Source of the DNA: a virus
Reading direction: 5' to 3' (one strand)
Virus record (IMG/VR): IMGVR_UViG_3300034104_004920
Location: 33,278 to 97,277 of that record
DNA length: 64,000 nt
The notes below the pieces were generated by a model. It was given only the letters and a program-made list of their open reading frames with translations. It was not told the DNA's origin and did no database searches. How positions within the stretch are numbered: position 1 is the stretch's first letter; the number at the start of each line of letters is the position of its first letter. This document shows positions 1-64,000 of this stretch, in pieces. Both the position numbers and the translations under genes were made by a program.

Positions 1-61
1 TTCTACACTGCTTAATAGTTCATTTAGCGGACGCAGTTATAATTTTTTCCCAAATACTGGG

Positions 62-619
62 ATGACTACTTACACAGTTTATACTGATTTTGTTAATAGT
101 AATAAAATAGAATCTAGGTCTCAAGTAAGTGTTAATATAAATTATTATTTTCAAATTGGGGCAGCAACAACTAACGCCAATTTTTGTTATTTAATAATAG
201 AACCTGAGTGGTACTTTCAAACGATCGAAATCTCAACACTTAATTCATATAGTTCTCCAACGTATGGTTCAAACAGCGTTTTAGCTATACCAAAAGGAGA
301 ACGTTTTATGTCTAGTTGGACATATACTAATCCAGTTGGACAGATAAGAAATTTTTATGAAAGTAATAGTTTTAATTTTGTTCTATCCCCCGCTCTCATA
401 TCTGGAACTACGTTAGTAACTGGTCAAAACAATGAGCAGTACTACACGTGGCCTATACCTGAAGGGCATTTCGGAAGAGTATGGATTAGATTAAAAAGAG
501 TTATAAGATTTTATCCTACAGCCGCTACACTTACCCCTGTAGCTGGAGATACCTCCTCGGTAAGTGCTGGAGACTATCTTGGCAATATTGTATATAACAT
601 AAGAAACACGAGGATTTGA
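62..619 (+). CDS. putative tail fibre-associated protein
   Basis: T/S/N/Y-rich beta-type composition; directly upstream of a tail assembly chaperone. Confidence 0.4.
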   Translation: MTTYTVYTDFVNSNKIESRSQVSVNINYYFQIGAATTNANFCYLIIEPEWYFQTIEISTLNSYSSPTYGSNSVLAIPKGERFMSSWTYTNPVGQIRNFYESNSFNFVLSPALISGTTLVTGQNNEQYYTWPIPEGHFGRVWIRLKRVIRFYPTAATLTPVAGDTSSVSAGDYLGNIVYNIRNTRI

Positions 620-981
620 TGAATAAACTCTATGGTATAATTCAAAATAATTATGTTATTACATTTTTGACTTCTGATTCTGTACAAGAGGCTCCGTGGG
701 TAGAATTAAATACCGAGATCTTGGAAACCAAACCGTCGCCAACAGCTAAGTTTAATTACGACCAACAGGTTTGGGAAACATTAAATGTAGACCTTTTAGT
801 ACCTCAATGGTATGTTGTGCGAGAACAAAGAAATCAGCTTTTACAAGAATCTGATTGGACCCAGCTTCCTGATGTGCCGCTAAGTACGAAGGAAAGCTGG
901 GCAACTTATCGCCAACAATTACGCGATGTAACGACCCAACCAGATCCATTCAACATAACTTGGCCGACCGCACCGGCCTAA
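616..981 (+). CDS. tail fibre assembly chaperone
   Basis: C-terminal VREQRNQLLQESDWTQLPDVPL...WATYRQQLRDVT...WPTAP is the phage tail assembly chaperone signature. Confidence 0.85.
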   Translation: MMNKLYGIIQNNYVITFLTSDSVQEAPWVELNTEILETKPSPTAKFNYDQQVWETLNVDLLVPQWYVVREQRNQLLQESDWTQLPDVPLSTKESWATYRQQLRDVTTQPDPFNITWPTAPA

Positions 982-983
982 CA

Positions 984-1014
984 ATAATACCCAGCTTTTG
1001 GCTGGGTATTATTT
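984..1014 (+). terminator. intrinsic terminator
   Basis: aataatacccagc / gctgggtattatt inverted repeat followed by T-run. Confidence 0.7.
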
Positions 1015-1018
1015 TGAC

Positions 1019-1047
1019 TTGATTATACTTATCCTTTGTGATATAAT
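1019..1047 (+). promoter_or_regulatory. sigma70-type promoter
   Basis: TTGATT-17 nt-TATAAT upstream of AGGAG and ATG 1092. Confidence 0.75.
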
Positions 1048-1091
1048 TGTTACTATAAAAAAGCGCACCTATTTTTAATTAGGAGTTTAAT

Positions 1092-1676
1092 ATGACAGCA
1101 CCGACCCGATTAAATTTAAAGATTTATCAGGGCAGTACCTTTAGGCAAATCTTACGTTGGGAAAGTGCTACAAAGGTATATGCGCCTGTAACCTCTATTA
1201 CCAACGCAGCACCAATGGTAATCACAGCCAATGCTCATGGAGCTCCTCAAGGCTGGAGAGTAAAAGTCAGCAATGTTGGTGGAATGAAAGAAGCCAATAA
1301 TTTAGACTACGTAATAGCCACTGGAACGACTACAAATACTGTTACTATAAATAGTGTAAACAGTATTGGTTTCGCTACTTATACTAGCGGAGGCGTATTG
1401 GAGTACAATCAGCCCGTTGATTTAAGTGGTGTAACAGCAAGAATGCAGATCAGACCAAAAGTAGACAGTGACCAAATATTAGACAGTTTGACAACAGAAA
1501 ATAATAAGATTGTTTTAGATAACGTTTTAAAAACTATTACAGTTCAAATAGATGAATCTGTAACTGCGTCGTACTCTTTTAAGAGTGCAGTCTATGATCT
1601 AGAAATAGTTAAGAATAACGATGTTATACCATTTTTAACAGGAACAGTCTTGCTTACTAAAGAGGTAACTAGATGA
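1092..1676 (+). CDS. putative virion structural protein (fibre base/adaptor)
   Basis: NLKIYQGSTF...VDLSGVTARMQIR...AVYDLEI...GTV pattern common before collagen-like fibre genes; internal ITNAAPMVITANAHG module. Confidence 0.55.
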   Translation: MTAPTRLNLKIYQGSTFRQILRWESATKVYAPVTSITNAAPMVITANAHGAPQGWRVKVSNVGGMKEANNLDYVIATGTTTNTVTINSVNSIGFATYTSGGVLEYNQPVDLSGVTARMQIRPKVDSDQILDSLTTENNKIVLDNVLKTITVQIDESVTASYSFKSAVYDLEIVKNNDVIPFLTGTVLLTKEVTR

Positions 1677-3277
1677 CTACGTACACTACTGTAGAAAATG
1701 AAAATGCTCCTAGCTTAGTAGTTGTCGACGATACCAGAGATATTATTGTTGTTACAACTGGTATTGGGCCTCGCGGAGAAACGGGCCCACAAGGTGAGGC
1801 CGGACCTCAAGGTATCCAAGGTATTCAGGGTGAAACAGGACCTCAAGGCGAGACCGGACCTCAAGGCGAGACCGGACCTCAAGGCGAGACCGGATCTCAA
1901 GGTATCCAAGGTCCTCAAGGTATTCAGGGTCCTCAAGGCGAGACCGGATCTCAAGGTATCCAAGGTCCTCAAGGTATCCAAGGTATTCAGGGTGAAACAG
2001 GACCTCAAGGTATCCAAGGTATCCAAGGTGAGACCGGTATGGGATTCACCATAGCCAAAACATATAGCAGTGTGGCATTACTTTTAGCAGACACTAGTCC
2101 TGCTAATATTTTAAGTGGGCAATTTGCTATTATTGATACAGGGGATCCAAACAATACAGATAATAATAGACTGTATTTATGGAACGGGTTATCGTACTCG
2201 TATATAACAGATATCAGTGGTTCTCAAGGTATTCAAGGCGAAACAGGTCCACAAGGTAGTCAAGGTATCCAGGGTATCCAAGGCGAAACAGGTCCACAAG
2301 GTATCCAAGGTATCCAAGGTATCCAAGGTATCCAAGGTGAGACCGGGCCTCAAGGTACGCAAGGTATCCAAGGCGAAACAGGTCCACAAGGTATTCAGGG
2401 CGAAACAGGTCCACAAGGTATTCAAGGCGAAACAGGTCCAATGCCTTGGAACCTGCCGGCTGCACCATACAACAATGGCATATCATATAATATTGGAGCT
2501 GCTGTAACATACAATGGGGGATATTATTATAGATCTGGTAATCCATTAAATCCAGGATATCCACCAACACCTGGTTCAATTAATGAATCTTGGACCCCTG
2601 TTGCCGATCGCGGTGAAACAGGACCTCAGGGTATTCAGGGCATTCAGGGAGAAACAGGTCCTCAAGGTATTCAGGGTCCTCAAGGTGAAACAGGACCTCA
2701 GGGTATTCAGGGCATTCAGGGAGAAACAGGTCCTCAAGGTATTCAGGGTCCTCAAGGCGAAACAGGGCCTCAGGGTCCTCAAGGTATTCAGGGTCCTCAA
2801 GGCGAAACAGGCGACATAGACCTTTTAGAAGTATACAGCGACATACTACCAGGAATAGCATCAATATACGATATAGGAAATCAAGATTTTCCGTGGTATA
2901 GTGCATATTTTCATGATAGTATAAATATTGGTACAAATAAGCTATATGACTTACCTGATGATGCTTTAGCCATATACAGCAGTTCTATAGTAACGAATGC
3001 CGACGTAATTGCAAATTCATTGCTTTTAGACGAGCTTTTTATAAATCAAAATATAATTACGCCATTAAAAACGCCACTATACGGCGAGCCTACTTTAATT
3101 ATACAAGGCAGCTTGGATGTGGTAGGAGATTGGTTAAAAATACCAAACAGCAGCAAAAAAATAGAACAACCGCAGAGCGGGCAGCTAAGAAGCAACACAC
3201 AAAGTTATTCGTATAAAAAAATGAGTACGGGTACTTTTTTTACTTTATCAAATTCAGAACAATACTATTTGCAATAA
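1673..3277 (+). CDS. collagen-like fibre protein
   Basis: three Gly-X-Y blocks (GET/GPQ/GIQ) separated by two globular inserts, one resembling a small carbohydrate-binding module (YNNGISYNIGAAVTYNGGYY...W). Confidence 0.9.
   Translation: MTTYTTVENENAPSLVVVDDTRDIIVVTTGIGPRGETGPQGEAGPQGIQGIQGETGPQGETGPQGETGPQGETGSQGIQGPQGIQGPQGETGSQGIQGPQGIQGIQGETGPQGIQGIQGETGMGFTIAKTYSSVALLLADTSPANILSGQFAIIDTGDPNNTDNNRLYLWNGLSYSYITDISGSQGIQGETGPQGSQGIQGIQGETGPQGIQGIQGIQGIQGETGPQGTQGIQGETGPQGIQGETGPQGIQGETGPMPWNLPAAPYNNGISYNIGAAVTYNGGYYYRSGNPLNPGYPPTPGSINESWTPVADRGETGPQGIQGIQGETGPQGIQGPQGETGPQGIQGIQGETGPQGIQGPQGETGPQGPQGIQGPQGETGDIDLLEVYSDILPGIASIYDIGNQDFPWYSAYFHDSINIGTNKLYDLPDDALAIYSSSIVTNADVIANSLLLDELFINQNIITPLKTPLYGEPTLIIQGSLDVVGDWLKIPNSSKKIEQPQSGQLRSNTQSYSYKKMSTGTFFTLSNSEQYYLQ
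1770..2815 (+). repeat. 9/18/27-bp tandem repeats encoding collagen triplets
   Basis: caaggtatc, ggcgaaacaggtccacaa and related units repeated in three blocks. Confidence 0.9.
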
Positions 3278-3289
3278 GGACATGTCACA

Positions 3290-4834
3290 ATGCCATACGT
3301 CAATTTTTTAAGTACAGACAATGATTGTGGAAATCCGGCTAGTAGTATAATGTATACCGAAGGATTTGGTGCAACACATATTACAGCCGGTTCTTTGTCA
3401 TTTCAGGGGACCACAGGAACATCTTCTGCGGGAAACTTTACAGTTTCCAGAGCCTATAAAAATATTTATAGATGGAGAGCTAGCTATTTATTAGTTGAAC
3501 TAGATTACTACTTTAAGTTTGGAGCAAGAGAATATAATAACTTTTTATTGTTAGGAAATGGTTACGTATTGTTTGGCGGTATTGAATTACTTACAAGTTT
3601 TGCCGATTATTTAGAACAAAATGCAGGCCAAAGTGACTACAGTGCTGAATCTTTTTCTAACACTGCTGGAACTGCTTATAACATTAAAAATAATGAGTAC
3701 GCATTATTTGCACCAACTTTGAGTAGTATTACCCTAAGTCAGTACGATAATTATGATTCTCCATATCCTTACTATGTAGAACTAGCTGAATATACAGGAG
3801 TAAAAAGAAAATTAAAATTACGTTGGATTGGACAAAACGGCGGCTATAATACTAATTTTCCAACCCCTTACCAGTATAATAATGCGCCTAACGATGGCGA
3901 ATATTCAAGTGATGCGAATTTAGTTGTAACGTATGAATTTTCCGAAAACGACGCAGTAAAATTAAGCCTAGATCAAAATGAATATGGTACCGCTAACAAT
4001 AGCAGTGTGTATTACCTAACAGGCAGACCGCTTGGATATTTTAACAATGATTTTACAGCTATAGAATCTGGTGAGATTTATAAAAATAAAAATAGTGGTG
4101 TACAAAATACTAGTTTCTTAGACAGTAGTGAATACACATATTCACAAAATTATAGCAGTGTACCCGCTAACAGAGTTTGGACTTTTAGTGGCACACCGAT
4201 TCAAGAATTACTAGAAACTATAGAGCATACAAAAGTAGAAGTTTATGGTTTTGGAAAGAATTCCGCTTGGTCAGAGCTTTCTGTAGGTGGGGCTGCTTAC
4301 AATATATTTCCATATGATAAAACCAACACAAAAAAATTTGCAACGGCACCCTTATCAGACTTAACAGAAAGAGAAGTAACGGGCAATTATATACTAGATA
4401 TAGATATGTCTAGTTATACTAGTAATAAACCTTTAGTTATATCTATTCCTGAATTACCCAACCTAGTTACCGGCCAAGGAAGTTCTAATATTAGATTTAA
4501 TTTTAAAAATCTAGATTTACCAAAGCATTCTGGTATTGTGGTAAAGTGTATTGTAAAATACAATGGCGGTAATTTAAGAGTCTACTTACCCTATATTAAT
4601 GGATATAATCCTTTAATACCCGATTCTTCAACCTATGATGGTATGACGAATCAATATAGTAGCGCTTATGTAAGCATATCTTCTTCGGTACTAAATTACA
4701 CTAGACTATTGGAGTTTTACATTGAAAATGTAGGTGGTATAGAGATAACAGACTACTATAACGTGTCGTATAAGTTTCCAGACGATAATAGTTACAAAGT
4801 AAGTTTTTTTGCTCCTGATTATGTAATTGTATAA
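3290..4834 (+). CDS. putative fibre tip / receptor-binding protein
   Basis: 514 aa, Y/N/S/T-rich; same reading frame as the collagen gene, 12 nt after its TAA. Confidence 0.45.
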   Translation: MPYVNFLSTDNDCGNPASSIMYTEGFGATHITAGSLSFQGTTGTSSAGNFTVSRAYKNIYRWRASYLLVELDYYFKFGAREYNNFLLLGNGYVLFGGIELLTSFADYLEQNAGQSDYSAESFSNTAGTAYNIKNNEYALFAPTLSSITLSQYDNYDSPYPYYVELAEYTGVKRKLKLRWIGQNGGYNTNFPTPYQYNNAPNDGEYSSDANLVVTYEFSENDAVKLSLDQNEYGTANNSSVYYLTGRPLGYFNNDFTAIESGEIYKNKNSGVQNTSFLDSSEYTYSQNYSSVPANRVWTFSGTPIQELLETIEHTKVEVYGFGKNSAWSELSVGGAAYNIFPYDKTNTKKFATAPLSDLTEREVTGNYILDIDMSSYTSNKPLVISIPELPNLVTGQGSSNIRFNFKNLDLPKHSGIVVKCIVKYNGGNLRVYLPYINGYNPLIPDSSTYDGMTNQYSSAYVSISSSVLNYTRLLEFYIENVGGIEITDYYNVSYKFPDDNSYKVSFFAPDYVIV

Positions 4835-4843
4835 GGTTTTATT

Positions 4844-5479
4844 ATGGAATTATACGCAAAACTAAATAATAGGCAAGAAGTTATTCAATTTCCAGTTTTA
4901 TTGCCTTATAAACTGGAAGCCGGACTTGCTAGGTATAATAATCTAGTATTAGTTAGTCAAGATGATAAACCAGAATACGTAGACTGGAAAAAACAATCTG
5001 TCCCAGTAGGTTTAAAAAAATCAATAGACTTTAAAAATCCAAAAAACTTTTTTAAAGCCGTTTATGAAGTAAAATCGGTTGTAGATAATACAACCGATTT
5101 TAAAACAAAACAAAATAAATTTTTAGAAGTTTACAATGAGTATAAAAATACAAACTACAAAGTATTTCAGCAAAAAGTAAAAGATCTAACAGGTGACTAT
5201 AAGCAGGAAGAGTTTGATACTTGGGACCAACAATTGGCTGAGGCAAAAGCCTATATAAGTACTAAAGAAGAAGGATTGCTATTAAAGAATATAAGCAATG
5301 AAAGAGGCATTTCATTACAAAATTTAGTAGATAAAATAATATCTAAATCTAATTCTTATAATTCTACTTATGGAAAATTATTGGGAAAATATAGAAAAAA
5401 CCAAGAAATACTAGACTCAATTGACTTAAAAAATGAAGCTACTTGGGACGGAGTAAACAACTATAATTGGAATTTATGA
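4844..5479 (+). CDS. tail-fibre-associated hypothetical protein
   Basis: Y..EE..TW..Q..EA.AY...LL..I...RG...LV.KI motif typical of proteins following tail fibres. Confidence 0.55.
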   Translation: MELYAKLNNRQEVIQFPVLLPYKLEAGLARYNNLVLVSQDDKPEYVDWKKQSVPVGLKKSIDFKNPKNFFKAVYEVKSVVDNTTDFKTKQNKFLEVYNEYKNTNYKVFQQKVKDLTGDYKQEEFDTWDQQLAEAKAYISTKEEGLLLKNISNERGISLQNLVDKIISKSNSYNSTYGKLLGKYRKNQEILDSIDLKNEATWDGVNNYNWNL

Positions 5480-7029
5480 TACCTAAACAAATTTGGCAAA
5501 CTTGGAAAAGTTTAAAACTACCAGAAGAATTAGAATCTTATGTTAACGGCTGGAAGACTTTAAATAAAGACTACAAACATACTATATCAACAGATATAGT
5601 ATGTAGACAATTAGTTCTGCAGCACTTCGGCCAGAGTGTGGTAGAACTGTACGACAGTCTACCACAATCTATAATGAGAGCTGATTTTTGGAGAATTTTA
5701 GTTTTATATATAAACGGCGGAATTTACTGCGATCTTGACTTAGAAGCTAAAAAACCAATAGAAGATATTATTAATATAAATTGTGATTTAATAGTCGTTA
5801 AAGATTTGGATAATATTGTAAATTTCTTTATAGCAGCTACCCCAAAACATCCGGTATTAAAAATTTGCATAGATTATATGCTAGAAGAAGCTAATAGCAT
5901 ACTAGCGTTAGATACGCAGAGTTTTGGGATGCACAGCTTACACAGAGCTTTCAGAGAATACTATAAAGTAATAGGAACAAACTATCCAAATAATAATGAA
6001 GTACAAACCTTGGATGTAAAACACTTAGAGCAGAAGAATGTACTTATACACCATGCAATAAGTGGTAATCCTAGTACGTATGATTATACCAGTTGGAGAG
6101 ATAGCAATAATTTAATGTTAAAAAATAGAAGTCTCTCTAAAGATATATTATTTTTTACAACATTTAATAAGTCAGGATTTGATCTTTATGGTCAAAGCTG
6201 GATTAAATCTTTTACACAAATATCCAACTATTACCCAAGCATAAAAGCAAAAATATATTACGAAGGCCCAAGTCTGCCTAATATAAGACATCCTAATTTA
6301 GAATGGGTTAATTTTAACACTGCTATACCACACCATAAAACTTGGAAAGCTGATTTTTTAATTAAATCTAAGCATGAAGAATATGTAAAAACAATGACAG
6401 TTAAATTCAGTCATAAAAGTTTTGTAATACAACACGTATTAGATACCTGTAAAAACAATTATCTAATTTGGTTAGATGGTGATTGTATTTTTTTACCTAG
6501 TGATTACACTAATTTTCCTACAAATATTTTGAATAATAAATTTTTAGCTTGTCAAGTGGAGGAAAATTGGGATTTAGATCACATAGAAAGTGGTATTCTT
6601 ATTTTTGATACTACAAATGAAAATACTAAAAAATTTAATGAAATTTTTAAAAATAATTATGTACCACAAACTTTAGTTATAATGGGCCAGCCATATGATG
6701 GATTTGTAATAAGTAAAACACTTATAAATCTAAATGCAGAATATGTTAATTTAAACAGTAATTATGGTTTGGGCGGCATACAGAGTGACCCATCAAGAAC
6801 CTTTCAAAATCCAGAATTAAAGTCAAAATTTATACATAATATAGGATGGACTGGTAAAAATAAGTACGAGTCTTGGGAAAGAGTTTTTAATAATGATCCG
6901 GTGTACACTACTATTAAAAAATTTCTATTTGGAGGCAGTGAGTCAAAGAAAGAAAAACTTACTAATCATGTAGAAAAGTTGAAAAATCTACGGGAAAAAA
7001 GAGATCTGTTCATAAAACAAAATGGATAA
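5476..7029 (+). CDS. two-domain glycosyltransferase (GT32-like + second GT-A domain)
   Basis: IPKQIWQTW, RADFWRILVLYINGGIYCDLD (DXD); second domain VKFSHK...YLIWLDGD. Confidence 0.85.
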   Translation: MIPKQIWQTWKSLKLPEELESYVNGWKTLNKDYKHTISTDIVCRQLVLQHFGQSVVELYDSLPQSIMRADFWRILVLYINGGIYCDLDLEAKKPIEDIININCDLIVVKDLDNIVNFFIAATPKHPVLKICIDYMLEEANSILALDTQSFGMHSLHRAFREYYKVIGTNYPNNNEVQTLDVKHLEQKNVLIHHAISGNPSTYDYTSWRDSNNLMLKNRSLSKDILFFTTFNKSGFDLYGQSWIKSFTQISNYYPSIKAKIYYEGPSLPNIRHPNLEWVNFNTAIPHHKTWKADFLIKSKHEEYVKTMTVKFSHKSFVIQHVLDTCKNNYLIWLDGDCIFLPSDYTNFPTNILNNKFLACQVEENWDLDHIESGILIFDTTNENTKKFNEIFKNNYVPQTLVIMGQPYDGFVISKTLINLNAEYVNLNSNYGLGGIQSDPSRTFQNPELKSKFIHNIGWTGKNKYESWERVFNNDPVYTTIKKFLFGGSESKKEKLTNHVEKLKNLREKRDLFIKQNG

Positions 7030-7717
7030 AAATATTTTTCAAATACTTATATGCGACGAACCAGCCTCTAATGATTTCAAATATTCTTTAAAACAAAAAA
7101 TTACTGATGTTTATAGTAATTATAACTACAACCTCTACGATAATGAGGCTATAAGAAATTTTTTATATTCCTTCGACAAAGATATACTTAATGCATATGA
7201 TAATTTATTACCTTATGCATTTAAGGCTGACTTGGCCAGATATTGTTTACTTTATGAATTTGGTGGTTGGTATTTTGATATATCTGTTTTTCCAATTTTT
7301 AAATATACTACAAATAAAACAGGTCTTGTATTTTTTAACACATTTTTTAAGATATTAGAAAATAGTATCATGTATTTTCAATCAAAACATGTACTGCTGG
7401 AAAAAACAATACGTATTTCCGTTGAAAATATTAATAATAAAAACTATGGCACTAGTCCTATAGATATAACTGGTCCTCTAGTATTGACTTCAGCATTTAA
7501 TTCTTTAGGTGCTGCTTCAAAAAGAAGTATTGAATACGGGTTATTTAATCTAGCTGATAAAAATGACATTTCTTCTAATAGACGGTACGACATAAAGAAA
7601 AAAAGATTTTCTAACTATAAAGATTATAAAAATGTTAGTGATATATCGTACTTAGGACTATCTGGAACAAACAATTATGTAGATATGTGGAAAGAGAAGA
7701 GTGTATACAGACAATAA
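7022..7717 (+). CDS. GT32-like glycosyltransferase
   Basis: PYAFKADLARYCLLYEFGGWYFDI, ITGP. Confidence 0.85.
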   Translation: MDKNIFQILICDEPASNDFKYSLKQKITDVYSNYNYNLYDNEAIRNFLYSFDKDILNAYDNLLPYAFKADLARYCLLYEFGGWYFDISVFPIFKYTTNKTGLVFFNTFFKILENSIMYFQSKHVLLEKTIRISVENINNKNYGTSPIDITGPLVLTSAFNSLGAASKRSIEYGLFNLADKNDISSNRRYDIKKKRFSNYKDYKNVSDISYLGLSGTNNYVDMWKEKSVYRQ

Positions 7718-8564
7718 AATAATACCATCAACCTTAAATCCTAGAGTAGAGGATGAAAAGTTTCAAAAAATACCAAAAATCATATATCAGACGTTTAAAT
7801 CAAATATAGTAAGTGATAAAATATATGAAGGTATTGAATCTTATATAAGTTTAAATCCTGATTATAGATACGAATTCTATGATGACGACAGGATGTGTAG
7901 TTATATAGATTCATATAATTGTAGTGATTTTAATTTTAATTTGGAAGAATTAAAAAAGGCATTTTACAACATAGTTCCACCTGCCGGCAAAGCGGATATT
8001 TGGCGATATTTAATCATATATGAGAATGGTGGCATATACACAGATATTGATAGTAAATGTATAAAACCATTTTCATCATACATTAATCCAGATGATGATA
8101 TAGTTACATGTTTAACAGGAATTGCTCATAATTACGACAATCCTACTGTAGTATGGAGACATTTATTTCCGCAATGGTTTTTGATTTATTCACCAAAATG
8201 TTCTATACTAAAGGAAATAATAGAAGAATGCGTAAAAGCAGTAAATACAAAAATTCCAGTGCCTAACTCAGAAGACTGCAAAAATATGTTGGAAAGATAC
8301 ACTGGTGTTTGTTTATCAAATTATGTGTACAGAAAGCTATTTAATTTTAAAGATAAAGATAAAGAGGCAAGATTGCAGCCAAGAGTATACAGCATAAAAC
8401 ATAGTAAAAACAAATATAATTTAGCTATACACGACAGTTTACCAGATATTTTTAACACAGCACTTATCAGTAAAAATTTCGAAAGATTCGAAGATTATAA
8501 AAAGGAATTATTAACAAATAATTCCAATCATTGGTTGAGCTATGATTCAATATTTAAAAGTTGA
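7701..8564 (+). CDS. GT32-like glycosyltransferase
   Basis: IPKIIYQTF, KADIWRYLIIYENGGIYTDID. Confidence 0.85.
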   Translation: MYTDNKIIPSTLNPRVEDEKFQKIPKIIYQTFKSNIVSDKIYEGIESYISLNPDYRYEFYDDDRMCSYIDSYNCSDFNFNLEELKKAFYNIVPPAGKADIWRYLIIYENGGIYTDIDSKCIKPFSSYINPDDDIVTCLTGIAHNYDNPTVVWRHLFPQWFLIYSPKCSILKEIIEECVKAVNTKIPVPNSEDCKNMLERYTGVCLSNYVYRKLFNFKDKDKEARLQPRVYSIKHSKNKYNLAIHDSLPDIFNTALISKNFERFEDYKKELLTNNSNHWLSYDSIFKS

Positions 8565-8570
8565 CTTTTA

Positions 8571-9077
8571 ATGATTAATCTTGATAAAAAATATACGGAA
8601 TATATTTTAAATAAAACAGATATATTCCAATATATTCATCCAAATGCGGTATCAGTTTTAGGTTTATTTACTGATTTTTTTATTTTGTACTTTATAAGCT
8701 CACATAACATTGTACTAGCAGGCATAGCAATTTTTATAAGATATTCCTGCGATACATTGGATGGTGGCATAGCAAGAAAATATAAGAAGGTAAGCGATCT
8801 AGGTGGGGCCTTAGATACTATTGCAGATAATACGCTTATATTTGTATTATCTTATTCTATATTGAAATTATACGGCAGTAATTACTCGTTATTAGTATCA
8901 GGCATAATAGTGGCTGCAAACCTGCTGTATATGTACAGAAAAAAAGCTTTGTTACATCATGAGCATTTGCATGATTCACGTAGTCTATGTGCTAAGATTT
9001 ATACCTTTGGTATGAATAATACTTGTATACTGTATGCTTTTATATACTTATGGATAGTTGCACTGATATGCTTTTAA
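8571..9077 (+). CDS. CDP-alcohol phosphatidyltransferase family membrane protein
   Basis: HPN, DTLDGGIARKYKKVSDLGGALDTIAD = DxxDGxxAR...GxxxDxxxD; several TM helices. Confidence 0.9.
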   Translation: MINLDKKYTEYILNKTDIFQYIHPNAVSVLGLFTDFFILYFISSHNIVLAGIAIFIRYSCDTLDGGIARKYKKVSDLGGALDTIADNTLIFVLSYSILKLYGSNYSLLVSGIIVAANLLYMYRKKALLHHEHLHDSRSLCAKIYTFGMNNTCILYAFIYLWIVALICF

Positions 9078-9787
9078 ATAAAAAAATAATAATTTGTGCT
9101 GGAGGAGATGGAGGACCAAAGTGGAATAGACATTTAGGCATTTCAAAACACATGATTACAGCATATGGTGAAGCTCTAGTTCACAGAATCCAACGACAGT
9201 TATTAGAATCTGGATTCAACAATATATATGTAGCTTGCTCTTACGAATACAAAGACACCTATCTATTAAAACATATAAAATATATAGAATCGCCAAAATT
9301 ATCTGGTGACTTAGGCGACTACTCATGTGTTTGGCATTATAAAAAATTTTTAGATGTTTATTCTACAACTGTTATATTATTTGCAGATGTTTATTACACA
9401 GATGAATTTATAAACGTTCTAAAGCATGATTCAGGCAATCATTTTAAAATATATGGTAGAAGCGATGCTTCTCATATAACTAAAAATTGGAGGCAAGGAG
9501 AACCATTTGCCATAATTTTAAGTAGTAATGCTGTTAAAAAATACTTTAAATCTTTGAAAGAAGTAATGCTGGTTCTTCCAGATTTTATACAAAAAGGTAA
9601 AGCTATACGAGAAGATATAGGAAAATATACTTATAGAAAATTTGTTGGTATACCATATGAAGCGCCAGGTAATGTAACCGAAGACACACATTGGCACGAA
9701 TGGAACGATTTAACGGATGATTTTGATGATCCAAACGATTGGAAAATAAAATCTGAATTGTTTCCTAATATATTCTACATAAAATGA
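9068..9787 (+). CDS. NTP transferase (LicC/IPCT-like cytidylyltransferase)
   Basis: IIICAGGDG..W......KHMI...GEALVHR N-terminal motif; LFADVY; DDFD. Confidence 0.7.
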   Translation: MLLNKKIIICAGGDGGPKWNRHLGISKHMITAYGEALVHRIQRQLLESGFNNIYVACSYEYKDTYLLKHIKYIESPKLSGDLGDYSCVWHYKKFLDVYSTTVILFADVYYTDEFINVLKHDSGNHFKIYGRSDASHITKNWRQGEPFAIILSSNAVKKYFKSLKEVMLVLPDFIQKGKAIREDIGKYTYRKFVGIPYEAPGNVTEDTHWHEWNDLTDDFDDPNDWKIKSELFPNIFYIK

Positions 9788-10464
9788 CTCTTGGAAATGT
9801 ACTATTTTTAGGCAGATATAACTGTGAAGTCAGCAATAGTGCTATGCGCTATTTACAAAAACACTGTAATAAACTTGATGTAATATGGTCGAAGGATATG
9901 TCAGAGAGGTTGCCTGAATTTGTAAATAATTGGGAAGGCGATTACATTGTATCTTTTATGAGTTTTTTCATCTTGCCAAAGTCTTTGTTGAATAAAGCAA
10001 AAAAAGATGCTATAAATTTTCACCCAGGACCGCCAAAGTATCGTGGCAGAGGGGCGGCTTCTTTTGCTATATACAATGACGACAGTATATTTGGTGTTAC
10101 CGCGCATCTTATAGACGAATTAATAGACAATGGAAAGATAGTTGCTGTACTAGAGTTTTCCATAGAAGAAGGCGATACTGTTGAAACAATAGTTTACAAG
10201 AGTAGAGAGGCTTTGTATGAATTATTTACCCTAGTGATTGATAGTATATTATTAGATGGTAATTATATACAAAAATCAATTAATAGTTGTATATATCAGT
10301 GGAGTGGTAAACTTAGGTCTATTAAAGAAATAGATAGTTTACGAAAAATTAAACTAGATATTACAAAAAATGAATTGGATAAAATAATAAAAGCCACAGC
10401 TATAGGTACTACTGTACCATACATAGAACTATATGGACATAAGTTTGTATTTAGAGAGACGTGA
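9784..10464 (+). CDS. formyltransferase (NDP-sugar N-formyltransferase-like)
   Basis: AINFHPGPPKYRG...GVTAHLIDELIDNGKI. Confidence 0.85.
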   Translation: MTLGNVLFLGRYNCEVSNSAMRYLQKHCNKLDVIWSKDMSERLPEFVNNWEGDYIVSFMSFFILPKSLLNKAKKDAINFHPGPPKYRGRGAASFAIYNDDSIFGVTAHLIDELIDNGKIVAVLEFSIEEGDTVETIVYKSREALYELFTLVIDSILLDGNYIQKSINSCIYQWSGKLRSIKEIDSLRKIKLDITKNELDKIIKATAIGTTVPYIELYGHKFVFRET

Positions 10465-10467
10465 TAT

Positions 10468-11241
10468 ATGGTAAAAGATATCGTTATTGTAACTGGTGGA
10501 TTTGATCCAATACATTCAGGACATATTGCTTATATTCAGGATGCTTCTACCTACGGAAAAGTAGTTGTTGGTGTTAATAGCGACAATTGGCTTGTACGAA
10601 AAAAAGGTAAAGTATTTATGCCGTTTCAAGAGCGTGCAGCTGTAGTACAGAGTATGAGAAATGTTATGTCTGTTATTGACTTCGATGACTCAGACAATTC
10701 AGCCTGTGATGCTATTAACAAAGTACGAAAAATGTACCCACATAACAAAATATTATTTGTGAATGGTGGTGATCGCACAGCAGAAAATATTCCTGAAATG
10801 CGCGTTAATGATACCAATTTAGAATTTATATTTGGAGTTGGTGGTACAAACAAGTTGAATAGTAGCAGCTGGATACTTAAAGAATGGCAAAAGCCTTTAA
10901 AGTTTTCAAAGCCTTGGGGTTACTACACTGTTTTAGACGAAACTAATGCGCATGTAAAAGTAAAAAAATTACATGTTATTCCAAAAGCATCTCTTAGTAT
11001 GCAGAGACATTTTAAAAGAAATGAACTTTGGTTTGTAGCAAACGGAGTAGCGTCGCTAGAACTTTTAGACCAAGATAAAAATAAATATACTCTAACATAC
11101 AATAAGTATGACCGTATAGATATTCCTTTAAACAGTTGGCATAGACTGCATAATGAATCAGAGGATATATTAGAAGTAATAGAAGTACAATACGGCTTGG
11201 AATGTTCCGAGGAGGATATAGAACGAATCTATGCTTTATAA
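10468..11241 (+). CDS. cytidylyltransferase-like (HxGH) domain fused to a mannose-6-phosphate isomerase type II-like cupin
   Basis: TGGFDPIHSGH, VGVNSD, NGGDR; C-terminal KPWGYY...LSMQRHFKRNELW...HRL...IEVQYG...EEDIER. Confidence 0.85.
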   Translation: MVKDIVIVTGGFDPIHSGHIAYIQDASTYGKVVVGVNSDNWLVRKKGKVFMPFQERAAVVQSMRNVMSVIDFDDSDNSACDAINKVRKMYPHNKILFVNGGDRTAENIPEMRVNDTNLEFIFGVGGTNKLNSSSWILKEWQKPLKFSKPWGYYTVLDETNAHVKVKKLHVIPKASLSMQRHFKRNELWFVANGVASLELLDQDKNKYTLTYNKYDRIDIPLNSWHRLHNESEDILEVIEVQYGLECSEEDIERIYAL

Positions 11242-11257
11242 ATAAAGGAGTCCCAAT

Positions 11258-11722
11258 ATGGACCCTATTACTGCAATAGCTATGGCGAGTACTGCATTGG
11301 GTACAATTAAAAGCGCTATTAACACTGGAAAGGAAATTCACGAAGTAACCAGTGAAATAGGCAAATTTTTTGGAGCCGTAACAACCGCAAGGAGTATTCC
11401 AAAAAAGAAAAAGTCTGTTTTTAAAAAGTTATTGGATAGAGGGTCCGTAGAGCAAGAAGCTCTGGAAACAATTGTCAATCAGAAAAAGCTGGAGCAGATG
11501 GAGTCTGAACTACGCGAGTTAATCGTGTATACTTATGGTGTAGAAACCTACAGAGACATGATTATCTTGCGTAGAAAGATAAAACTGGACAGAGAGTTAG
11601 AAGAAAAGAAAGAGCTTTTGAAAAGAAAAGAACTGTTTGAAAACTATATTTATGCAGCCACCATACTTGGATGCGTAGGGGTAATAGCTTGGATAACAAT
11701 CGTAATACTACAAAATATATAA
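11258..11722 (+). CDS. hypothetical membrane-anchored coiled-coil protein
   Basis: AGGAG RBS; C-terminal TM helix. Confidence 0.6.
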   Translation: MDPITAIAMASTALGTIKSAINTGKEIHEVTSEIGKFFGAVTTARSIPKKKKSVFKKLLDRGSVEQEALETIVNQKKLEQMESELRELIVYTYGVETYRDMIILRRKIKLDRELEEKKELLKRKELFENYIYAATILGCVGVIAWITIVILQNI

Positions 11723-11726
11723 AATC

Positions 11727-12194
11727 ATGGAACAAGTATTGTGGATTTTAGGGTTCTTGCCCAAAGCTTTCTGGTTTCTTTTGTTGATAATCTCTTTTTT
11801 AGTGTTGTTATTGAATAGGCTTTTAAATAAAATTCCAGGATTTTATTTGTACAGTGGTTACATAAAAACCGCCTCCGTAATAGCACTGATTGTTTCATCT
11901 TGGTTTATTGGGTACAACTACAATGAAACCAAATGGCAAACAGAAATACAGCAAACAAAACAAAAGATAGAAGTACTGGAACAAAAGAATAAAGACTTGA
12001 GTAACACACTAGAAACCCGTTCTCAAGAAAAGATTGTTGAAATACAAGAAAAAACAAGAAACGTAATAAAGTTTGTAGAAAAGCAAGTGTTCCAAGACAA
12101 AGAAGTAATTAAGTATGTAGAAAGTTGTCCAAAACTGCCAGATGCTGTATTAGAAGCACATAATAGAGCAGCTCACTTGGAGAAGCAAAAATGA
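11727..12194 (+). CDS. putative i-spanin (Rz-like)
   Basis: N-terminal TMs, periplasmic coiled coil, C-terminal Cys; overlaps a lipoprotein gene; next to endolysin. Confidence 0.65.
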   Translation: MEQVLWILGFLPKAFWFLLLIISFLVLLLNRLLNKIPGFYLYSGYIKTASVIALIVSSWFIGYNYNETKWQTEIQQTKQKIEVLEQKNKDLSNTLETRSQEKIVEIQEKTRNVIKFVEKQVFQDKEVIKYVESCPKLPDAVLEAHNRAAHLEKQK

Positions 12195-12448
12195 AAATTT
12201 TTGTAGGTTTAGTACTGAGTTTGTTATTAACCGGCTGTTGGAAAACTATTCCCACTTTTCCAACACCTCCGCCTTCAGCCATGGAAAGTTGCCCCGTTTT
12301 AGAAAAAGCAAATGACGCAGATTTAGAGTCTTTTATTAAAACAGTAATAAAAAACTATGAGTCTTATTATTTGTGTAAAAATAAAACAGATACTTGGATA
12401 AAGTGGTATAGTGATACTTCAAAAAACTATAAGGAATCTATTAAATGA
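12191..12448 (+). CDS. putative o-spanin (Rz1-like lipoprotein)
   Basis: lipobox LLLTGC, Pro-rich linker, two further Cys. Confidence 0.75.
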   Translation: MKIFVGLVLSLLLTGCWKTIPTFPTPPPSAMESCPVLEKANDADLESFIKTVIKNYESYYLCKNKTDTWIKWYSDTSKNYKESIK

Positions 12449-13056
12449 TTTCAGAAGATAAATTAAAGGAATTGATTCCTAAAAACAAATATGTCCCTCA
12501 GTGGTCAAAAGCTTTGAATTTAATACTTCCAGACTATGAGATTAATAGTACACTGAGAATTGCTGCATTTTTAGCACAGTGTATTCATGAAAGTGGTGGT
12601 TTTATTTTCTTAACAGAAAACCTAAACTACAAGGCTGAAAGTTTAATGAGAGTATGGCCACGTCATTTCCCTACTTTAGAAATTGCAAAAAGCTATGAGC
12701 GTAATCCACAAAAGATTGCAAATAAGGCGTACGCAAACAGAATGGGTAATGGGGATGAAAACAGTGGCGACGGTTGGCGATACTGCGGACGCGGGTTAAT
12801 TCAATTAACTGGTAAATCAAACTATCAAGCATTTGCAGACTCAATTGAAACATCACTACAAGATATTCCAGAATACCTTCAGACATTCGAAGGGGCGGTT
12901 CAAAGTGCTTGCTGGTTCTGGGAAACAAATAACTTGAATGTGTTAGCTGACAAAAAAGATATTTTGGGATTAACTAAAAAGATCAATGGCGGAACTATTG
13001 GACTAGATGATAGAATAAAACACTACGAACATGCACTCCATGTTTTAGGAGGCTAA
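12445..13056 (+). CDS. endolysin, glycoside hydrolase family 19
   Basis: AAFLAQCIHESGG, ENLNY, GRGLIQLTG, SACWFW, INGGTIGLDDR. Confidence 0.92.
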   Translation: MISEDKLKELIPKNKYVPQWSKALNLILPDYEINSTLRIAAFLAQCIHESGGFIFLTENLNYKAESLMRVWPRHFPTLEIAKSYERNPQKIANKAYANRMGNGDENSGDGWRYCGRGLIQLTGKSNYQAFADSIETSLQDIPEYLQTFEGAVQSACWFWETNNLNVLADKKDILGLTKKINGGTIGLDDRIKHYEHALHVLGG

Positions 13057-13058
13057 TA

Positions 13059-13358
13059 ATGTTAAATGACAAAAAATTGTTTTTGGGATTATTGGCACTA
13101 TTAATAATTCCTATCACGGCATCCTTTATAATGTTTGGAAAAGATCATTTTAGATATCAATGTCAGGATCCAAAAAATTGGAGCTCAGAACAGTGTAAGC
13201 CGCCTATATGTGATGTTACGCGCTCTTGCCCAGAACACGTATTTAAAGGTCAAAGAGATCCGCGATTAGGGCCACCACCACCAGCCGTATTTACCGCACA
13301 GCCCCCAAGCTGTCCTAGTAGTTGTGTTGCAGGAGCACAAGATGGAAAACAAAAATAA
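13059..13358 (+). CDS. lysis-region membrane protein with Cys-rich periplasmic domain
   Basis: TM helix then FRYQCQDP..W...CKPPIC....CP. Confidence 0.55.
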   Translation: MLNDKKLFLGLLALLIIPITASFIMFGKDHFRYQCQDPKNWSSEQCKPPICDVTRSCPEHVFKGQRDPRLGPPPPAVFTAQPPSCPSSCVAGAQDGKQK

Positions 13359-13758
13359 TTTTATGTACACAGAAGAACAACTCATGGCAAGATTAAAGTT
13401 TTTTATAGGTGTATGTCTTGCACTAACACTGTTCGGAATTGTGTTTGTGGTACTGTACAGCATTATATTTGTTGCTCAACCATTGAATGCAATAAGTCCA
13501 ATAGATCAAAAGTTCTTTGAATTGATTGTTCCTATCGCAACTTTTTTGACTGGTACATTGAGCGGTATTATGTTGGCTGGTAATAAAAAAGAAGATCAAG
13601 AAGCAATGTTGAGTGCTCAAAAACTGGCAAACGACAACTTTGCAGAAACAAAAAAGACTATTGCACGAGTTCATGAAGAAAAAAAGGAACCGGCTTTAGG
13701 TCTTCCACAACCACAAGTGTTAAAAGCCCCAGTTCAACCACCACATCCGGAGATTTAA
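13342..13758 (+). CDS. putative holin (2 TM)
   Basis: two hydrophobic helices, charged C-terminus, lysis cluster. Confidence 0.5.
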   Translation: MENKNNFMYTEEQLMARLKFFIGVCLALTLFGIVFVVLYSIIFVAQPLNAISPIDQKFFELIVPIATFLTGTLSGIMLAGNKKEDQEAMLSAQKLANDNFAETKKTIARVHEEKKEPALGLPQPQVLKAPVQPPHPEI

Positions 13759-13759
13759 A

Positions 13760-13957
13760 ATGAAAAAAGTTTTTGCACTGTTAGTTTCCTTTAGTTTGTT
13801 GATGCCGGTATATGCGGCAGAAACAAAAGAAGTATGCAAGCCCAAGATGACAAAAGATAACAAAGAGGTTTTGGATAAAAATAAGAAACCTGTTATGGAC
13901 TGCAAAAAAATAAAAGTTCATAAAAAGCATGAAGGAACTCCTGTACCTTCAAAATAA
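13760..13957 (+). CDS. small secreted basic protein
   Basis: signal peptide (VYA-A), two Cys, Lys-rich. Confidence 0.55.
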   Translation: MKKVFALLVSFSLLMPVYAAETKEVCKPKMTKDNKEVLDKNKKPVMDCKKIKVHKKHEGTPVPSK

Positions 13958-13980
13958 TCTTTAACTAACCAAGGAATAGC

Positions 13981-14667
13981 ATGGCAGTATCAAGTGGTAA
14001 AAAAGCTAGAAAAGCTCATAACTCGGAAGACTCTTTTTTTGCAACAGAATTTAAAGAAGTCAAACCACTTAATTATATCCAAGAAACATATTTAGATGCT
14101 ATAAAACATAACGATATAGTGTTTGGTGTAGGTAGTGCAGGTACTGGCAAAACCTACATTGCTGCAAATTACGCAGCACATGAACTGTATCACAGAAACA
14201 TAGAAAAAGTAATACTAACACGTCCAAATATTGAAACTGGCAAAGGTCTTGGATTTTTGCCGGGTACATTGGAGGAAAAATATCAGCCGTACTTAGAACC
14301 ATTTGATTCAATATTTTCTAGATCTCTTGGCAAAGGATTTTATGAATACTGCTTGAAGAACAAAAGCATTGAGCCGCGTCCATTAGGCTTTATGAGAGGC
14401 ACTACGTTTGAAAACTGTGTTGTTTTAGTCGACGAGGCTCAAAACTGCACAAAGACCGAACTAAAAATGCTATTGACAAGAGCTGGTAGAAATTGTAAAA
14501 TAATAGTTTCAGGAGACACCGATCAGTGTGATATTGAAAACAGTGGTCTGCAAGACGCAGTAAACCGCCTGAGTCACATAGAAGGAATAGAAGTAGTTCG
14601 CTTCTTAGACTCTGACATTGTTCGTAGCAGACTTTGTAAGAATATAATTATGGCTTATAGGAATTAA
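13981..14667 (+). CDS. phoH: PhoH-like ATPase
   Basis: GSAGTGKT, GLGFLPGTLEEK, MRGTTF, DEAQN, GDTDQCD, DIVRS. Confidence 0.95.
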   Translation: MAVSSGKKARKAHNSEDSFFATEFKEVKPLNYIQETYLDAIKHNDIVFGVGSAGTGKTYIAANYAAHELYHRNIEKVILTRPNIETGKGLGFLPGTLEEKYQPYLEPFDSIFSRSLGKGFYEYCLKNKSIEPRPLGFMRGTTFENCVVLVDEAQNCTKTELKMLLTRAGRNCKIIVSGDTDQCDIENSGLQDAVNRLSHIEGIEVVRFLDSDIVRSRLCKNIIMAYRN

Positions 14668-14668
14668 A

Positions 14669-15439
14669 ATGGAAGAACTAAAAAGTTGCCCTGTTGGTAC
14701 ACTGTACTCAGAGGTAAATCTACAAAATCATATTTTTGCGTTAGAACTTGGTGAGTACGGACCAGCAGACCCTCGTCAGCCCAATACAGAGTTTTGGCAA
14801 AACAAAATGAAAATCTGGGACGTAAATGAGGGCACCGCAATAATGAGAGTTTGCACCAGCTGTCATTTTGCAGATAAAACTGCAGAAATGCAAGACTGCA
14901 TTATTGAAGGACCGGGCGGCGAGTTCAAAGAAAGCGATCTTCCATTGAACCCTGTTTGGGCAGAGATTGATGGATTACCGTACTACTACTGTACCAGATG
15001 GAACATGACAATCAATCCACTGCGTACATGCAACGGTTGGCAACCAGAAGACTGGGAGCCCGACGAAGACGAAGACGAGGAACACTCTAAAAACTACGTC
15101 GAAAAAGCACTTACTTACAAACCTACAACCGGAATGGCAAGTGCAGCGCGCAGAGCATTAAAGTGGAAAGACGAAGGTCAGCGTGGAGGTACACGAGTAG
15201 GATTGGCACGAGCTAATCAGCTTGTGCGCCGTGAAAACCTGAGTGAGAGTACTGTGTTACGTATGTATTCTTTCTTTAGTCGACACGCTGTTGACAAACA
15301 AGCAACAGGATTTAGTAGTGGCGAAGAAGGTTTTCCTAGCCCTGGCCGAGTTGCGTGGGACTTGTGGGGTGGTGACGCTGGCGAGAGTTGGAGCAAAGCC
15401 AAGCGTGATCAAATCATGAGAAGACGAGAAAGCAAGTAA
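14669..15439 (+). CDS. two-domain hypothetical protein
   Basis: Cys-containing N-domain, acidic linker, basic C-domain (GGTRVGLARANQL...RMYSFFSRH...AWDLWGG). Confidence 0.6.
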   Translation: MEELKSCPVGTLYSEVNLQNHIFALELGEYGPADPRQPNTEFWQNKMKIWDVNEGTAIMRVCTSCHFADKTAEMQDCIIEGPGGEFKESDLPLNPVWAEIDGLPYYYCTRWNMTINPLRTCNGWQPEDWEPDEDEDEEHSKNYVEKALTYKPTTGMASAARRALKWKDEGQRGGTRVGLARANQLVRRENLSESTVLRMYSFFSRHAVDKQATGFSSGEEGFPSPGRVAWDLWGGDAGESWSKAKRDQIMRRRESK

Positions 15440-15441
15440 AT

Positions 15442-15482
15442 AAAAAAGCCCGCTTAGTATTATCTAAGCGGGCTTTTTGTTT
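15442..15482. terminator. bidirectional intrinsic terminator
   Basis: aaaaaagcccgcttag / ctaagcgggcttttt between convergent gene blocks. Confidence 0.9.
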
Positions 15483-15691
15483 TAGTCGTCGTGTTCGTGA
15501 ACAAGGTGTTTGTAGTGTTTCATTGTTAACACAGCACCCTTCTTTTCTTCTGTTAAACGCACAATCTTTTCCATCAATTCGTGCAAGTCTTCGTCTGTTG
15601 CATCTGTTGCGTATTCCATAAGCCGTAGCAGCAGTGGAATATTTAGTTTAACAACATCTTCTGTATCCTGACGTACAATAAATAGCATCAT
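15482..15691 (-). CDS. hypothetical protein
   Basis: DVVKLNIPLLLRLMEYA...DLHELME motif; start moved to the ATG after the upstream gene. Confidence 0.55.
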   Translation of the reverse strand: MMLFIVRQDTEDVVKLNIPLLLRLMEYATDATDEDLHELMEKIVRLTEEKKGAVLTMKHYKHLVHEHDD

Positions 15692-15707
15692 GATATTCTG
15701 CTTTCCA

Positions 15708-16112
15708 TTAAACTGCGTTCCAATTTGTTCCATTAAATACTAATGTAACACTACCGTCTGTTGCTGCTAAAATTGTATAGCTTGCTGCATTTTCAATCGT
15801 TTCTGCTCCGTTTGGAACAATGGTGATGTCACTTGTTTGGCCGGCTTCTGATTTGATTACAACTGTTCTGCCGTTAGTGCCTGCAGTTAGGTTGATCGTA
15901 ACACCGCCTCCAGCCCCCTGCACGCCCAAATAATAATTTGGAGTAGTACCAGCACTGTCTAATGTATAGGGACTGGCTGCATCAGTAACTGTGTAAACAT
16001 TAACAGTGTCGTTTCCTACACCAGAAATAACACCGTTGGTTACACTGATATTTGTTCCAACTTTAACTACACCGTAGCCTGTAGTTGAGGCTAATGGACT
16101 ATTGAATGCCAT
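15708..16112 (-). CDS. beta-rich fibre-like protein (GVVKVG repeat + shared C-domain)
   Basis: STTGYGVVKVGTNISVTNGVIS; C-domain paralogous to 16130-16435 and 16994-17497. Confidence 0.6.
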   Translation of the reverse strand: MAFNSPLASTTGYGVVKVGTNISVTNGVISGVGNDTVNVYTVTDAASPYTLDSAGTTPNYYLGVQGAGGGVTINLTAGTNGRTVVIKSEAGQTSDITIVPNGAETIENAASYTILAATDGSVTLVFNGTNWNAV

Positions 16113-16129
16113 GATTTTTTCCTTTAAAG

Positions 16130-16435
16130 TTATCCTGCTATTGTTTTCCAGTTAATGCCGTCATATAATAACAACAATCGGCCGAATTGGGTGTTTATAA
16201 TAGCAAATGCTGCACCATCAATGGTCTTGCCACCAGGTGCTGTGATTGTAATTGGGTTGACTTTGGAATTGCCCGAAAAATCTTTAACGTAATAACTTCT
16301 GCCCTTTTTATCGCCAGAAACTGCTGGTAGTATTATGGACGAACTTGTGGCTACATTACTCAGTATTACCTCGTCATCGGTAGTGATGGTATAAGGAGTT
16401 GTGGTAATTATTTTGGTGTCATAATTTATGGCCAT
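16130..16435 (-). CDS. beta-rich small domain protein
   Basis: TPYTIT...ILPA...VKD.SG....NPITIT...TIDG...LLYDG.NW. Confidence 0.6.
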   Translation of the reverse strand: MAINYDTKIITTTPYTITTDDEVILSNVATSSSIILPAVSGDKKGRSYYVKDFSGNSKVNPITITAPGGKTIDGAAFAIINTQFGRLLLLYDGINWKTIAG

Positions 16436-16436
16436 T

Positions 16437-16997
16437 TTAGTCTATCCTTGTTACCGTGACTTTGGCAGCATAACCAGTTGGTCGTGTTGGATTAACCTGT
16501 GTAGCAATAGGAGAAAAACCGGTTGTTATATCAGGACTACTCCAGCACATTTGAATATTATCACCAGCTGCTAGTGCTAGTGTAAAATTACCACTTAAAA
16601 ATACAATAGATAACACGTTGGTTAGTTGTAGCTCTTGAGTACTACCAACCACATCTACACCGTTTTTTCTTAACCAAATACTAAGCGTTGCAGTTCCACC
16701 GCTGGTTTTTGTAGTGATCAAATCAAATATTTGAGTGTATGTTCCAGCATTGCTGACAACAATACTGTTGCCACCACCACCAATGCTAACACCATTTGAA
16801 GGACCCAAAGTATCAAAGGTCACGATGTTGATTGCATTAGCAACTGGATTGGACTGAGGTGTGCTGCTGTTAATAAAACCGTAATTGTTAGACCCTGCAG
16901 CTCCAGCACTGATTATTCCATTTGTTACACTTATGCCACTTCCTACTTTTACAACTCCATAGTCTGTGGCACTAGCTATATTCTGATTGTAGCTCAT
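16437..16997 (-). CDS. C1q/BclA C-terminal-like domain protein
   Basis: GVVKVG repeat, then V.FD...SNGV......IVV..AGTY...IWLRKNG.DV.GS...L.AGD.I. Confidence 0.55.
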
Positions 16998-17497
16998 ACC
17001 ACGTTCCATTCTATTCCGTTGTAGATTAAACTAATAGATCCCCAGTCTGTATTTAGAGTATAACTTGGTTGAATATCTATTGTTGAGGACGTTGCAGTTA
17101 TTGTAATAGGATTTGTATTTGCAGCTCCAACACTGTCTTTTATAACAAACACTTTGCCTAAAGTACCTGCAGGTAGGTTTATTGTAACTGCACCATCATA
17201 AATAACGCCTAAAAAGTATTCATCAACAGTGGCGTTGTATGTGGGGTCGTCTATTAAAGTAACAGGAACGTTTGCAAGTGTGCCTGGTGGACCCTGTGGA
17301 CCGGCCGGACCTTGCGGGCCAACTGGTCCTTGAGGACCAGGCGGGCCGGGCGGGCCTGGTTGACCAACAATACTACTGTTAATAAAAATATCAGAATCAT
17401 CAATCAGTGGTAGTGGAGGACACGGCAGCGGCATCAATGGAGGCGGGGGCAACATATACCAAGACGGCATAAATCCTTGACGTTGATTTTGTTGCAT
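16994..17497 (-). CDS. short collagen-like protein with Pro-rich N-terminus
   Basis: [28 protein letters not shown] followed by the shared beta domain. Confidence 0.75.
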
Positions 17498-17511
17498 AAT
17501 TATACCTACAA

Positions 17512-17550
17512 TAAAAAATCCCCCACAGATCGTGGCTGAGGGGGATTTTC
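17512..17550 (-). terminator. putative terminator/attenuator
   Basis: aaaatcccc...ggggatttt stem with U-run on - strand. Confidence 0.55.
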
Positions 17551-17558
17551 AACAAATA

Positions 17559-18446
17559 TTAGCGGATGTTAGTATTTGTGTTTGTTGGGTTGGCGGTTAG
17601 TGTGCCGCTTCCAACGTTGATTGCTTCGTTGTTTGAACGAATGTTTTGAGCTAGACCCCACAACACATTGTAGAGCTGACCCCACTGTTGCTGCTGCTGC
17701 TGCTGTTGCTGCATCTGGTTGATGTTGTTTGTTGTTGTAACTTCAACACCACGAGTTGCTGAGCTTGTGTCAAGCTTTGCCTGTAGAGCAATAACTGCTG
17801 CATTAGCATCACTTAGCTGGCGATTTAGCGTGGCCTCATACTGTTGTGTGATTAGAGCACGAGTCTTTTCTCCGTCACTACTAATATCTTTACTCAGCTC
17901 ATAACGGTTTTCCATTACTTGTTGCTGTAGACCATTTAATTGCTGGGCCAGTACCATTGTGCCAGAGCTAACATTGTCCTTTACGCCTTGGATGGCGATT
18001 AGATTAGCGCTCGTGGCCGCATTAACTGCATTAGTTAGTTGACCTGTTTGTGTAGCATTAGAGGTCTCCGTAGTAGCTGTACCAAGAGCAACTGAACGGT
18101 TTATATCGCCAAGTGCTTGCATGATACTCATATTGGCTTGACTCTGTTCAGGCGGGCTTCTTAGAGCTGCACCTTCTGCACCATTTCCGAAAAGATTTCC
18201 GTTGTTGCGTAGAAGGCTTCCGAGGATAAGACCGCCAATTAGTCCGCCTCCGCCAGCGCCGAAAAGACCGTCGCCACCACCGCCACCCATAATCATACTT
18301 GGAGTTAATACTTCTGCCATTTCATTTTCCTTTTCAGTAATTTTATCAGCCAGTTTCTTGTAATAACGCTTAGCTGATTCTTCTAATTTTCTTACATCTG
18401 CTGCTATGCTGTCCATAGTAGCAGGTACAACTGCTTCTTCTGCCAT
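17559..18446 (-). CDS. Gly-rich, Q/N-rich coiled-coil protein of unknown function
   Basis: GGGGGDGLFGAGGGGLIGGLILG segment, DGEKTRALI motif, polyQ; RBS AAGGAAGG before ATG 18446. Confidence 0.7.
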   Translation of the reverse strand: MAEEAVVPATMDSIAADVRKLEESAKRYYKKLADKITEKENEMAEVLTPSMIMGGGGGDGLFGAGGGGLIGGLILGSLLRNNGNLFGNGAEGAALRSPPEQSQANMSIMQALGDINRSVALGTATTETSNATQTGQLTNAVNAATSANLIAIQGVKDNVSSGTMVLAQQLNGLQQQVMENRYELSKDISSDGEKTRALITQQYEATLNRQLSDANAAVIALQAKLDTSSATRGVEVTTTNNINQMQQQQQQQQQWGQLYNVLWGLAQNIRSNNEAINVGSGTLTANPTNTNTNIR

Positions 18447-18525
18447 ATTTTCCTTCCTTTGTAAGTTTTGCAGGAAGTTCGTTTTGTTGATTTTTATATT
18501 TGTTATTTTACCACCAACTTTTAGT

Positions 18526-18554
18526 ATTATACTATTTTTGCTGGTAAAAAACAA
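18526..18554 (-). promoter_or_regulatory. sigma70-type promoter
   Basis: TTGTTT-17 nt-TATAAT. Confidence 0.65.
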
Positions 18555-18575
18555 TATGTAATTTTTTATGACAAT

Positions 18576-18610
18576 AAAAAAAGCCTGCTAAATTTTTAGC
18601 AGGCTTTTTT
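18576..18610 (-). terminator. intrinsic terminator
   Basis: aaaaaagcctgctaaa / tttagcaggctttttt directly after the RNR stop. Confidence 0.85.
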
Positions 18611-18611
18611 G

Positions 18612-20636
18612 TTAACGTATTGGACAAGCGCCAGTACTGCAGTCTTGATCTAGCAATTCATCGAAACTATTGCTGGTTTCGATATCTACTGGTAACAACT
18701 TACGAACATATTCTTCATATGCTTCTTTGGTTGTTACTTCTTGAGGCAGATAAGGATACCCTAAATCTTTAGCAGTCTTGCTTGGATCGTTACGGAATAA
18801 GAAACTTACGGCAACATAACTATCCCAGTTTTGGTATAGCCAGTTTACGATTTCTTCTGTTTCATCCACGCTGTAAGAAATTGTACAGCTCACATTTTGT
18901 TGACAGTAATTGTCCATCAACATCTTGTAAACCTCTAACTGCTGAACAGCTGAGTCTAGGTTTACTTCTTTGTTGTCGACTACATCAAACTCTACTCCGT
19001 CGTTTTTAACTGGAAATGTAATCAGTGTAGCACTGTCGTCGTAGGGATGGTTGAAAACATTATAGTTTGCACTACGTAGCTTTTCCACTAGTGGATCGTA
19101 CTTTGAAAAAGCAACATTGTTGAAAATGTACTTTCCAAGTGGCTTGTGCATTCCTTCCAGTGAATCATAGCACTTTGATTGTGTACCTTCTGGCTTCAAA
19201 GCTGTGATATTCTTTGGATAGGACAAGTCCAGTTCTTTAGCCATTTCGTACGCAGCGGCTGTAACAACACGCTCTAAACGTCGATAGTCATAAGCCTTCA
19301 TGTCATTGCGACCGGCTACACCCATCAAGCTAACACCACACAGCCGCAGGTGTTCGTTGTTTAAGTGCCAGCTTTCTTGTAGGATACCGTCTCTGAAATC
19401 TACAACAGTCTGACGGTAATTGGCGCGAGCAATAATTTTTGCTGCACGCAATAACCCCAAGTTGTCGTTTTTGAACTTCAACACATCAATACTGACCAGG
19501 TTGCAGAAGCCCTTATTTGGCAACAAGATCTCTGCACAAGGATTCATTCCAACTGCCCAAGGTGCACGAGCACGAAGTTGTTGGCCGTTGATTAGTCCAG
19601 GCTCACCATTACCACCCTTGTTGATCTTTTCAAACCAAGCAGTTAGTTCTTCGTAGCTGGGCTTTTTCCAGAAAATAATAGAATTATTACTCTGTGCACG
19701 ATGGTTATTGCCGTTTTCCCAAATGTTGTACTTTGCTTCTGCAAAGTCGTAGATCACTGGACTGTGATCATCCAACACAGCAATCTGTGCGCTCCGACGA
19801 GTGCTCAACACAGTACCCAACAGATTTACAATGTCTAAGATGTCGATTTCTGATAGTAATGAATCTGCCTTTGCATTTAAGATTTCATAGACCTTTGTGT
19901 AGGCTTTTGTCAAACCAACATCGCCCTGACTCAACCAGCCGTAGTTCTTTAAACGAACGCCAGGCTTGCGAATCTGTGAAAAGTCCAACACCAGCTTTTG
20001 GGCTGCAAACTTGCCGGCCAACAGTTTGCCAATACTCTTGGCCCATGCCTCAGCTGAGTCTCCGATTCTAATGGTCCAGGTCTTGGTAGTATTGTCCCAA
20101 GTCTCTGTATTGGTTTCGATTCCTTTATCGGTAGAATTATTACTGCGTACAATCTCCAGTTCTGGAATGTACTTTCGGAATCCGGTTAAGGAACCGCTAA
20201 CAGGACGGAAGCCTACTCCACAGCCCTGCAGTAGCAGCCAGAACACATCTACTACGTCGTATACAGTTTCCACATTTGTAAAGCTGCAATTAAACATACT
20301 GGCTTCACGACGACGAGCAATGTCTGTTCCACCCAACCACAGGGTACGACCCGCAACCGCTACCTTGCGATCGTGCAGTAGTGCCTTCAACTCTTGTAGT
20401 TCCGATTCTTCTTTTTCACTTAAAGCCACCCAGTCTTTTGACTCGCGTACAATGTTGTGAAGTGCAACGTCTGGAATTAGGTTGTGTGTTTTTGCTCGTT
20501 CCCACAAAAACCGTTGATGATTTACAACTCGTTCAACAGTTTGAGCCCAAGTCTCAAAAACTGTTCCCTCGTCGTTCAATGGACGGTTGTAGGTTCGTCG
20601 TGTAATTACTTGTGCTCTTGTACTAGGATTATTCAT
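18612..20636 (-). CDS. nrdJ: class II (adenosylcobalamin-dependent) ribonucleotide reductase
   Basis: RRTYNR, AGRTLWLGG, FNCSF, GCGVGF, NPCAEI, KPEGT, C-terminal CSTGACPIR; no beta-subunit gene nearby. Confidence 0.88.
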   Translation of the reverse strand: MNNPSTRAQVITRRTYNRPLNDEGTVFETWAQTVERVVNHQRFLWERAKTHNLIPDVALHNIVRESKDWVALSEKEESELQELKALLHDRKVAVAGRTLWLGGTDIARRREASMFNCSFTNVETVYDVVDVFWLLLQGCGVGFRPVSGSLTGFRKYIPELEIVRSNNSTDKGIETNTETWDNTTKTWTIRIGDSAEAWAKSIGKLLAGKFAAQKLVLDFSQIRKPGVRLKNYGWLSQGDVGLTKAYTKVYEILNAKADSLLSEIDILDIVNLLGTVLSTRRSAQIAVLDDHSPVIYDFAEAKYNIWENGNNHRAQSNNSIIFWKKPSYEELTAWFEKINKGGNGEPGLINGQQLRARAPWAVGMNPCAEILLPNKGFCNLVSIDVLKFKNDNLGLLRAAKIIARANYRQTVVDFRDGILQESWHLNNEHLRLCGVSLMGVAGRNDMKAYDYRRLERVVTAAAYEMAKELDLSYPKNITALKPEGTQSKCYDSLEGMHKPLGKYIFNNVAFSKYDPLVEKLRSANYNVFNHPYDDSATLITFPVKNDGVEFDVVDNKEVNLDSAVQQLEVYKMLMDNYCQQNVSCTISYSVDETEEIVNWLYQNWDSYVAVSFLFRNDPSKTAKDLGYPYLPQEVTTKEAYEEYVRKLLPVDIETSNSFDELLDQDCSTGACPIR

Positions 20637-20946
20637 TTCTTGGTTTCCACAATTTGCTAAATTTTAATACATTTGGTACGTCTTGTCTTGGACACACCAC
20701 AATACAGCTTTTGACACCATCTAGTGTTTTGCTTTCATGTGCTAAATACACCAGTTCTAAAGCTGCGATCTTCTCAAATTCTTTTTTGTTTACTCTTACA
20801 ACACACTTTTTAAAGGAATTGTTTAGCCACAGATTGTAGTCTAGTATGTCCTTAAAAAGTAAATGCGCACCCAATACTGAGTGCGCAACAAGAGTCGGTG
20901 TTATAAAGTCTGGTACATCTTCTAACACCGCTATGTACAGTTTCAT
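20629..20946 (-). CDS. peptidyl-tRNA hydrolase PTH2-like protein
   Basis: LYIAV......(A)HSVL...W....KKCVVRV...E......CIVVCPR layout resembles the PTH2 fold. Confidence 0.5.
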   Translation of the reverse strand: MKLYIAVLEDVPDFITPTLVAHSVLGAHLLFKDILDYNLWLNNSFKKCVVRVNKKEFEKIAALELVYLAHESKTLDGVKSCIVVCPRQDVPNVLKFSKLWKPRNE

Positions 20947-21506
20947 TGCTTTCCAGTACTGCCAAATCCGCCAGCACCACGAGCTGTGTTATTCCACTGT
21001 TCTTCTGTGGAATAGTGATCTACTTTTATCATTGTATAGGGAACAGGCATTACAACCAATTGTACTACGCGTTCATTTTTTGGAATTATTACGCCATTTT
21101 CAAATTCGCCCACGTACATCAAGCTGGCCAAAATCTCTCCGCGATAATCAGAGTCGATTACGCCAACAGAATTGGTCATCACAATACTGTTTTTGCTGAG
21201 CGAACTGCGAGGAAATAACAGTCCTACATGGTCTTCTGGAATAATCGCTCTGACCCCAGTACCTACCAGTGTGCGCTTGTTTGGCTTTAAAACAACGTCT
21301 TCTTTAGACCTTAAATCAAATCCAGCACTTCCGTTTGTGCCTTTTTGAGGAATCAAGTCTCCGTGTTCTACTTTTACCACTAGTGGCATATAGGGCTTTG
21401 TAAATCTCATACCAGTACCGCTATCTGCATAACCGCTGTAGTAGTAGGTGTCTTTGTTTGTGTATTTAAACATGCCTTCATTTACACCGTCAAATTTAAT
21501 AGCCAT
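20943..21506 (-). CDS. dut: dUTPase (trimeric)
   Basis: SAGFDL, PRSS, GVIDSDYRGE, RVVQL, RGAGGFGSTG. Confidence 0.95.
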   Translation of the reverse strand: MAIKFDGVNEGMFKYTNKDTYYYSGYADSGTGMRFTKPYMPLVVKVEHGDLIPQKGTNGSAGFDLRSKEDVVLKPNKRTLVGTGVRAIIPEDHVGLLFPRSSLSKNSIVMTNSVGVIDSDYRGEILASLMYVGEFENGVIIPKNERVVQLVVMPVPYTMIKVDHYSTEEQWNNTARGAGGFGSTGKQ

Positions 21507-22347
21507 TGCTTTTTAATACCTCTTTAATAATGCTGCAGTTTGTTTCGCCCAATGCTTCGTCGCAAAATTCTAACAAATCCATCAGTTTATAGTTGTTTAG
21601 TAGTTGCGCGGCCCCAAAATCGTTAAGATTACTGATATACTTATAACGACTGCTAATGGGCATATTAGCAATAATATCGTAACAAGTTCCGTACTCTTTA
21701 ACAAGAGCTTGCGCTTTCTTAGGACCAATGCCAACAACACCAGGAATGTTGTCACCAGCATCACCCATAAGACACTTGATAGAGATATGGTCATCTGGAT
21801 CGTAGTCATAGTGAGTACTCCAGTTATCCCAAGTGACCTCTTTACGCGTTACGTAAGAGAACCTCATTACATCAGGTCTAATCAACAAATCCCAGTCTTT
21901 ATCGCTAGAGATCAGAACAATATTTTTGAAACCAAACTGCTTTTTGTGCTTTACCACATACGCAGCAATATCGTCGGCTTCACACTTGTCAAACCTAAAA
22001 ACAGGATATTTGTTTTTGTTTTGATAGTCTTCTATTGTTCTGTTGAACTCGTTAAAGAACATTTCAAATGCTTTACGTTCTTCTTCGGTTTGAGTTTCAA
22101 ACTTGTCTTTGCGATTTTGCTTGTAGGTTGGTAGCAGATTCTTTCTGTAGCTGCTGCTACCACTATCACAAGCCAAGATTACTTTGGATGCTTTGTAAGA
22201 CCTTTTTAGACTTTCTACTGTTTTTTGATATTCGTCTAGAAACTCAGCTGCTCCGCTGTGCTTCCAACGAAATCCCAAATTTAAGCAGTCTACAATCATT
22301 ACCGTAGATTCTGCTTCTTGTGTTAAATTGTTAAATGTTTTGCTCAT
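21496..22347 (-). CDS. flap endonuclease / 5'-3' exonuclease (T5 D15-like)
   Basis: MIVD.LNLGFRW, YKQNR, EADD, SSDKDWDLL, GDAGDNIPGVVGIGPKKA. Confidence 0.92.
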   Translation of the reverse strand: MSKTFNNLTQEAESTVMIVDCLNLGFRWKHSGAAEFLDEYQKTVESLKRSYKASKVILACDSGSSSYRKNLLPTYKQNRKDKFETQTEEERKAFEMFFNEFNRTIEDYQNKNKYPVFRFDKCEADDIAAYVVKHKKQFGFKNIVLISSDKDWDLLIRPDVMRFSYVTRKEVTWDNWSTHYDYDPDDHISIKCLMGDAGDNIPGVVGIGPKKAQALVKEYGTCYDIIANMPISSRYKYISNLNDFGAAQLLNNYKLMDLLEFCDEALGETNCSIIKEVLKSNGY

Positions 22348-22353
22348 TTATAA

Positions 22354-22382
22354 ATTATATAGTATTGTGGTATTTTTATCAA
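22354..22382 (-). promoter_or_regulatory. sigma70-type promoter
   Basis: TTGATA-17 nt-TATAAT. Confidence 0.7.
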
Positions 22383-22831
22383 GTCACAAATTTGGGATTT
22401 GTGTGGGTTATCCAGTCTTCTAGTATCGACACAAAAAACTGATGCGGATCTCTGGAAATATAAACAAAGTTATAGTCTACATCAGGAAAGTCTTCAAACC
22501 CAACAAAGATCTTGCTGCGATCGTGTTTGAATAACAACAGTGGCTTTTTATTTACTTGAACGGCCTGTCTAACAGCTTGAGACCACCAATCGATTATAGT
22601 AGGATTTTTACTTGTTAGTATTTCCGACGTCAAATGATCTTCTTTGTAGTGTTTGCATTCTACACAGAATAAGTTGGTAACTCCAGGCACGTATAGATCC
22701 CCCTTTAATAGATGTTTAGGGTCTAGTGCCCCGCTGCCTGGAGTTCTTTGCCAGCCCAAGCCCGTTAGGGCTTTGAGCTTGTCTTTTATTAGTGTTTCTG
22801 CTCTTGAACCTTTGTCTCTGCTGTCAACCAT
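22379..22831 (-). CDS. Holliday-junction resolvase-like nuclease (T5 D14-like)
   Basis: SRDKGSRAE, RTPGSGA, KGDLY, VECK, WWSQ. Confidence 0.85.
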   Translation of the reverse strand: MVDSRDKGSRAETLIKDKLKALTGLGWQRTPGSGALDPKHLLKGDLYVPGVTNLFCVECKHYKEDHLTSEILTSKNPTIIDWWSQAVRQAVQVNKKPLLLFKHDRSKIFVGFEDFPDVDYNFVYISRDPHQFFVSILEDWITHTNPKFVT

Positions 22832-24623
22832 TCTCTATCCTTGATATATTCTTTGTTTTTACAACATGAATCTTTTCTAACAAAGGATGAGAAAATCCGT
22901 GAGAGATAATAAAAGTGTTCAAGTAAGGTTCTTGTAACAACACTTCTATTAGCTTTTCTTTGCCTTCTAGGTCTAGATTCTCAATTGTTTCGTCTAAAAT
23001 CAACACATTGATTCGTGTATTGCTAATGCCCTGCATCAATTTGCGAATTCCCAACAGTGCAGCTGCATTTACTCGTGCACGCTCACCACTGCTTAACGCA
23101 GTCATTTCTATGTCTTTGCCGTTGTCTGTTACTACAACGTTCAATTTGTCACTGTCGTTGATTTTAAAGCTGAGCTGAAACCTTCCATCACTCAATGTAC
23201 TCAAGTAACGGTTGATTAAGTCTTCTAAGTCTTTTACCAAACACTCTATCTTGTACGCAATCAATCCAGTACTGCTAAAAGTTTTTGTTAAAACGCCGAT
23301 TTTGGAGATTTTATCTTCTAACAGCTTTTTGGACTCAAACAGTTCCAACAACTCTTTGTTGTGTTCTACTAGCTGTTCTTTTATTAACACCACTCTTGCA
23401 TTGTGAGCCAATACTTCGTTGTTTGTTTTTGTGGCTACTGCAATAGAGGCTTCAATATCTTTTATTTTGGCACTATTGACAGCTATTTCTTTTTCTAGTT
23501 CTTTTTGATCTGTTGTTGTCTTTTCCATTGTTGGATCGTACAGATTGTAGTATTCTTCATACTGCTTTTTAGAACGCTCTTTACGTTCCCACTCTGAAAC
23601 GTCCTTGTAAAAACTAGAAATAACTTCTTCAAGAATTTTGGACTTGTTTAGTCCGGTCTCACAGATTTCATTGTGTTCTTGTACCAGTTCGTTGATCTTG
23701 GTCTGATCAATCTTCTGCAAACAGGTCGGACAAGAAGACCCTAACTTGTTCATTTTTAGTATAAAAGCAGAACTGTCTTTTACTGCTTTATCGTGTTCTG
23801 CTTTTTCAGTAATCAGTGTGTTGACTAGTAGCTTCGGCTTTTCACCCGGTAGTTCAACAATTATGGAATCTAATAACTCTTTGTATTTGTTGTTTTGAAC
23901 TACACGCTTGTTGAGCTTTTCTAAGTTTCTCAGCCTGTCCAACAATACAGCATTCTTTTCTTCCAAGTCTTTTGGGTAATTCAACACCTCTACTAACGCT
24001 TTTTGTTCTTGTGGCTCTTTGGAGTACTTTTTGATCAAACTATCTGTTGTGTTTATTTTGGTGTTTATAACAGCCAGGTTCTTGTCTAGACTCTTTAATT
24101 CTTCTTTAAAGTACTCGCCAATCTCAACGTACTTGTTCAAATTCAACAAATCAATCAAGAACTTTTTGCGATTTGTGTCAGTTGCTGTTAAAAACTCTAA
24201 ACTTGCAGCACTGCTTTGGTATACAATCTGACAAAACGTTTTGTGATCGTATCCTATCAAACCCTCTATTGCTTTAAATGTGGCCGTTGCAGTGTGGCTA
24301 GAAATGTCTGCGTTATCTTTTAACAACACAACTGTTTGAGTAGCGCCTCTAACAGTTTTTATGTTGTAAACACTGTTGTCTTTTTCAAACTCCAGTTCAA
24401 TAGAGTACGTCTTTGCTTTGGAGTTGCGGTTTAAGATATCGGCTTTTTTAATGTTTTTGCTGTTTTTGTTGTACAACACTTCTTCTAGTATAAGTGCTAT
24501 ACTACTCTTTCCGTGGCCGTTAAATCCTACAATCTGCGTTAAGGGGCTGTTATCAAAATTAATAGAGTTATTTTCTCCATAAGAAAAAACATTGCTCCAA
24601 CTCATCTTTTTTAGTTTAATCAT
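22824..24623 (-). CDS. SbcC/Rad50-like ATPase (T5 D13-like)
   Basis: GFNGHGKSS, CPTC hook, LSSGERAR, LILDE. Confidence 0.92.
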   Translation of the reverse strand: MIKLKKMSWSNVFSYGENNSINFDNSPLTQIVGFNGHGKSSIALILEEVLYNKNSKNIKKADILNRNSKAKTYSIELEFEKDNSVYNIKTVRGATQTVVLLKDNADISSHTATATFKAIEGLIGYDHKTFCQIVYQSSAASLEFLTATDTNRKKFLIDLLNLNKYVEIGEYFKEELKSLDKNLAVINTKINTTDSLIKKYSKEPQEQKALVEVLNYPKDLEEKNAVLLDRLRNLEKLNKRVVQNNKYKELLDSIIVELPGEKPKLLVNTLITEKAEHDKAVKDSSAFILKMNKLGSSCPTCLQKIDQTKINELVQEHNEICETGLNKSKILEEVISSFYKDVSEWERKERSKKQYEEYYNLYDPTMEKTTTDQKELEKEIAVNSAKIKDIEASIAVATKTNNEVLAHNARVVLIKEQLVEHNKELLELFESKKLLEDKISKIGVLTKTFSSTGLIAYKIECLVKDLEDLINRYLSTLSDGRFQLSFKINDSDKLNVVVTDNGKDIEMTALSSGERARVNAAALLGIRKLMQGISNTRINVLILDETIENLDLEGKEKLIEVLLQEPYLNTFIISHGFSHPLLEKIHVVKTKNISRIENG

Positions 24624-24868
24624 TTCTTAGTCATAAAGTAAAGTTCTAGCCCTCCAAGACCACCAACGTGTTCGCCTTCAATAAAAATCTGAGGCACACT
24701 TCGTGCATTTGGTAGTACCTCAAACAAATCTTTTTTAGTCCAAGTGCTTTCGCCGATCAGTCTGTAGTCTACCACATAGTTCATGCTTTCTAATATTGCT
24801 TTTGCTTTTTTGCATGCAACACAGTTTGTTTGACCCCAAACTACAGCGGTTTTACCATTTTGATTCAT
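24620..24868 (-). CDS. glutaredoxin
   Basis: CVAC, SVPQIFI.GEHVGG. Confidence 0.9.
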   Translation of the reverse strand: MNQNGKTAVVWGQTNCVACKKAKAILESMNYVVDYRLIGESTWTKKDLFEVLPNARSVPQIFIEGEHVGGLGGLELYFMTKK

Positions 24869-25817
24869 GATTTTTAAACTCCTCTATTACAGAACCCACA
24901 ACTTCTTCGTTTAATCCAAGTGCGTATGTTAAGTACTCCTCCACTTCTTGTTGCAGTGTCATATTGGAGTCTAAAATAAGTGTTAGGTCATTTACTGTTT
25001 TTACTAACTTTTTGTCTACGAGTTCGCTGTCTTCTATGTTTATCAACTCAGAAAGATTGCCTTCTACTTCATAAACAACATGATCAAAAGTACCTGGCGT
25101 CATTTCTTCACCGGCTCTAACCGTTTTACGAATTAATTGAGGTAAATTCAATTTGTGCCAAGTATGTGTTAAGTCCTCTGTGTCTAACACTACTACACCA
25201 GTTTCTATGGTATTACGGTGAAAGCTTGTAGAAAGTGGACTACCGGGATAGACAATATTACGCTGACTATTACTATAACTGTGTAGATCGCCGGCAAGAA
25301 CCACCTGCCATCTGGAGAAAATATCGAGATCAACTTCTGCTTTAACATGGGGCGGAATATCTCCTCGGACATGAGTACACAATATACGATTGTGTAGGCT
25401 GTGAAAAGCGTTGTCTTGCTCTTTTTCGTATTCCTTTAACTTGTTGTAAGGAATAATATCGATTGGTAGAACTGGATGTGACCAGTAGTCGTCTACGACT
25501 GTCACTAATTTATTGACTTTGTTTGTGACCGCTTTTAGGCTGGTCAAGAATGTTGTGTTCTTTTTAACAGCTTCGTGATTTCCGCTGTAGATAAAAGTAG
25601 GAACCTTGCAACTGGCAACAAAATTAAAGTAGATTTCTAACTCGTCCATGTTGGGCAGTTTGTCGAATACATCACCACCAACAATAAACAAGTCACAACC
25701 TTCTTGCAAGTCCCATAGCTGATCCAACAACATTTCGTAGCGGTTTAGGGTCCAGGTAACTGGAACATTCTTTTGACCGATCTTTATGTGTATGTCTGCT
25801 GTGAATAGTAATTTCAT
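24852..25817 (-). CDS. SbcD/Mre11-like nuclease (T5 D12-like)
   Basis: ADIH, GGDVFD, GNHE, GDLH, YPGSP. Confidence 0.92.
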   Translation of the reverse strand: MKLLFTADIHIKIGQKNVPVTWTLNRYEMLLDQLWDLQEGCDLFIVGGDVFDKLPNMDELEIYFNFVASCKVPTFIYSGNHEAVKKNTTFLTSLKAVTNKVNKLVTVVDDYWSHPVLPIDIIPYNKLKEYEKEQDNAFHSLHNRILCTHVRGDIPPHVKAEVDLDIFSRWQVVLAGDLHSYSNSQRNIVYPGSPLSTSFHRNTIETGVVVLDTEDLTHTWHKLNLPQLIRKTVRAGEEMTPGTFDHVVYEVEGNLSELINIEDSELVDKKLVKTVNDLTLILDSNMTLQQEVEEYLTYALGLNEEVVGSVIEEFKNHESKW

Positions 25818-25829
25818 AGTTTTTATAGT

Positions 25830-25868
25830 AAAAGAAGCCCCTAGGCTTTAGGCTTAGGGGCTTCTTTG
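25830..25868 (-). terminator. intrinsic terminator
   Basis: aaagaagcccctag / ttaggggcttcttt. Confidence 0.75.
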
Positions 25869-25869
25869 T

Positions 25870-26505
25870 TTATAGATCTTTGACTGATTCTTTGTCTACT
25901 GTTGCAGGAACTTCTTCGTCCGCACCACTAGCAAACTTTTCTAGAAGTGCTAGTACGTCGTCGGGTGTTGGACGTGGATACTTTGCGTCAATGTTTTCCG
26001 CTGCGTCCGCAAGAGCTTGTTCGTCCTTTGACAGAGCCCTGCGCTTGCACTTCAAAACTGCAAGAGTGTATTCTACATTGAAAGGTAGAGGGCCAGTCTT
26101 GGCTCGCTTGAATACTACGTCCCAACCAGTATCGTAATCAGTAGGATCGCCCAGGTCTTCTGCAGCAGTTAGAATCTGCTCGAACAGCTTCTTTTTAAGA
26201 TTCAATACCTTGACCTTGCCGTCCTTTGGATCAATACAGTTGATGCTGTAAGACCAAGAGCACTTGGCTTCTGGATAAAACGTTGGTACGTGATCTGTTT
26301 CTTTGTTTGTGAACTTTTCCTTGTCACGATCAAAAGCCAAGCACTCTACGGGAATATCCTTGTTGTTGCTTCCCTTTAGCCAGTAAACATACCGTGGCAG
26401 TACTCCGCCAATTAGTCGTACTACGTTCTCGCCGTCTTTGTACTCGTATGCTTCTACTGACTTCTTTACTGCCTTGCCTTTTGTTTCGTTAAACTTTAGT
26501 GCCAT
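25870..26505 (-). CDS. ssDNA-binding protein (T5 D11-like)
   Basis: VRLIGGVLPRYVYW, CLAFDR, LKKKLFEQI; acidic C-terminus; T5 gene order. Confidence 0.8.
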   Translation of the reverse strand: MALKFNETKGKAVKKSVEAYEYKDGENVVRLIGGVLPRYVYWLKGSNNKDIPVECLAFDRDKEKFTNKETDHVPTFYPEAKCSWSYSINCIDPKDGKVKVLNLKKKLFEQILTAAEDLGDPTDYDTGWDVVFKRAKTGPLPFNVEYTLAVLKCKRRALSKDEQALADAAENIDAKYPRPTPDDVLALLEKFASGADEEVPATVDKESVKDL

Positions 26506-26887
26506 GATCTTCCTCGTGTTTAAACTTTATTTGTTTGTTGGTGATTGTTAGTAACGGATTGTTTTTTATGTTTTGTATATTTAAATCCGGAAAAAAACTT
26601 AAATCTAAGTATTTTATCTTGTAGGTTCTATACAGTAACAGATCGCGACGTCCTGCTAGTTTAATGTATTGTACTATGTCTGAGAGTTTGCGATCTGTAC
26701 TATATAAAACCGGATTCGGATTTAAAATAAAACTATTTCCTGCAAGTGACTTTGTTAGTGGCTTGTATTTTTCTTTCTTGGGTACTACTATTGTTTTTTC
26801 GTGATGATACTTTAACAGTTTTAAAAACTTTTCATCATTGTTTTCAGCTTCTTGCTCTAGAAGACTCAAATTAAAAAATAAAGCCAT
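26489..26887 (-). CDS. hypothetical protein (T5-like replication block)
   Basis: ORF behind a promoter, between the D10- and D11-like genes. Confidence 0.6.
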   Translation of the reverse strand: MALFFNLSLLEQEAENNDEKFLKLLKYHHEKTIVVPKKEKYKPLTKSLAGNSFILNPNPVLYSTDRKLSDIVQYIKLAGRRDLLLYRTYKIKYLDLSFFPDLNIQNIKNNPLLTITNKQIKFKHEEDHGTKV

Positions 26888-26906
26888 ATTCGCCTCAAGA
26901 ACAACT

Positions 26907-26935
26907 ATTATAGCACTTTGGCTATGTTGTTGCAA
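26907..26935 (-). promoter_or_regulatory. sigma70-type promoter
   Basis: AAAATTTAGAC-TTGCAA-17 nt-TATAAT. Confidence 0.75.
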
Positions 26936-26944
26936 GTCTAAATT

Positions 26945-27247
26945 TTAGTTAGGTTTGTTATTATTGCTAACAACTGGTTTACTGTAATAATAGGTTAGTT
27001 TTTCCCATAGTTTTACTAAACCAGGAGTATAGAGATCTACTATTAATGCGAAAATATTTATTACGGGCATAAAAGAAGCAACAAGCCTCAATACTACGTC
27101 ACCCCACGTGAGTTTGACAACGTAGTAGTCTAAGTTTTCTCTGCCTTTATCTCGCTTATAATCTTGGTAGGTTTTGTAAGTATAACCAATCAAACACAGT
27201 ATTGTTGGTAACACATACACTAGTAGTATTATATTAGAGTTGGTCAA
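26945..27247 (-). CDS. hypothetical membrane protein
   Basis: two hydrophobic segments. Confidence 0.6.
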   Translation of the reverse strand: MTNSNIILLVYVLPTILCLIGYTYKTYQDYKRDKGRENLDYYVVKLTWGDVVLRLVASFMPVINIFALIVDLYTPGLVKLWEKLTYYYSKPVVSNNNKPN

Positions 27248-28550
27248 TTTTCCATCCTTTGCTCAAGTAAAATCCCATCTTTATAGCCTGTTGTTTCTTT
27301 TCTGCAGGACTATTGAAGTGTAAATCAATAACTACGGGATCTTGTTTGTCTTCGTGCATTCTCATTACTCGTCCAATGATCTGCTCTAAGTTTACTAGGT
27401 TAGAGCTTGGTACAGGTAGAATAACGCAACTCAAACGGTTAATTGAAATCCCTTCTGAGAATATCTGACGCGATCCAGCAATACACAACACTTCGCCGTT
27501 GTTGACTTTTTCTGCGATTTGCTGTCGTTCTTCAAAAGAGGTTTTGCCTGTAACAAGCGCGCAATCTTCACCAAGTTTTTCCTTTAAGTTTTCTAGAAAT
27601 TCTACTCTATCAGCAATAACTAAAACACTGTGTTTTTGAAGGATTTGTGCTCTAGCTACACCGGCTACAAAGTTTTGATAGTCCTCATCGTACAATAATT
27701 CGTTTATTTTTTCAACCCAAGTTTTTGAACTACTCAACCGTAATCCTGTGTTCAATATTTTAACTGTGGGGTTCAACGTATTGCTTTGTGGTGGACGAAT
27801 TACTTTTGTTCCAAAAAAGTCTTTGAACAAAACGTGCTTTTTGTCTTTTCGTTCCATTGTTCCACTCAATGCAATTCTATAACGAGAATACATAGAGTCT
27901 AAAAACTCGTGAAACGTTTCAGCTGGAACGTGGTGTGCTTCGTCTAAAATAATGGTTCCAAACTCTTTTTGAATTTGTGGAACCATTTTAATAGCAGTTT
28001 GAATGTTTGCTATAACAATAAAATGATCTTCAATATCAAACACACCGCTGCCAATGATGCCAGGCTTCATTCCAAATAGCTTTTCTACTTCTGTAGCCCA
28101 CTGATCTCGTAGGAAAGTATTGTGAGTTAAGACCAGTGTTTTTTGTTCTAGCTTTTTAGCAATGTGCAGTGCAGTAAAGGTCTTGCCCCAGCCTACTAGG
28201 GCATTAATAAAGCAAGTGTCGTTTACTTCTTCATACACAGGAGTTTGTGTGTCACGCAGTTCCAGCAGTGTTTTAGGAAACGGAACTTCGTTTTTTACTC
28301 GCTTGTCTACTATTAAGTAGTCTTGTGGAATCAAGTCTGTTCGACCTTGTGGAATGCTGATTACGTCACCTGGTAGTAGCTTGTAGTTTTTAATAATTTC
28401 TAGTCTTTTTGTTTTGCTAGTTTTTGCACTTCCGCCAATGTTGTGTTCTATTACATAAGTGAGTTCACTCATTATGAAATTTTTGTACTCGCGGTCTTTG
28501 CACTTAAAGTATATTCGATTGCTTATGATTGCTTTGTTTTGTTCTGTCAT
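27234..28550 (-). CDS. SF2 helicase (T5 D10-like)
   Basis: GWGKT, DEAHH, LSGT, SEGIS, QIIGRVMR. Confidence 0.92.
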   Translation of the reverse strand: MTEQNKAIISNRIYFKCKDREYKNFIMSELTYVIEHNIGGSAKTSKTKRLEIIKNYKLLPGDVISIPQGRTDLIPQDYLIVDKRVKNEVPFPKTLLELRDTQTPVYEEVNDTCFINALVGWGKTFTALHIAKKLEQKTLVLTHNTFLRDQWATEVEKLFGMKPGIIGSGVFDIEDHFIVIANIQTAIKMVPQIQKEFGTIILDEAHHVPAETFHEFLDSMYSRYRIALSGTMERKDKKHVLFKDFFGTKVIRPPQSNTLNPTVKILNTGLRLSSSKTWVEKINELLYDEDYQNFVAGVARAQILQKHSVLVIADRVEFLENLKEKLGEDCALVTGKTSFEERQQIAEKVNNGEVLCIAGSRQIFSEGISINRLSCVILPVPSSNLVNLEQIIGRVMRMHEDKQDPVVIDLHFNSPAEKKQQAIKMGFYLSKGWKIDQL

Positions 28551-29068
28551 ACTGCTCTTACTGTGTCGTCGTACTTTTTATCGAACATTCCGTACAACAC
28601 TGTGCCTTCTGGAAGAAGTAAAATTCCTGCCCATTTTTGGTCTTCGGTTGGCGCGTACAAAGTTTTAAATCTTGTTACCATGCCTTCCACTTCAATCAAC
28701 ACACCTGCACTGTGTTGTATTACTTTTTTTATCTTTTTGAACACCAGTGGCACACGTCTTGTCTTTTTATAGTTAAAGACCTTGCCATTGCTGTCTATAA
28801 ACCAAGTGTTGCCTTTGCTTATCTTGATGAGATCGCCTACAAAATATACCCCATATTTTATATTGTACAACATATCGCCAGACTTAAAAACTTGTAGCCT
28901 TCTTTCTGCAAGAGTGTTTCCTGGTTTGTTTTTATCGTCAATGATCTTTATTATGTTGACGTCGTCTTCCAGGTTCTTTTTTCTGTACAAAAAGAAGGTT
29001 ACATTGTTTTCAGTAATGGGTTCTTTACCTAACAGATATGCCGGAAAAGCTATATCTGCTAGATTCAT
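28547..29068 (-). CDS. conserved T5-like hypothetical protein
   Basis: FP.Y.L, IIDD....G.TLA.RRL, FIDSNG; lies between pol and D10 as in T5. Confidence 0.7.
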   Translation of the reverse strand: MNLADIAFPAYLLGKEPITENNVTFFLYRKKNLEDDVNIIKIIDDKNKPGNTLAERRLQVFKSGDMLYNIKYGVYFVGDLIKISKGNTWFIDSNGKVFNYKKTRRVPLVFKKIKKVIQHSAGVLIEVEGMVTRFKTLYAPTEDQKWAGILLLPEGTVLYGMFDKKYDDTVRAV

Positions 29069-31353
29069 TTTTTAGTCAACAATTCACCATTTTTTACTTC
29101 GTAGTATTCGTCGTACTTTCCAAAGCTGTAATCGGTTCCCACATCTTGATCTACACCAATTGGAGTGTTTGGAATACTGCAGCCTCGATCGCGCTGAGTA
29201 GAAGCCTTTAAAACTTCACAGTAACGCTCAACGTGTTCGTCTTTTACTAGTGCAACAATGGAGTCGTGTACTAGCATAAAGATTTTAGCATCCAGCTTCA
29301 AACGATTGATTTCGTCTTGAGCGTCCATTGCACCCAATAAGTTGATATCACTACAAACACTCTGAACTTCGGCATTGATTCCGCTTCTTACTTCGTGCGA
29401 AGCAATGCCCTTGTCTGCTGAAAACACATTTTCCAATCGTCGTTTACGACCAAAGAAACTGTATGTATAGCCGTTGGTTTCAATAAACTCTTTGCGAGCT
29501 TTCAACCAGCTTTTTAGCTTATTGAATCGTGTAAAGTAGCTGTCAATATCGTCTTGAGCCTGCGATATTGGATAGTTTTCGCCTGTGGCTTTTGTAACGC
29601 TCTCTGATACCTTTTTGGCACCTGAACCGTATAAAATCCCGAAACTAATAGCTTTTGCACTCTGCCGCATGTTGCTATACAGTTTCTTGACGTCTTCTAC
29701 ACTGCACGGTAAATTGAATACCATTTTTGCAATACTAGAGTGAAAGTCTCCTTTGGAAACAAACACACTCTGCAAGTTCTTATCTCCACTCAATACAGCT
29801 GCATAATACATTTCACCTGTTTGAAGGTCTTGTGAAACTATTTTGTAGCCGTCTGGGGCAACGATGCATCCTTTGATAATGGGATCATCACGAGGAATCT
29901 GTTGCGCATTAAACTTACCACTTGAAGATAAGCGCCCACTTGTGGTAAAAATAAGATTGAAATTTGTACGAATTCGCCCATCGCGGTCTAGTTCTGGTAG
30001 GATTTTAGAAACATAGCTAGATTGAATCTTGGCCAGTTGACGAACCTGCAGGATTTGGGCAGGCAGTGGATGTTGTTCACTAAGTTCTTCGAGTACTTCG
30101 GCATCTGTTGATAGGGCTCCGGTTTTTGTGAGCTTGCCCGTTGGTGAAAGTCCCACATAGTCGAATAAAACAGTTCGTAGTTGTTGAACTGAGTTGGGAT
30201 TGAAGATTTTGTTACTGTCTTGTTCAAAACGTTTTACCTCATCAAACTCGTAGATTTTGTTTTTTGCAGCTTGGATCTTTTCGTCCAAGTAAGTCATTGC
30301 AGACTCTAAACGAGACTTGCTCATTGGAATACCCACTTCTTCCATTTCCATTAAAAAGTGAGTTCCGCGAACTAGTAGGTTTTTGTATACCCAAGACAGT
30401 TTTGTGTTCTTTTCAATGAGTGGAAGAAACTTTTGATGTAATTCCCAAGTTACGCCAGTATCTTTTGCAGCATAAATTTTGATAATGTCAAACGGGATCA
30501 AGTCGTAAGTAAAGTCTTCTTCTTTGATTCCGTGCTTTCTGCAATAGTCCTTTTTAAAGGTCTCCAACGGAGAATCATAGTCTCCGTAGTCTGTGTACTT
30601 CAACGCCAAGTCTTTTAGACTGTGAGAACTGTTTTCGTCCAACACATAATGCTGAAGCATTGTGTCGTGTGTTCTAGACTTGTTGAAGTTTAAGGAAATA
30701 TGGTAGCGCAACATTTTGAAGTCAAACTTCATGTTGTGCATTACTGCTTCATACTTGTCTGAGATTTGTTGCAGTACTTCTAAATGGCGTTCGTCTAGAA
30801 TATCTGTGAGGATGTATCTGCCCTGCTTTGGCTTGTATGTCATGCTAATACCCAACACATAGCCGTCTCGAGGGTATAACGCAGTGGTTTCTGTGTCCCA
30901 CGCCACATGAGTGGTATTGCTGTTCAATACTTCATAAAAGTATTCCAATGCCTGCTCTGCATTGTCGATGCCATCAAAGTCTCCGATCGATACTGGTTTA
31001 ACATCACCAGACACATACTCATGAATCTTTTTTAGTGCTCTTTCAAAGTCTGGCTTGCCTTCTGGCTTGAATACCAGCATGCTGGGGTTTGTTAAACAAA
31101 CGTACTTGTCGTTTGTTAATGTACCCTGATAGTTTGTAACACTTGTAATCTTTGCGTACTCTTTTGCAGGCTCTGAGCCTACCAGTATAATCAAGTCGTA
31201 CGGTTCCAACAGTTTAGGGTCTAGGTCTACGTCTTTCTTTAGTAGCTTTTGAATGGGAACGCTACTCATGTGAAAAACATCAAACTCAAACTCAAAGTAC
31301 TTTTTGTAGTCTGCTCGTGACGGTGCTTTATCAATTACTGCTATCTTTTTCAT
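29065..31353 (-). CDS. family A DNA polymerase with 3'-5' exonuclease
   Basis: DTET, HNMKFD, YAAKD; TTSGRLSS, RQSAKAISFGILYG, VHDS. Confidence 0.95.
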   Translation of the reverse strand: MKKIAVIDKAPSRADYKKYFEFEFDVFHMSSVPIQKLLKKDVDLDPKLLEPYDLIILVGSEPAKEYAKITSVTNYQGTLTNDKYVCLTNPSMLVFKPEGKPDFERALKKIHEYVSGDVKPVSIGDFDGIDNAEQALEYFYEVLNSNTTHVAWDTETTALYPRDGYVLGISMTYKPKQGRYILTDILDERHLEVLQQISDKYEAVMHNMKFDFKMLRYHISLNFNKSRTHDTMLQHYVLDENSSHSLKDLALKYTDYGDYDSPLETFKKDYCRKHGIKEEDFTYDLIPFDIIKIYAAKDTGVTWELHQKFLPLIEKNTKLSWVYKNLLVRGTHFLMEMEEVGIPMSKSRLESAMTYLDEKIQAAKNKIYEFDEVKRFEQDSNKIFNPNSVQQLRTVLFDYVGLSPTGKLTKTGALSTDAEVLEELSEQHPLPAQILQVRQLAKIQSSYVSKILPELDRDGRIRTNFNLIFTTSGRLSSSGKFNAQQIPRDDPIIKGCIVAPDGYKIVSQDLQTGEMYYAAVLSGDKNLQSVFVSKGDFHSSIAKMVFNLPCSVEDVKKLYSNMRQSAKAISFGILYGSGAKKVSESVTKATGENYPISQAQDDIDSYFTRFNKLKSWLKARKEFIETNGYTYSFFGRKRRLENVFSADKGIASHEVRSGINAEVQSVCSDINLLGAMDAQDEINRLKLDAKIFMLVHDSIVALVKDEHVERYCEVLKASTQRDRGCSIPNTPIGVDQDVGTDYSFGKYDEYYEVKNGELLTKK

Positions 31354-32200
31354 TAATCCATTCCTTTATGCTGTTAACGTATTCTTGCGACAAATCGCCA
31401 GGGTCTTGAGTTTCTTCCAACACTATTTTTTCAACCAAATAGTTGCATTCTTGAAGAATGGGCTCTAGCTTTTCCATTGCTTTTTGACCAGGCTCATCGC
31501 CGTCGTACATTAAGTAGATTTTGTTTATTCCTTGTGTTTTTAGACTTAATAGCTTTAATTGTGCGTCTTCAAAAAGTGTGTTTGTGCCAAAAGTACAAGC
31601 AACATTCTTTAAGCCTTTGTCGTACAAGTTCAGCATATCAAATATGCCTTCTACTAACACAACACTCTTTGCGTCTTCAAATACTTCTGGATAGATGGGC
31701 AGTCTTACACCAGATGGATAGTTTAAGTATCTAGGATTTCCACTACTCAACATGTGTCTGCCAACAAACACCTGTGTCTTATTTCTCAAGTCTTTTATTG
31801 GGAACCAAATTCTGTCCTGAAGTTTTTCATCACCGGTTGTAGTGCAAAACGCATCAAAGTGCTTTAGTGTTGCTGTACTTATTCCTCTAAAGGGCTTTGT
31901 TATTGGAACTTGTCGCTCTGGAAACTCAACACCGTTCATGCTAATATTTAGGCTTTCTAGCTTCTTTTTTAGTTTTGCTATTTTAACACTGTATGGTGTT
32001 GTTGTTATTCCAAAATACTTGAATATGTTTGTTTTAAACCCACAACTAAAGCAGTGTGCTATTCCACTGCTTTTGTCGATTCTAAAGCTGGGGTTTCTGT
32101 CGTCATGATCTGGGTTTAAACAATGCGTAACCCAGTCTTGACCACTGCTTGTGGCTGGTATGTTGTTCTTTTGTAAAAGCTGTAGTACTGGGTCTGACAT
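31331..32200 (-). CDS. DNA primase
   Basis: CLNPDH.D..PS, CFSCG zinc finger; TOPRIM VEGIFD, YDGD, DPGD. Confidence 0.92.
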   Translation of the reverse strand: MSDPVLQLLQKNNIPATSSGQDWVTHCLNPDHDDRNPSFRIDKSSGIAHCFSCGFKTNIFKYFGITTTPYSVKIAKLKKKLESLNISMNGVEFPERQVPITKPFRGISTATLKHFDAFCTTTGDEKLQDRIWFPIKDLRNKTQVFVGRHMLSSGNPRYLNYPSGVRLPIYPEVFEDAKSVVLVEGIFDMLNLYDKGLKNVACTFGTNTLFEDAQLKLLSLKTQGINKIYLMYDGDEPGQKAMEKLEPILQECNYLVEKIVLEETQDPGDLSQEYVNSIKEWINEKDSSN

Positions 32201-32201
32201 T

Positions 32202-33578
32202 TTATAAATTCCAAGGTATGTCGCTGCTGCTATCGTCTACTTCTTTTGTCTTTTTTGCTTTTTTGATCGTTTCTTTCTTCTCTGGAGCATCAATAGAATT
32301 AGGACTAATTCTCAAAGTTTCCCAATTTATAGGAGAAGTTATTGTAAGCTCGCTCGCACCTCTGATTTTTGTAGTGCTAAAAGTAAGTGCGGCTTTTTCT
32401 TTGTCATGGGCTTCCATTACCAGTGCAATGTCTGCTGCATCCAAGATGCCTTTGGCAAATCTTGCTTCGCCACTTGCATCTATTTGATAAGGAGAAACCA
32501 TTACTATTTCGTACTTTCGTGCCAAGTTTTTGAGTTTTTTACTGATTTCTATCTGAGGCTGCCAGTCGTATTGACTAGCACCTTCTATTACAATTTGGTT
32601 TAAGTAGTCTACAACACAAACAGTAAACTTGTCTCCAAACTTAGATTTCAGCTTTCCTAAGTGCAAATCTAAGCTGGTAATGGTAAGAGCTCTGTCGTCA
32701 ATAATAATCATTTGATTATCTTGATTCAGTGCTTTTTCTCGTACCAGTCTGTTTTCAAAGCGATAACGATCTCGAGTTCTACGAAACTCGTCGACCAAGT
32801 CATCTGCGTCTTGAAACATGCCTGCTCGTGCTTTTACCAGTTTTAACAAGTCTTCTTCAGTTAGTTTGTTTTGCTTGATGGCCTGATGGTTTACGTCGGC
32901 CAGAATACTCATGTTTCGTTCTAGTACTTCTTTTGCTGTCATTTCAATTGTGAATATAACAGCAGTGTTTCCGTTTTCGTACTGATTTACAAGAATATTA
33001 CTACTACAAATAGATTTGCCACTGCCTCTTTTGCCGCCTATCAAGATCAGTTCTTGTCGTGCAACACCACTCAGTGCTGCATCAAAACTATTATTGAATC
33101 CAAGAAACACTCTGTCTCGTGCAAGGTCTTCTGGATTTGTAAACAGCAGTATGTCTGACATATTGTAGACCCCTTCGGTTGTTAGGGTCTTGTCTTCCAG
33201 GGTCAGTACAATGCTGCTCAAATTGTCTTTTATTTCCTGACTGTCGTATACAGGTAATTTGTCGATAAACTTGTCTAATAGCTTTATGGCCTCATTTTGT
33301 GTATACTGATCAATCAAGGCATTTAGTGCAACTTCTGCACTAATGTCTTCGTTTGTTGCTAGTTTTACGGTTGCCAGCGTTCTAAGTGCTGGGCCTTCTC
33401 GTAGTGTTAGCTCTAATTCGTCGAAACTTGGAATGTTACTGTAGTTATCGTAGTACTTAGAAATAGCACTATATAAACTGCTAAAGGCTGGGTCCAAAAA
33501 GGCGAGTTTTAGCCTAGACCAAATATCCAAGTTTCTTTCTACTAGCAGTTTATTTAGTACAATAGCACTACAATCCAT
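32202..33578 (-). CDS. replicative DnaB-like helicase (T5 D6-like)
   Basis: GKRGSGKS, FTIEM, VVDY, SPYQ. Confidence 0.9.
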   Translation of the reverse strand: MDCSAIVLNKLLVERNLDIWSRLKLAFLDPAFSSLYSAISKYYDNYSNIPSFDELELTLREGPALRTLATVKLATNEDISAEVALNALIDQYTQNEAIKLLDKFIDKLPVYDSQEIKDNLSSIVLTLEDKTLTTEGVYNMSDILLFTNPEDLARDRVFLGFNNSFDAALSGVARQELILIGGKRGSGKSICSSNILVNQYENGNTAVIFTIEMTAKEVLERNMSILADVNHQAIKQNKLTEEDLLKLVKARAGMFQDADDLVDEFRRTRDRYRFENRLVREKALNQDNQMIIIDDRALTITSLDLHLGKLKSKFGDKFTVCVVDYLNQIVIEGASQYDWQPQIEISKKLKNLARKYEIVMVSPYQIDASGEARFAKGILDAADIALVMEAHDKEKAALTFSTTKIRGASELTITSPINWETLRISPNSIDAPEKKETIKKAKKTKEVDDSSSDIPWNL

Positions 33579-33877
33579 TAGGTCACTCTTGATTCATTGT
33601 CTATGATAACTTGATTAAGTATTTCCTCAACTTTTGCTAGTATGTCGTTTCTCAACTCTTTTATTTCATGCTGATAAAACGCTTTTTTATCAAAAATAAT
33701 ACTTAACTGCTTGTGTGTTATTAACTGCTGAATGCCAAAATAAATGGCATCGTACGCTATCCAGCTTTCCGGCGTTATTTCTACTGTTACATTTTTGCCG
33801 TAATTGTGCTGTGCTTGGCGCACGATTTCCTCCACAGTCAGGCTGTCGAGGTCGTGATATGATATGTTTACCTTCAT
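33578..33877 (-). CDS. hypothetical protein
   Basis: ORF coupled to neighbours. Confidence 0.6.
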   Translation of the reverse strand: MKVNISYHDLDSLTVEEIVRQAQHNYGKNVTVEITPESWIAYDAIYFGIQQLITHKQLSIIFDKKAFYQHEIKELRNDILAKVEEILNQVIIDNESRVT

Positions 33878-34137
33878 TTATATTTTTGTTCCAAAGCCTC
33901 AAGCTGGGCCAGTTCTACTAATTCTTTTTTGTGTTTCTCTTTTAAGTCGATCAGCTCTTTTTCTTGATTTACAAACAGCTTTAGTCTCTTGTTGGTGTAC
34001 CCCAGGCTTAGACCACGATGTGCAAGATTGTATTCTGGAGAATACAGCTTCCAGTCTGTTCCCACTACGCCGGCCCGGATTTTGAATTCTGACCAGCTCT
34101 TCTCGTCGTCGTAAATAGCACTGATTGATGAACCCAT
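33874..34137 (-). CDS. hypothetical protein
   Basis: GAGG RBS, coupled to next gene. Confidence 0.55.
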   Translation of the reverse strand: MGSSISAIYDDEKSWSEFKIRAGVVGTDWKLYSPEYNLAHRGLSLGYTNKRLKLFVNQEKELIDLKEKHKKELVELAQLEALEQKYK

Positions 34138-34152
34138 ATTATTTCCTCAGAA

Positions 34153-34192
34153 CAAAAAGGCATAGAGCTTTTTAGTTCTCTATGCCTTTATT
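34153..34192 (-). terminator. intrinsic terminator
   Basis: aaggcatagag / ctctatgcctt, U-run on - strand. Confidence 0.7.
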
Positions 34193-34207
34193 TATACAAT
34201 CTGTATA

Positions 34208-34954
34208 TTACTCAGCAGATTTGGCTTCTGCTTTTGCCTTCTTGGCAGCACCATCATAGTCTGCTACCTTGATACCACGGCGAGTCAGCATTGTCTTGAT
34301 GCCGCGCTCGGTCTTGTCTACAGCCTGTGCGATCTGTGTAACAGTCATGGTATTGATCTTGTCGCCAAGTTGAGCAACTGGATCTGGCTGTGCATTGCTG
34401 TGTGAAGTCTTTTGAGCGGGGATCTTTGAGATCTGGCCGTTGCGAGTAAGGCTGAGTGCCTTTCCGCGAACTGAGGCAATGGTCTTTCCAAGAGCGTCTG
34501 CAATGTCTTCGATAAACTTGCCAGACTCTGCCATCTTTACGAAAACAGCTTCTTCTTGTTCTGAATAAGACTTGGCAGCCTCTACCTTTTCAGCTGGCTT
34601 GACCATGCCGGTAAGTTCCATGCTCAAGATCTTGCCCTGAATTTCCTTGGCAGAGAACTTGCCTTCCAGGAACACTTCTGAGATTTGCTTGTAGGTCATT
34701 GTGCCTGAGTTTTGCTCAACAAAACGTGCAAGGCTTTGTGCTTCTTGGTCTGAGAAGCGTGAGACCTTTACCTTAGCCAGTGAGGCTACTTCACGGTCTA
34801 GCTGACGTAGCTTTGATGCTACTGAACGGGTAGATACACCTAGTTGTTCTGCTGCGGCTTCTACGGTTTCGGGACTGACTGGAGACTCGTTTCCTACTGC
34901 GGCTAGTAGAGTTTGAACTGCTTCGTCTGACCACTTCTTGGTTTTTTCTGTCAT
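34208..34954 (-). CDS. multi-HTH DNA-binding protein (T5 D5-like)
   Basis: repeated HTH units (RSVASKLR, KEIQGKIL, SVRGKALSL, RGIKTMLTRRG), ADYDGAAK; follows ligase B as in T5. Confidence 0.85.
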   Translation of the reverse strand: MTEKTKKWSDEAVQTLLAAVGNESPVSPETVEAAAEQLGVSTRSVASKLRQLDREVASLAKVKVSRFSDQEAQSLARFVEQNSGTMTYKQISEVFLEGKFSAKEIQGKILSMELTGMVKPAEKVEAAKSYSEQEEAVFVKMAESGKFIEDIADALGKTIASVRGKALSLTRNGQISKIPAQKTSHSNAQPDPVAQLGDKINTMTVTQIAQAVDKTERGIKTMLTRRGIKVADYDGAAKKAKAEAKSAE

Positions 34955-34955
34955 T

Positions 34956-35711
34956 TTAGATTTCTTTCTTTAAAAATTTGTCGAGGTTACTGATGATTGT
35001 TATGCCATAACTGTCTGCTTTTTGTCTTTTTGTGCTGTTATCGTTTGCTTCGTCTACCAAATAGTCAAGCGACTTTGTGACAGACTCTACTACTTTATAA
35101 CCGCCTTCTTCTAGAGCTTTTTGTGCTAGTGCTTTTGTTTTGAAGGTTTTTAGCTTGCCAGTGATGCATACTGTGGCCAAATATTCTTTGGCCTGTTGCT
35201 TTGATGCAGAAGTCCAGGAAAATGGCAAAAATTCCTGAAGCTCTGCTAGTTCTGAGTTGATCCAAGCCATAAGGTTTTGTGTAGCCTTATCGCCTAGTCC
35301 AGCTTCTTTACATTTGGTTTCGGTTATCTCACTTACATGATTTACTGCACCTGAAATCTTCTCACTTGCCGTAGACCCGATAAGTGGAATAGAAAAGCTC
35401 TGTAGCACTACGCTGAGCTTTGCAGACTTTGACAATTCTATTTCTTGAAAGAGTTTTTCTGCAAGCCTTGCACTGCCAAGAGCAATTTCTACTTCTTTTT
35501 GATCTAGAAAGTAAATTTCAGTGATATCGTTGAGTGATAGTTTTTCAAGTGTTTTTGGGCCCATGCCCTTAATACCAATTGTTTTACAAAAATGTTCAAT
35601 CTTTTTGAACACTTGAGCATCGCACAGGGGGTTGCGGCAAAACAATTGTTCATTGATTGTTTCAAGGGTATAGTTGCAGCAGGGGCAATTATTTGGTATG
35701 GTAATTTGCAT
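34956..35711 (-). CDS. ligB: NAD-dependent DNA ligase subunit B (Zn finger, HhH, BRCT)
   Basis: CPCC...C.N..C, IKGMGPKT, IPLIG, VCITG...VTKSLDYLV BRCT. Confidence 0.9.
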   Translation of the reverse strand: MQITIPNNCPCCNYTLETINEQLFCRNPLCDAQVFKKIEHFCKTIGIKGMGPKTLEKLSLNDITEIYFLDQKEVEIALGSARLAEKLFQEIELSKSAKLSVVLQSFSIPLIGSTASEKISGAVNHVSEITETKCKEAGLGDKATQNLMAWINSELAELQEFLPFSWTSASKQQAKEYLATVCITGKLKTFKTKALAQKALEEGGYKVVESVTKSLDYLVDEANDNSTKRQKADSYGITIISNLDKFLKKEI

Positions 35712-35736
35712 GGGTCTTTAACTAATCAAGAACACT

Positions 35737-35765
35737 ATTATAGCCTAAAAGATACCGTCGTACAA
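35737..35765 (-). promoter_or_regulatory. sigma70-type promoter
   Basis: TTGTAC-17 nt-TATAAT just upstream of ligB. Confidence 0.7.
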
Positions 35766-36000
35766 CATTAAATTTTTAATGCTCGACGTAGCCAATTCTT
35801 GCTTTTTGGTTGAAAGTGGACAGTTACTGTGTCAATCATACAGCCACTCCCTGGTAATACGTCTCATGGTTTTAAGATAGTCCAGCAATATCTGATTTTC
35901 TTTGTAGATATGCTCCAAAGCGTCTGCAGCTTGTTCAATCAAATCTGGATTTGCTCCGGTCTCGGGTACTGCCCTCAGTTGTTGTACAATGTCTTTTACG

Positions 36001-36609
36001 TTAAACATAGTTCTTTTCCTTTAGCCTGGCCTCAATTGCACGGACAATGTCTGCCCAATCACCGCCCTCAAGACCATCGTCAAAAATCTGTACAATTTCC
36101 TCATTAGTCAGACTCACCCACTCGACTCGAGGTGGAACGGTGTAGACCACATCACCCTTGCGTACAGAAGTGCTTTTAAAGTGGCAAATGTCTCCCAGTT
36201 TGCCAGTGATCTTGTAGGCCGACGGATCTTGTTGTTCTTGAGCCCACGTCCCGCAGTGAATGCATCGGTACTGCCCAGGTTTCATGCCTCCGGTTCGGAA
36301 CCATTCGTGGTTGTGCGAAATTGCCGCCGGTTCCTGCGCCAGCGCGAGCTTGTGCATCGTCCAGTCCCGAATCCACACCCGCAGGAACTCTCGGGCAGAC
36401 TGGCGGGCACCAGGAGCTGCGCCTAGGCCGTCCAGAATCGCGTTCAGTTGGGCAACGCTCGGCTCTGGGCTGTACCCCTGATCTGGTTGCTCCAACACTG
36501 CGTCTAAGGCGATAAGGGCTTCGGACCAGTTGTCACATCTGCCGCGATAGGCAAAGTCTTCCAATGCCTTTATGGCTTTTTCTAATACTGCTTCGTCAAC
36601 CGTCTTCAT
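36001..36609 (-). CDS. mosaic hypothetical protein
   Basis: GC-rich centre; C-terminal EWVSLTNEEI...RAIEARLKEKN motif. Confidence 0.6.
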   Translation of the reverse strand: MKTVDEAVLEKAIKALEDFAYRGRCDNWSEALIALDAVLEQPDQGYSPEPSVAQLNAILDGLGAAPGARQSAREFLRVWIRDWTMHKLALAQEPAAISHNHEWFRTGGMKPGQYRCIHCGTWAQEQQDPSAYKITGKLGDICHFKSTSVRKGDVVYTVPPRVEWVSLTNEEIVQIFDDGLEGGDWADIVRAIEARLKEKNYV

Positions 36610-36949
36610 TTTTGTACTTTTTCCACAGTGCTTCATGCAACTCAGTCCAGTATTCCATGTCCATTGCAGTTGGTTCGTATGTTTCATCGAACACTATGTC
36701 GTTTGCAATTTGCAGTTTAATAGTTTTTCGTGCTTCAATGCGTAGCAGGGTCTGCAGTTGTGGAAGACTCCAGTTGATGTTGTCGTACAGCTCCTGGGCT
36801 TTTTCAGATACCTTTGGATCTAATGCAATTTCTGTCTCCATTTGTATTAGATCGTTTAGTGCCTTGACTGGGTCCTCATCATGTGAAGGGTTGTAGATGT
36901 GCAGACTCACCAAACGATCAATGACAGCATCTTTCCAATTATTGTTCAT
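36596..36949 (-). CDS. hypothetical protein
   Basis: WKDAVID...IALDPKVSE.A motif. Confidence 0.6.
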   Translation of the reverse strand: MNNNWKDAVIDRLVSLHIYNPSHDEDPVKALNDLIQMETEIALDPKVSEKAQELYDNINWSLPQLQTLLRIEARKTIKLQIANDIVFDETYEPTAMDMEYWTELHEALWKKYKNEDG

Positions 36950-37096
36950 GTTTATTTAGTTTGTATTGTAGACGTGCTGCTATAGCTGCCCACATTGCTA
37001 CGCTTAGTTGTGATGTCGCCAAAGCCCAATGTTGGTCGGCAAGCGACATTCCGCACAACACCAAGTTCAAAGCACATATTGCTAGTGATAATACTA

Positions 37097-38044
37097 TCAT
37101 ACTTTGTACACAATCTCAGGAATGATTTCGCCTGCTCGACGAATGCCTACTACATCACCAATACACAACTCCAGTGCTTTGATAAAGCCAGGATTGTTCA
37201 ACGTGGCTCGGCTCACTGTTGCATCGCCTACCATAACGGGTTCCAAGATGGCTACAGGAGTTACTTTGCCTGTCTTGCCAACTTGCCATTCCACGTCCAG
37301 CAACACAGTCTCAACACACTCCTGACGAGTCTTCAACGCATAAGCACCACGAGGATGCTTGCTGGTGTGCCCCAGCTCATCAAAGCGTTCATTGTTGTCT
37401 ACACGAAATACCAAACCATCAGTGGGATAGATCTTTTCCAGGTGGTTATCAAACACAGTAGAAAAGCCCACTGCACTCAGTGTGTTCATGTCTTGAGTGA
37501 AGGTTTCGGTTAGATATGGATACACACCATATGCAAAAAACTCAACACTGCGAGTTTTCCACTCTGACAAGTCACTCAAGTTCAAGCTGCCTGCTGCATA
37601 GTTGCGAGCATTCTCAATGTGACTCGGAGCACACACTTCTCCAGTGATCTGAACTGTGTGACCCCAGAAGTCTGGAATCTTGACAGGAACCAGACGAGCT
37701 ACCTTGTCTGTTACATCACGACCGTTCACACCATCGCCTCGGGTGAGTGCACGAACAAAATTGCCGTTTACGTATAACACACTGATTGCTGCACCATCCA
37801 GCTTTACAGTGACTGCAATGTTCTTTTCGTTGTGCAGTGGGCTGGGCTTGTTTGAGTCTTCGTAGTGCTTTTGAAGACTGTACATTTGATACATATGGGC
37901 TTGTGAGTCACCCCACTCACTGCTACCTACTTTGTTGTAGTTTGAGATAGCCGCCAGTCGATCAAACTGTTCGTCAGAGATGATGGGCACACCGTTGTAA
38001 TATTGACGGCTGCACTCGTCTAGATAGTTGTGTAGTGTTTTCAT
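37097..38044 (-). CDS. ligA: NAD-dependent DNA ligase subunit A (adenylation + OB)
   Basis: YYNG.PIISDEQFD, KLDG, LTRGDG, TDGLV, WQVGKTG, RAGEIIP. Confidence 0.93.
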   Translation of the reverse strand: MKTLHNYLDECSRQYYNGVPIISDEQFDRLAAISNYNKVGSSEWGDSQAHMYQMYSLQKHYEDSNKPSPLHNEKNIAVTVKLDGAAISVLYVNGNFVRALTRGDGVNGRDVTDKVARLVPVKIPDFWGHTVQITGEVCAPSHIENARNYAAGSLNLSDLSEWKTRSVEFFAYGVYPYLTETFTQDMNTLSAVGFSTVFDNHLEKIYPTDGLVFRVDNNERFDELGHTSKHPRGAYALKTRQECVETVLLDVEWQVGKTGKVTPVAILEPVMVGDATVSRATLNNPGFIKALELCIGDVVGIRRAGEIIPEIVYKV

Positions 38045-38077
38045 AGTATCTATTATACAACAATAATTGATTAAATT

Positions 38078-38344
38078 CTAGTCTTTAATTCTAGAACTAA
38101 TATGCTGTTTGATTGAATCCCACCCTTCACTCTTGCTTAACACATCCAACAATCCGTCTAAAATATTATAAGTATTTTGAATAGTTGCTGGAATACTTGC
38201 CCCTTCTTTGCTTGGATGGTAGTCACCGTCATAGGTTAAAAAATATTTTCGAAGGTGTATATACTCCACGTCCCTAAACGTACTGTACGTTAGTCTGTAT
38301 TGATAGCCTTTTTCTTCATTTTCATAAATTGTTTTTTCGTACAT
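38078..38344 (-). CDS. PC4-like ssDNA-binding protein
   Basis: RLT.STFR..EY.HLRKYF...G...PSKEG. Confidence 0.7.
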   Translation of the reverse strand: MYEKTIYENEEKGYQYRLTYSTFRDVEYIHLRKYFLTYDGDYHPSKEGASIPATIQNTYNILDGLLDVLSKSEGWDSIKQHISSRIKD

Positions 38345-38952
38345 TAGGTTATTCCGTATTCTTTTAAGTGTTGTAGGCTTGCTAGCTCAGATGCTGGCTG
38401 CAGTGCATATTGTTGCCAACGATCGCTAACTAGCCAGATTCGGTAAACCTTTTCTAGGCGGTGTGGAACTTCTGCTTCGATTGTGCAAAGGCTGTCGTAT
38501 CGTGCACTGTAAACTTTTTCTCCAATGGAAAATTGTGTTCTTACACAATCTTCTGGAATGAGTTCTGGTTTAAAGTAGTCGTGCTTTCGCTGACGGCGAG
38601 GAATGTTGTAGGTGTTCAATACTTGGGTTACAAAAGTTGAGGGTCTGTGAAGAGACTCGCTTATCTTTTCTACCGACTCTCCGTTGAGATAGTATTTTGC
38701 AATATAACTGATCTCGTCTTTTGTTGCAGGCATACCGCGCTTTTGAGCCCTCAGCCGCTTGTCTCTTTCCTGACTTTCACGATGCTTTTCAATGATCTTG
38801 TCTAAGCGAGTGGTATTGTAGGCAATGTTCAGGATTTCACAAGCTGCTTTTTTGGTGATGGGTGGCACAGCACTCAACAGCTTTAACACCCTTTCAATGT
38901 TATTTGAATCCAGCTTTTCATTTTCACCATTCTTTGTTTTCTTGTTAGCCAT
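38344..38952 (-). CDS. putative DNA-binding protein
   Basis: ITKKAACEILNIAYNTTRL plus a second HTH-like segment. Confidence 0.6.
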   Translation of the reverse strand: MANKKTKNGENEKLDSNNIERVLKLLSAVPPITKKAACEILNIAYNTTRLDKIIEKHRESQERDKRLRAQKRGMPATKDEISYIAKYYLNGESVEKISESLHRPSTFVTQVLNTYNIPRRQRKHDYFKPELIPEDCVRTQFSIGEKVYSARYDSLCTIEAEVPHRLEKVYRIWLVSDRWQQYALQPASELASLQHLKEYGIT

Positions 38953-38973
38953 ATATGATCTCCTGAAAAAATT

Positions 38974-38997
38974 AAAGCGGCACGAGGCCGCTTTTTA
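38974..38997 (-). terminator. putative terminator
   Basis: aaagcggc / gccgcttt hairpin. Confidence 0.55.
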
Positions 38998-39360
38998 TTA
39001 GCTGATTACTTCTGCTAGATACAGTGCAGCTTTGCCGGTGAGCTTGTCAAGAATGTCGTCATCGACTTCCTTGCCACGACCACGAATAGCTTCCTTCAGT
39101 GCGGCAATGGCTGCTTCCTTTGACACACGCTTAGTGCCCTCTGAGCCAGTTCCGGACTTTTTGGTAGTTGTAGTACCAGCTGTGGCTGCTTCCTTTTTTA
39201 CATATACTCCTGCTTGAACAAGAATCATACGTACACCGTTTGCACTCTGCTCATACTCTTGAGCAAGTTCTTGTACAATTTCCAGTGAGTTTTCTGCTGT
39301 GGGATTTGCTGCTTGATATGCTTCGATTACGGTTTGCTTTAGTTCTTCAGTCCATGCCAT
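38998..39360 (-). CDS. T5 D3-like DNA-binding protein
   Basis: WT.EL, EIV.ELA, NGVRM.L..AGVY.KK, RVSK..A...L, I.DKLTGKAA. Confidence 0.8.
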   Translation of the reverse strand: MAWTEELKQTVIEAYQAANPTAENSLEIVQELAQEYEQSANGVRMILVQAGVYVKKEAATAGTTTTKKSGTGSEGTKRVSKEAAIAALKEAIRGRGKEVDDDILDKLTGKAALYLAEVIS

Positions 39361-39372
39361 GATTGTTTTCCT

Positions 39373-39639
39373 TTAGTGATGTGTTGTGGTTGATTTGGGA
39401 TAGCCGTGAGTAATAAGTTCTTCTTCTAACAACTTGTCGTACATTGCTTCGTAACACAACAGCATTTCATAGAATGTTGCTGTTGGTACGATACTTTGTG
39501 GTAGTTCTTCTATTGATAGATTATTTGTGATTGCTACATTTTCTATTTGATCTTTGAATTGTAATACTCGCTCCAAGTTTTGAAATAACAGCCTGTTATC
39601 CCAAAAACGAAACTTTCTTTGCGATTTCGTTACACTCAT
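39373..39639 (-). CDS. hypothetical protein
   Basis: ORF in co-oriented block. Confidence 0.55.
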   Translation of the reverse strand: MSVTKSQRKFRFWDNRLLFQNLERVLQFKDQIENVAITNNLSIEELPQSIVPTATFYEMLLCYEAMYDKLLEEELITHGYPKSTTTHH

Positions 39640-39680
39640 TATAGATTCTTTTCACAAGTTATTCAACATAAAAATTTCTC

Positions 39681-39768
39681 ACCATATCTATAACCACAAA
39701 GGACTCGAACCTCATTTCTAGAATAGTTCCAAACTACCAGAGCGACTGGCTGTGGTTATAGATATGGT
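39681..39768 (-). ncRNA. stem-closed RNA with T-loop-like hairpin
   Basis: perfect 18-bp inverted repeat accatatctataaccaca / tgtggttatagatatggt; interior contains AGG-UUCGAGU-CCU. Confidence 0.5.
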
Positions 39769-39839
39769 GCCGCATGAGGGATTCGAACTCTCGACCTACC
39801 GCTTACAAGGCGGTTGCTCTACCACTGAGCTAAAACGGC
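39765..39839 (-). tRNA. tRNA-Thr(UGU)
   Basis: cloverleaf, loop CU-UGU-AA, encoded CCA. Confidence 0.92.
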
Positions 39840-39953
39840 GGCGGCACGACAGCCCATCCTGTTTTCGTCGTGCACTGAGGCGGGTTCGCAATTGCGGGGT
39901 GTACAGGCCCGCCCAAGACAGCCACCACGTACATTACTGCAGAGGTGGTGGGC
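39840..39953 (-). ncRNA. GC-rich pseudoknotted RNA of unknown class
   Basis: GCCCA/UGGGC, CCACC/GGUGG, GGGCGGG/CCCGCCU helices and crossing GCACGAC/GUCGUGC. Confidence 0.5.
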
Positions 39954-40037
39954 ATTTTATTAGGGTAGCAAGTGGTACGATAACCGTCGCAAGTGCTTAC
40001 TCGACGTACATCACATGAGCTACCCTAATAAAATGCC
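39951..40037 (-). ncRNA. stem-closed RNA cassette
   Basis: perfect 19-bp inverted repeat ggcattttattagggtagc / gctaccctaataaaatgcc. Confidence 0.45.
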
Positions 40038-40378
40038 ACGTGATTTGATAACAAGGACACGTGGCGAAAACCCTGGCTCAGCTAGTTTTTCAGGCTGCTA
40101 GAGCAAATACCTCATCGTTGGCATTTATTTTTGTTTTGCTGTTTCGGCCAGGAAACTCCCAACCCTACGGCTTTCGCATTGCCGAGCTGTCCATTTCGTT
40201 ACTCATTGCCCCGTCGAAACCAGGTCAGGCCCATCAAAAGCATACTAAGCGCACACGCAAACTCCTACAACTTCCGTCATCTAAGCTTGAGGCCTTAAGG
40301 TGTTAAGTATGCTTTTGGTGGACCTGGGCGGAATCGAACCGCCGTCCGGAACACTTTTCTCTCTACTTCATACAGCCA
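40035..40378 (-). ncRNA. ssrA: two-piece (circularly permuted) tmRNA, tag (A)ANDEVFALAA
   Basis: acceptor piece with T-arm ending CAGGUCCACCA at 40316 precedes coding piece starting GGGCCUGACCUGGUUUCGACGGGG at 40232; G3.U70; tag ORF 40122-40090. Confidence 0.92.
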
Positions 40379-40389
40379 TATTTAATTTT

Positions 40390-40662
40390 TCAGATATACT
40401 CTGAAAAATTAATCTTCATGCGTTCTGGAACGAACTCACGATAGTTATTTACCACGTCATATTCTTGGTAAATCTTCATTAGAGCAGCTTGAAACTCCTC
40501 CAGTGCTTTGTTGTACGCTGCGGCAAACTGTGCTTGTTCATCAGCCTCCAGTTCGCTAACATCAATGCAGGCCATTTTGTCAGTTGGATTGTTGAGCACA
40601 AGAGCTTCACGGTTAGAAACCTTGTTATTACGATCCACATATTCAAAGTCAATGAACTTCAA
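40390..40662 (-). CDS. hypothetical protein
   Basis: ORF behind promoter 40688-40716, TTG start with GGAG. Confidence 0.6.
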   Translation of the reverse strand: MKFIDFEYVDRNNKVSNREALVLNNPTDKMACIDVSELEADEQAQFAAAYNKALEEFQAALMKIYQEYDVVNNYREFVPERMKINFSEYI

Positions 40663-40687
40663 GACACTCTCCGTTGTTTAAAAATCT

Positions 40688-40716
40688 ATTATAGCCCTAT
40701 AAACAAAAACATTCAA
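40688..40716 (-). promoter_or_regulatory. sigma70-type promoter
   Basis: TTGAAT-17 nt-TATAAT. Confidence 0.7.
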
Positions 40717-40717
40717 A

Positions 40718-40984
40718 TCAATATTTTTGTTCTGTGATTAAACTGACATACAAACGATTCTTAAATTTTTCACTCAATTTTGGAACCAACACACTCCAGA
40801 TCAAGATTGGAGCTAACACAAAGCCGCCGATTAGTAACGAAAAAGTGGCCATTCTCCAGTTTCGTGCCACCATTGTTTCTGGTTCTGTGATGCGAACTTC
40901 TTTAATAACTGGCCAAAAAAGCTCGTACATTGCAGACAGTGCTGTTGTGATACAGAACAAACAGTAATATCCAAACAGTTCCAT
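40718..40984 (-). CDS. hypothetical membrane protein
   Basis: two hydrophobic segments. Confidence 0.6.
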   Translation of the reverse strand: MELFGYYCLFCITTALSAMYELFWPVIKEVRITEPETMVARNWRMATFSLLIGGFVLAPILIWSVLVPKLSEKFKNRLYVSLITEQKY

Positions 40985-41367
40985 TACACAAACCTCGCAC
41001 GCAAGCCAATTTGAAACATGGTCTTTGTGTTCAAGTCGGGCTGTGTCTTTGTCTTGCTGTACGGACCAGGCATCAACAATGCAGCAGCACTGATCTTTTC
41101 GTTGCTGTGGAAGATGTCACGATCTACACGACCTCTAAAAGTCTTGAACAGTTCAGCAATACGAATCTGAGTGTGTGACCATTGTGGAGTCTTTGGAATC
41201 TTGCGGCGATAAACAATGTTGTTTACAGCCTTTTCAGCCACTTTATCTTCTGGAAAACGTTTTAGATGGCGTGCAATCTTCTTCAATCGGTTAGATTCCC
41301 ACCGCTTTAGGGTCTTGTAGTTATTTGCTTGTGCTGTCTTGCTGTTACCGCCGCTCTTATTGCTCAA
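40984..41367 (-). CDS. basic hypothetical protein
   Basis: NR.KKIARHLKRFPED motif; coupled to neighbours. Confidence 0.6.
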   Translation of the reverse strand: MSNKSGGNSKTAQANNYKTLKRWESNRLKKIARHLKRFPEDKVAEKAVNNIVYRRKIPKTPQWSHTQIRIAELFKTFRGRVDRDIFHSNEKISAAALLMPGPYSKTKTQPDLNTKTMFQIGLRARFV

Positions 41368-42031
41368 TGTGTTCTCCGATAAAAAATTCTTTTAGTGATG
41401 GAAAGTGTTCAACCAGCTGGTCACGACAGCTAAAAGCAACCTGACGATGCTCTTTTTGTGTTCCGGCTTCACACCGAAGTTCGCAGTAGTGAATCCAGCT
41501 ACGCAGAGTGCCGCTCATGTACAACCGGCTCATTGTTAAACCTTCTGGTAGAACGGCACGAGCTTGTTCTTTTGCAATACCGTTACTAATGGCCCAGTCG
41601 TACGTTTGCTTTGCTTTGCGTACTACGTCTTGTTGCAGTTCTTTCCACAGATCTTGCAGTTCAGTATCGCTGGTTTCAATACTGTTTTGACGGTTTTTAT
41701 TGTCTTGCAGTCGCGCTTCTTTAAACTCAAAACCCAGCTCGTCTACAACAGCATATCGCTGAGAAAACTCCTGAAATGAAAAGCTGCGGTGTCGTAGGAT
41801 CTGACGTGCAATGTCACGAGTTGTATTGATTTCCATTACAACACTCACCATTTCAAATGGCGACCAGTGCTTGTTTTTAGCCAGGTATTTTAACAGCTTT
41901 GAGGCTGTTGAGGTATTGTGTTGGTTACTTGGATTGCTGACTCGTGCTGTGTAGGCAACCAAGTCTTCTGCACTGGACAGGTCTAACTCAAGAGGTTTTG
42001 TGATACCAATAATTTTGGCAATGTGCATCAA
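41357..42031 (-). CDS. thyX: FAD-dependent thymidylate synthase
   Basis: HWSPFE, RQILRHRSFSFQEFSQRY, ARAVLP, TQKEHR. Confidence 0.95.
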   Translation of the reverse strand: MMHIAKIIGITKPLELDLSSAEDLVAYTARVSNPSNQHNTSTASKLLKYLAKNKHWSPFEMVSVVMEINTTRDIARQILRHRSFSFQEFSQRYAVVDELGFEFKEARLQDNKNRQNSIETSDTELQDLWKELQQDVVRKAKQTYDWAISNGIAKEQARAVLPEGLTMSRLYMSGTLRSWIHYCELRCEAGTQKEHRQVAFSCRDQLVEHFPSLKEFFIGEHIEQ

Positions 42032-42312
42032 AACTCCGAAGTTGATGGAGTATCAAAACTGTTCTGTGCTACTTTTTGTGCGTTGTAGACTTGTTCTACA
42101 TCAAACATTAAGTCACCCAGTTCTGTTAAAACCTCAACTGGAAGCGGCATTACGCGACCGCACGTGTCGCGAATAACAAACTCGTCGTTGTCTGTGTATT
42201 GGACCTCAAACCAGTAGTGATTTACACCATCACTAAACACTGGAAAATCGTCGTCTTGTTGTAGGTCGTGAATTTTTGTGTTGATCTTTCCGATATACTT
42301 TGATAGATTCAT
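42028..42312 (-). CDS. hypothetical protein
   Basis: acidic ORF coupled to thyX. Confidence 0.55.
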   Translation of the reverse strand: MNLSKYIGKINTKIHDLQQDDDFPVFSDGVNHYWFEVQYTDNDEFVIRDTCGRVMPLPVEVLTELGDLMFDVEQVYNAQKVAQNSFDTPSTSEF

Positions 42313-42343
42313 TTTGATTTTGATTTTGATTTGTGTTGTTGAT

Positions 42344-42418
42344 TGGCGGTCCTGACGGGAATCGAACCCGTGTCACCGGCGTGACAGGCCGGCATAATAA
42401 CCGTTATACTACAGAACC
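42344..42418 (-). tRNA. tRNA-Asp(GUC)
   Basis: cloverleaf, CU-GUC-AC, G73, CCA. Confidence 0.92.
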
Positions 42419-42745
42419 TTTGATTTCGCCATTATTGTAAGCGTGTAGAAACTCTTTGTTGTATTGCTCAACAGAGCATCCAGTTGAGTTTATAACAAAC
42501 TGCTCCAGTTGAAGGTCTTTAAAGCCGTAGCTCATGCCTTCTAGAATTGCTGCAAAGATAAAGTAATTGTTCATATTTACTTAGCTAATAGTTTTACTTG
42601 GACGCAGGTGGCTTCTTGGTATTTTACTGCTTGCTGCATTCTAACACAGCTGGCTAGGTCTTCTACTGGAGGCCCGAACACAGTTGGTTTACCACCAGAA
42701 CTAATTACCAATACCCACACCAGTACAAAAGTTGTCATATTTATT

Positions 42746-42821
42746 TGGCCCCCACTCTTAGATTCGAACTAAGCACGCCAGGCTCTTCAGGCCTGCGCTC
42801 TACCAACTGAGCTAAATGGGG
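42746..42821 (-). tRNA. tRNA-Phe(GAA)
   Basis: cloverleaf, CU-GAA-GA, CCA. Confidence 0.9.
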
Positions 42822-43093
42822 ATAGAAGATACAAAACCTTCGCCTTCTGCTACAACACACATAATGTTATTGTCTGTTAAAACAAAAGTCCAGGTTTTAG
42901 TTGTTTTGTTCAAAAACAAACCGTATACAATCTCCTTTTTTTGTGACATCCAAACTGGAGATTCTTTGTACTTGGTTTGTAGTGCGTTAACTACTACATC
43001 GTGCTTGTCGCACTGTAGTGTGCTGTTTATTGTGACGGGATCAGCATATGCTAGATTTGCTGATAGTGCAAGCATTAAAAATGCTTTTTTCAT
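42812..43093 (-). CDS. small secreted protein
   Basis: signal peptide (AYA-D), two Cys, TWT..LT...C....GEG. Confidence 0.6.
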   Translation of the reverse strand: MKKAFLMLALSANLAYADPVTINSTLQCDKHDVVVNALQTKYKESPVWMSQKKEIVYGLFLNKTTKTWTFVLTDNNIMCVVAEGEGFVSSIPI

Positions 43094-43102
43094 ATAATCC
43101 TT

Positions 43103-43177
43103 TGGTACATCCTGTAAGAATTGAACTCACGACCCTTTCCGTGTAAAGGAAACGCTCTACCACTGAGCTAAGGATGC
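43103..43177 (-). tRNA. tRNA-Val(UAC)
   Basis: cloverleaf, UU-UAC-AC, CCA. Confidence 0.92.
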
Positions 43178-43178
43178 A

Positions 43179-43257
43179 TGGAGCGGGTAGGGAGAGTCGA
43201 ACTCCGCGTTAATCAGCTTGGAAGGCTGCTCCTGGCCCCTTCAGGTAGTCTACCCGC
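43179..43257 (-). tRNA. tRNA-Gly(UCC), atypical D-arm
   Basis: GCGGGUA/UACCCGC acceptor, U73, CU-UCC-AA, CCA; no U8 and non-canonical D region. Confidence 0.8.
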
Positions 43258-43347
43258 AGTTTTAGTTTGATACTACTACACAACTAACAAAATTGTGTTT
43301 TGAAATACCCCATACAATGAAGCTGGGCTTGTGTGGTGTTAGTACAA

Positions 43348-43587
43348 TCACAGTTGATGTACACCAGCACTGACGTCTTGATCTTCCAAGTAGGCAAGCA
43401 GAGTGTCTACTGCTTCGTCGTATTCCATGTTGGATACATCTGGTACAGTATCCATGTGGAAGTCTTCATCTTCCAAGAAGCCCAGAATTGCATCTACACC
43501 AGAAATGCAGTCGTCGTACACTTCGATTTGAACTTTACCGTCAATGTGATGATAAGCTGCAATTACAAAACTGTAAAGAGGTTCCAT
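43348..43587 (-). CDS. acidic hypothetical protein
   Basis: AGGA RBS, downstream of a TTGAGT/TAAAAT promoter-like site. Confidence 0.55.
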   Translation of the reverse strand: MEPLYSFVIAAYHHIDGKVQIEVYDDCISGVDAILGFLEDEDFHMDTVPDVSNMEYDEAVDTLLAYLEDQDVSAGVHQL

Positions 43588-43661
43588 TTGTTTGTTCCTT
43601 TGTTAGCGTTAAAAGAATATTTTACTTCAAAAACACAACACACTCAAGATTAAAATTTTAT

Positions 43662-43754
43662 TGGAGGAAGCGGTGAGACTCGAACTCACACACCTTTTTC
43701 AAGGCCTTCTGTTTTCAAGACAGTTGCCGCTAGTCCAACTCGGCTAACGCTTCC
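43662..43754 (-). tRNA. tRNA-Ser(UGA)
   Basis: long variable arm, CU-UGA-AA, CCA. Confidence 0.9.
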
Positions 43755-43758
43755 TTTT

Positions 43759-44316
43759 TTATTTATTTGCTAATGGATTGTCGAGTGCTTTCTTTATTTT
43801 TTCATCCATTTCTTTTGACATTTTTCTAAGATCTTGATCAGTTTCACGATCTAGTTTATTCATTTCCATTCTTACAGATTTCATTTCTTGATCTACGTCG
43901 CGTTGACTTTGTTTTGCACTTCTTTCAACGTTATCTACAACGCCTTCTAGTCTGCGAATATCTGTTTTTAGATCGTTTTTAATGTTGTTTGTGTAGTCTG
44001 TGGCTTGGGCTACATTAGTCTCTATGCCATCTAGTTTTTTGTCTAGTACACTTAACTTTTCAGTTATAGCAGTTAGGTCTGGGGTAACATATTCTGCTAT
44101 TTTCTTTTTCATGTTTTGATAGTCTTTGTAGACCTCAAAAGCCCCATATAATCCGCCTAAAATACTACTTGCAAGTGTAAAAGCTACCATTAGTTTAGCT
44201 GGCGTAAACTCATATCCGCCAATACTGATTACAGTATCTTTGCTTGCGTATTTTTTGGCCGTTTTTTCAAGTTGTTCTATTTTTTGATCAAGATCTTTTG
44301 TCTCCGCCATTATCAA
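43759..44316 (-). CDS. single-TM coiled-coil protein
   Basis: TM (AFTLASSILGGLYGAF) then heptads; ends KALDNPLA. Confidence 0.7.
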   Translation of the reverse strand: MIMAETKDLDQKIEQLEKTAKKYASKDTVISIGGYEFTPAKLMVAFTLASSILGGLYGAFEVYKDYQNMKKKIAEYVTPDLTAITEKLSVLDKKLDGIETNVAQATDYTNNIKNDLKTDIRRLEGVVDNVERSAKQSQRDVDQEMKSVRMEMNKLDRETDQDLRKMSKEMDEKIKKALDNPLANK

Positions 44317-45539
44317 TCTCCACGCCTGAACTGTATATCTACTAGTTCCTGCCAGCGGTTTTCTTGTGCGCCACCTAGTGTTCTTTGTGCGCTTCTGTTG
44401 TCGATTGTTCTTTGATTTCTATATACCTCTCGTACTGGATAAAAAGGAATGTCTTTTAAGACCAAAGCACTGTAGTTTGAAAAGCCAGTTGGTATAACCT
44501 GAAAAGCACTAACCTCTGGTCCGCCTACAATTTCTTGCGGTGAATTAACCGCCAGTGGTTGTTGTTTTTCTGTTGTTTGAGTAGGTTTAGGTGCAACATT
44601 CTGTATTAAAACTACTGGATTTTCTTTTTGTTCTTGTACTACTACTTCTTGCTGAACAACCACTCTAGTATTTTCTGTTACCCTGCTTGCTACCACATTT
44701 TGTTGCGTTGCGCGCTGCAGTGCTGTTGGTACAATCTCTGTGGCTTCTACTGCAGTGGTTCTACCACAAATCTGTGGGTTTGTACTACAATTCTTTTCTA
44801 AAAGTGCTCTGGAGTATCCGGGGCACTGTGTGCTGTATAGTGGGTCTAAGTTACATTGTTGAGACAAATAGGCAGCATTGTAGTTTTTACAAGAAACATT
44901 GTATACTGGGTTAAAGTCGCACTGCTGTAGTGGATCGTAGTAGTAACTAAAATCTTTTAGCTCTGTGTTATTTCCATAGCTTCTAAACCAGTTTTTATAT
45001 TCATATTTACTTAAGTCACCGCTGTAACCTATTGTAACTGGCTGGCGAGATAACGACACAGAGTTGTATCTAAACTCAAAACTGTTGTTATTCCACAACT
45101 GTACTTCAAAGCTGTTTTTTCTAACAGGATTACGATATTCCATCATATCGTACCAGCCTATTACTACATTGTCGGTCCCCAGTCTTATATAAGGACTTTT
45201 GTTGTTAGACACTAAGTCTGTCCAAAGTGGAAACAATGTGTAATTGTACTGAGAATCCAGGTTTTTATTTAATACCTGCGGCCAATACCCGGGCCTTATG
45301 TTTTCATTAAAACTAACAATGCCATTGGTATTTACTGCAACAGTATTAAAATTTCTTCCGAAAAACTGAAAGCTAAAAGGCAGTGTTATAGGACCACTGG
45401 TACCCTCGTCACTTAAGTTGAGTGGCGTTCCTGTTTTTCGTATGTCTAATAGTGGATTAGTGCTGTGAAAAGTCTGAGCACTAGAACAGCCAACCCATGA
45501 TCCTAGTAAACAAGCCAGGACTGTTACTTGTTTTTTCAT
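44313..45539 (-). CDS. secreted protein with NIDO-like domain and Cys repeats
   Basis: signal peptide; LSDEG.SGPI.LPFSF.FFG......V.TNGIVSF...FPLWTDL...NSFEV.L; repeats QQC..[ND]P.Y...C..Y. Confidence 0.7.
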   Translation of the reverse strand: MKKQVTVLACLLGSWVGCSSAQTFHSTNPLLDIRKTGTPLNLSDEGTSGPITLPFSFQFFGRNFNTVAVNTNGIVSFNENIRPGYWPQVLNKNLDSQYNYTLFPLWTDLVSNNKSPYIRLGTDNVVIGWYDMMEYRNPVRKNSFEVQLWNNNSFEFRYNSVSLSRQPVTIGYSGDLSKYEYKNWFRSYGNNTELKDFSYYYDPLQQCDFNPVYNVSCKNYNAAYLSQQCNLDPLYSTQCPGYSRALLEKNCSTNPQICGRTTAVEATEIVPTALQRATQQNVVASRVTENTRVVVQQEVVVQEQKENPVVLIQNVAPKPTQTTEKQQPLAVNSPQEIVGGPEVSAFQVIPTGFSNYSALVLKDIPFYPVREVYRNQRTIDNRSAQRTLGGAQENRWQELVDIQFRRGD

Positions 45540-46119
45540 TTTGTGTGTCCTTGTTCAAGACTGGTTTTTGATGTGGATTGTTAGTCCACAAGACCTTGGC
45601 TTGGTCGCCTATTTTTCCATCATACGGACAAGGAGTGCCTGCTTCCCACATGGCATCAAACACTCGTCTGTCTTGACACAACAGTGTAACAGCTGCCACT
45701 TTCATTCCCATGTCGAATAGCGTTTTGCTCAGCTTTAGTCGTTCACAGTTTAGATCTCGCACAGTACTACCACTGCTCAATCCCAACACCTGAGTTTGCA
45801 TTGCACCGCCTGTTCCTGTAGCGCATAAATCTGGGTTACCGCCACTCATCATGCTTGGCGCAACAGCCGTTGGCGGAGGCTGGATTATTTTTTGCACAGT
45901 ATCGTTTTTGTTGGTACTTTCTTGTACAACACTGCTTTGATTTATATTTGTATTTGTGCTGGTAGTATTTCCGTTATTTGTGCTAGTAATAACACTAGTA
46001 GTTGTATTTGTAGTATTTGTATTTGTGTCTAACAGACTCTTATTGTCGTAGACGGTTTGCCCAAACACATAAAAGCTGCTAATGCAAAGCATTGCAGCTA
46101 CAATTTTTGTCTTTAACAT
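45481..46119 (-). CDS. secreted protein with T/N-rich stalk and Cys-rich domain
   Basis: signal peptide; PPPTAVAP...DLC...D.NCERLKLSKTL.DMGMKVAAV.LLCQD.RVF.AM..AGTPCP. Confidence 0.7.
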   Translation of the reverse strand: MLKTKIVAAMLCISSFYVFGQTVYDNKSLLDTNTNTTNTTTSVITSTNNGNTTSTNTNINQSSVVQESTNKNDTVQKIIQPPPTAVAPSMMSGGNPDLCATGTGGAMQTQVLGLSSGSTVRDLNCERLKLSKTLFDMGMKVAAVTLLCQDRRVFDAMWEAGTPCPYDGKIGDQAKVLWTNNPHQKPVLNKDTQNEKTSNSPGLFTRIMGWLF

Positions 46120-46132
46120 TACTGCTCCTAAT

Positions 46133-46207
46133 TGGGTTCCCATTACGGACTCGAACCGCAACTCCAAGGTTTTGGAGACCTGGCGACTACCACTATCTTA
46201 ATGGGAA
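46133..46207 (-). tRNA. tRNA-Trp(CCA)
   Basis: CU-CCA-AA, T-arm, CCA; atypical U1-A72 and C73. Confidence 0.82.
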
Positions 46208-46376
46208 TCAGACAATCAATTCGCTATACTGTGGAAAAAATAAACTGGTCTTGTGTACCCAACTTATAACTCTTGCATTGGTTCTAGGGTCGTGATACAC
46301 TATTTGATAGGTGTCGCTAAATCTGTTTAAGATTTCACACCCAACTGTTAGTCCACTAGGAGTTTTATATATTACT

Positions 46377-46535
46377 TCAGGCATATCTGTTTAGTTCAAT
46401 TTGTACAAACTCTTCTTTTGCTGAACCGCAGTGTGGACAGTTCCAGTACTTGGGTAGTTGTTCCCAGCTCATGCCTGTATCTTCTTCGTCGTATAAATAC
46501 TCACACACTGTACACACCCAATTGTGGTTTTCCAT
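46377..46535 (-). CDS. rubredoxin
   Basis: WVCTVC.YLYD...G..W..LP..W.CPHCG..K..F. Confidence 0.88.
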   Translation of the reverse strand: MENHNWVCTVCEYLYDEEDTGMSWEQLPKYWNCPHCGSAKEEFVQIELNRYA

Positions 46536-46552
46536 TTTAAATTCCTTTTTGT

Positions 46553-46630
46553 TGGAACACAGGGTGAGATTCGAACTCACGAATCAACGGGTTTGCAATC
46601 CGCGCCATTGGACCGCTCTGGTACCTGTGT
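46553..46630 (-). tRNA. tRNA-Cys(GCA)
   Basis: UU-GCA-AA, U73, CCA. Confidence 0.9.
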
Positions 46631-46640
46631 ATTAATTATT

Positions 46641-46729
46641 TGGCGGAAGTAGTAGGACTCGAACCTACGCGCCCCTATTAAGGACGACAGTTTAGCAAAC
46701 TGCTGGTTTAACCACTCACCCATACTTCC
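46641..46729 (-). tRNA. tRNA-Ser(GCU)
   Basis: long variable arm, UU-GCU-AA, G73, CCA. Confidence 0.92.
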
Positions 46730-46875
46730 TTAGTAAAAGACTCTAGAATGTGTTTAAGAGAATGCACTTCTCTCCAAAACTGGAACCACACCAACCACGA
46801 TATGGTATTTTGGATACTGTTTCACCGTTCTAGATCGGCTGCTGGTAAGGCACTTTGTCTCACATCTTTTACTAA
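46730..46875 (-). ncRNA. stem-closed multibranch RNA between tRNA-Asn and tRNA-Ser
   Basis: ttagtaaaaga / tcttttactaa; inner UCUAGAA/UUCUAGA, UCCAAAA/UUUUGGA, AGAGAA/UUCUCU. Confidence 0.5.
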
Positions 46876-46880
46876 AGAAC

Positions 46881-46955
46881 TGGCTCCCCCGGGATGGATC
46901 GAACATCCGACCAATTGATTAACAGTCAACTGCTCTACCGCTGAGCTACAGGGGA
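46881..46955 (-). tRNA. tRNA-Asn(GUU)
   Basis: CU-GUU-AA, G73, CCA. Confidence 0.92.
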
Positions 46956-47142
46956 ATATTTTATGGTCTACTGTGGATTATATAGTCTTTTACAACATCT
47001 GGATCTACATCCCACTGTTGTAGTGGAGTGAGCAATCCAAAAGCTACGTTTGGTGAATTCCACCAGTTGTCGCACAACAGCTTACTGCCTAAAATATAGT
47101 ACACTGCGAGCTGATATACTGAAGGAATTTGTGTTATAGTTG

Positions 47143-47451
47143 TCATGTGTGGTCTACAATTTTGATGCCGGCGGCAGAGATGGCACTGCAACAGATACTA
47201 CACGGCTTTGCTGGGGCCGGAGAACCGTCTTCCAAGAACCGAAAAATCTTCATGCTATGTGCTTTAGATAAGTCTTTACACAAAGTAATAGCATGGACTT
47301 CGGCATGAAGATACATTTTGTACGGTTCTCCGGTTTTAACAGCGTGATGAGCCTGAAGTGGATGTGTTTTGACGTAACTGTTTTTACCAATGCTCAACAC
47401 ACGTCCACGACGGTCATAGATTATTGCAGTGATCTTGTATTGCTTCGACAT
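47143..47451 (-). CDS. zinc-dependent cytidine/dCMP deaminase-fold protein
   Basis: HAE and PCSIC motifs. Confidence 0.75.
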   Translation of the reverse strand: MSKQYKITAIIYDRRGRVLSIGKNSYVKTHPLQAHHAVKTGEPYKMYLHAEVHAITLCKDLSKAHSMKIFRFLEDGSPAPAKPCSICCSAISAAGIKIVDHT

Positions 47452-47458
47452 AGACTAT

Positions 47459-47487
47459 ATTATAGCCTAGTGTGCGTTGTTTTTCAA
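47459..47487 (-). promoter_or_regulatory. sigma70-type promoter
   Basis: TTGAAA-17 nt-TATAAT. Confidence 0.7.
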
Positions 47488-47658
47488 GTCTGAGTTTTTG
47501 ACTTCTTTTGTGCAACTATCACAGGAGTTGTCAAACTCTTTATTTTCTCGTGCGTGAACGGCACGTTCTGCTGCTTTGCAAGCCTCCAGTGTGTCAAACA
47601 CACAACGGCCCTTTTCACCATACTTGTACTTGTTGTTATTGCATTTATAGCACGGCAT
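47467..47658 (-). CDS. small Cys-containing hypothetical protein
   Basis: MPC.KC...KYKYG..G.C.F.T...C..AERA. Confidence 0.5.
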   Translation of the reverse strand: MPCYKCNNNKYKYGEKGRCVFDTLEACKAAERAVHARENKEFDNSCDSCTKEVKNSDLKNNAH

Positions 47659-48169
47659 GTTCTAGTTCTTTCTTTAAAGAGTTCCACTCCACTGGAACGT
47701 AGTCAACACACTCCACACTTACATTGTAGTATTTTGGGTGTGTGTTGCCACTGCTATCCAACACTCGGCGATGATGTAGATGACCGTGAATGTTGTATTT
47801 CCAACGGTAAAGATTGCTTTCATGCACTGGAATGTGTGACAGCAAACAATCTTCTAAGACATGGTAACCACGAATGTCATCAAAGTAGGGCACATAGTCG
47901 TTCAGCTTGAAAATGTCGTGGTTGCCCTTGATTAACACTTTGCGGCCGTTTAAACGACTTAAAATCTTCAATGCTTTGCGGTTGATGACCACATCGCCTA
48001 GATGATAGACACGATCTTTGGGCGACACCACAGAATTCCAATTCTTCACCAAATCCTCGTCCATGGAGTCCGCGTTATTCCAGGGGCGTAGTTTTGTGTT
48101 GTCGTCTCGCAAAAAGTTACACACACCTTGGTGGCCAAAGTGTGTGTCTGAGATCAAAAAGGTTTTCAT
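47645..48169 (-). CDS. metallophosphoesterase
   Basis: SDTHFGH, HLGD, GNHD, SH.P, IHGHLH. Confidence 0.9.
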   Translation of the reverse strand: MKTFLISDTHFGHQGVCNFLRDDNTKLRPWNNADSMDEDLVKNWNSVVSPKDRVYHLGDVVINRKALKILSRLNGRKVLIKGNHDIFKLNDYVPYFDDIRGYHVLEDCLLSHIPVHESNLYRWKYNIHGHLHHRRVLDSSGNTHPKYYNVSVECVDYVPVEWNSLKKELEHAVL

Positions 48170-48531
48170 GACTTATTCAAGTAAAAGTCTGTTGCTGCCG
48201 CAGCCGGATTTTCAACACCACAGTGTGCTGCAAAATGTTCTAACAATTCGCGTTCGTGTGATGCGTCGTAGATCGAATTGTGGATTGCCAAGTACCCTGC
48301 ATCTTGTGCAGCTGCATAGGCTTCGGGTCCGAAACCAAAGATTTCATACAACACATAACGATATGTTCCGCCGTCCTCAATCTCACCTTTGTAAATTCGG
48401 CGTGAGACTGCACAAAAAGCAGCCAACTGCTGTGAAGGTGTTAACGAATTCCAATAGGCCTCTTGTTCATTTTCGAGTTCTTTCATGGCCTCTGTATAAA
48501 GTCTGGAAAGGTTGTCGAATTCTGCGTTCAT
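48166..48531 (-). CDS. hypothetical protein
   Basis: coupled ORF; start moved to ATG overlapping upstream stop. Confidence 0.6.
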   Translation of the reverse strand: MNAEFDNLSRLYTEAMKELENEQEAYWNSLTPSQQLAAFCAVSRRIYKGEIEDGGTYRYVLYEIFGFGPEAYAAAQDAGYLAIHNSIYDASHERELLEHFAAHCGVENPAAAATDFYLNKS

Positions 48532-48848
48532 ACCAGTGTGCTCCAGTCTGTTGTGTGTGGTAGGACTTCTACTTTTGAACCAGCTGCTACTGCGCCCTTG
48601 ATTAGGAATTCCAGCTGAGAAACACCCCAACTACTTAAACCATAGGATTGAAGATTACACAAGTACTGAGACCCACTGTTACCGTGAAATAACACGCACC
48701 CATCACTCACTTCGAGAGACGCAATACCTGAGTTCAACTGCCAGTTATTGCCTCCCATGTAGCCACCATACCAAACTCCAAAAACTTTGTAGACAGTTTT
48801 GTTTTCTGTTTCAATCTTCAGGACAACCCAGCGATCTGGAATATTCAT
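48528..48848 (-). CDS. hypothetical protein
   Basis: PDRWVVLKI...YKVF..WYGGY..G..W.LNSGI...F.G.SGS.Y.C; GAGG RBS. Confidence 0.65.
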   Translation of the reverse strand: MNIPDRWVVLKIETENKTVYKVFGVWYGGYMGGNNWQLNSGIASLEVSDGCVLFHGNSGSQYLCNLQSYGLSSWGVSQLEFLIKGAVAAGSKVEVLPHTTDWSTLV

Positions 48849-48863
48849 TTTTTCCTCTGTTAG

Positions 48864-48966
48864 TGGTAGGAGAGGTGGGAATCGAACCCACATTACTCCG
48901 CCTTATCTAGACGGTGCTCTACGAGTTTATAAGGCTCGCCCTTAGGCCAATATTAGCAACTCTCCC
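48864..48966 (-). tRNA. 103-nt tRNA-Ile-like RNA with two anticodon-like arms (UAU and GAU)
   Basis: GGGAGAG/CUCUCCU-A-CCA; arm 1 GCGAG-C-CUUAUAA-A-CUCGU; arm 2 CCGUC-UAGAUAA-GGCGG; canonical T-arm. Confidence 0.7.
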
Positions 48967-49055
48967 ATAAGTTAGCATACATTAAAATATCCTTCAGTAA
49001 TTGCAATACTATCTCCCGTTTGCATCGGGCGGAATATTTGTATGCTAACTTATGG
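48965..49055 (-). ncRNA. stem-closed RNA cassette
   Basis: perfect 17-bp inverted repeat ccataagttagcataca / tgtatgctaacttatgg. Confidence 0.45.
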
Positions 49056-49056
49056 A

Positions 49057-49181
49057 AAGAAAGCGGTCTACTATTACACGCTGGTTACACTGTCCAGTCG
49101 TTACCGTTACGCTAGTGAGGCATCCTAGTCGCCAGTAATAGCATTATAGGTTCAGCAGAATTATCCTGCAACCGCTTTCTT
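49057..49181 (-). ncRNA. stem-closed multibranch RNA
   Basis: aagaaagcggt / accgctttctt; inner GCUAUUAC/GUAAUAGU and three short hairpins. Confidence 0.5.
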
Positions 49182-49184
49182 GTC

Positions 49185-49260
49185 TGGTAGGAAAGAGTGG
49201 GATCGAACCACTGACCTATGCTTTATCAAAACATTGCTCTACCAACTGAGCTACTTTCCC
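49185..49260 (-). tRNA. tRNA-Ile(GAU)
   Basis: UU-GAU-AA, A73, CCA. Confidence 0.92.
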
Positions 49261-49269
49261 TTAGTTCTG

Positions 49270-49341
49270 CAGGGGATGATGGACTCGAACCACCGAATGC
49301 TTGAATCAAAATCAAGAGCCTTACCGCTTGGCCAATCCCCT
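49270..49341 (-). tRNA. tRNA-Gln(UUG)
   Basis: UU-UUG-AU, G73; CCA not encoded. Confidence 0.9.
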
Positions 49342-49552
49342 ATAGAATTCGTATTTCGTCGATGCGGTTCCAGGCAATCCAAGCTGTACTGCAGGTGCTT
49401 TCAATGTATTTTAGATCACGAATGCTGCAGTATGGACCGCCAATGATTTTGAAATCTTTTCCAGCCCTCCAGTCTGATAATGCTTCTTCTGCAGAATCGT
49501 AAATCTTTCCGTAACTCGGAAGAAGTACCATTGGTCCCATTGCAAAGTTCAT
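49340..49552 (-). CDS. hypothetical protein
   Basis: P.YG..Y.S.......W..GKDF....GPYCSIRD. Confidence 0.6.
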   Translation of the reverse strand: MNFAMGPMVLLPSYGKIYDSAEEALSDWRAGKDFKIIGGPYCSIRDLKYIESTCSTAWIAWNRIDEIRIL

Positions 49553-49851
49553 AGATCTTCAATCTTTGTTAAGGTCTTTACTTTGTGACCAACAATGGTA
49601 TCTGTTGGTTCGTACTTGTCGCCGGTTTTCTGGTATACCCTGATCAATGCACCGGGATCTTCTGGTGTGCCGGTGATTTTGAAACTAGAGCCTGGAATTT
49701 GTTCTTCTCCGGAGTTAATGATTTTGGTGATCTTGCCGCGAGCAGTACCTCCGCTCGAATTCCAGCTAACGCTGTCTCCTCGTTTAACACTACCGGGTTT
49801 TGCTTTTTCTAGCAGTTCTACTACTGCTTTGTAGAAGGTGGAAGCACTCAT
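49549..49851 (-). CDS. SH3/Tudor-like (DUF2945-like) domain protein
   Basis: GDSVSWNSSGGTARGKI...GT..DP...I......VGHK..TL. Confidence 0.65.
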   Translation of the reverse strand: MSASTFYKAVVELLEKAKPGSVKRGDSVSWNSSGGTARGKITKIINSGEEQIPGSSFKITGTPEDPGALIRVYQKTGDKYEPTDTIVGHKVKTLTKIEDL

Positions 49852-49871
49852 AAGTGTCCTTTATGTGGTTT

Positions 49872-49947
49872 TGGTGGAACGTGCGGGGTTCGAACCCACG
49901 ACCAATAGATTAAAAGTCTACTGCTCTACCAACTGAGCTAACGTTCC
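49872..49947 (-). tRNA. tRNA-Lys(UUU)
   Basis: CU-UUU-AA, CCA. Confidence 0.93.
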
Positions 49948-49959
49948 ATTTAAAACATT

Positions 49960-49988
49960 ATTATAGATGAATAGAGCAAAGATATCAA
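49960..49988 (-). promoter_or_regulatory. sigma70-type promoter
   Basis: TTGATA-17 nt-TATAAT, 12 nt before tRNA-Lys. Confidence 0.7.
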
Positions 49989-49999
49989 ATCTGAAATTT

Positions 50000-50236
50000 T
50001 CAACGATTGAATACGTGACTGAAAATCCAAGTTAGCAAACTAATCAATCCGCTTCCAAGCGCAATAATGCCCCAGCGAAGTGCCGAGTCACGATCACGTT
50101 GTAGTTGTGCTAAAATATTCTTTTCTTCTTGTAGTTCTTTTTCTAGTAATTCTACTTTTTGCTCTAGTCTTGCAAGAGCTACTGCTTTTTCAATTTCATC
50201 AGCCATAGCGGCCTCCCGTCTAATACATATCTCCAA
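50000..50236 (-). CDS. coiled-coil protein with C-terminal TM
   Basis: heptads then WGIIALGSGLISLLTWIF; may start at the internal MADEI (GGGAGG RBS). Confidence 0.6.
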   Translation of the reverse strand: MEICIRREAAMADEIEKAVALARLEQKVELLEKELQEEKNILAQLQRDRDSALRWGIIALGSGLISLLTWIFSHVFNR

Positions 50237-50265
50237 AATTCAAGCTAGTAGCCCTCCTATAAAAA

Positions 50266-50341
50266 TGGTGGAGGATATCGGACTCGAACCGATGACTCCC
50301 TGCTTGCAAAGCAGGTGCTCTCCCAGCTGAGCTAATCCCCC
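50266..50341 (-). tRNA. tRNA-Ala(UGC)
   Basis: G3.U70, UU-UGC-AA, CCA. Confidence 0.93.
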
Positions 50342-50381
50342 ATAATAACTTTGATATGGCTGACGCCATATCAAAACTATT

Positions 50382-50460
50382 TGGTCTGAGTGAGAGGATT
50401 CGAACCTCTGGCCTCCGAGTTCCAAGCTCGGCCGTCTAACCTGGCTGACAATACACTCAG
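50382..50460 (-). tRNA. tRNA-Pro(UGG)
   Basis: C1-G72, A73, CU-UGG-AA, CCA. Confidence 0.9.
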
Positions 50461-50666
50461 ATTGTTTTGTTCTTACAACAGTCCTCAAAAGTTTCGAATA
50501 GTGTTTCAAACTTCAACTGGTATAAGCTGTGAATTCCAGTCAACAGGTTCACAATCTCGTCTTTACTCAAGTCGCGTTCCAAAATGGCTTCGTTGATTAG
50601 CTCTACATCATCAACAACATTCCAGCAGTGAAGAATTTCTTGTTCTAGGTCAAATCGTGTTTTCAT
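50457..50666 (-). CDS. hypothetical protein
   Basis: RFDLEQ.IL.CW.V.DD......N.L.G...LY..KF..LF..FE. Confidence 0.6.
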   Translation of the reverse strand: MKTRFDLEQEILHCWNVVDDVELINEAILERDLSKDEIVNLLTGIHSLYQLKFETLFETFEDCCKNKTI

Positions 50667-50683
50667 AGTGATGTGGTGTGGGT

Positions 50684-50759
50684 TGGTGGAAATAGTTAGA
50701 TTCGAACTAACGACCAATGCCGTATGAAGACACTGCTCTACCTGCTGAGCTATATTTCC
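50684..50759 (-). tRNA. tRNA(CAU): elongator Met or Ile2
   Basis: UU-CAU-AC, paired G1-C72, A73, CCA. Confidence 0.85.
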
Positions 50760-50760
50760 G

Positions 50761-50836
50761 TGGTTGCGGTGCCCTGGAGTCGAACCAGGTTTCTCTGGCT
50801 TATGAGGCCAGCGGATTGCCATCTTCCTCGCCCGCT
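50761..50836 (-). tRNA. initiator-like tRNA-Met(CAU)
   Basis: CU-CAU-AA, unpaired 1:72, 3' end CCGCAACCA. Confidence 0.8.
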
Positions 50837-50845
50837 GTTATAATC

Positions 50846-51040
50846 TCAAACGTAGATGTCAACAGATCCCATGAGGTATTGGTATACTTTTGTAGGATCT
50901 GTATTCCATAATTCTTGCGGTGTGGCTTTTAGAGTTGTGTTGTGTTTGTACCACCAACTATCTCTATATTCTTTTCCTACTAGGGCAGTTACTAACATAA
51001 CACAACGTTTTCTCATTATTTCTTCACTTAAATCGTACAT
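50846..51040 (-). CDS. MbcA/ParS/Xre antitoxin C-terminal-like small protein
   Basis: WW...N..L..TP.EL.......V..YL pattern. Confidence 0.4.
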   Translation of the reverse strand: MYDLSEEIMRKRCVMLVTALVGKEYRDSWWYKHNTTLKATPQELWNTDPTKVYQYLMGSVDIYV

Positions 51041-51132
51041 CAAACAGAACTCCAATAATTATTGCAAAAATAGAAATCATTGCTGTTGATATACTAAACA
51101 GTAGTACTAAAAATATAATACTAACAATAATC

Positions 51133-51468
51133 TTACCAGTAATAGTTATGAGGTTTCTTTTTAAGGTCTGGAATGTCAAATTCTTCCAGATCTGATACTC
51201 TGGCAGCTTCATGTTCTAAGAGATGGTAGTACCGTCGTGTGGGCCGGTTCATTGTTAATCGTGTCCACCATGACGGAGTAGCCATCCAATGGTATTCTAG
51301 ATCCAATTCTTTTCGCTTTTTAGGCTTTAAACCTGGAAGCTCTTTGTACCAGTAGCGCGTCTTTTCATTTTCATTTAAATACGCTACCTTTTCAATATTA
51401 TAATTATAGTCGTATACATCGCGAGGTTTGCGGTGTTTGACTGGAACATCTTTGTGTGTTCTACTCAT
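51133..51468 (-). CDS. basic hypothetical protein
   Basis: GGAGG RBS; MSRT.K...TPSWW.R...RP.RR...PH.YYW. Confidence 0.6.
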   Translation of the reverse strand: MSRTHKDVPVKHRKPRDVYDYNYNIEKVAYLNENEKTRYWYKELPGLKPKKRKELDLEYHWMATPSWWTRLTMNRPTRRYYHLLEHEAARVSDLEEFDIPDLKKKPHNYYW

Positions 51469-51477
51469 AATACCTCC

Positions 51478-51554
51478 TGGTGCCCAAGGCGAGACTCGAA
51501 CTCGCAAAATTTGGCTTCTAAAACCAACACGTATACCAATTCCATCACTTGGGC
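51478..51554 (-). tRNA. tRNA-Leu(UAG), short variable loop
   Basis: UU-UAG-AA, A73, CCA. Confidence 0.88.
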
Positions 51555-51562
51555 TGTTTGAC

Positions 51563-51639
51563 TGGTACCCTCGAAGGGACTCGAACCCTTAAAATTTGGA
51601 TTTTGAATCCAACACGTATACCTATTCCGTCACAAGGGC
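51563..51639 (-). tRNA. tRNA-Leu(CAA), short variable loop
   Basis: UU-CAA-AA, A73, CCA. Confidence 0.88.
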
Positions 51640-51640
51640 T

Positions 51641-51871
51641 TTAAAAGATTGTTACTGCATTAAACTTGTTGTAGTTGTGTTCGTCTTCGTTGTTCCACCA
51701 ACCAAGTGATTCGTGAGCGCCTACCCACGACCGTCCCTTGTTGTAGTTTTCCAACAAAATCAGTTCTGAAATGCCAATAACATTTTTATAGCCGCCTTCG
51801 TAACCACTGACGACTACTTCTAAATCAGGTTCGTAATCTTTCAACAGATTGATGAGTTCGTAGACTTTCAT
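51641..51871 (-). CDS. hypothetical protein
   Basis: MKV.ELI..L....PD.EVVV.GYEGG. Confidence 0.6.
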   Translation of the reverse strand: MKVYELINLLKDYEPDLEVVVSGYEGGYKNVIGISELILLENYNKGRSWVGAHESLGWWNNEDEHNYNKFNAVTIF

Positions 51872-52065
51872 AGGTTTGCTTTGTATTGTTTGATTGCGTC
51901 AGCATCGACAGATGCGTAGACACGGAACTTGTCGCGTCCTACTGTGTCGTAGAACTCGTTATACATTTTTTCTAGGCTTTCGACTTGCTCTGCGGTCAGC
52001 AGACTGCAATGCACAAAGCGGTCAAGAGCCACATCTATCAAAAACTGTTTAGAATAGCCTGCCAT
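51868..52065 (-). CDS. hypothetical protein
   Basis: GAGG RBS behind promoter 52088-52116. Confidence 0.55.
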   Translation of the reverse strand: MAGYSKQFLIDVALDRFVHCSLLTAEQVESLEKMYNEFYDTVGRDKFRVYASVDADAIKQYKANL

Positions 52066-52087
52066 AGTATTCCTCATCAAAGAAACT

Positions 52088-52116
52088 ATTATACAGGCTA
52101 TGATTAAACAATTCAA
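52088..52116 (-). promoter_or_regulatory. sigma70-type promoter
   Basis: TTGAAT-17 nt-TATAAT. Confidence 0.7.
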
Positions 52117-52118
52117 TC

Positions 52119-52925
52119 TTAGATTTCTACAGTCTTCAACCTGAAAGTCTTAGCCAGACTTTCGTATCCAATGTACCCACGAGGATTGCACACTACTCGT
52201 GTGTTTCCAATATTGTAGTCATGCGGATCGTGGGTGTGTCCGTGAAACCACAGTGGCACATTGTTGAAGCCTAGGATATCTTCTTCCAGGTTGTTGTAGT
52301 ATGCCCAGTTAACAGAGTCGTTTGCTGGGTAGCGTGGGTGTTTACTCAGTGAGCTAGGACCATGATGAGTAACAACTACTACGGGCAGGTCTGTGTTTTT
52401 CACAAAACCCATTAGTGCGTTCTTGCTGTGTACATGCCGACTAACACTATCTTTTGCTTTCAGTTTTCTGTACGTGCCACTATCATAGGTGATCTTGGCG
52501 TAGTCGTTCATGGAATATTCAATATCCATCATTGTGAGTGGATCCATGTTGTTCATGTCTGTCCACAGAGTACAACCGTAGAATTCTACGCCATTTACTC
52601 TTAGATGATTGTCTTCCAAAAAGTACACGTTGTTGTAGTTGTCAACAGTCCAGTCACGTAGAACGTCTAGGGTCTTGTTCCACTTGTAATTGTAAAACTC
52701 GTGGTTTCCTGCCACGTAGATCACAGTGTCAAACTCTTTACTGGCTTGATCAAAGAACTTCTTTGTTGCCAAATACGTTTCATGGTATGGGCCTTCAGAG
52801 CTGGCCCTCAGAGCTCGTGCAAGTGTGATGTCTCCTGCACAGACCAGTACGTCTGCATCGTGTGTATTGATCAAGTCCAGTTCACCAAATTCAAGGTGAA
52901 CATCACTGCAAATTGAGATCTTCAT
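52119..52925 (-). CDS. metallophosphoesterase
   Basis: SDVHLE, AGDI, GNHE, THH.P, HGHTH, NPRGY. Confidence 0.9.
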   Translation of the reverse strand: MKISICSDVHLEFGELDLINTHDADVLVCAGDITLARALRASSEGPYHETYLATKKFFDQASKEFDTVIYVAGNHEFYNYKWNKTLDVLRDWTVDNYNNVYFLEDNHLRVNGVEFYGCTLWTDMNNMDPLTMMDIEYSMNDYAKITYDSGTYRKLKAKDSVSRHVHSKNALMGFVKNTDLPVVVVTHHGPSSLSKHPRYPANDSVNWAYYNNLEEDILGFNNVPLWFHGHTHDPHDYNIGNTRVVCNPRGYIGYESLAKTFRLKTVEI

Positions 52926-53109
52926 TTTTTACTTCTTCAGCGGGTGTGTTATTGCTTCTGGTCAATCCTTCGATTACCTGTTGAAGCGTTACAATAGCTC
53001 TTGCTGCTTGTAGCTCCAAACTGGTTGGAGGGGTGTGACCCACCAACACTTCGTCTTTGTAAACAGGTTTTGGATTGTTTAATAGTTGTACTAGAATGTT
53101 ATAGTTCAT
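52903..53109 (-). CDS. hypothetical protein
   Basis: short ORF directly after tRNA-Arg. Confidence 0.5.
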   Translation of the reverse strand: MNYNILVQLLNNPKPVYKDEVLVGHTPPTSLELQAARAIVTLQQVIEGLTRSNNTPAEEVKNEDLNLQ

Positions 53110-53183
53110 GGCCGGGCGTGCAGGAATCGAACCCACATTCAGAGCTTAGAAGACTCCTGTATTCTCCATTATACGAACGCCCG
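53109..53183 (-). tRNA. tRNA-Arg(UCU)
   Basis: CU-UCU-AA, CCA. Confidence 0.9.
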
Positions 53184-53285
53184 GTTTGTGGTTTATTATA
53201 ACTTTTTTCATTGGCTGGTTCAACATCATAATCAATGATGTCATAGTATTCTGGTTTTAAGATAACCAGCTTTTCCCAAGTATCT

Positions 53286-54281
53286 TTATTCATGATTCAT
53301 TTCAACACAGAATTTATTATGGGCCAAGTTTTTGGTCTTAGACTCCAGCATGATATCGTGTGTGTTGGAGAAGCTGTAAGCCCAACGATTACATGAACGA
53401 TTCCAGTAGTAGTCACTGTGCGCGCGCAATTGAGTTTTTGTAAACCCGTTGTTGATCAACAGATCTAGTTCTGGAAGGTCGGACTCGCTCCACACATCAC
53501 TCAACACTTCTTCTCGTGAGACTGAATAGTGGATCACAGGACGTACACCACGCCAACTATCTATCAGTTTCAACACTCGAGTATCGTCTGGTTCGATATA
53601 CTCGCCTGTACGAATCCAGTGATGATGAATGTCTAAGACCAGTGCACAATGATCTATTAATTCCAAGCTGGACTCCAACCCCCACTTGAACTCGTCGTTT
53701 TCGATTGTGATGACGTTTTTAGCCGTACTGCTCAGCTTTTTCAACACACTTTTAATACCGTCTGGGCCCAGCTGACCGCCGATGTGTACGTTGCACTTGA
53801 AGTCTTGAAAACTTTGACCATAACCCATCATTCGGATCATGTCGCAGTGGTATTCAAACTCCATGACGGAGTTTGAGACAACGCCTGGATTGTTGGATGC
53901 CAACACACAAAACTGACCAGGATGGAAACTCAGGCGAACGTCAAGAGAACGGGCTAACTCACCAATCTTTTGAAACTCCCTCACCAAGATCTGTTGGACG
54001 GATGGTTGACAATAAAACCAGAACCAGTCGTCGTGAGTGTAGGCTGGTAGTACATCGCTTGAAATCCGTAGCATTCGGTGACTTGGCGAACGGCCCCCCA
54101 CCCACTTTACCTGCTGAAGTAGTGCGTTTAGATTGTGAGTGATTAGAGCGTGCAACTTTGATTCTGCAGCCTGCTTTGTGGCGTTATTCAACCACGTAAT
54201 AGTGGTAGTCTTGATGTTCGGTACTGGTACATCCTCGAACTTGCAAGCAAAGCCTACTCGATTGATATTTTGATTGAACAT
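53286..54281 (-). CDS. uvsE: UV-damage endonuclease
   Basis: GFACK, RISSD, RLSFHPGQF, IENDE, LDIHHH, HYS, AHSD, MLESK. Confidence 0.92.
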   Translation of the reverse strand: MFNQNINRVGFACKFEDVPVPNIKTTTITWLNNATKQAAESKLHALITHNLNALLQQVKWVGGRSPSHRMLRISSDVLPAYTHDDWFWFYCQPSVQQILVREFQKIGELARSLDVRLSFHPGQFCVLASNNPGVVSNSVMEFEYHCDMIRMMGYGQSFQDFKCNVHIGGQLGPDGIKSVLKKLSSTAKNVITIENDEFKWGLESSLELIDHCALVLDIHHHWIRTGEYIEPDDTRVLKLIDSWRGVRPVIHYSVSREEVLSDVWSESDLPELDLLINNGFTKTQLRAHSDYYWNRSCNRWAYSFSNTHDIMLESKTKNLAHNKFCVEMNHE

Positions 54282-54282
54282 T

Positions 54283-54507
54283 TTAATAAGGCCTCAAATT
54301 CATCCAGTGATCTTCGTTTTCGTCTTCTGGAATACTGTCTACAATCCATCTTTCCAGTTCAGATATACGACCTCCAAGCTGGAGCGTTTGCAGCTCGATA
54401 TTGTGTTCTAGTGGACAAGGTATCAGGTCTCTAGCATTGAATATTTGTGCATTATGTACAATCAGTCTTTTTGGTTTAAAATTTAGTTTATTGAATGGCT
54501 TGCTCAT
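54283..54507 (-). CDS. hypothetical protein
   Basis: ORF behind promoter 54514-54542. Confidence 0.5.
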   Translation of the reverse strand: MSKPFNKLNFKPKRLIVHNAQIFNARDLIPCPLEHNIELQTLQLGGRISELERWIVDSIPEDENEDHWMNLRPY

Positions 54508-54513
54508 GTGTCT

Positions 54514-54542
54514 ATTATAATAGACTAAAAAACTAAAATCAA
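54514..54542 (-). promoter_or_regulatory. sigma70-type promoter
   Basis: TTGATT-17 nt-TATAAT. Confidence 0.7.
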
Positions 54543-54543
54543 G

Positions 54544-55140
54544 TCAGGGATTGTGTAAGTAAAATGCTTTGCTAAAACCGAGTGGAGTAATACTGCGTAG
54601 TTCTTTTGTTTTTTCTGATTTGCCGCCCAGCTTCATGATGGGTGAGTTACCTAAAAGAGGGTATACTGGTTTTTTGACAGGAACATTGAAAACCCCCCAC
54701 AATCCAGTACGCTTGTTATATGCCTCCGATGTTGGGTCGTCTAAGTACCCAGCATAATCACAAGGATTAAAGTAGTACGGCTTTTTTAGGCCTGGAAATA
54801 ATGTATTCAATCGTCCAACTGGATTTTCTAAACACCACCAGACCGGCTTGTAATAGTCTACAAACTCAAACACTTTGTTGACCAATGACACGCTGTAGTC
54901 TGTGCGCCCGTCCAAATCCTTCGCCTTCCAATACTGAGCACCACTGCTTGCAAAGTCTGTGCAGGGAGGAGCTGCCAATATTCCGTGTACACTTTCCAGT
55001 CCCAACTCGCTTGGTACTAGGTCTAATACGTCTATGCCCAATTTTAAGTCAAACCTGTAAACATCATAGCCGGAATTTTTGTAATAACTACTCCAGTTTC
55101 CGCTGTGGTCAAAAAGAGATATTATTGTTTTACAATCCAT
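54544..55140 (-). CDS. small DNA cytosine-C5 methyltransferase-like protein
   Basis: ISLFD.SG (motif I variant), LAAPPCTDF (IV), LENP (VI), K.T.LWG, RS.TP.GF. Confidence 0.75.
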   Translation of the reverse strand: MDCKTIISLFDHSGNWSSYYKNSGYDVYRFDLKLGIDVLDLVPSELGLESVHGILAAPPCTDFASSGAQYWKAKDLDGRTDYSVSLVNKVFEFVDYYKPVWWCLENPVGRLNTLFPGLKKPYYFNPCDYAGYLDDPTSEAYNKRTGLWGVFNVPVKKPVYPLLGNSPIMKLGGKSEKTKELRSITPLGFSKAFYLHNP

Positions 55141-55336
55141 AAAATCGCTTACACACTTTGCAGATTGGATTGGAGTCTAAATCTAATACCAATTCACTAC
55201 TCTTATACCAGATACTACAGCTGCTGCATGTTTCCAAGGTGTTCAGTGGAGCGTCTTCGACTGGTATGTTGAATTCTTTGCAGGCCTCTAAAAGGCTTAT
55301 TTTTCTGCGATAGATACTGTTTTCAAAACTGTTCAT
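55130..55336 (-). CDS. zinc-ribbon small protein
   Basis: CSSC and CKVC. Confidence 0.55.
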   Translation of the reverse strand: MNSFENSIYRRKISLLEACKEFNIPVEDAPLNTLETCSSCSIWYKSSELVLDLDSNPICKVCKRFYGL

Positions 55337-55674
55337 CTTATTTTTCTGTCGTCATTGGTATAAATATCCTTGTGTTGGATGTAATACAAAAGAAAGATTA
55401 GGTTACACACAGCGTGTGCTAAGTGGCTTTCGCCTGTTTCAGGATCCAGATCACGTCCTCGAGTCCACTCAAAGATGTGGCGCAGAGTGGCTGAAATTAC
55501 TCGTGTGTACTTAAAACCTGATCCCTCACTCCAGTTCCAGGCTGAGTACTTCTGACTACCGAAGTGTAACACTCGTACCACAGGCTCCAGGGCTTCCATT
55601 GGGATCAAACTCCAGTCCAGTTTGGAGCTGTCGTGTTTGACTGGAGATATTTGTTTTGTTAGGTTATCATTCAT
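55333..55674 (-). CDS. dATP/dGTP diphosphohydrolase-domain protein (DUF5664-like)
   Basis: K.D..K..WSL.P......V..VL.FG..KY..WNW..G.......A..RH...W..G...DPE.G.SHLAHA.CN..FL. Confidence 0.82.
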   Translation of the reverse strand: MNDNLTKQISPVKHDSSKLDWSLIPMEALEPVVRVLHFGSQKYSAWNWSEGSGFKYTRVISATLRHIFEWTRGRDLDPETGESHLAHAVCNLIFLLYYIQHKDIYTNDDRKIR

Positions 55675-55909
55675 TTATAGTAAAAATTAGAGGGCCCGGT
55701 ACTTCCCCGGGCAAAAAGAACGGTACCTTTCTTTTAAGCACGATTACCCTGTGCTTCTAGTATAAAACGCAGATATAACACAATTTCTGCAAATAACTGC
55801 CGTGCGGGTTTTGTAGAGGTTTGTGTAGTATTTCTACGCTTGCGAACGGCTTAGGGACTATTTTTTTGCTTCTTGGCTACTCGCCTGTTAGAGGTAAATG
55901 CCAAAACCT

Positions 55910-56092
55910 CTAGTGGTATTCTTTTTTGGGCTGCAGTAGTGCGGCCGTTTTGGGCTTTAAAACTTTAAACAACTCTAGTGTTAGTGCTGGAGGGTCCAGG
56001 TTCTTTTCTTGGAAGTAACGATTGTAGACTGGTAATAGTTCGTTTACAATGCATTCTTCTAAAATGACAACATAGGGTTCTTTAAAATTCAT
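55910..56092 (-). CDS. hypothetical protein
   Basis: GGAG RBS before ATG 56092. Confidence 0.45.
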   Translation of the reverse strand: MNFKEPYVVILEECIVNELLPVYNRYFQEKNLDPPALTLELFKVLKPKTAALLQPKKEYH

Positions 56093-56164
56093 GTGGAGTC
56101 TCCAACAAAACAACATTATAACATAGGGATATTGTTGTTTCAAACGCAAATTTTAAAGTGGTAT

Positions 56165-56197
56165 AAAAACAAAAAGCCCACGAAAGTGGGCTTTGTT
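56165..56197 (-). terminator. intrinsic terminator
   Basis: AAAGCCCAC-UUUC-GUGGGCUUU followed by UUGUUUUU on - strand. Confidence 0.85.
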
Positions 56198-57048
56198 GCT
56201 GGATTTCTTTCTCCAGCGAGAATCCTAGTAACAGCTAGGGTCCAGTTTAAGGTTTTTTGTTCTGATAGGTTAGACTTCCTAACAACACAGTTATCATCAC
56301 ACTGTATTGTGGTAGCAGTTTAAGCACTCTGCACAAACTCCAAGGAGTGTTCTGTTAAATCTCCCTGATATGCGCCTGTGGGATTATGCGGACCCACATT
56401 CCAGCATTATCTGTTGGTCTTAGTTAGAAGAAGGCGACTGTATTTCAAACGGTTCTTTCCGTACAGTGTTATAGCACACTGTTTCGCTCTGATGCAATAG
56501 AGACTATTGCTACTCCCAAGAAGAGGTACCGATGAAGCTGGTACGGACTAACAATACTAAAAATTGTTGCTGCTATCTTGACTAGTAGTCGTACCACTTC
56601 TTGAATGATCACGGCGTATTTTTGTGTGCCTACAAAAATACCTAGCCTGAATCAAACTCAGTGGGCTCTGAGGTTTCATCGTAACAGACAACGCCAACAG
56701 GCATTGCTGGTTTTAGTATTATTGGTTGTATTGTCTTGTTATGGACAACAATAACCCTATTGTCGTTTGCTTTTAACGATGTCTACTTATACAAGGGCAG
56801 TGGCCACTGCTGATCTTGCTTTCGTTACAGTGATAGTGACCAAGGACTTAACCCTGACCACTGGACATCAACTCGTGTAGGACGTTGATCACCGGAGCCT
56901 ACATTGATAGTGCATTAGCCTGGTGAACACAGGCTTTTTCCAAAACAATACAACTAATAATACTACTAGAGGGCTGTGGCTCGGAGTATACTTTTCCCAC
57001 AATTAAGACGTATGGCAGATTACCGCCACCGCTGTCGCCCCATATTAG
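56171..57048 (-). ncRNA. large (~880 nt) structured non-coding RNA of unknown class
   Basis: no ORF of 60 aa or more on the transcribed strand; own promoter and terminator; long-range helices and pseudoknots (see findings). Confidence 0.7.
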
Positions 57049-57054
57049 ACAACT

Positions 57055-57083
57055 ATTATAGTACTTTTAATAGTATCAAACAA
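57055..57083 (-). promoter_or_regulatory. sigma70-type promoter of the large RNA
   Basis: AAAAATTTAGAC-TTGTTT-17 nt-TATAAT. Confidence 0.75.
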
Positions 57084-57097
57084 GTCTAAATTTTTAT

Positions 57098-57196
57098 ACC
57101 ATAGTTCAACACACTAGCGGCGTGATAAGATCAGAGCCATCTCGTTTAAAGGTTGCTATTACTGAGCAAACCTCCACTAATGTGTTGAACTATGGC
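57098..57196 (-). ncRNA. shared-stem RNA cassette 4
   Basis: GCCAUAGUUCAACACAUUAG ... CUAGUGUGUUGAACUAUGGU. Confidence 0.55.
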
Positions 57197-57265
57197 GGCA
57201 GTGTTGCTGCCTCAGGAATCCCGGCCCTCAGTGCTAAGAGAACACCTACATGCCACCCTACTCTT

Positions 57266-57337
57266 ACCATAGTTCAACACACTTCCCAACCTAACCCGGG
57301 ATGCTGTTTGTACATTAGAAATGTGTTGAACTATGGC
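57266..57337 (-). ncRNA. shared-stem RNA cassette 3
   Basis: GCCAUAGUUCAACACAUUUC ... GAAGUGUGUUGAACUAUGGU. Confidence 0.55.
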
Positions 57338-57520
57338 AACGCCCCCTAAAGCGTAGCATAGTGTCTTGTACCAGGACGACGATCCCGCTGTATCTTAATA
57401 GAGGATAGTACTATTCTACAGCGGCATAGTACTATTTTTCGCCTTGTTGCACTGTACAATCTAGGGAATGATTGTACGTCGTGTGGCACCTCAGCTCGAG
57501 GGTTCATAAGAACCTCGGTG

Positions 57521-57675
57521 TTATGGTAGCAGGGTTCGAACCTGCAGTTGAATAGTCTGTCGCACTAGCTATTCTGGTCAGGTTTTGCCATGAGTGCGAG
57601 TCCTGCATCTTAATGCAGACGACTGTCCGTATAGGCTTTTCCTCGACCGTGTTCTCCGATTTTCACCATACCATA
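57521..57675 (-). ncRNA. 155-nt tRNA-like RNA with expanded anticodon domain
   Basis: UAUGGUA/UACCAUA acceptor, D-arm, T-arm GCAGG-UUCGAAC-CCUGC; no anticodon loop. Confidence 0.7.
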
Positions 57676-57856
57676 GTTGTCCAGACCCGAGTGGAGACGT
57701 CTGAACCTTTCTATCTCATTCCACCATTAGACCCGTTAACTAGAGGTCAGCTAGATCCAAGATAAAGTGGAGTACTTGGACGTTTGTGTTGATCCACTAT
57801 CAGACCATTTGAACCTAGCGGTCGGCTAGGGTTTGAGTACAAGAGTTATGATTTTT

Positions 57857-57967
57857 ACCATATTTCAACACACTGCTGCGGCCGCAGACTACCGAGTACA
57901 TAACGCACGGAGGAGCAACCCTTGCCGATCTGCTGTACTGACTCGTCACAATGTGCTGAAATATAGC
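57857..57967 (-). ncRNA. shared-stem RNA cassette 2
   Basis: GCUAUAUUUCAGCACAUUG ... CAGUGUGUUGAAAUAUGGU. Confidence 0.55.
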
Positions 57968-58062
57968 GACCCTTTGTAGGCAGGATTCGAACCTGCAAGT
58001 GGCTTCTACCACCACCGGCCCCAATGCGGGCCTATGTTTACCAGTTTCCATCACTACGGGTC
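57967..58062 (-). ncRNA. tRNA-like RNA (class II scaffold) lacking a canonical anticodon loop
   Basis: D-arm, variable arm, T-arm GCAGG-UUCGAAU-CCUGC; acceptor GACCC-GUAG / CUAC-AAA-GGGUC. Confidence 0.65.
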
Positions 58063-58108
58063 CTCGGAGTCATGACTTCCGAGTATGGTTGAGGGTAGCT
58101 ACTCCTCT

Positions 58109-58184
58109 ACCATATTTCAACACACTGCTGAACAATCGTCAGTCTTCCTAAACAATCGTTAGGATCAATGTGCTGAAATATGCC
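58109..58184 (-). ncRNA. shared-stem RNA cassette 1 (twin CGAUUGU loops)
   Basis: GGCAUAUUUCAGCACAUUG ... CAGUGUGUUGAAAUAUGGU. Confidence 0.55.
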
Positions 58185-58266
58185 CCCAACTCGTCAATTT
58201 AGGGTAGGGCTTCAACAGCTCATCAAGGAACAAATCCCACTGTTTACAAGCCGTTGCCATGATATT

Positions 58267-58295
58267 ATTATAATATGTTTAGAACATCATTTCAA
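58267..58295 (-). promoter_or_regulatory. sigma70-type promoter of the ncRNA array
   Basis: TTGAAA-17 nt-TATAAT. Confidence 0.75.
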
Positions 58296-58309
58296 ATTCA
58301 ATTTTTTAC

Positions 58310-58396
58310 TGGTGGAAGCGGTAGGAATCGAACCTACGGTGTTTCTCTTGTCACTGATTTACAGTCAGCTGCCTTCGCCGCTCAGCACACACTTCC
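58310..58396 (-). tRNA. tRNA-Tyr(GUA)
   Basis: CU-GUA-AA, long variable arm, CCA. Confidence 0.9.
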
Positions 58397-58399
58397 GTT

Positions 58400-58484
58400 T
58401 GGTACCCTCGGCCGGACTCGAACCGGCATGATGTTACTCGAGAGATTTTAAGTCTCTTGTGTCTACCGTTTCCACCACAAGGGC
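58400..58484 (-). tRNA. tRNA-Leu(UAA)
   Basis: CU-UAA-AA, A73, CCA. Confidence 0.92.
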
Positions 58485-58492
58485 AATGATAC

Positions 58493-58568
58493 TGGTACCT
58501 CTAGGGGGAGTCGAACCCCTCGTTTCCGCCTTGAAAGGGCAGCGTCCTAACCATTAGACGATAGAGGC
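58493..58568 (-). tRNA. tRNA-Glu(UUC)
   Basis: CU-UUC-AA, CCA. Confidence 0.92.
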
Positions 58569-58872
58569 AAAGTTGTTGAGTTTATATTGTTCAACAGAGG
58601 ATCTATTATACAGGGTTAACCATTTCAAAACAACTTCAAAATTGTTAACCCTGTACAACAGGGGCTGAAACTATAACCAAACAGAGCAACGACTTCTGCT
58701 GGAGTATAGCTTGTCGAAGCTCTACAGTACGCTAATGACTTTATGACTATAACCCAAGTTGTTATCTTGTAGTCAGTCATAATGGGCCTTCGTCGAACAG
58801 CAGTTACTTCTATCAACAGAACACATATTATGACACAAAAAAGCACTCAAAACAAGTTCAAAATTGTTCGTT

Positions 58873-59115
58873 TTATGCTCTGCGATTCCACTTGTCAATG
58901 CATTCTTCACGAGTGTCGGCATTGACTTGTGCGTCACATCCGCCACTTGTTTCTACGCAAAACATGCTATAACAACGCTGTTCTGGAGGAACAACTAGAG
59001 CACTGCAATACGACTTGAGTCCGCTCTTTCTAAGCACCCAGCCGATGCCGTTAGGATAAATGGTGTCTGGATCGCTCATGTCTACTTCATGGCCGCAAAA
59101 AGGACAGGGTTTCAT
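58873..59115 (-). CDS. Lar-like (restriction alleviation family) zinc-finger protein
   Basis: KPCPFCG ... C.....GC ... I.KWNRRA. Confidence 0.65.
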   Translation of the reverse strand: MKPCPFCGHEVDMSDPDTIYPNGIGWVLRKSGLKSYCSALVVPPEQRCYSMFCVETSGGCDAQVNADTREECIDKWNRRA

Positions 59116-59342
59116 TGTGTTAGTCCAAAATGTTTTTTGATTGCCACTTGAGTTACTGATGCTGGAACATCATCGCCCATATAAGTATTATTACGAATTG
59201 CGTTATGGGATTCTAGCTGAATGATATCTACGCACTCCCGAACAATCAACTTAGTTAACCTTTCAGAATCCTCAATATTCCAACGCATATTTTCGCTTTC
59301 AGATACGACCTTATTGTGAAGTTCTTTAATCCTTTCGTTCAT
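59112..59342 (-). CDS. 'MNERIKEL' paralog family protein
   Basis: MNERIKEL...LIVREC...IKKHFG. Confidence 0.7.
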   Translation of the reverse strand: MNERIKELHNKVVSESENMRWNIEDSERLTKLIVRECVDIIQLESHNAIRNNTYMGDDVPASVTQVAIKKHFGLTQ

Positions 59343-59566
59343 TCTTCAACTCCGAAATGTTTTCTAATCAAGTCTGATGATTGGTATGGTTCCGCTTTGT
59401 TAGCAATACCCGCACATTCTCCAACAATCAACTCGGCGAACTTTTCTTCAAACTTAACTTCAAGTTCATTATGTTCCATGTAATAGCCGTAATGCTTACA
59501 GTCTGCCACATAGTCACGAGCATATTGCCTAGCCTGATCAGCAAGTTCACGAATTCGTTTATTCAT
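59339..59566 (-). CDS. 'MNERIKEL' paralog family protein
   Basis: MNKRIRELA...EKFAELIVGECA...IRKHFGVEE. Confidence 0.7.
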   Translation of the reverse strand: MNKRIRELADQARQYARDYVADCKHYGYYMEHNELEVKFEEKFAELIVGECAGIANKAEPYQSSDLIRKHFGVEE

Positions 59567-59781
59567 GGGCAGACCTCAAATTTGTTCTTGATGCCGTCAA
59601 TTATAACACGACAACACCAGGAAATGTCTTCATTTTCATAATTTGTTACACCCATTAGAGCAATCTCTGCAACGCAGTCTTGGACGACCATCTCAGTGTA
59701 TCTCTCTAGATACTTGTTATCTGCGGCGACATACTGAGTCATACCAGAATCTTCCGCAAGTTTATGAATTCGTTCGTTCAC
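59563..59781 (-). CDS. 'MNERIKEL' paralog family protein
   Basis: MNERIHKLA...ERYTEMVVQDC...IKNKFEV. Confidence 0.7.
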   Translation of the reverse strand: MNERIHKLAEDSGMTQYVAADNKYLERYTEMVVQDCVAEIALMGVTNYENEDISWCCRVIIDGIKNKFEVCP

Positions 59782-60026
59782 AGGCTTACTCCTTTGGAAA
59801 GATTTGCCAGTCGGCGTTGCTCATTGCTTGCTTGGTGTTCTGCCTTGCGACGTTCCTTCAATGCTCGTTCACGGAAGTCCTTTTCAAACTGTACATCGTT
59901 GAACACAGTTTGTTGCGGCACACCATACACCTCAGCAACAGCCAACACAGCAGGCCATTCATTATACCGCAGCCGATCCTCTGAATTATCAACCAGCCAT
60001 TGAATCATTTCTTCATAGATTTTCAT
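59778..60026 (-). CDS. hypothetical protein
   Basis: coupled ORF. Confidence 0.55.
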   Translation of the reverse strand: MKIYEEMIQWLVDNSEDRLRYNEWPAVLAVAEVYGVPQQTVFNDVQFEKDFRERALKERRKAEHQASNEQRRLANLSKGVSL

Positions 60027-60226
60027 TATTTGACTCCGAAATGTTCTAAAATTTCAGCACCAATGTTTTTATTGCCATTGTATTCACAACGAGTAGCAAT
60101 TACGGCACATTTAGTAACAATCAACTCGGCAAACTTTTCTTTTGAAAAATGATAGCACTCGAAAAGATTTTCATCTTTAAACGGTATCATTGCCTGTTCG
60201 GCAAGCTCTAGTACTCGTGAGTTCAT
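60026..60226 (-). CDS. 'MNERIKEL' paralog family protein
   Basis: MNSRVLELAEQA...EKFAELIVTKCA...ILEHFGVK. Confidence 0.7.
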   Translation of the reverse strand: MNSRVLELAEQAMIPFKDENLFECYHFSKEKFAELIVTKCAVIATRCEYNGNKNIGAEILEHFGVK

Positions 60227-60227
60227 C

Positions 60228-60425
60228 TTAGTACCTTTTTACGAAAATTTCGTGATTACAGGGCGGACACTTGATAAAGTTAACTAACTCACGAGTACCA
60301 TCGTAATCAACTACAGACCGTTCTTGAATATCTGCTGGTACATAATTCAGCGTTGAACCACAGCTAGGACAAATGACTTCTTTAACCACACTTGGATGCG
60401 GTACGGTGCTTACTGCTGTTACCAT
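60228..60425 (-). CDS. zinc-ribbon small protein
   Basis: CPSC and CPPC. Confidence 0.6.
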   Translation of the reverse strand: MVTAVSTVPHPSVVKEVICPSCGSTLNYVPADIQERSVVDYDGTRELVNFIKCPPCNHEIFVKRY

Positions 60426-60461
60426 TATTCAATCCCGGCCCAACTCAAAACAAGTCTAAAT

Positions 60462-60785
60462 TTATTTGTTTTCTACAAGAGTTGCTGCAGCTTCAACCAC
60501 CACGTAGCGAACCACCTCATAGGGGTCGTCGTGAAGACCACGACGAGCAGCCAAGGTTTTTAAACACTGCTTAAAGAAACGATAAAATCCAAAGGAGACC
60601 ATACACACCACTGCCAGCCTGAACGCATCGCCGTCAGACGTGAGTGGGTTCCATAAAAAATAAACATCGTCACCCTCACCGTGAGAGATGCCGGTTCCCC
60701 ACGAAGTGTTCTCAACAAAGCGCGGATTTTTAAGCCCTGCTGCCTTCGCGGCACCCTCCAATAACGACTGGATCTTGCTGTTCAT
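60462..60785 (-). CDS. hypothetical protein
   Basis: LLE.AAKAAG...WNPL..DGDAFRLAV...R..VV.AAA. Confidence 0.65.
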   Translation of the reverse strand: MNSKIQSLLEGAAKAAGLKNPRFVENTSWGTGISHGEGDDVYFLWNPLTSDGDAFRLAVVCMVSFGFYRFFKQCLKTLAARRGLHDDPYEVVRYVVVEAAATLVENK

Positions 60786-61039
60786 TGTTCTACTCCAAAA
60801 CCGCGATCTAGGTTGAACTGGTCTTGAATACTCCACACACAGCTACGAACTCCATCATGCCAAGTGTTGCCAACAATCCACCTATCGCCTGGATCGCTTG
60901 CAGCTTGGATACACTTTTTAATGATGACTTCAGCGAACTGTTCAAAAACTTCTTCGCCTACAACATACAAACCATCGCTTCGTTGATTCATACGGGTCAT
61001 GCCAGCACTGATGGCAAGTTCTTTAATCTTTTGATTCAT
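60782..61039 (-). CDS. 'MNERIKEL' paralog family protein
   Basis: MNQKIKELA...EQFAEVIIKKC...FGVEQ. Confidence 0.7.
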   Translation of the reverse strand: MNQKIKELAISAGMTRMNQRSDGLYVVGEEVFEQFAEVIIKKCIQAASDPGDRWIVGNTWHDGVRSCVWSIQDQFNLDRGFGVEQ

Positions 61040-61090
61040 CTTGGTCTTCTAGTGTTTAAAAGACTATTTTAAGCTAAAAAAGAAGTGCGT

Positions 61091-61381
61091 TCAACATCGA
61101 ATTTTTGTGATTGAAGAGTACAGCAGCATGAGTTGTTCGTGGGTGCAATTTTTTAGTGAGTCTAAGGAATCTGGTGTCAAGTTCAATTCTTCGCAGATTT
61201 TGATGATGACCTCGTCTTTCTTTAATCGCTTGGTTTCTTTTTTATATACACCTTCTTTTCCCAGTTTTACAGCAATGCTGCGAGGGGTACGGCTTAACAA
61301 AAAACCAATATTCTCTATACTCATTCCGGAGTTGTATAATTCTAATAGTTTATTTGTTGTTGTTGAATCCCAATAGTTCAT
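61091..61381 (-). CDS. T5 A2/D3-like DNA-binding protein
   Basis: RSIAVKLGKEGVYKK...KK......I......L.SL..C; paralog of 63472-63768. Confidence 0.6.
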   Translation of the reverse strand: MNYWDSTTTNKLLELYNSGMSIENIGFLLSRTPRSIAVKLGKEGVYKKETKRLKKDEVIIKICEELNLTPDSLDSLKNCTHEQLMLLYSSITKIRC

Positions 61382-61403
61382 ATATACCTCCGAAAATTAA
61401 GAG

Positions 61404-61432
61404 TTGTTTTGTGTGATCTTTTGTACTATAAT
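61404..61432 (+). promoter_or_regulatory. sigma70-type promoter at the strand switch
   Basis: TTGTTT-17 nt-TATAAT. Confidence 0.7.
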
Positions 61433-61457
61433 AATCTTTTAAACAAGGAAAAACTCA

Positions 61458-61652
61458 ATGTTTTGCATCAAGTGCGGCGATGACGTCAATCCAAAGCGTG
61501 TAGCCTTGGGTTACAAGACGTGTTTGAGTTGTGGTGAAACACTTGCCAAACAGTACAAACACTGTATTGTTCCTCTTCATAAGTCCAATTATCAACCCAT
61601 CACAGACCTGAGCCTGTTGAAAGGCATCAATTCAAAAGTATGTCCCGTCTAA
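61458..61652 (+). CDS. DksA/TraR-like C4 zinc-finger small protein
   Basis: CIKCG..V.PKR..LG..TCLSC. Confidence 0.55.
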   Translation: MFCIKCGDDVNPKRVALGYKTCLSCGETLAKQYKHCIVPLHKSNYQPITDLSLLKGINSKVCPV

Positions 61653-61742
61653 AAGACATTTTAACACAACTGGGATTCTATAAACAAGGTGATTTTTATT
61701 GTAGTAGAACGCATGACTGCTACAGTGTGATTCACGAATCCC

Positions 61743-62231
61743 ATGTTGAAGTCATGGAGAAGTACCTTGAAAACAAAATGTTTGTTCAAGGCAGCAGTCT
61801 TGTGTATCATCCTCCTGTGGATCCCTAACGAAACTCACTACACTGATAAAAAAGGGGTGGTATGTCTTGCACAAGCACTGTACCACGAAGCCCGAGGCGA
61901 GAGCTTGAAGGGCAAGTTGTGGGTTGCTAAAGTGGTCTTTAATCGTGGAGACGACCTCTGCCGTGTAATATATCAACCACACCAGTTTCCTTGGACGACT
62001 GGAAAGGTTACATATGATCGCTACCACTACAACCTAGCCCAGGTCATCATCCGCAACCCACACTTGTTACCACATACCCGTGCTACCCACTTTCATAACC
62101 TAACGGTCGATCCAGGCTGGCACGATTTAGAGTACATCACCACAATCAAAAACCATAAATTTTATGCAAAAAAAGCAAGTTCATCCAGAAGTAAGAAACC
62201 AGGCTCTAAAAAAGCTCAAACAAGAAGATGA
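61743..62231 (+). CDS. cell wall hydrolase (SleB-like)
   Basis: CLAQALYHEARGE, VA.VV.NR, VIYQP.QF.W, ATHFH, I.NH.FY; exact start uncertain. Confidence 0.85.
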   Translation: MLKSWRSTLKTKCLFKAAVLCIILLWIPNETHYTDKKGVVCLAQALYHEARGESLKGKLWVAKVVFNRGDDLCRVIYQPHQFPWTTGKVTYDRYHYNLAQVIIRNPHLLPHTRATHFHNLTVDPGWHDLEYITTIKNHKFYAKKASSSRSKKPGSKKAQTRR

Positions 62232-62489
62232 GGTGTTGGAGCCGTTGGTGAGCTTTTTAAAGCCTAGCCGAGTCAAAACTAGAAAGGCCCATAAACACAA
62301 ACACTAGCATGGGCTTTTTTCCTCAACCACCCAATCATAATTTTTACTTTTTATTTGAGTACCAAAAACTACAAGAAGACTTGTTCTATATTGTGGGGAT
62401 TGCACACGAGGTAACCCGAGGTCACAGCGACCCACAAACTGCTCTGAGTTCCATTATGTCTGTCTTAGACGAGTACTTATACTAACCCA

Positions 62490-62517
62490 GACCGGCCCGT
62501 GAGCCGGTCTTTTTGTT
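62490..62517 (+). terminator. intrinsic terminator
   Basis: agaccggc / gccggtct followed by T-run. Confidence 0.8.
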
Positions 62518-62559
62518 GTGTTCAACGCCCTTAAAACACCCCCCTCATAAAAAATACAC

Positions 62560-62588
62560 TTGTTTTTCGGTAAAATTCATGATACAAT
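62560..62588 (+). promoter_or_regulatory. sigma70-type promoter
   Basis: TTGTTT-17 nt-TACAAT. Confidence 0.6.
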
Positions 62589-62612
62589 AGTTGTATCTCA
62601 ACAGAGATAAGA

Positions 62613-62727
62613 CAACAGCGCATCAGCGCGAAGGTTTTGAGTTCAAAACCTCGCCGCGGGAGGGACCCCACAGGGAGGGCACCGCGGGCACGAGCTCTCG
62701 AAACCGTCACGCTGATGCATGCGGTTG
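62613..62727 (+). other. GC-rich multibranch inverted-repeat element
   Basis: gcatcagcg / cgctgatgc closing stem, aggttttga / tcaaaacct, ccgcgg / ccgcgg. Confidence 0.5.
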
Positions 62728-62847
62728 TATAATGATCAAATAGGGGAAGTATTTTTTTATATTTTTTTAAAATTTTGATGGCTAAAAGAACACTGATGAA
62801 ATCCCATATTTAAAACAAAAAAGAAAAGAAGCAAAGTTTTCGCAAAA

Positions 62848-63471
62848 ATGAAGAAAAACATTTTACAAGTTGCGCCGGCCGATCTGGTTTCCTCACAATT
62901 CTGGCAAACCAACCACAGCTGGATCTGGAATCAAGCCACTGCAGTTTTAGCTCAAATACCACCAGTCCGTGGTCATAACCGTTATAACTCGGTAGCAACT
63001 CTGGAACGTATTCAAAGAGACCCTCTAGCCCGTCAAGTCCTCAACGTCTTTACGACCAGCCCTCGCTCACAGTACATAAAAAATCAGACCCTCGTTCCTC
63101 AGTTTAACCAAAGCGTGCCATTAGTCTTGATGGCATATAAACGTTACTACAACGTGTGTTACCACAGCTGGGATGATGACGTCTGTTCATTATTAGAGTT
63201 CGACCATCAACTAGTATTAAAAAATCAACACCACGTACTGCCGTGTGTTAAGACTTTAGACTGGAGTACTTTTCCCACCAGAGACCTCTCAGGTTACTGC
63301 AGTTTAGGGTCATGGAGTAGTGGTGTCATTGGAAGACTAGATCGGTTAAGCAAACACATATACCTACAAACCTGGCTCTGGCACCACACTAAAATTACTC
63401 CATACTCAATCCAAAGCCTAGAAGACTGGGACCACAGACACACAACACTACACACCTCAGACATATTTTAA
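62848..63471 (+). CDS. T5 D2-like protein
   Basis: PQF..SVPLV.MA.K...NV.Y..WD and L.RL.K....QTW resemble T5 D2 as recalled from memory. Confidence 0.55.
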   Translation: MKKNILQVAPADLVSSQFWQTNHSWIWNQATAVLAQIPPVRGHNRYNSVATLERIQRDPLARQVLNVFTTSPRSQYIKNQTLVPQFNQSVPLVLMAYKRYYNVCYHSWDDDVCSLLEFDHQLVLKNQHHVLPCVKTLDWSTFPTRDLSGYCSLGSWSSGVIGRLDRLSKHIYLQTWLWHHTKITPYSIQSLEDWDHRHTTLHTSDIF

Positions 63472-63768
63472 ATGAACTACACACCAGAAATAACAGAAGA
63501 AATTGTTAAGTCTTACAAGGCCGGACAAACTGTTCATGACCTTGCACTTCACTACAAAGTGCCTCCGCGCAGCATTATAGCCAAGCTGTCGCAGCTGGGG
63601 GTCTATAGCAAAAAAATTTACCTTTCCAAAACGGGGGAGGTGCCAATCAAAAAAGAGCAGCTTGTGGAGCAGATTGCAGTGCTCATTGGTGAGGACTTAG
63701 AGAAAATAGAAAGTCTTGAAAAGTGCAATAAAAGAGTGTTACAACTATTAATCACTCACTTAAGTTGA
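63472..63768 (+). CDS. T5 A2/D3-like DNA-binding protein
   Basis: RSIIAKLSQLGVYSKK...KK.QLV..IA......ESLEK. Confidence 0.65.
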   Translation: MNYTPEITEEIVKSYKAGQTVHDLALHYKVPPRSIIAKLSQLGVYSKKIYLSKTGEVPIKKEQLVEQIAVLIGEDLEKIESLEKCNKRVLQLLITHLS

Positions 63769-63810
63769 AAAAAGCCCCAATAAGTCACCTTATTGGGGCT
63801 TTTTGTTTTT
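63768..63810 (+). terminator. intrinsic terminator
   Basis: aaaaagccccaataag / cttattggggcttttt. Confidence 0.9.
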
Positions 63811-63920
63811 CTTGACCCTAAACCGTACCGGGCTTGTGTGGGCTGGGGGTGGTTGGTGTGGGTTTGGTGTGGGTTTGGTACGGTTTGACTCAGCTTAGGG
63901 TCAGTTGTGTAAAACTGATC

Positions 63921-63950
63921 TTGACTCAATAAGGTTTTGCACTGTATAAT
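63921..63950 (+). promoter_or_regulatory. sigma70-type promoter
   Basis: TTGACT-18 nt-TATAAT. Confidence 0.65.
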
Positions 63951-64000
63951 GTGGGCGCAGAACGGGGGGTGTGATTTTTTAGAGATTTTGCACTGGCGCA

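What the first reader, a model, noticed from the sequence alone, without database searches (positions are those of the whole stretch)
39681..58184. About nine long-stem-closed RNA cassettes interleaved with tRNAs
Seen: 11-20-bp terminal inverted repeats enclosing 35-125 nt of unrelated but foldable sequence at 39681-39768, 39951-40037, 46730-46875, 48965-49055, 49057-49181, 57098-57196, 57266-57337, 57857-57967 and 58109-58184. Most start with an NCCAU/GGCAU-like sequence and end in AUGG/AUGCC. They butt directly against tRNA or tmRNA ends, like the tmRNA intervening hairpin. Inference: a modular small-RNA expression system in which tRNA processing (RNase P/E, or RNase III in the stems) releases stable stem-capped RNAs with interchangeable payloads, for example decoys for host defence proteins.
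Basis: partly seen in the sequence, partly recalled or inferred. Interest (0 to 1): 0.75.

Follow-up and report, generated by a model that had tools for sequence, protein, structure and literature searches.

The report
Stem-clamped small RNAs in phage tRNA array
Between the tRNA genes of this uncultured T5-like lake phage lie small RNA genes, six of which enclose a different short RNA in versions of one conserved 17-18 base-pair stem; that stem recurs around more than 200 different inserts in other phages, is essentially absent from bacterial genomes, and has no known function.

Summary
All nine hairpins are real and lie on the tRNA (minus) strand, but they are not one class.

- **Canonical members (4):** 57098-57196, 57266-57337, 57857-57967 and 58109-58184 belong to a conserved "stem-clamp" RNA family. 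The consensus is 5'-RCCAUAUUGAAGCACAUU-[payload]-AGUGUGUUUCAAUAUGGU-3'.
- **Divergent members (2):** 39681-39768 and 48965-49055 keep only the CCAUA/UAUGG ends.
- **Not members (3):** 39951-40037, 46730-46875 and 49057-49181 are unrelated long-stem RNAs.

The same scan over 185,579 prokaryote species gave two doubtful hits. Stem positions that the pattern left free are almost always complementary, with compensatory swaps. G.U pairs place the RNA on the tRNA strand (211 versus 21). The stem always starts with RCCA, and in 65 of 232 cases this is the CCA end of the upstream tRNA. Payloads fall into 229 clusters out of 342. Empty clamps are rare. Several payload families covary.

The phage polymerase is 49% identical to T5-like phages. 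T5 annotates eight "stable RNAs with unknown functions" in its tRNA region, some closed by a stem, so the general kind is known. The shared clamp with swappable payloads matches no Rfam family or searchable paper. This scan noted the same family earlier on other genomes. Release by tRNA processing is inferred from the geometry. The decoy role is untested.

The parts
57098..57196 (-). Canonical stem-clamp RNA F. Stem GCCAUAGUUCAACACAUU.../...AGUGUGUUGAACUAUGGU with a payload of about 50-60 nt.
   Evidence: Fold z -7.7. The payload is 98-100% conserved in L011, L024, L056 and L059.
57197..57265 (-). Module Y, a structured RNA between two clamps. It ends in a 5-bp hairpin followed by GCCA, and that GCCA is the first four bases of the next clamp.
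   Evidence: Homologues in 14 loci at 75-96% identity. Nine pairs show changes on both sides in an 11-sequence alignment.
57266..57337 (-). Canonical stem-clamp RNA G, with a payload of about 26-38 nt.
   Evidence: Fold z -5.3. The payload is 87-90% conserved in L059, L056 and L011.
57857..57967 (-). Canonical stem-clamp RNA H (GCUAUAUUUCAGCACAUUG variant), with a payload of about 70 nt that has no homologue in the fetched loci.
   Evidence: Fold z -3.7. 22-bp stem with 5 G.U on the minus strand. No payload hit. In L058 and L169 the same tRNA-like RNA lies beside a clamp with another payload.
57972..58060 (-). tRNA-like RNA with a T-arm, a long extra arm and an abnormal anticodon loop, just upstream of clamp H.
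   Evidence: ARAGORN calls it tRNA-???. It is 86-92% conserved in L011, L024, L056, L058 and L169.
58109..58184 (-). Canonical stem-clamp RNA I. The payload has two hairpins with the same CGAUUGU loop.
   Evidence: Fold z -7.1. The payload is 95-100% conserved inside three different stem variants in L011, L024, L056, L059, L104 and L140.
39681..39768 (-). Divergent clamp RNA A (ACCAUAUCUAUAACCACA...). Its first four bases are the ACCA end of tRNA-Thr. The payload is a sealed tRNA-like body: a D-like hairpin, a middle hairpin and a T-arm GAGGUUCGAGUCCUU.
   Evidence: Sequence. Fold z -5.9. Overlap with tRNA-Thr 39765-39839. One A>G change in L001 keeps the pair as G.U.
48965..49055 (-). Divergent clamp RNA D (CCAUAAGUUAGCAUACA...). 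Its last G is base 1 of the 100-nt tRNA at 48867-48966.
   Evidence: Identical in L001.
49057..49181 (-). Stem-closed RNA E with an unrelated stem (AAGAAAGCGGUUGC), starting 3 nt after tRNA-Ile. Not a family member.
   Evidence: Fold z -4.3. A compensatory U-A to C-G change in an inner helix relative to L001.
46730..46875 (-). Long hairpin C between tRNA-Asn and tRNA-Ser. Not a family member. It is a spacer hairpin whose interior is expanded by 122 nt.
   Evidence: Fold z -3.4. In the 96-99% identical relative L001, 10 nt stand in place of the 122 nt and the arms are kept.
39951..40037 (-). Hairpin B, a perfect 19-bp stem around 49 nt, at the 3' end of the permuted tmRNA gene. Not a canonical member.
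   Evidence: Fold z -7.2. It lies where the beta_tmRNA model has its terminal hairpin.
58267..58295 (-). Sigma-70-like promoter (TTGAAA-17-TATAAT, 11 of 12 matches) upstream of the protein-free RNA operon that holds I, H, G, Y and F.
   Evidence: The next strong terminator-like site on this strand is at 56173-56194.

Best explanation
Six of the nine elements are genes for "stem-clamped" small RNAs, an RNA family found in phages.

Proposed steps:
1. They are co-transcribed with the tRNAs and tRNA-like RNAs of the array.
2. In the precursor, an 18-bp helix forms between the RCCA that ends the upstream RNA plus the next 14 nt and a 3' arm ending in UAUGGU.
3. Normal maturation of the flanking tRNAs cuts at the base of this helix. 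One cut falls after CCA on the 5' side, possibly by RNase E, RNase Z/BN or RNase III. RNase P cuts at G+1 on the 3' side where a tRNA follows.
4. This frees a 60-130 nt RNA with both ends buried in a 14-17 bp helix. Such an RNA should resist exonucleases and accumulate, as the annotated stable RNAs of the T5 tRNA region are said to.
5. The clamp acts as a portable handle for processing and stability. The enclosed payload is the working part. About one payload family in ten is a sealed tRNA look-alike.

Shown: family membership, RNA-level pairing, phage specificity, payload conservation and exchange. Inferred: the cut sites, the stability and any action of the payload on other molecules.

The other three elements are unrelated stem-closed RNAs or spacer hairpins of the same array.
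For: **Stem pairing.** Consensus and conservation of the 17-18 bp stem are. The four stem positions that the search pattern left free are complementary in nearly all of 137 hits once the sense strand is allowed for, with GC/AT/TA/CG swaps.

**Strand.** The sense strand inferred from G.U pairs matches the nearest tRNA in 211 cases against 21.

**Junctions with tRNAs.** The upstream tRNA's CCA is the start of the stem in 65 of 232 cases. The downstream tRNA starts at the G of UAUG|G in 18 cases. In the window this applies to A and D. The base before CCA is A (69%) or G (22%) and pairs with a conserved U. Upstream RNAs that are not tRNAs end in a hairpin followed by RCCA.

**Distribution.** The IMG/VR scan stopped at 120 stretches, on contigs from about 4 to 400 kb. 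GTDB genomes gave 2 doubtful hits.

**Payloads.** They form 229 clusters out of 342. Empty clamps are rare, 4 in about 350. Payload families covary and there is a compensatory change relative to L001. A T-loop motif is enriched: GGTTCGA occurs in 7 of 113 payload families against 0.3 expected.

**Precedent.** The polymerase is 49% identical to T5-like phages. T5 annotates eight stable RNAs in its tRNA region, and its RNAIII has a 12-bp closing stem that abuts the 5' end of tRNA-His.

**Expression, weak hint.** Contigs from four lake RNA libraries cover 56259-56987 and 57285-57942 at depth 28-99, against 2-5 for coding parts of the same stretch.
Against: - No read ends or small-RNA data exist. 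The RNA contigs break at the repeated stems and come from 90-97% identical relatives, so discrete products are not shown.
- The cut after CCA would fall inside a helix, and no enzyme is shown to make it.
- Payloads on their own fold no better than shuffles (mean z -0.31).
- No partner protein emerged. The genome (estimated 92% complete) has no RNase III, TROVE, CCA-adding enzyme, RtcB or PF04308 gene. No gene family lies near the clamps in more than 21 of 128 loci.
- Close relatives lose cassettes (L025 lacks 57160-57320), so single cassettes are dispensable.
- Strong conservation of the stem sequence across very different phages is more than stability alone would need.
Confidence: 0.55

Rival explanations
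1. The clamps are only processing punctuation or folding insulators. They help separate and mature the neighbouring tRNAs and RCCA-ended RNAs, and the interiors do nothing once released.
For: Every clamp starts at an RCCA end and many abut tRNAs on one or both sides. Payloads alone are not unusually stable. Cassettes come and go between close relatives. 46730-46875 is a simple spacer hairpin in L001.
Against: Empty clamps are almost never seen, 4 in about 350, although a bare hairpin would suffice. Payload families are kept at 75-100% identity across contigs whose stems differ, and they show compensatory changes. About 10% of payload families carry a T-arm stacked on the clamp.
Confidence: 0.2
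2. The conserved arms matter mainly at the DNA level. They would be short homology or recognition sites that let RNA modules be exchanged between co-infecting phages, or the ends of a small mobile element. The RNA hairpin would be a by-product.
For: The array is a mosaic. Each module of 57098-58184 recurs in other contigs in other orders and contexts, and homology breaks at module borders. Hybrid cassettes with mismatched arms exist, such as L024:4184-4260 and L025. HNH endonuclease genes lie near clamps in 17 of 128 loci.
Against: G.U asymmetry follows the direction of tRNA transcription, 211 against 21. Compensatory changes keep the two arms of each cassette paired. Own-arm pairing is better than pairing with the neighbouring cassette's arm, 15.8 against 14.8 of 16. 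Copies within one genome carry different payloads, unlike a MITE burst. This genome has no tyrosine recombinase or HNH_3 gene. This reading is compatible with the RNA reading and does not exclude it.
Confidence: 0.15
3. The nine elements are an unrelated mix of terminators, RNase III sites and decayed tRNA genes with nothing in common.
For: Three of the nine have unrelated stems. One sits at a tmRNA terminator-like position. One is an expanded spacer hairpin. Other long stems occur outside the array at 26257, 28893, 33466, 60209 and 62619.
Against: Four share one stem and two more share its ends. The same stem recurs in more than 120 viral contigs next to tRNAs. None of the nine hairpins is followed by a run of T in the stretches read.
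Confidence: 0.05

Closest known systems
Phage T5 small stable RNAs of the tRNA region (RNAI, RNAIII, RNAIV, RNA1, RNA2, RNA2H, RNA3, RNAX; record NC_005859)
   Same: The phage lineage is the same by polymerase (49% identity). These RNA genes are interleaved with tRNAs on the tRNA strand and directly abut tRNA ends. RNAIII and RNAIV close with 10-12 bp terminal stems. RNA1 and RNA2 are tRNA-like with T-arms. RNAI ends in GCCA. T5 also has one large RNA (RNAX, 719 nt), comparable to the roughly 880-nt RNA at 56171-57048. All are annotated "stable RNA with unknown functions".
   Different: The T5 RNAs do not share a closing-stem sequence with each other. The clamp pattern is absent from T5. T5 stems are shorter and do not start at an RCCA. 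No sequence similarity was found.
Phage T4 rnaC and rnaD (species 1 and 2 RNAs)
   Same: They are small stable RNAs of unknown function inside a phage tRNA cluster, next to tRNA-Arg. rnaC has a T-arm and rnaD ends in ACCA.
   Different: They have no long closing stem and no shared scaffold. They resemble the RCCA-ended modules such as Y more than the clamp RNAs.
Y RNAs with Ro60 (bacterial and phage YrlA)
   Same: A terminal stem formed by the two RNA ends serves as a constant handle, with variable and sometimes tRNA-like inner modules. Several copies occur per phage.
   Different: This genome has no TROVE/Ro60 gene, and only 2 of 25 clamp-bearing contigs do. There is no Rfam Y-RNA or YrlA match at E up to 5. 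The stem sequence differs and starts at an RCCA end.
Engineered paired-termini antisense RNAs, and tRNA-linked hairpin RNAs of murine gammaherpesvirus 68 (from my own knowledge, not checked here)
   Same: The idea is the same: flanking inverted repeats stabilise an insert, and tRNA processing frees an adjacent hairpin RNA.
   Different: One is synthetic and the other belongs to a eukaryotic virus. There is no sequence relation. No antisense target of the window's payloads was found in the phage genome.

Membership tests
Stem-clamp RNA family of phage tRNA arrays (undescribed; defined here and in earlier notes of this scan) | A 17-18 bp closing helix with consensus RCCAUAUUGAAGCACAUU / AGUGUGUUUCAAUAUGGU | tested here: met
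   Met by 57098-57196, 57266-57337, 57857-57967 and 58109-58184. Only the CCAUA/UAUGG ends are met by 39681-39768 and 48965-49055. Not met by 39951-40037, 46730-46875 or 49057-49181.
Stem-clamp RNA family of phage tRNA arrays | Lies on the tRNA strand inside a phage tRNA array, with the stem starting at an RCCA end | tested here: met
   In the window, the ACCA of tRNA-Thr starts element A, and GCCA or GCUA precedes F, G and H.
Stem-clamp RNA family of phage tRNA arrays | Encloses a variable payload of about 18-230 nt and is rarely empty | tested here: met
T5/T4-type stable RNAs of phage tRNA clusters | Gene embedded in a tRNA cluster, oriented with the tRNAs and abutting them | tested here: met
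T5/T4-type stable RNAs of phage tRNA clusters | Accumulates as a discrete stable RNA during infection | not testable with these tools
   Only assembled contigs from RNA libraries were available. They show presence at higher depth than coding parts but no ends.
T5/T4-type stable RNAs of phage tRNA clusters | Sequence homology to a T5 or T4 stable RNA | tested here: not met
   No phage-record match to 57090-58190 apart from a tRNA-like piece. The clamp pattern is absent from T5.
Y RNA / YrlA with Ro60 | A Ro60 (TROVE) gene in the same genome, usually adjacent | tested here: not met
   No match in the own genome, estimated 92% complete. 2 of 25 clamp-bearing contigs have one.
Y RNA / YrlA with Ro60 | Match to the Rfam Y-RNA or YrlA covariance models | tested here: not met
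   No such hit at E up to 5 over 39000-59000.
RNase III processing stems (rRNA-flanking or T7 R1.1 type) | About two turns of double-stranded RNA that RNase III cleaves with a 2-nt stagger | tested here: inconclusive
   Helix length of 17-25 bp fits. Cleavage cannot be tested. No phage RNase III gene in 26 records.
MITE or DNA transposon | Terminal inverted repeats around one common interior, with near-identical copies and a transposase somewhere | tested here: not met
   Interiors differ between copies. The arms differ systematically in a way that keeps G.U pairs on the transcribed strand. No recombinase gene was found.

The most novel reading that the evidence does not exclude
The clamp is a universal handle that a conserved host or phage factor recognises by its sequence. 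Phages would use it as a plug-in socket, exchanging through recombination at the arms a large library of small RNAs. These include sealed tRNA mimics that could act as decoys or inhibitors of host tRNA-targeting defences or RNA-processing enzymes. In effect this would be an exchangeable RNA cassette system inside tRNA arrays.
Probability: 0.3. Interest if true: 0.9.

Novelty: new variant of a known kind. Interest (0 to 1): 0.75.

Why it matters
Phage tRNA clusters have been known for decades to encode small stable RNAs whose function is still unknown (T4 rnaC and rnaD; eight RNAs in T5).

This family shows that, in a large group of uncultured freshwater phages ranging from about 97 kb T5-like genomes to fragments of genomes estimated at several hundred kb, such RNAs are built on one common, sequence-conserved stem that carries hundreds of different inserts. 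That turns a scattered curiosity into a defined RNA class with a testable architecture.

The conserved handle gives a bait for finding the binding or cutting factor. The payload families give candidates for RNA decoys or regulators. The design, with both ends buried in a helix that starts at a tRNA CCA end, is a natural counterpart of engineered RNA-stabilising scaffolds.

Tried and rejected
- **Rfam.** Gathering thresholds and E up to 5 gave no family for any cassette. Eleven related loci gave only tRNAs, tmRNA, group I introns and one GOLLD RNA.
- **Y RNA with Ro60.** No TROVE gene.
- **Phage-encoded RNase III, CCA-adding enzyme, RtcB or PF04308.** All absent from this genome. RNase III was found in 0 of 25 related contigs and PF04308 in 9 of 25.
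- **Neighbour-gene enrichment over 128 loci.** The most frequent families (a metallophosphoesterase, a T4 RNase H-like 5'-3' exonuclease, and PF04308) each reach only 21 loci.
- **Antisense targets of the payloads in the phage genome.** None beyond chance.
- **Splicing as the reason four RNA libraries skip 57519-57677.** Rejected. Homology in L097 and L141 stops at 57519, and the 159-nt tRNA-like module occurs elsewhere in L024, L056 and L182, so this is a module present or absent in the DNA.
- **RNA contigs as evidence of RNA ends.** Rejected, because they break at the repeated arms.
- **Cultured phages.** No match to the four-cassette region. No clamp pattern in T5, Alcaligenes phage QDWS595, Limnohabitans phage DC31, Melnitz-1 or Curvibacter phage P26059A. 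BLAST cannot find bare 17-nt arms, so absence from the whole phage collection is not shown.
- **Literature.** Six stem words gave no paper. Keyword searches found nothing that describes the family.
- **Payload A as a homologue of the L058 and L081 payloads.** The alignment is too weak to claim more than the same class.

Full report
**Setting.** The window is the last 64 kb of a single 97,277-bp virus record estimated 92% complete. Twenty-four tRNA or tRNA-like genes and a permuted tmRNA all lie on the minus strand between 39.7 and 58.6 kb. The DNA polymerase is 49% identical over 98% of its length to polymerases of T5-like phages such as BF23, AAS21 and KEY. DNA runs that hold the stretch come from lake and freshwater metagenomes. 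I read this as an uncultured, distant T5-like freshwater phage.

**The observation.** Each of the nine intervals folds on the minus strand into an RNA closed by a long terminal stem. MFE z-scores run from -3.4 to -7.7 and no shuffle folds as well. The minus strand of the window carries 14 stems of at least 17 bp with at most one mismatch around 20-170 nt. Shuffles give 1.0 +/- 0.95. The stems are longer on the minus strand because several pairs are G.U, which would be C.A mismatches on the other strand. The structures therefore act as RNA made in the tRNA direction.

The nine are not uniform:
- Four (57098-57196, 57266-57337, 57857-57967, 58109-58184) share one stem in two covarying subtypes, AGUUC/GAACU and AUUUC/GAAAU.
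- Two (39681-39768, 48965-49055) share only the CCAUA...UAUGG ends.
- Three (39951-40037, 46730-46875, 49057-49181) have unrelated stems.

**A conserved family.** The exact 15-mer of the stem occurs as paired plus and minus matches in IMG/VR contigs. The same pattern over one genome for each of 185,579 prokaryote species (596 Gb) gave two MAG contigs. One has a different inner stem and no tRNA nearby; the other has no qualifying hairpin.

From 342 cassettes in 135 loci the consensus is 5'-R-CCAUAUUGAAGCACAUU-[payload]-AGUGUGUUUCAAUAUGG-U-3'. It includes a mostly conserved U.G pair at position 16 and a G.U/A-U/G-C pair at position 11. The four stem positions that the pattern left free are complementary in nearly all of 137 hits once the sense strand is taken into account, with GC, AT, TA and CG variants. 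The sense strand inferred from G.U pairs agrees with the nearest tRNA in 211 cases against 21. Of 331 cassettes, 273 lie within 500 nt of a tRNA.

**Junctions.** The base before CCA is A (69%) or G (22%) and pairs with a conserved U after UAUGG. The helix therefore begins with RCCA, the universal tRNA 3' end. In 65 of 232 cassettes this CCA is the end of an annotated tRNA. In 18 the downstream tRNA begins at the G of UAUG|G. In the window, element A begins with the ACCA of tRNA-Thr, and element D ends at base 1 of the tRNA at 48867-48966. Where no tRNA is annotated upstream, the RNA before the clamp usually ends in a short hairpin followed directly by RCCA. One example is module Y (57197-57265), which has homologues in 14 loci and nine pairs with changes on both sides.

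If these tRNAs are functional, their maturation must cut at both feet of the helix, and that would free the clamp RNA. This is an inference from geometry. No enzyme or RNA end was observed.

**Payloads.**
- The 342 payloads fall into 229 clusters with a median length of 47 nt.
- Clamps without a payload are almost absent, 4 in about 350.
- Families are conserved across contigs and show compensatory changes.
- The payload of 58109-58184 occurs in three different stem variants.
- The payloads of 57098-57196 and 57266-57337 recur in L011, L024, L056 and L059.
- 49057-49181 differs from its copy in L001 by a compensatory U-A to C-G change.
- Payloads alone are not more stable than shuffles.
- The T-loop word GGTTCGA occurs in 7 of 113 payload families against 0.3 expected. 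In those payloads the T-arm stacks on the clamp as it would on an acceptor stem, giving sealed tRNA look-alikes. Element A is of this kind.
- No payload has a convincing antisense target in the phage genome.

**Mosaicism.**
- Each module of 57098-58184 recurs in other contigs in other orders, and homology breaks at module borders.
- L025 is 96-97% identical over the stretches it shares with the window, but lacks 57160-57320.
- L001 is 94-99% identical but carries 10 nt in place of 122 nt inside 46730-46875.
- Four lake RNA libraries contain contigs that skip 57519-57677. Because homology in L097 and L141 stops at 57519, and the 159-nt tRNA-like module occurs elsewhere in other contigs, I read this as a DNA module that is present or absent, not as splicing.
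- A cassette's 3' arm pairs better with its own 5' arm than with the next cassette's 5' arm, 15.8 against 14.8 of 16.

**Expression.** A near-consensus promoter at 58295-58267 precedes a stretch of about 2.1 kb with no credible gene, which runs to a terminator at 56194-56173. In the four RNA libraries, contigs over 56259-56987 and 57285-57942 have depth 28-99. Contigs over coding parts of the same 9.9 kb have depth 2-5. These are assembled contigs from 90-97% identical relatives and they break at the repeated arms, so this is only a weak hint of abundance and says nothing about RNA ends.

**Partners.**
- The genome has no RNase III, TROVE/Ro60, CCA-adding enzyme, RtcB, PF04308, tyrosine recombinase or HNH_3 gene.
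- Among 25 large clamp-bearing contigs, none has RNase III, 2 have TROVE and 9 have PF04308.
- No gene family lies near the clamps in more than 21 of 128 loci.
- Processing, if it occurs, is therefore most likely done by host enzymes.
- From my own knowledge, the conserved AU|AUU one base after CCA fits the RNase E preference RN|WUU, and a 17-25 bp helix is a possible RNase III substrate. Neither was tested.

**Comparison with what is known.** The T5 record annotates eight "stable RNA with unknown functions" among its tRNA genes. When folded, RNAIII has a 12-bp closing stem and abuts the 5' end of tRNA-His. RNAIV is closed by a stem, RNA1 and RNA2 are tRNA-like, and RNAI ends in GCCA. T4 rnaC and rnaD lie in the same kind of place but have no long closing stem.

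The general kind, stem-closed or tRNA-like stable RNAs interleaved with phage tRNAs, is therefore known, and its function has stayed unknown. What I could not find anywhere is one sequence-conserved clamp shared by hundreds of payloads and by very different phages. It was absent from Rfam 15, from T5 and four other cultured phages, and from searchable papers. Two earlier notes of this scan (e1-5765934, e1-5367156) describe the same family on other genomes and also left its function open. My tests agree with them.

**Verdict.** Six of the nine elements belong to, or are divergent relatives of, an apparently undescribed stem-clamp RNA family found in phages. Release by tRNA processing is a reasoned inference. 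The decoy role is open.

Noticed in passing
window 48867-48966 (-): A 100-nt tRNA found only by Rfam (35.9 bits), with a long extra arm and an odd 9-nt or mismatched anticodon loop around UAU.
   Followed up: no
window 57972-58060 (-): A tRNA-like RNA that ARAGORN calls tRNA-??? with a 2-base anticodon. It is 86-92% conserved in L011, L024, L056, L058 and L169, and 74% similar to an unannotated spot in the cultured Alcaligenes phage vB_Af_QDWS595 (OK149171.2, 52632-52723).
   Followed up: partly
window 57519-57677 (-): A 159-nt tRNA-like module whose acceptor stem is UAUGGUA/UACCAUA. Contigs from four lake RNA libraries skip it, and in other contigs (L024, L056, L182) it sits in other places. 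It looks like an exchangeable module rather than an intron.
   Followed up: partly
window 56171-57048 (-): A gene-free stretch of about 880 nt, noted earlier as an ornate RNA. RNA-library contigs cover it at depth 28-53. Parts are 78-90% similar to L024:3883-4114 and L069. L024 also carries a GOLLD RNA at 2411-2870. T5 has a 719-nt stable RNAX next to tRNA-Arg.
   Followed up: partly
window 26257-26347, 28893-29003, 33466-33560, 60209-60300, 62619-62719 (-): Further 17-19 bp closing stems around 54-75 nt, outside the tRNA array and stronger on the minus strand. Their stem sequences are unrelated to the clamp. Some overlap small ORFs or gene junctions.
   Followed up: partly
window 50765-50835 (-): An extra tRNA found by Rfam (39.5 bits) but not by ARAGORN, just downstream of tRNA-Met.
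   Followed up: no
L174:13115-13579 and 20 other loci; 9 of 25 large clamp-bearing contigs: A roughly 155-aa PF04308 (RNase H-like, DUF458) gene is one of the commonest neighbours of clamp cassettes, but it is absent from this genome and from the complete 400-kb contig.
   Followed up: partly
L001:6092-6397 against window 49266-49268: The 95-96% identical relative carries a 306-bp insertion, which appears to hold a small ORF, between tRNA-Gln and tRNA-Ile. Other gene-sized indels lie at window 54286-54529 and 50842-51235.
   Followed up: no
L058:7381-7572, L058:12747-12981, L078:13185-13378: Group I introns, and in L058 a permuted tmRNA, sit in the tRNA arrays of clamp-bearing contigs.
   Followed up: no

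Follow-up and report, generated by a model that had tools for sequence, protein, structure and literature searches.

What would a phage do with a tRNA gene that carries two consecutive anticodon-type arms, both of them specifying isoleucine, and which arm would be seen by which partner? The question is raised by a 103-nt gene at 48864-48966 on the minus strand of the window, as we call the whole 64,000-nt stretch of viral DNA analysed here (39.8% G+C), which comes from a 97.3-kb virus contig with an estimated completeness of 92%. The gene sits in a phage cluster of 24 tRNA and tmRNA genes and, on the evidence of its sequence, the Rfam tRNA model RF00005 and blastn homologues, it is a genuine phage tRNA gene.

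Anatomy, family and surroundings of the gene

Read 5' to 3' along the minus strand, the gene opens with the acceptor strand GGGAGAG (48960-48966), which pairs over 7 bp with CUCUCCU (48868-48874), followed by the D-stem 5' strand G10 C11 U12 A13 (48954-48957). Next come a D-loop part, AUAUUGGCCU (48944-48953), which includes G18 and G19 and is supported by R15-Y48 covariation, and a candidate D-stem 3' strand, AAGG (48940-48943), here called proximal, with G26 behind it at 48939; the whole D-like segment reads UUGCUAAUAUUGG. Arm 1 (48922-48938) has the stem CGAGC/ACUCG, with a C31.A39 mismatch in the window sequence, and the loop CUUAUAA, whose UAU at 48929-48931 is framed by U33 and A37 in a canonical anticodon loop that reads AUA. 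The linker UAGAGCA (48915-48921) holds the distal D-stem 3' strand, A-G-C at 48916-48918, and ends in an N26-like spacer, A at 48915. Arm 2 (48898-48914) pairs CCGUC with GGCGG and closes a UAGAUAA loop, in which A33 precedes G-A-U-A-A (GAU at 48905-48907), such that the loop is a copy of the tRNA-Ile(GAU) anticodon loop with U33A as its sole difference. A connector of variable-loop size, AGUAAU (48892-48897; 4-6 nt across the family), leads to the T arm GUGGG-UUCGAUU-CCCAC (48875-48891), and the gene ends with A73 at 48867 and an encoded CCA at 48864-48866. Both arms are hairpins of 5 bp and 7 nt, the acceptor/T arrangement is 7/5, and a reading of the sequence alone turned up no feature suggestive of an intron. 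The sequence and segmentation given in an earlier note on this DNA match the minus strand of the window exactly.

The Rfam tRNA model matches 48867-48966 over its full length (1-71) with 35.9 bits against a cut-off of 29, aligning the first hairpin as the anticodon arm and the second as 27 nt inserted into the variable region; the RF00005 hallmarks (7-bp acceptor, 5-bp T stem with a GGUUCGAnUCC loop, G18G19, R15-Y48) are all present. ARAGORN makes no call for the 103-nt gene in the window. Elsewhere it labels two-arm genes wrongly, as tRNA-Glu(ctc), tRNA-Gly(ccc), tRNA-Arg(ccg) or a tRNA-??? whose anticodon has 4 bases (six loci among the examples), and the public annotations of those phages are probably wrong or incomplete at the two-arm gene. 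Two homologues in isolated phages are annotated merely as a 98-nt "tRNA-Ile".

The design is not confined to one contig. We found it in more than 190 distinct sequences from isolated phages, IMG/VR contigs and bacterial genomes, the bacterial copies comprising 68 genome stretches, mostly of Xanthomonadales, with near-identical copies in several genera of that order. Searches with blastn returned homologues of ~95 nt in unrelated phages of Klebsiella, Pectobacterium, Vibrio, Xanthomonas and Escherichia, spanning about 94% of the gene in 15 GenBank phage records, and pattern scans of IMG/VR gave more than 112 contigs with the family among the matches listed. Conservation of the second loop in homologues, the check that had been proposed for this locus, was assessed by a loop-unbiased IMG/VR scan in which only the D region and T loop were fixed; it yielded 85 stretches, which reduced to 72 distinct sequences and 69 true members. 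Because both loops (UAU and AGAUAA) are kept in 69/69 of these members, the objection that the second loop is not conserved does not stand. The arm 1 loop reads CUUAUA in 64 of the 69 and UUUAUA in 5, and family-wide it is always canonical (C/U32, U33, U-A-U, A37). The arm 2 loop is (C/U)-A-G-A-U-A-A throughout the family; its position 33 is A in more than 90% of members (more than 112 stretches among the matches listed), and U or C in about 11 real cases. The discriminator A73 is present in 96/96 relatives and invariant in a 111-sequence set, and CCA is encoded in 87/96 relatives.

Covariation was scored in the set of 111 distinct relatives. All four helices (the acceptor stem, the stems of both arms and the T stem) covary, with a score that 0/500 shuffles reach, and sliding the partners by 1-3 columns drops the paired cells from 92-96% to about 37-49%. 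All seven acceptor pairs are changed on both sides (99.9% of cells paired), the T stem is paired in 99.8% of cells, and all five stem pairs covary in arm 1 as in arm 2. At the tertiary level, A 48951 (tRNA position 16, two after A14) covaries with U 48892, which immediately precedes the T stem; the two form a Levitt-type R15-Y48 pair, a contact typical of the core of an L-shaped tRNA, that is AU in 87 sequences, GC in 24 and unpaired in 0 of 111. Conservation and covariation rule out a chance structure or a pseudogene. Together, the Rfam score, the covariation and the loop conservation bear out the original proposal of a tRNA with two consecutive anticodon-type arms, both for isoleucine.

An ordinary tRNA-Ile(GAU) belongs to the same cluster (49185-49260, minus strand; ARAGORN and Rfam) and has a similar acceptor stem, GGGAAAG. 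It lies about 218-219 nt upstream of the two-arm gene, in agreement with the ~220 nt given earlier, and a normal tRNA-Ile(GAU) also stands beside many relatives; because of this company, here and in those relatives, the two-arm gene is not the GAU supplier, as the earlier note had held. The 218-nt spacer between the two genes (48967-49184, minus strand) itself folds as a pair of long hairpin domains (-72.8 kcal/mol, z = -6.2; stability matched in 0/200 shuffles), the second of which ends exactly at the 5' end of the two-arm tRNA; no Rfam family matched the spacer, and its hairpins could be a processing element or a small RNA of a new kind.

Several other features of the cluster and of related genomes deserve mention in their own right. 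A tRNA-like gene with the loop CUCAUAA, and hence a CAU anticodon, lies at 50765-50835 (minus strand), detected by Rfam (39.5 bits) but not by ARAGORN, directly upstream of an ARAGORN tRNA-Met(CAU) at 50684-50759; one of these two CAU tRNAs may be a lysidine-type tRNA-Ile2. At 57972-58060 (minus strand), ARAGORN reports a 'tRNA-???' whose anticodon loop has 6 nt (2-base anticodon), whose acceptor stem is interrupted and which has a long extra arm; it scores under the Rfam cut-off and may be a class II tRNA that is degenerate or of unusual build. The tmRNA of the phage (40016-40425, minus strand) is a permuted, two-piece RNA of betaproteobacterial type (RF01850, 114 bits; RF04321, 131.5 bits) with the tag ANDEVFALAA, similar to the tags of relatives (ANDEQFALAA, ANDESFALAA). 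In one IMG/VR contig (L095), a two-arm gene of the window's layout (13191-13291) and an 89-nt ARAGORN tRNA-Ile(tat) (14087-14175) stand ~800 nt apart. On the chromosome of Stenotrophomonas sp. S11A1a (L521, 3300-8000), the two-arm copy adjoins a KfrA-like gene and a Gabija-like pair of an OLD-family nuclease and a UvrD-type helicase, and these neighbours place it at the edge of a mobile/defence island.

Two D-stem strands and two possible cloverleaves

Members of the family come in several layouts. The commonest, which is that of the window and which we call type L, has a connector of 6-9 nt containing AGC ahead of arm 2. Type S, with 14 sequences, has a closed 4-bp D arm, after which come the UAU arm and, beyond a connector of 1-2 nt, the arm with the GAU loop, giving a class-II shape. 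Some bacterial copies take a third form, with a mini-hairpin, CCC-GCAA-GGG, between the two arms.

The connector of type L proved informative. The earlier note had observed that UAGAGCA mimics the 3' side of a D arm, so that two cloverleaves are possible, and the comparison supports two alternative cloverleaves because the distal AGC covaries with positions 10-12. Among 145 distinct type L sequences, the distal strand pairs with G10-C11-U12 in 145/145, and in the 111-sequence alignment in 333/333 cells. Pair 10-25' is G-C in 142 sequences, U-A in 2 and G.U in 1; pair 11-24' is C-G in 145/145; and pair 12-23' is U-A in 139, C-G in 5 and G-C in 1, corresponding to the triplet variants GCC/GGC in 5 and GCG/CGC in 1. 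An IMG/VR-wide scan for distal triplets of AG followed by a base other than C gave two members, both AGA and both with U10, and the same kind of scan of metagenomes gave one, AGU with G10, a wobble pair; the IMG/VR scan gave no G24' variant. The distal strand also stands always exactly 1 nt before the stem of arm 2, like positions 25-26-27 of a tRNA.

The proximal strand tells a different story at one of its pairs. In the window, where it reads AAGG, C11-G24 and U12-A23 are the only pairs it can make. Across the 145 type L sequences, the proximal 11-24 pair is kept in 144 and the 12-23 pair in 136, and the 10-25 pair is present in 30 and missing in 115 (present in 2/111 in the other set). Phage copies are fully paired in the distal D stem in 114/114 cases against 4/114 for the proximal one, and both D-stem 3' strands are intact in 25/31 bacterial copies. 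In an example from Stenotrophomonas, Xanthomonas and Luteimonas, AGAGC-G-arm 1 is followed by AGAGC-A-arm 2, and from such sequences the module of D-stem 3' strand, N26 and anticodon arm looks to have been tandemly duplicated.

Given the invariant distal pairing as against the loss of the proximal 10-25 pair, the best-supported cloverleaf for the window would use arm 2 (GAU) as its anticodon arm, with a variable loop of 4-6 nt behind it, and place arm 1 in the D loop. The alternative drawing is the class-II-like one picked by Rfam. Nearest-neighbour energies, in which tertiary contacts are ignored, cannot decide between the two predicted folds, which lie within 0.5 +/- 0.9 kcal/mol of each other in phage copies; in bacterial copies, by the same calculation without tertiary contacts, the class-II-like fold is favoured by 2.0 +/- 1.4 kcal/mol.

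Three further candidate structures were set aside. An extension of the variable-arm stem (GC...GU), drawn from the single-sequence minimum-energy fold, loses the partner of C25' in several relatives when these are inspected by eye; a small GCC/GGC hairpin in the D region clashes with the covarying first pair of arm 1; and a kissing interaction of UUAU in arm 1 with AUAA in arm 2 is a trivial outcome of AU-rich isoleucine anticodons.

Probable reading of AUA and a proposed part for the second arm

Two classic constraints on the bacterial genetic code are that AUA must be told apart from AUG and that its reading depends on lysidine. The phage makes heavy but uneven use of the codon: AUA accounts for 51% of isoleucine codons in the tail-fibre block (62-15439, plus strand; 41 per 1000 codons), 27% in the replication block and 1 of 34 in the ribonucleotide reductase gene (18612-20636, minus strand), which suggests that the late structural genes rely most on the phage's own AUA reader. 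No TilS-type domain and no class I synthetase, IleRS included, is encoded in the 92%-complete phage genome.

The meaning of AUA in this phage was examined in two helicases, the ribonucleotide reductase being left aside because only 1 of its 34 isoleucine codons is AUA. In the DnaB-like helicase, 105 homologues carry isoleucine at 77% at AUA positions, 89% at AUU, 83% at AUC and 3% at leucine positions; the leucine frequency is 0.05 at AUA positions against 0.89 at leucine positions. At the codon level, across 79 related contigs, the AUA positions of the window align mostly with AUU/AUC (45%), and the AUA codons of the relatives align with AUU/AUC of the window (57%). In the second helicase, compared with 94 distant representatives, AUA positions hold I 0.41, V 0.19 and L 0.18, close to the AUU positions (I 0.40, V 0.21, L 0.14) and apart from the leucine positions (I 0.12, L 0.39). 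Because the AUA columns match the AUU/AUC columns and not the leucine columns, recoding of AUA to leucine or serine in this phage is unlikely.

How, then, might a UAU tRNA be charged? A UAU tRNA-Ile is a poor substrate for E. coli IleRS, and the solution of Mycoplasma mobile is a single changed IleRS residue (PMC3575796). The bacterial isoleucine identity set (PMC9976931) consists of anticodon-loop positions and A73 with minor stem pairs, which in E. coli are C4-G69, U12-A23 and C29-G41. In the two-arm gene, the IleRS loop determinants G34 A35 U36 A37 A38 are found on arm 2, arm 1 carrying U34, and they reach the anticodon position only in the fold with the distal D stem. As to the minor pairs, C4-G69 is not conserved among the 111 sequences (AU 50, CG 30, UA 19, GC 12), nor is C29-G41, since the 29-41 pair varies in both arms; U12-A23 is kept, as a distal UA in 139/145 type L sequences with the other six covarying as C-G or G-C.

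From these observations, our best explanation of the gene is an AUA-reading isoleucine tRNA charged by IleRS through arm 2, an account to which, taken as a whole, we assign an even chance. One component, a real AUA-reading isoleucine tRNA, we regard as probable; the other, arm 2 as the handle for IleRS, is credible to a degree that falls just short of even. We infer from the sequence that the two-arm RNA is expressed and charged with isoleucine. The product would read AUA through the UAU of arm 1 and be charged by the host IleRS, with the G34-A35-U36-A37-A38 of arm 2 and A73 offsetting the poor acceptance of U34 by the ordinary enzyme; the need for lysidine, and with it for TilS, would be removed, the UAU arm reading AUA directly.

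A more specific version of this account would have the tRNA alternate between two states. Either cloverleaf can form, because each arm has its own D-stem 3' strand and one-base spacer. In the GAU fold, with arm 2 at the anticodon position and arm 1 looped out from the D loop, the RNA would be in the form readable by IleRS; in the UAU fold, where arm 1 takes over the anticodon position and leaves arm 2 as a long extra arm, it would be in the form usable by the ribosome; and because both anticodons mean isoleucine, neither state would miscode. Such a bistable tRNA, in which a swap of D-stem 3' strands decides whether IleRS is offered the GAU arm or the ribosome the UAU arm, seems to us rather doubtful. 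Type S and the mini-hairpin form share both loops but have no second D strand, which means that a single function of arm 2 in every member cannot hinge on the D-stem swap, and in these forms arm 2 is placed where IleRS is not known to reach. The wider account, charging through arm 2, is weakened too by the lack of conservation of C4-G69 and C29-G41. Plain tRNA(UAU) genes of 74-78 nt, with A73 and no second arm, are moreover common in viral contigs, and the extra arm is therefore no general requirement for a UAU tRNA. Finally, the two CAU tRNAs of the phage might represent an existing lysidine-type supply for AUA, which would speak against the necessity of the two-arm tRNA.

Some of these same observations would sit well with a working AUA-reading tRNA-Ile in which arm 2 is a long extra arm for a partner other than IleRS (perhaps an enzyme modifying the UAU loop, a processing factor or a feature limiting AUG misreading) and the distal AGC serves core packing only. 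The class-II-shaped members, with their closed 4-bp D arm, bear the same loop on a true variable arm; plain tRNA(UAU) genes lack arm 2; and since UAU misreads AUG on E. coli ribosomes (PMC3575796), an extra control is plausible. Nevertheless, the invariant bases are precisely the G34-A35-U36-A37-A38 of tRNA-Ile, for which no other known reader fits better than IleRS, and packing alone leaves unexplained both the Watson-Crick covariation of the distal strand with positions 10-12 and its 1-nt spacing. We consider this explanation unlikely, and charging by IleRS through arm 2 remains the reading we prefer.

The A33 of arm 2, which should disable decoding, raises the thought that this copy of the tRNA-Ile(GAU) loop is bait. 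Phage tRNA clusters have been proposed to counter anticodon nucleases, and the two-arm RNA could, instead of or besides acting as an adaptor, be a decoy or shield whose GAU loop attracts a nuclease or toxin, of the host or of a competitor, that cuts tRNA-Ile(GAU), or it could titrate a factor that binds tRNA-Ile and so protect translation during infection. That A33 is found in more than 90% of members, and that one bacterial copy neighbours an island of defence type that includes an OLD nuclease and a UvrD helicase, would suit such a role. A decoy, however, has no need of a canonical UAU loop, of A73-CCA or of a covarying acceptor stem; the high use of AUA amounts to a direct translational need; and no tRNA-Ile-specific defence nuclease was identified in this analysis. 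A decoy is, in our judgement, quite improbable.

Could arm 2 itself decode? The gene would then be a variant of tRNA-Ile(GAU) in the distal-D-stem cloverleaf, with arm 1 as an accessory insertion in the D loop, and the distal stem, the better conserved of the two in phage copies, does yield a cloverleaf of textbook class I form, its variable loop 4-6 nt long; ARAGORN, moreover, calls a tRNA-Ile(gat) inside the Xanthomonadales copies. Against this, U33 is near-universal in tRNA anticodon loops and arm 2 has A33 in its place; the product would be redundant with the adjoining normal tRNA-Ile(GAU); arm 2 cannot be the anticodon arm in the class-II-shaped members; and the canonical, invariant UAU loop is left unexplained. 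We hold this to be very improbable. Charging by LeuRS or SerRS, with AUA read as leucine or serine, is hardly credible despite the class-II-like length, A73 and the precedents of leucine-charged long-arm UAU tRNAs (PMC3333845) and of allo-tRNA(UAU) (PMC5389517), since homologues carry isoleucine, not leucine, at AUA positions at a rate like that of AUU/AUC and the acceptor/T arrangement is 7/5 and not 8/4 or 9/3.

Significance and comparison with known systems

If the preferred reading, an AUA-reading tRNA charged through arm 2, is correct, the identity signal (the GAU loop) and the decoding signal (the UAU loop) of one tRNA would be split over two arms. We know of no other natural synthetase determinant that derives from a duplicated anticodon arm, and this would be the first. 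Should the two-cloverleaf switch be real as well, it would constitute functional conformational isomerism in an elongator tRNA. There are practical consequences too: genes that ARAGORN misses or mis-names (tRNA-???, Glu, Gly, Arg) in many genomes distort tRNA inventories and codon-adaptation analyses, and a compact identity handle orthogonal to the anticodon could be of use in engineering. Phages of E. coli, Klebsiella, Pectobacterium and Vibrio, and the chromosomal copies in Stenotrophomonas and Xanthomonas, offer systems in which these ideas are testable.

Full-text literature searches gave no description of the two-arm design, nor did searches for key terms within papers on allo-tRNAs, non-canonical tRNAs and tRNA identity. 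The nearest functional parallels are the tRNA-Ile2 of Mycoplasma mobile (PMC3575796) and the suppressor of a tilS deletion in Bacillus subtilis (PMC3919564), which likewise read AUA with UAU, have A73 and bypass lysidine. Those are ordinary class I tRNAs of ~76 nt, whereas the two-arm RNA has 103 nt and, unlike them, a second arm displaying GAU and a second D-stem 3' strand; furthermore, the M. mobile tRNA is accepted through a changed IleRS (Arg865), and the other only weakly. The lysidine-type tRNA-Ile2(CAU) of many phages is likewise a phage-supplied reader for the rare codon AUA, but it depends on the host TilS, which the two-arm RNA should not need because its U34 is encoded.

In shape, the closest relatives are the class II tRNAs (Leu, Ser, Tyr, Sec), in which a further hairpin likewise separates the anticodon arm from the T arm; the literature searched describes no isoleucine tRNA of class II. 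In the two-arm RNA, by contrast, the extra arm is a 5-bp/7-nt copy of an anticodon loop between connectors of 6-8 nt and 4-6 nt, and the 5' connector of the window's subtype pairs with the D-stem 5' strand. The closed D arm of class II, with its extra arm 1-2 nt after the anticodon stem, is absent from the window (2 proximal pairs, 7-nt connector) and occurs within the family only in the 14 type S relatives. The nev-tRNAs of nematodes (PMC3333845) and the allo-tRNAs of bacteria (PMC5389517) are likewise long-armed and many have a UAU anticodon. However, nev-tRNAs are charged with leucine, and the AUA positions of the window behave as isoleucine and not as leucine; allo-tRNAs have 8/4 or 9/3 acceptor/T stems and serine identity as against the 7/5 found here; and the two-arm RNA differs from both in the invariance of its extra-arm loop. 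The two-arm tRNA fails at least one defining feature of each of these closest known systems and, if its charging through the GAU arm holds true, would take its place beside lysidine and the changed IleRS as a third natural solution for AUA.

Follow-up and report, generated by a model that had tools for sequence, protein, structure and literature searches.

A stretch of ~880 nt beside a tRNA island in the genome of a freshwater phage very probably encodes a real, expressed and modular non-coding RNA of a new family, whose anatomy is in part documented directly and in part our interpretation. The window analysed here is a stretch of 64,000 nt (positions 33,278 to 97,277 of the IMG/VR record IMGVR_UViG_3300034104_004920), to which all coordinates below refer. 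On its minus strand, from 57083 to 56165, a promoter is followed by ~880 nt without a credible ORF and then by a strong terminator; the ~880-nt stretch has a single occurrence in the 97-kb record. A sequence-only reading had proposed a discrete structured non-coding RNA here, and that proposal is now backed by homologues, covariation, an asymmetry between the strands and metatranscriptome contigs. The RNA family is absent from Rfam and, by the curated models, separate from the large phage RNAs GOLLD and ROOL, and its carriers are an uncultured clade of freshwater T5-like phages. The family is modular in build: between a 5′ module and a 3′ core stands a hammerhead, which may be preceded by a stem-closed insert, a tRNA-Glu or both. 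The parts of the window's own unit, in the direction of transcription, are as follows.

57055–57083, minus strand: sigma-70-type promoter (−35 TTGTTT at 57083–57078, 17-nt spacer, −10 TATAAT at 57060–57055)
56971–57040, minus strand: M1, the conserved 5′ module, a three-way junction of ~75 nt
56714–56965, minus strand: stem-closed variable domain, a 24/25-bp AU-rich helix around a ~200-nt payload of local hairpins
56694–56710, minus strand: local hairpin CCAGCA-AUGCC-UGUUGG, a 6-bp hairpin in the scan
56639–56689, minus strand: putative hammerhead relic, with GAAAC, stem III (ACCU.AG/CUAGGU) and a GUA site
56463–56638, minus strand: middle region of local hairpins (minimum free energy and constrained folds), poorly conserved outside the lineage
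56378–56462, minus strand: conserved 3′ core of ~85 nt, with three covarying hairpins
56449–56462, minus strand: H0 of the core, stem ACGG/CCGU with the invariant loop AAAGAA
56423–56445, minus strand: core linker, ~20 nt, conserved and unpaired, AAAUACAG...UCUAAC
56401–56417, minus strand: H1 of the core, a hairpin that covaries across the family
56378–56397, minus strand: H2 of the core, GUGGG/CCCAC
56195–56377, minus strand: 3′ tail of local hairpins (folds), partly alignable with the relative L100 (nhmmer)
56165–56194, minus strand: intrinsic terminator, stem AAAGCCCAC/GUGGGCUUU with loop UUUC, then a U tract

The limits of the unit agree with those first proposed. The promoter is present where it had been claimed, with TTGTTT and TATAAT 17 nt apart, and across seven aligned related loci the TATAAT does not vary while the flanks do; an automated promoter scan missed it because the −35 element matches at three of six bases. 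The transcript probably starts near 57048. At the other end, the terminator that had been placed at ~56165–56197 was found as a 9-bp stem with five G-C pairs at 56194–56173 followed by its U tract, and the corresponding unit of L100 closes with a comparable hairpin whose stem differs in sequence. The statement that no substantial ORF lies between them also stands, the longest on either strand between 56150 and 57120 being no more than 49 amino acids, with ORFs of 33–49 amino acids on both. The nearby tRNA cluster is an island of 23 tRNAs and a permuted tmRNA around the locus, all on the minus strand, in which tRNA-Tyr, tRNA-Leu and tRNA-Glu lie 1.3–1.5 kb upstream of the RNA unit, the tRNA-Glu(UUC) at 58493–58568 being 1.45 kb upstream. 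The tmRNA is of the betaproteobacterial type. The phage is a distant relative of T5, its polymerase being 49% identical to those of T5-like phages; related environmental genomes measure 97–128 kb, with direct terminal repeats in several of them.

An all-family cmscan of the window against Rfam, GOLLD and ROOL included, assigned the RNA to no family at the gathering score. A permissive scan of 55800–57400 (E ≤ 10) returned terminator look-alikes only, and all-family scans of the units of two relatives, L107 and L100 (E ≤ 1), only terminator-like noise. The GOLLD model (RF02032, cut-off 150 bits) was run on this genome (G000) and on four relatives rated 100% complete by CheckV, where its best scores, at unrelated places, were 3.8 bits in this genome and 4.4 bits in one relative. 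The ROOL model (RF03087, 99.1 bits) had no match at E ≤ 1 in G000 and 24 relatives, a result to be read with the silence of the control genomes, which leaves the sensitivity of the model unproven. When the region was compared by blastn with 50,697 phage records, no match was found either.

Comparison with related phages showed where conservation is concentrated. The downstream dGTP/dATP diphosphohydrolase gene, used as an anchor, led to only two near-identical loci, together with non-syntenic distant ones lacking the gap and the tRNAs, and one locus (L003, hereafter the twin) is a 97%-identical copy of the window's unit. When 24 related phage records, found via their DNA polymerase, were searched at the DNA level, the match was limited to nucleotides 9–85 of the RNA, which led to the 5′ module M1: the aligned matches share an invariant motif directly after the invariant TATAAT. 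Scanning IMG/VR for this motif (CTTAATTGTGG-N3-25-CCGAGCCACAGCCC) recovered 66 viral loci, most of which run on after it for 0.8–1.6 kb without a plausible ORF, often with a terminator 650–1300 nt downstream. Among 185,579 bacterial and archaeal species genomes the motif occurs in one 2.9-kb MAG contig only, and the M1 model found no copy in the cultured T5-like phages BF23, AAS21 and KKP_3711.

M1 is supported by extensive covariation. Its stems are P1 (GGG/CCC), P2 (GAC/GUC, with the compensatory variants GUC/GAC, GGAA/UUCC and GAAC/GUUC) and a variable hairpin that reads UGGCGG/CUGCCA in the window, and to these are added the junction UUAAUU and P3 (UUGUGG/CCACAG), which is invariant and encloses a GRAA...CCGAG loop; in this loop some members carry an extra covarying hairpin. 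In an alignment of 43 distinct sequences (A2), 91.7% of cells are paired, against 33–47% when the partners are slid, and 71 cells are double changes, against 22 ± 4 in shuffles, none of 500 reaching the observed value. The covariance model (R1) scores 78.2 bits at 56971–57040, the sole copy in the window, and finds one strong copy per locus; some relatives also have M2, a weaker full-length M1-like paralogue 150–220 nt downstream. As a −10-like box lies 9–22 nt before M1 in most loci, the TATAAT of the window ending 14 nt before it, M1 is placed at the 5′ end of the transcript. Across phages with polymerases of only ~70% identity its unpaired nucleotides do not vary, and invariant unpaired nucleotides in such number point to a conserved partner or a tertiary fold.

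The 3′ core was picked out as a second conserved block by an nhmmer alignment of L100 with the whole window RNA. In an alignment of 20 sequences (A3), 96.2% of its pairs are formed, against 37–47% when slid, and 11 of 13 pairs are double-changed, with none of 500 shuffles doing as well. The core lies within 1.6 kb in 24 of 67 M1 loci (nhmmer; E = 2.9e-15 for the window), and the family is therefore heterogeneous; that M1 ranks as the most conserved part (66 loci against 24 of 67) is partly so by construction, the loci having been found via M1, and the scan for the core is a measure of linkage. An independent scan with the core linker motif found 43 viral loci, of which at least 33 have M1 upstream on the same strand. 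From position 557 of the RNA through the terminator, the window and its twin differ by zero substitutions. A search for an antisense target of the core linker produced only a 12-mer complement, 0.2 being expected by chance, inside an unrelated ORF. M1 and the 3′ core are under strong purifying and structural selection, while the helix-closed domain between them evolves fast. The body of the window RNA can be aligned with L100, L136 and the near-identical twin only, and most of the ~880 nt is thus without direct comparative support.

The choice of strand comes from the alignments. The RNA has a minimum free energy of −278 kcal/mol (z = −6.4 against shuffles), but the opposite strand also reaches z = −5.2, and thermodynamics alone therefore gives no strand choice. 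G.U pairs, which had been said to favour the minus strand, outnumber A.C mismatches by 57:12 in M1 and 26:6 in the core, and the minus strand is therefore the RNA. Between the window and its twin ~35 positions differ, among them three double compensatory changes in local hairpins (56818/56792, 56810/56797 and, in the middle region, 56507/56497, from A-U to G-C).

Expression is seen in lake metatranscriptomes, six runs of which contain about a third of the stretch's words. In four runs from four studies, RNA contigs of 187–739 nt cover 56259–57008 at a depth of 17–56, a rough and poor measure of expression, while the flanking coding DNA (54000–56200 and 58600–59500) has a depth of 0–3 in the same RNA libraries; this contrast speaks for an RNA that is stable and abundant, and against carried-over DNA. 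Single contigs span 56259–56987 and pass without a break through the two strands of the long helix. These contigs are uninformative on strand, ends and processing, and as coverage is confined to the part between 57009–57048 and 56165–56258, we draw no inference for those two end segments. Upstream of the unit, stem-closed cassettes vary between strains: the twin lacks 57160–57320, and a joint in an RNA contig skips 57519–57677.

The sequence-only reading had described an ornate globule with crossing long-range helices and an H-type pseudoknot, and all four of its long-range complementarities, as well as the pseudoknot strands, do exist where it put them; only one of the four helices is conserved, however, and the description as a whole is not supported. 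The conserved one, given as a 19/20-bp helix, is in fact a helix of 24/25 bp (56965–56941 with 56738–56714), and most relatives have an equivalent of 17–25 bp, unrelated in sequence, 0–8 nt after M1, usually enclosing ~100 nt; in the window it encloses local hairpins such as 56903–56876 and 56818–56792. For the helix claimed between 56710–56694 and 56417–56401 the complementarity is present, but both arms form local hairpins, the second being H1 of the core, and a variant among the RNA contigs, with six bases changed in H1 and the partner arm 56710–56694 unchanged, strengthens the hairpin from −1.8 to −4.4 kcal/mol and wrecks the long-range duplex, from −19.5 to −5.2 kcal/mol. We therefore reject that helix. 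The pairing of GGGGCGAC with GUCGCCUU can likewise be drawn, at −13.7 kcal/mol in the window, but it competes with the conserved P1/P2 fold of M1; in other members it amounts to −4.5 to −10.9 kcal/mol in no common register, which would make it lineage-specific at best, and no conserved pairing of the M1 5′ end with the core linker had a shared register in the members compared. The complementarity of 56723–56711 with 56562–56550 is present, and the few differences from the twin cut both ways. As for the pseudoknot, RNA-contig variants preserve its stem 1 by changes on both sides (UGUAGG/CCUACA becoming UGCCAG/CUGGUA), but not stem 2, the loop strand of which is changed without compensation while a nested alternative survives.

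Most relatives carry a ribozyme between the two conserved modules. About 44 of the 66 loci have the pattern CUGAUGAG-stem-CGAAAC with a covarying stem II, and a strict search (full core, three stems, A15.1-U16.1 and a non-G cleavage nucleotide) returned 16 distinct complete hammerheads, in which stems I, II and III all covary. These have inserts of 40–80 nt in stem II or III, which is probably why the Rfam models miss them, and in five loci (L100, L136, L114, L127 and L162), the nearest full-length relatives of the window, the complete hammerhead is a variant in which A9 is followed by an extra U. Self-cleavage into two pieces is predicted for the transcripts of most relatives. Within the window RNA there is no CUGANGA with a closing stem and GAAA, that is, no hammerhead core C3-U4-G5-A6-N7-G8-A9, stem II and G12-A13-A14. 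The segment 56689–56639, at a position homologous to the hammerheads of those five loci, lacks the whole of stem II and the greater part of the CUGAUGA box, and an alignment by eye suggests that it is a hammerhead relic. Of 53 unique loci, 18 have a tRNA placed after M1 and before the hammerhead, and this is always tRNA-Glu(UUC), as Rfam confirms for L111 and L122. The order of modules is constant: −10 box, M1, long-helix domain, M2, tRNA-Glu, hammerhead and core.

A scheme for the life of the transcript can be built on this anatomy. In the relatives, the hammerhead would cut the primary transcript into a 5′ piece, which bears M1 with or without tRNA-Glu and has a cyclic phosphate at its end, and a 3′ piece, which starts with a 5′-OH and bears the core; from those members that carry it, the tRNA-Glu would be matured out of the transcript. 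If the transcript is taken apart in this manner, the conserved functions may be expected to reside in M1 and the core. In the window's phage, with the ribozyme apparently decayed and the tRNA-Glu outside the unit, M1 and the core would stay covalently joined, with the possible exception that host RNase III might cut the 25-bp helix and separate the one from the other. For RNase III of E. coli, a helix of 17–25 bp is sufficient as a substrate. As to function, we tentatively propose, by analogy, a stable, abundant tRNA-island RNA of the GOLLD/ROOL sort whose invariant unpaired nucleotides would bind a conserved partner in translation or RNA processing, with M1 perhaps also capping or protecting the 5′ end. 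The bolder proposal of a third class of giant phage RNA, acting in two pieces (a hammerhead-split M1, with or without tRNA-Glu, and the core) on a host target in translation or RNA repair, with the window's member as an uncut fusion and with M1 or the core perhaps a new functional RNA fold, whether binding a ligand or protein or catalytic, we consider unlikely.

Several other readings compete with this one, and those that concern the mode of action all fit within the anatomy given above. That the ~880-nt transcript is a processing precursor, an operon of small stable RNAs (M1, a payload released by its stem, and the core) in which the full-length species is only a short-lived intermediate on which RNase III, RNase P/Z and, among relatives, the hammerhead act, is a minority possibility about as likely as the tentative role above: tRNA-Glu and hammerhead are embedded in relatives, M2 stands in tandem in some, the 17–25-bp helix is long enough for RNase III, and the stem-closed cassettes upstream come and go between strains. 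Against it, neither a tRNA nor an active ribozyme lies inside the unit of the window's phage, and the RNA contigs run uninterrupted across both long-helix strands, although they are compatible with processing. The opposite extreme, in which the whole ~880 nt acts together as one ornate RNA, perhaps as a multimer like GOLLD and ROOL, with hammerhead and tRNA as decorations of the linker, we regard as unlikely. The fixed order of M1 and core on one strand in at least 33 of 43 loci would fit it, as would the two domains and tRNA-holding variable linker of GOLLD (10.1101/2024.12.08.627333), the lack of any predicted cut in the window's phage and the contigs that span most of the unit in one piece; yet M1 and the core share no conserved long-range pairing, only one of the four long-range helices first drawn has held up as conserved, M1 closes on itself, and in most relatives a complete hammerhead sits between the halves. 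Less likely still is a cis-acting leader, in which M1 modifies RNA polymerase, as the put RNA of HK022 does, or stabilises the transcript, the rest being a structured spacer. The position of M1, always within ~10–20 nt of the −10 box, its invariant unpaired nucleotides in phages with divergent polymerases and the abundance of downstream hairpins able to stall or terminate polymerase speak for such a role, but the 3′ core is conserved independently, with covariation of its own, the unit ends at a strong terminator without a gene to read through into, and the M2 copies are remote from the promoter.

A divergent member of GOLLD or ROOL, an option that the first reading had left open beside that of a new class, would account for the size class, the phage and lake setting, the tRNA island and the tRNA in the variable middle of some members. 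It is nevertheless very unlikely, and at the level of curated models largely refuted: the GOLLD model stays at or below 3.8–4.4 bits where 150 are required, the ROOL model is silent in 25 records, the all-family scans of the window and of two relatives' units (E ≤ 1–10) are empty of either, and the 5′ module is the best-conserved part here, as against the 3′ region in GOLLD. The failure of the curated models therefore makes this a separate family of the same general kind. Least probable of all is that the region is merely coding DNA for small ORFs or decayed, non-functional DNA. The ORFs of 33–49 amino acids do exist on both strands, but one-base indels relative to the twin fall inside them and shift their frames (for example at 56504, in the ORF 56469–56612), conservation follows base-pairing and not codons, and the ORF patterns of relatives are unrelated; decay is opposed by the high RNA depth and the invariant motifs. 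Nor is the region a plain spacer.

We thus favour a modular non-coding RNA of a new family, and the nearest known RNA by description is GOLLD. Briefly, GOLLD is a phage RNA of >800 nt that was first found in lake metagenomes, lies by tRNA islands and is abundant in infection; its two conserved regions are connected by a variable linker, in some cases with a tRNA inside, and its role is unknown (10.1101/2024.12.08.627333). The new RNA shares with it the length of ~880 nt, the phage and lake origin, the tRNA island, the two conserved regions and a linker with room for a tRNA, a resemblance in kind. It differs in having no match to RF02032 and in its small conserved 5′ module, where GOLLD has a large 3′ domain, and also in the hammerhead that most members place between the halves and in the identity of the embedded tRNA, which is always tRNA-Glu. 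ROOL is likewise a large structured RNA of phages and prophages, found near tRNA islands and very abundant (10.1101/2024.12.08.627333), and is comparable in these respects to the new RNA; RF03087, however, matches neither the 25 records nor the window, and the secondary structures are unrelated.

Hammerheads inside long phage transcripts have been reported for prophages (Perreault et al. 2011, PMC3088659). The complete hammerheads of our relatives resemble these, with an open stem I and a place inside a long phage transcript that they would cut, but they lie between two conserved RNA modules of a non-coding unit by a tRNA-Glu and not between protein genes. We know of no earlier hammerhead inside a non-coding phage unit next to a tRNA. 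Smaller stable RNAs are also a feature of phage tRNA regions, the species 1 and 2 RNAs of T4 reportedly being co-transcribed with tRNA clusters and matured by host RNases. The setting in a phage tRNA cluster is common to these RNAs of T4 and T5 and to the new family, the window's phage being itself a distant T5 relative, but those RNAs are much shorter, and no sequence relation was found either by blastn against the 50,697 records or with the M1 model in BF23, AAS21 and KKP_3711. A structured-RNA survey of IMG/VR (Fremin et al. 2023, PMC10690425), with 10,006 viral candidates and 8,495 unnamed ones, may include pieces of the M1/core family.

To date, GOLLD and ROOL are the only two curated families of large structured phage RNAs by tRNA islands. 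The new family adds a context for the hammerhead, inside a non-coding RNA unit, that current Rfam models miss. At ~75 and ~85 nt, the conserved parts are short enough for structural studies and pull-downs, the ribozyme lends itself to an assay in vitro, and the recurrent link to tRNA-Glu is a concrete functional lead. The family also offers natural experiments, in that its members differ in whether they have an active hammerhead, a tethered tRNA-Glu and a stem-closed insert, and these make the question of what large phage RNAs do more approachable.

Upstream of the promoter of the structured non-coding RNA, some 160 nt (window 57160-57320) are missing from L003, a contig 97% identical to the window in which the gap falls at L003:664-665, and the missing segment corresponds to a single stem-closed cassette. 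The absence of this cassette from L003 means that the cassettes of this island are gained and lost between strains. At the other end of the unit, a contig of 91.6 kb from a 99%-related phage (G001, IMGVR_UViG_3300031951_000074) stops exactly at the terminator of the RNA (window ~56171), which suggests that the strain-variable RNA region is a place where assemblies break.

A second non-coding block lies upstream of the RNA unit at window 57277-57832, where the depth of RNA contigs, a rough measure of expression, is 31-100, equal to or above that of the unit itself. In all four lake metatranscriptome runs, one contig joins 57518 directly to 57678, with 159 nt absent, and in a single run both forms are present, the unjoined at a depth of 59 and the joined at 22; the joint reflects either a cassette indel between strains or excision at the RNA level. 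The absent stretch, 57519-57677, is the one that the sequence-only reading had labelled a tRNA-like RNA. Within 57100-57340, an 18-nt sequence, GUGUGUUGAACUAUGGUA, and its complement are repeated to make long hairpins, which are the source of spurious Rfam microRNA-precursor matches. Further upstream, ARAGORN reports the following feature:

57972-58060, tRNA-like gene whose anticodon is abnormal, being 2 nt long

Some related RNAs carry M2, a diverged second module of the type found at the 5' end (M1), 150-220 nt downstream of the first:

L122:256-325, M2
L101:4184-4253, M2
L102:8359-8430, M2

The P3 stem of M2 differs in sequence (GCGAC/GUUGC or GCAAC/GUUGC), and P3 therefore gains covariation that is absent within M1 alone. 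In one subgroup of the hammerhead cores carried by relatives (L100, L136, L114, L127 and L162), an additional U separates A9 from stem II, and stem II holds a 40-80-nt insert containing GACCCUAAAC...GUUUA. The motif GACCCUAAAC and its complement, GUUUAGGGUC, are repeated in relatives (L107, L139, L114 and others), being found within the RNA unit, around terminators and, beyond the 3' core, as the strands of a long-range helix. In the window's genome, copies occur at 8 places, none of them inside the window's RNA.

The phage also encodes a tmRNA, a relative of which is present in L122:

40016-40425, permuted tmRNA of betaproteobacterial type, tag ANDEVFALAA

The betaproteobacterial type of this tmRNA offers a hint as to the host group of the phage.
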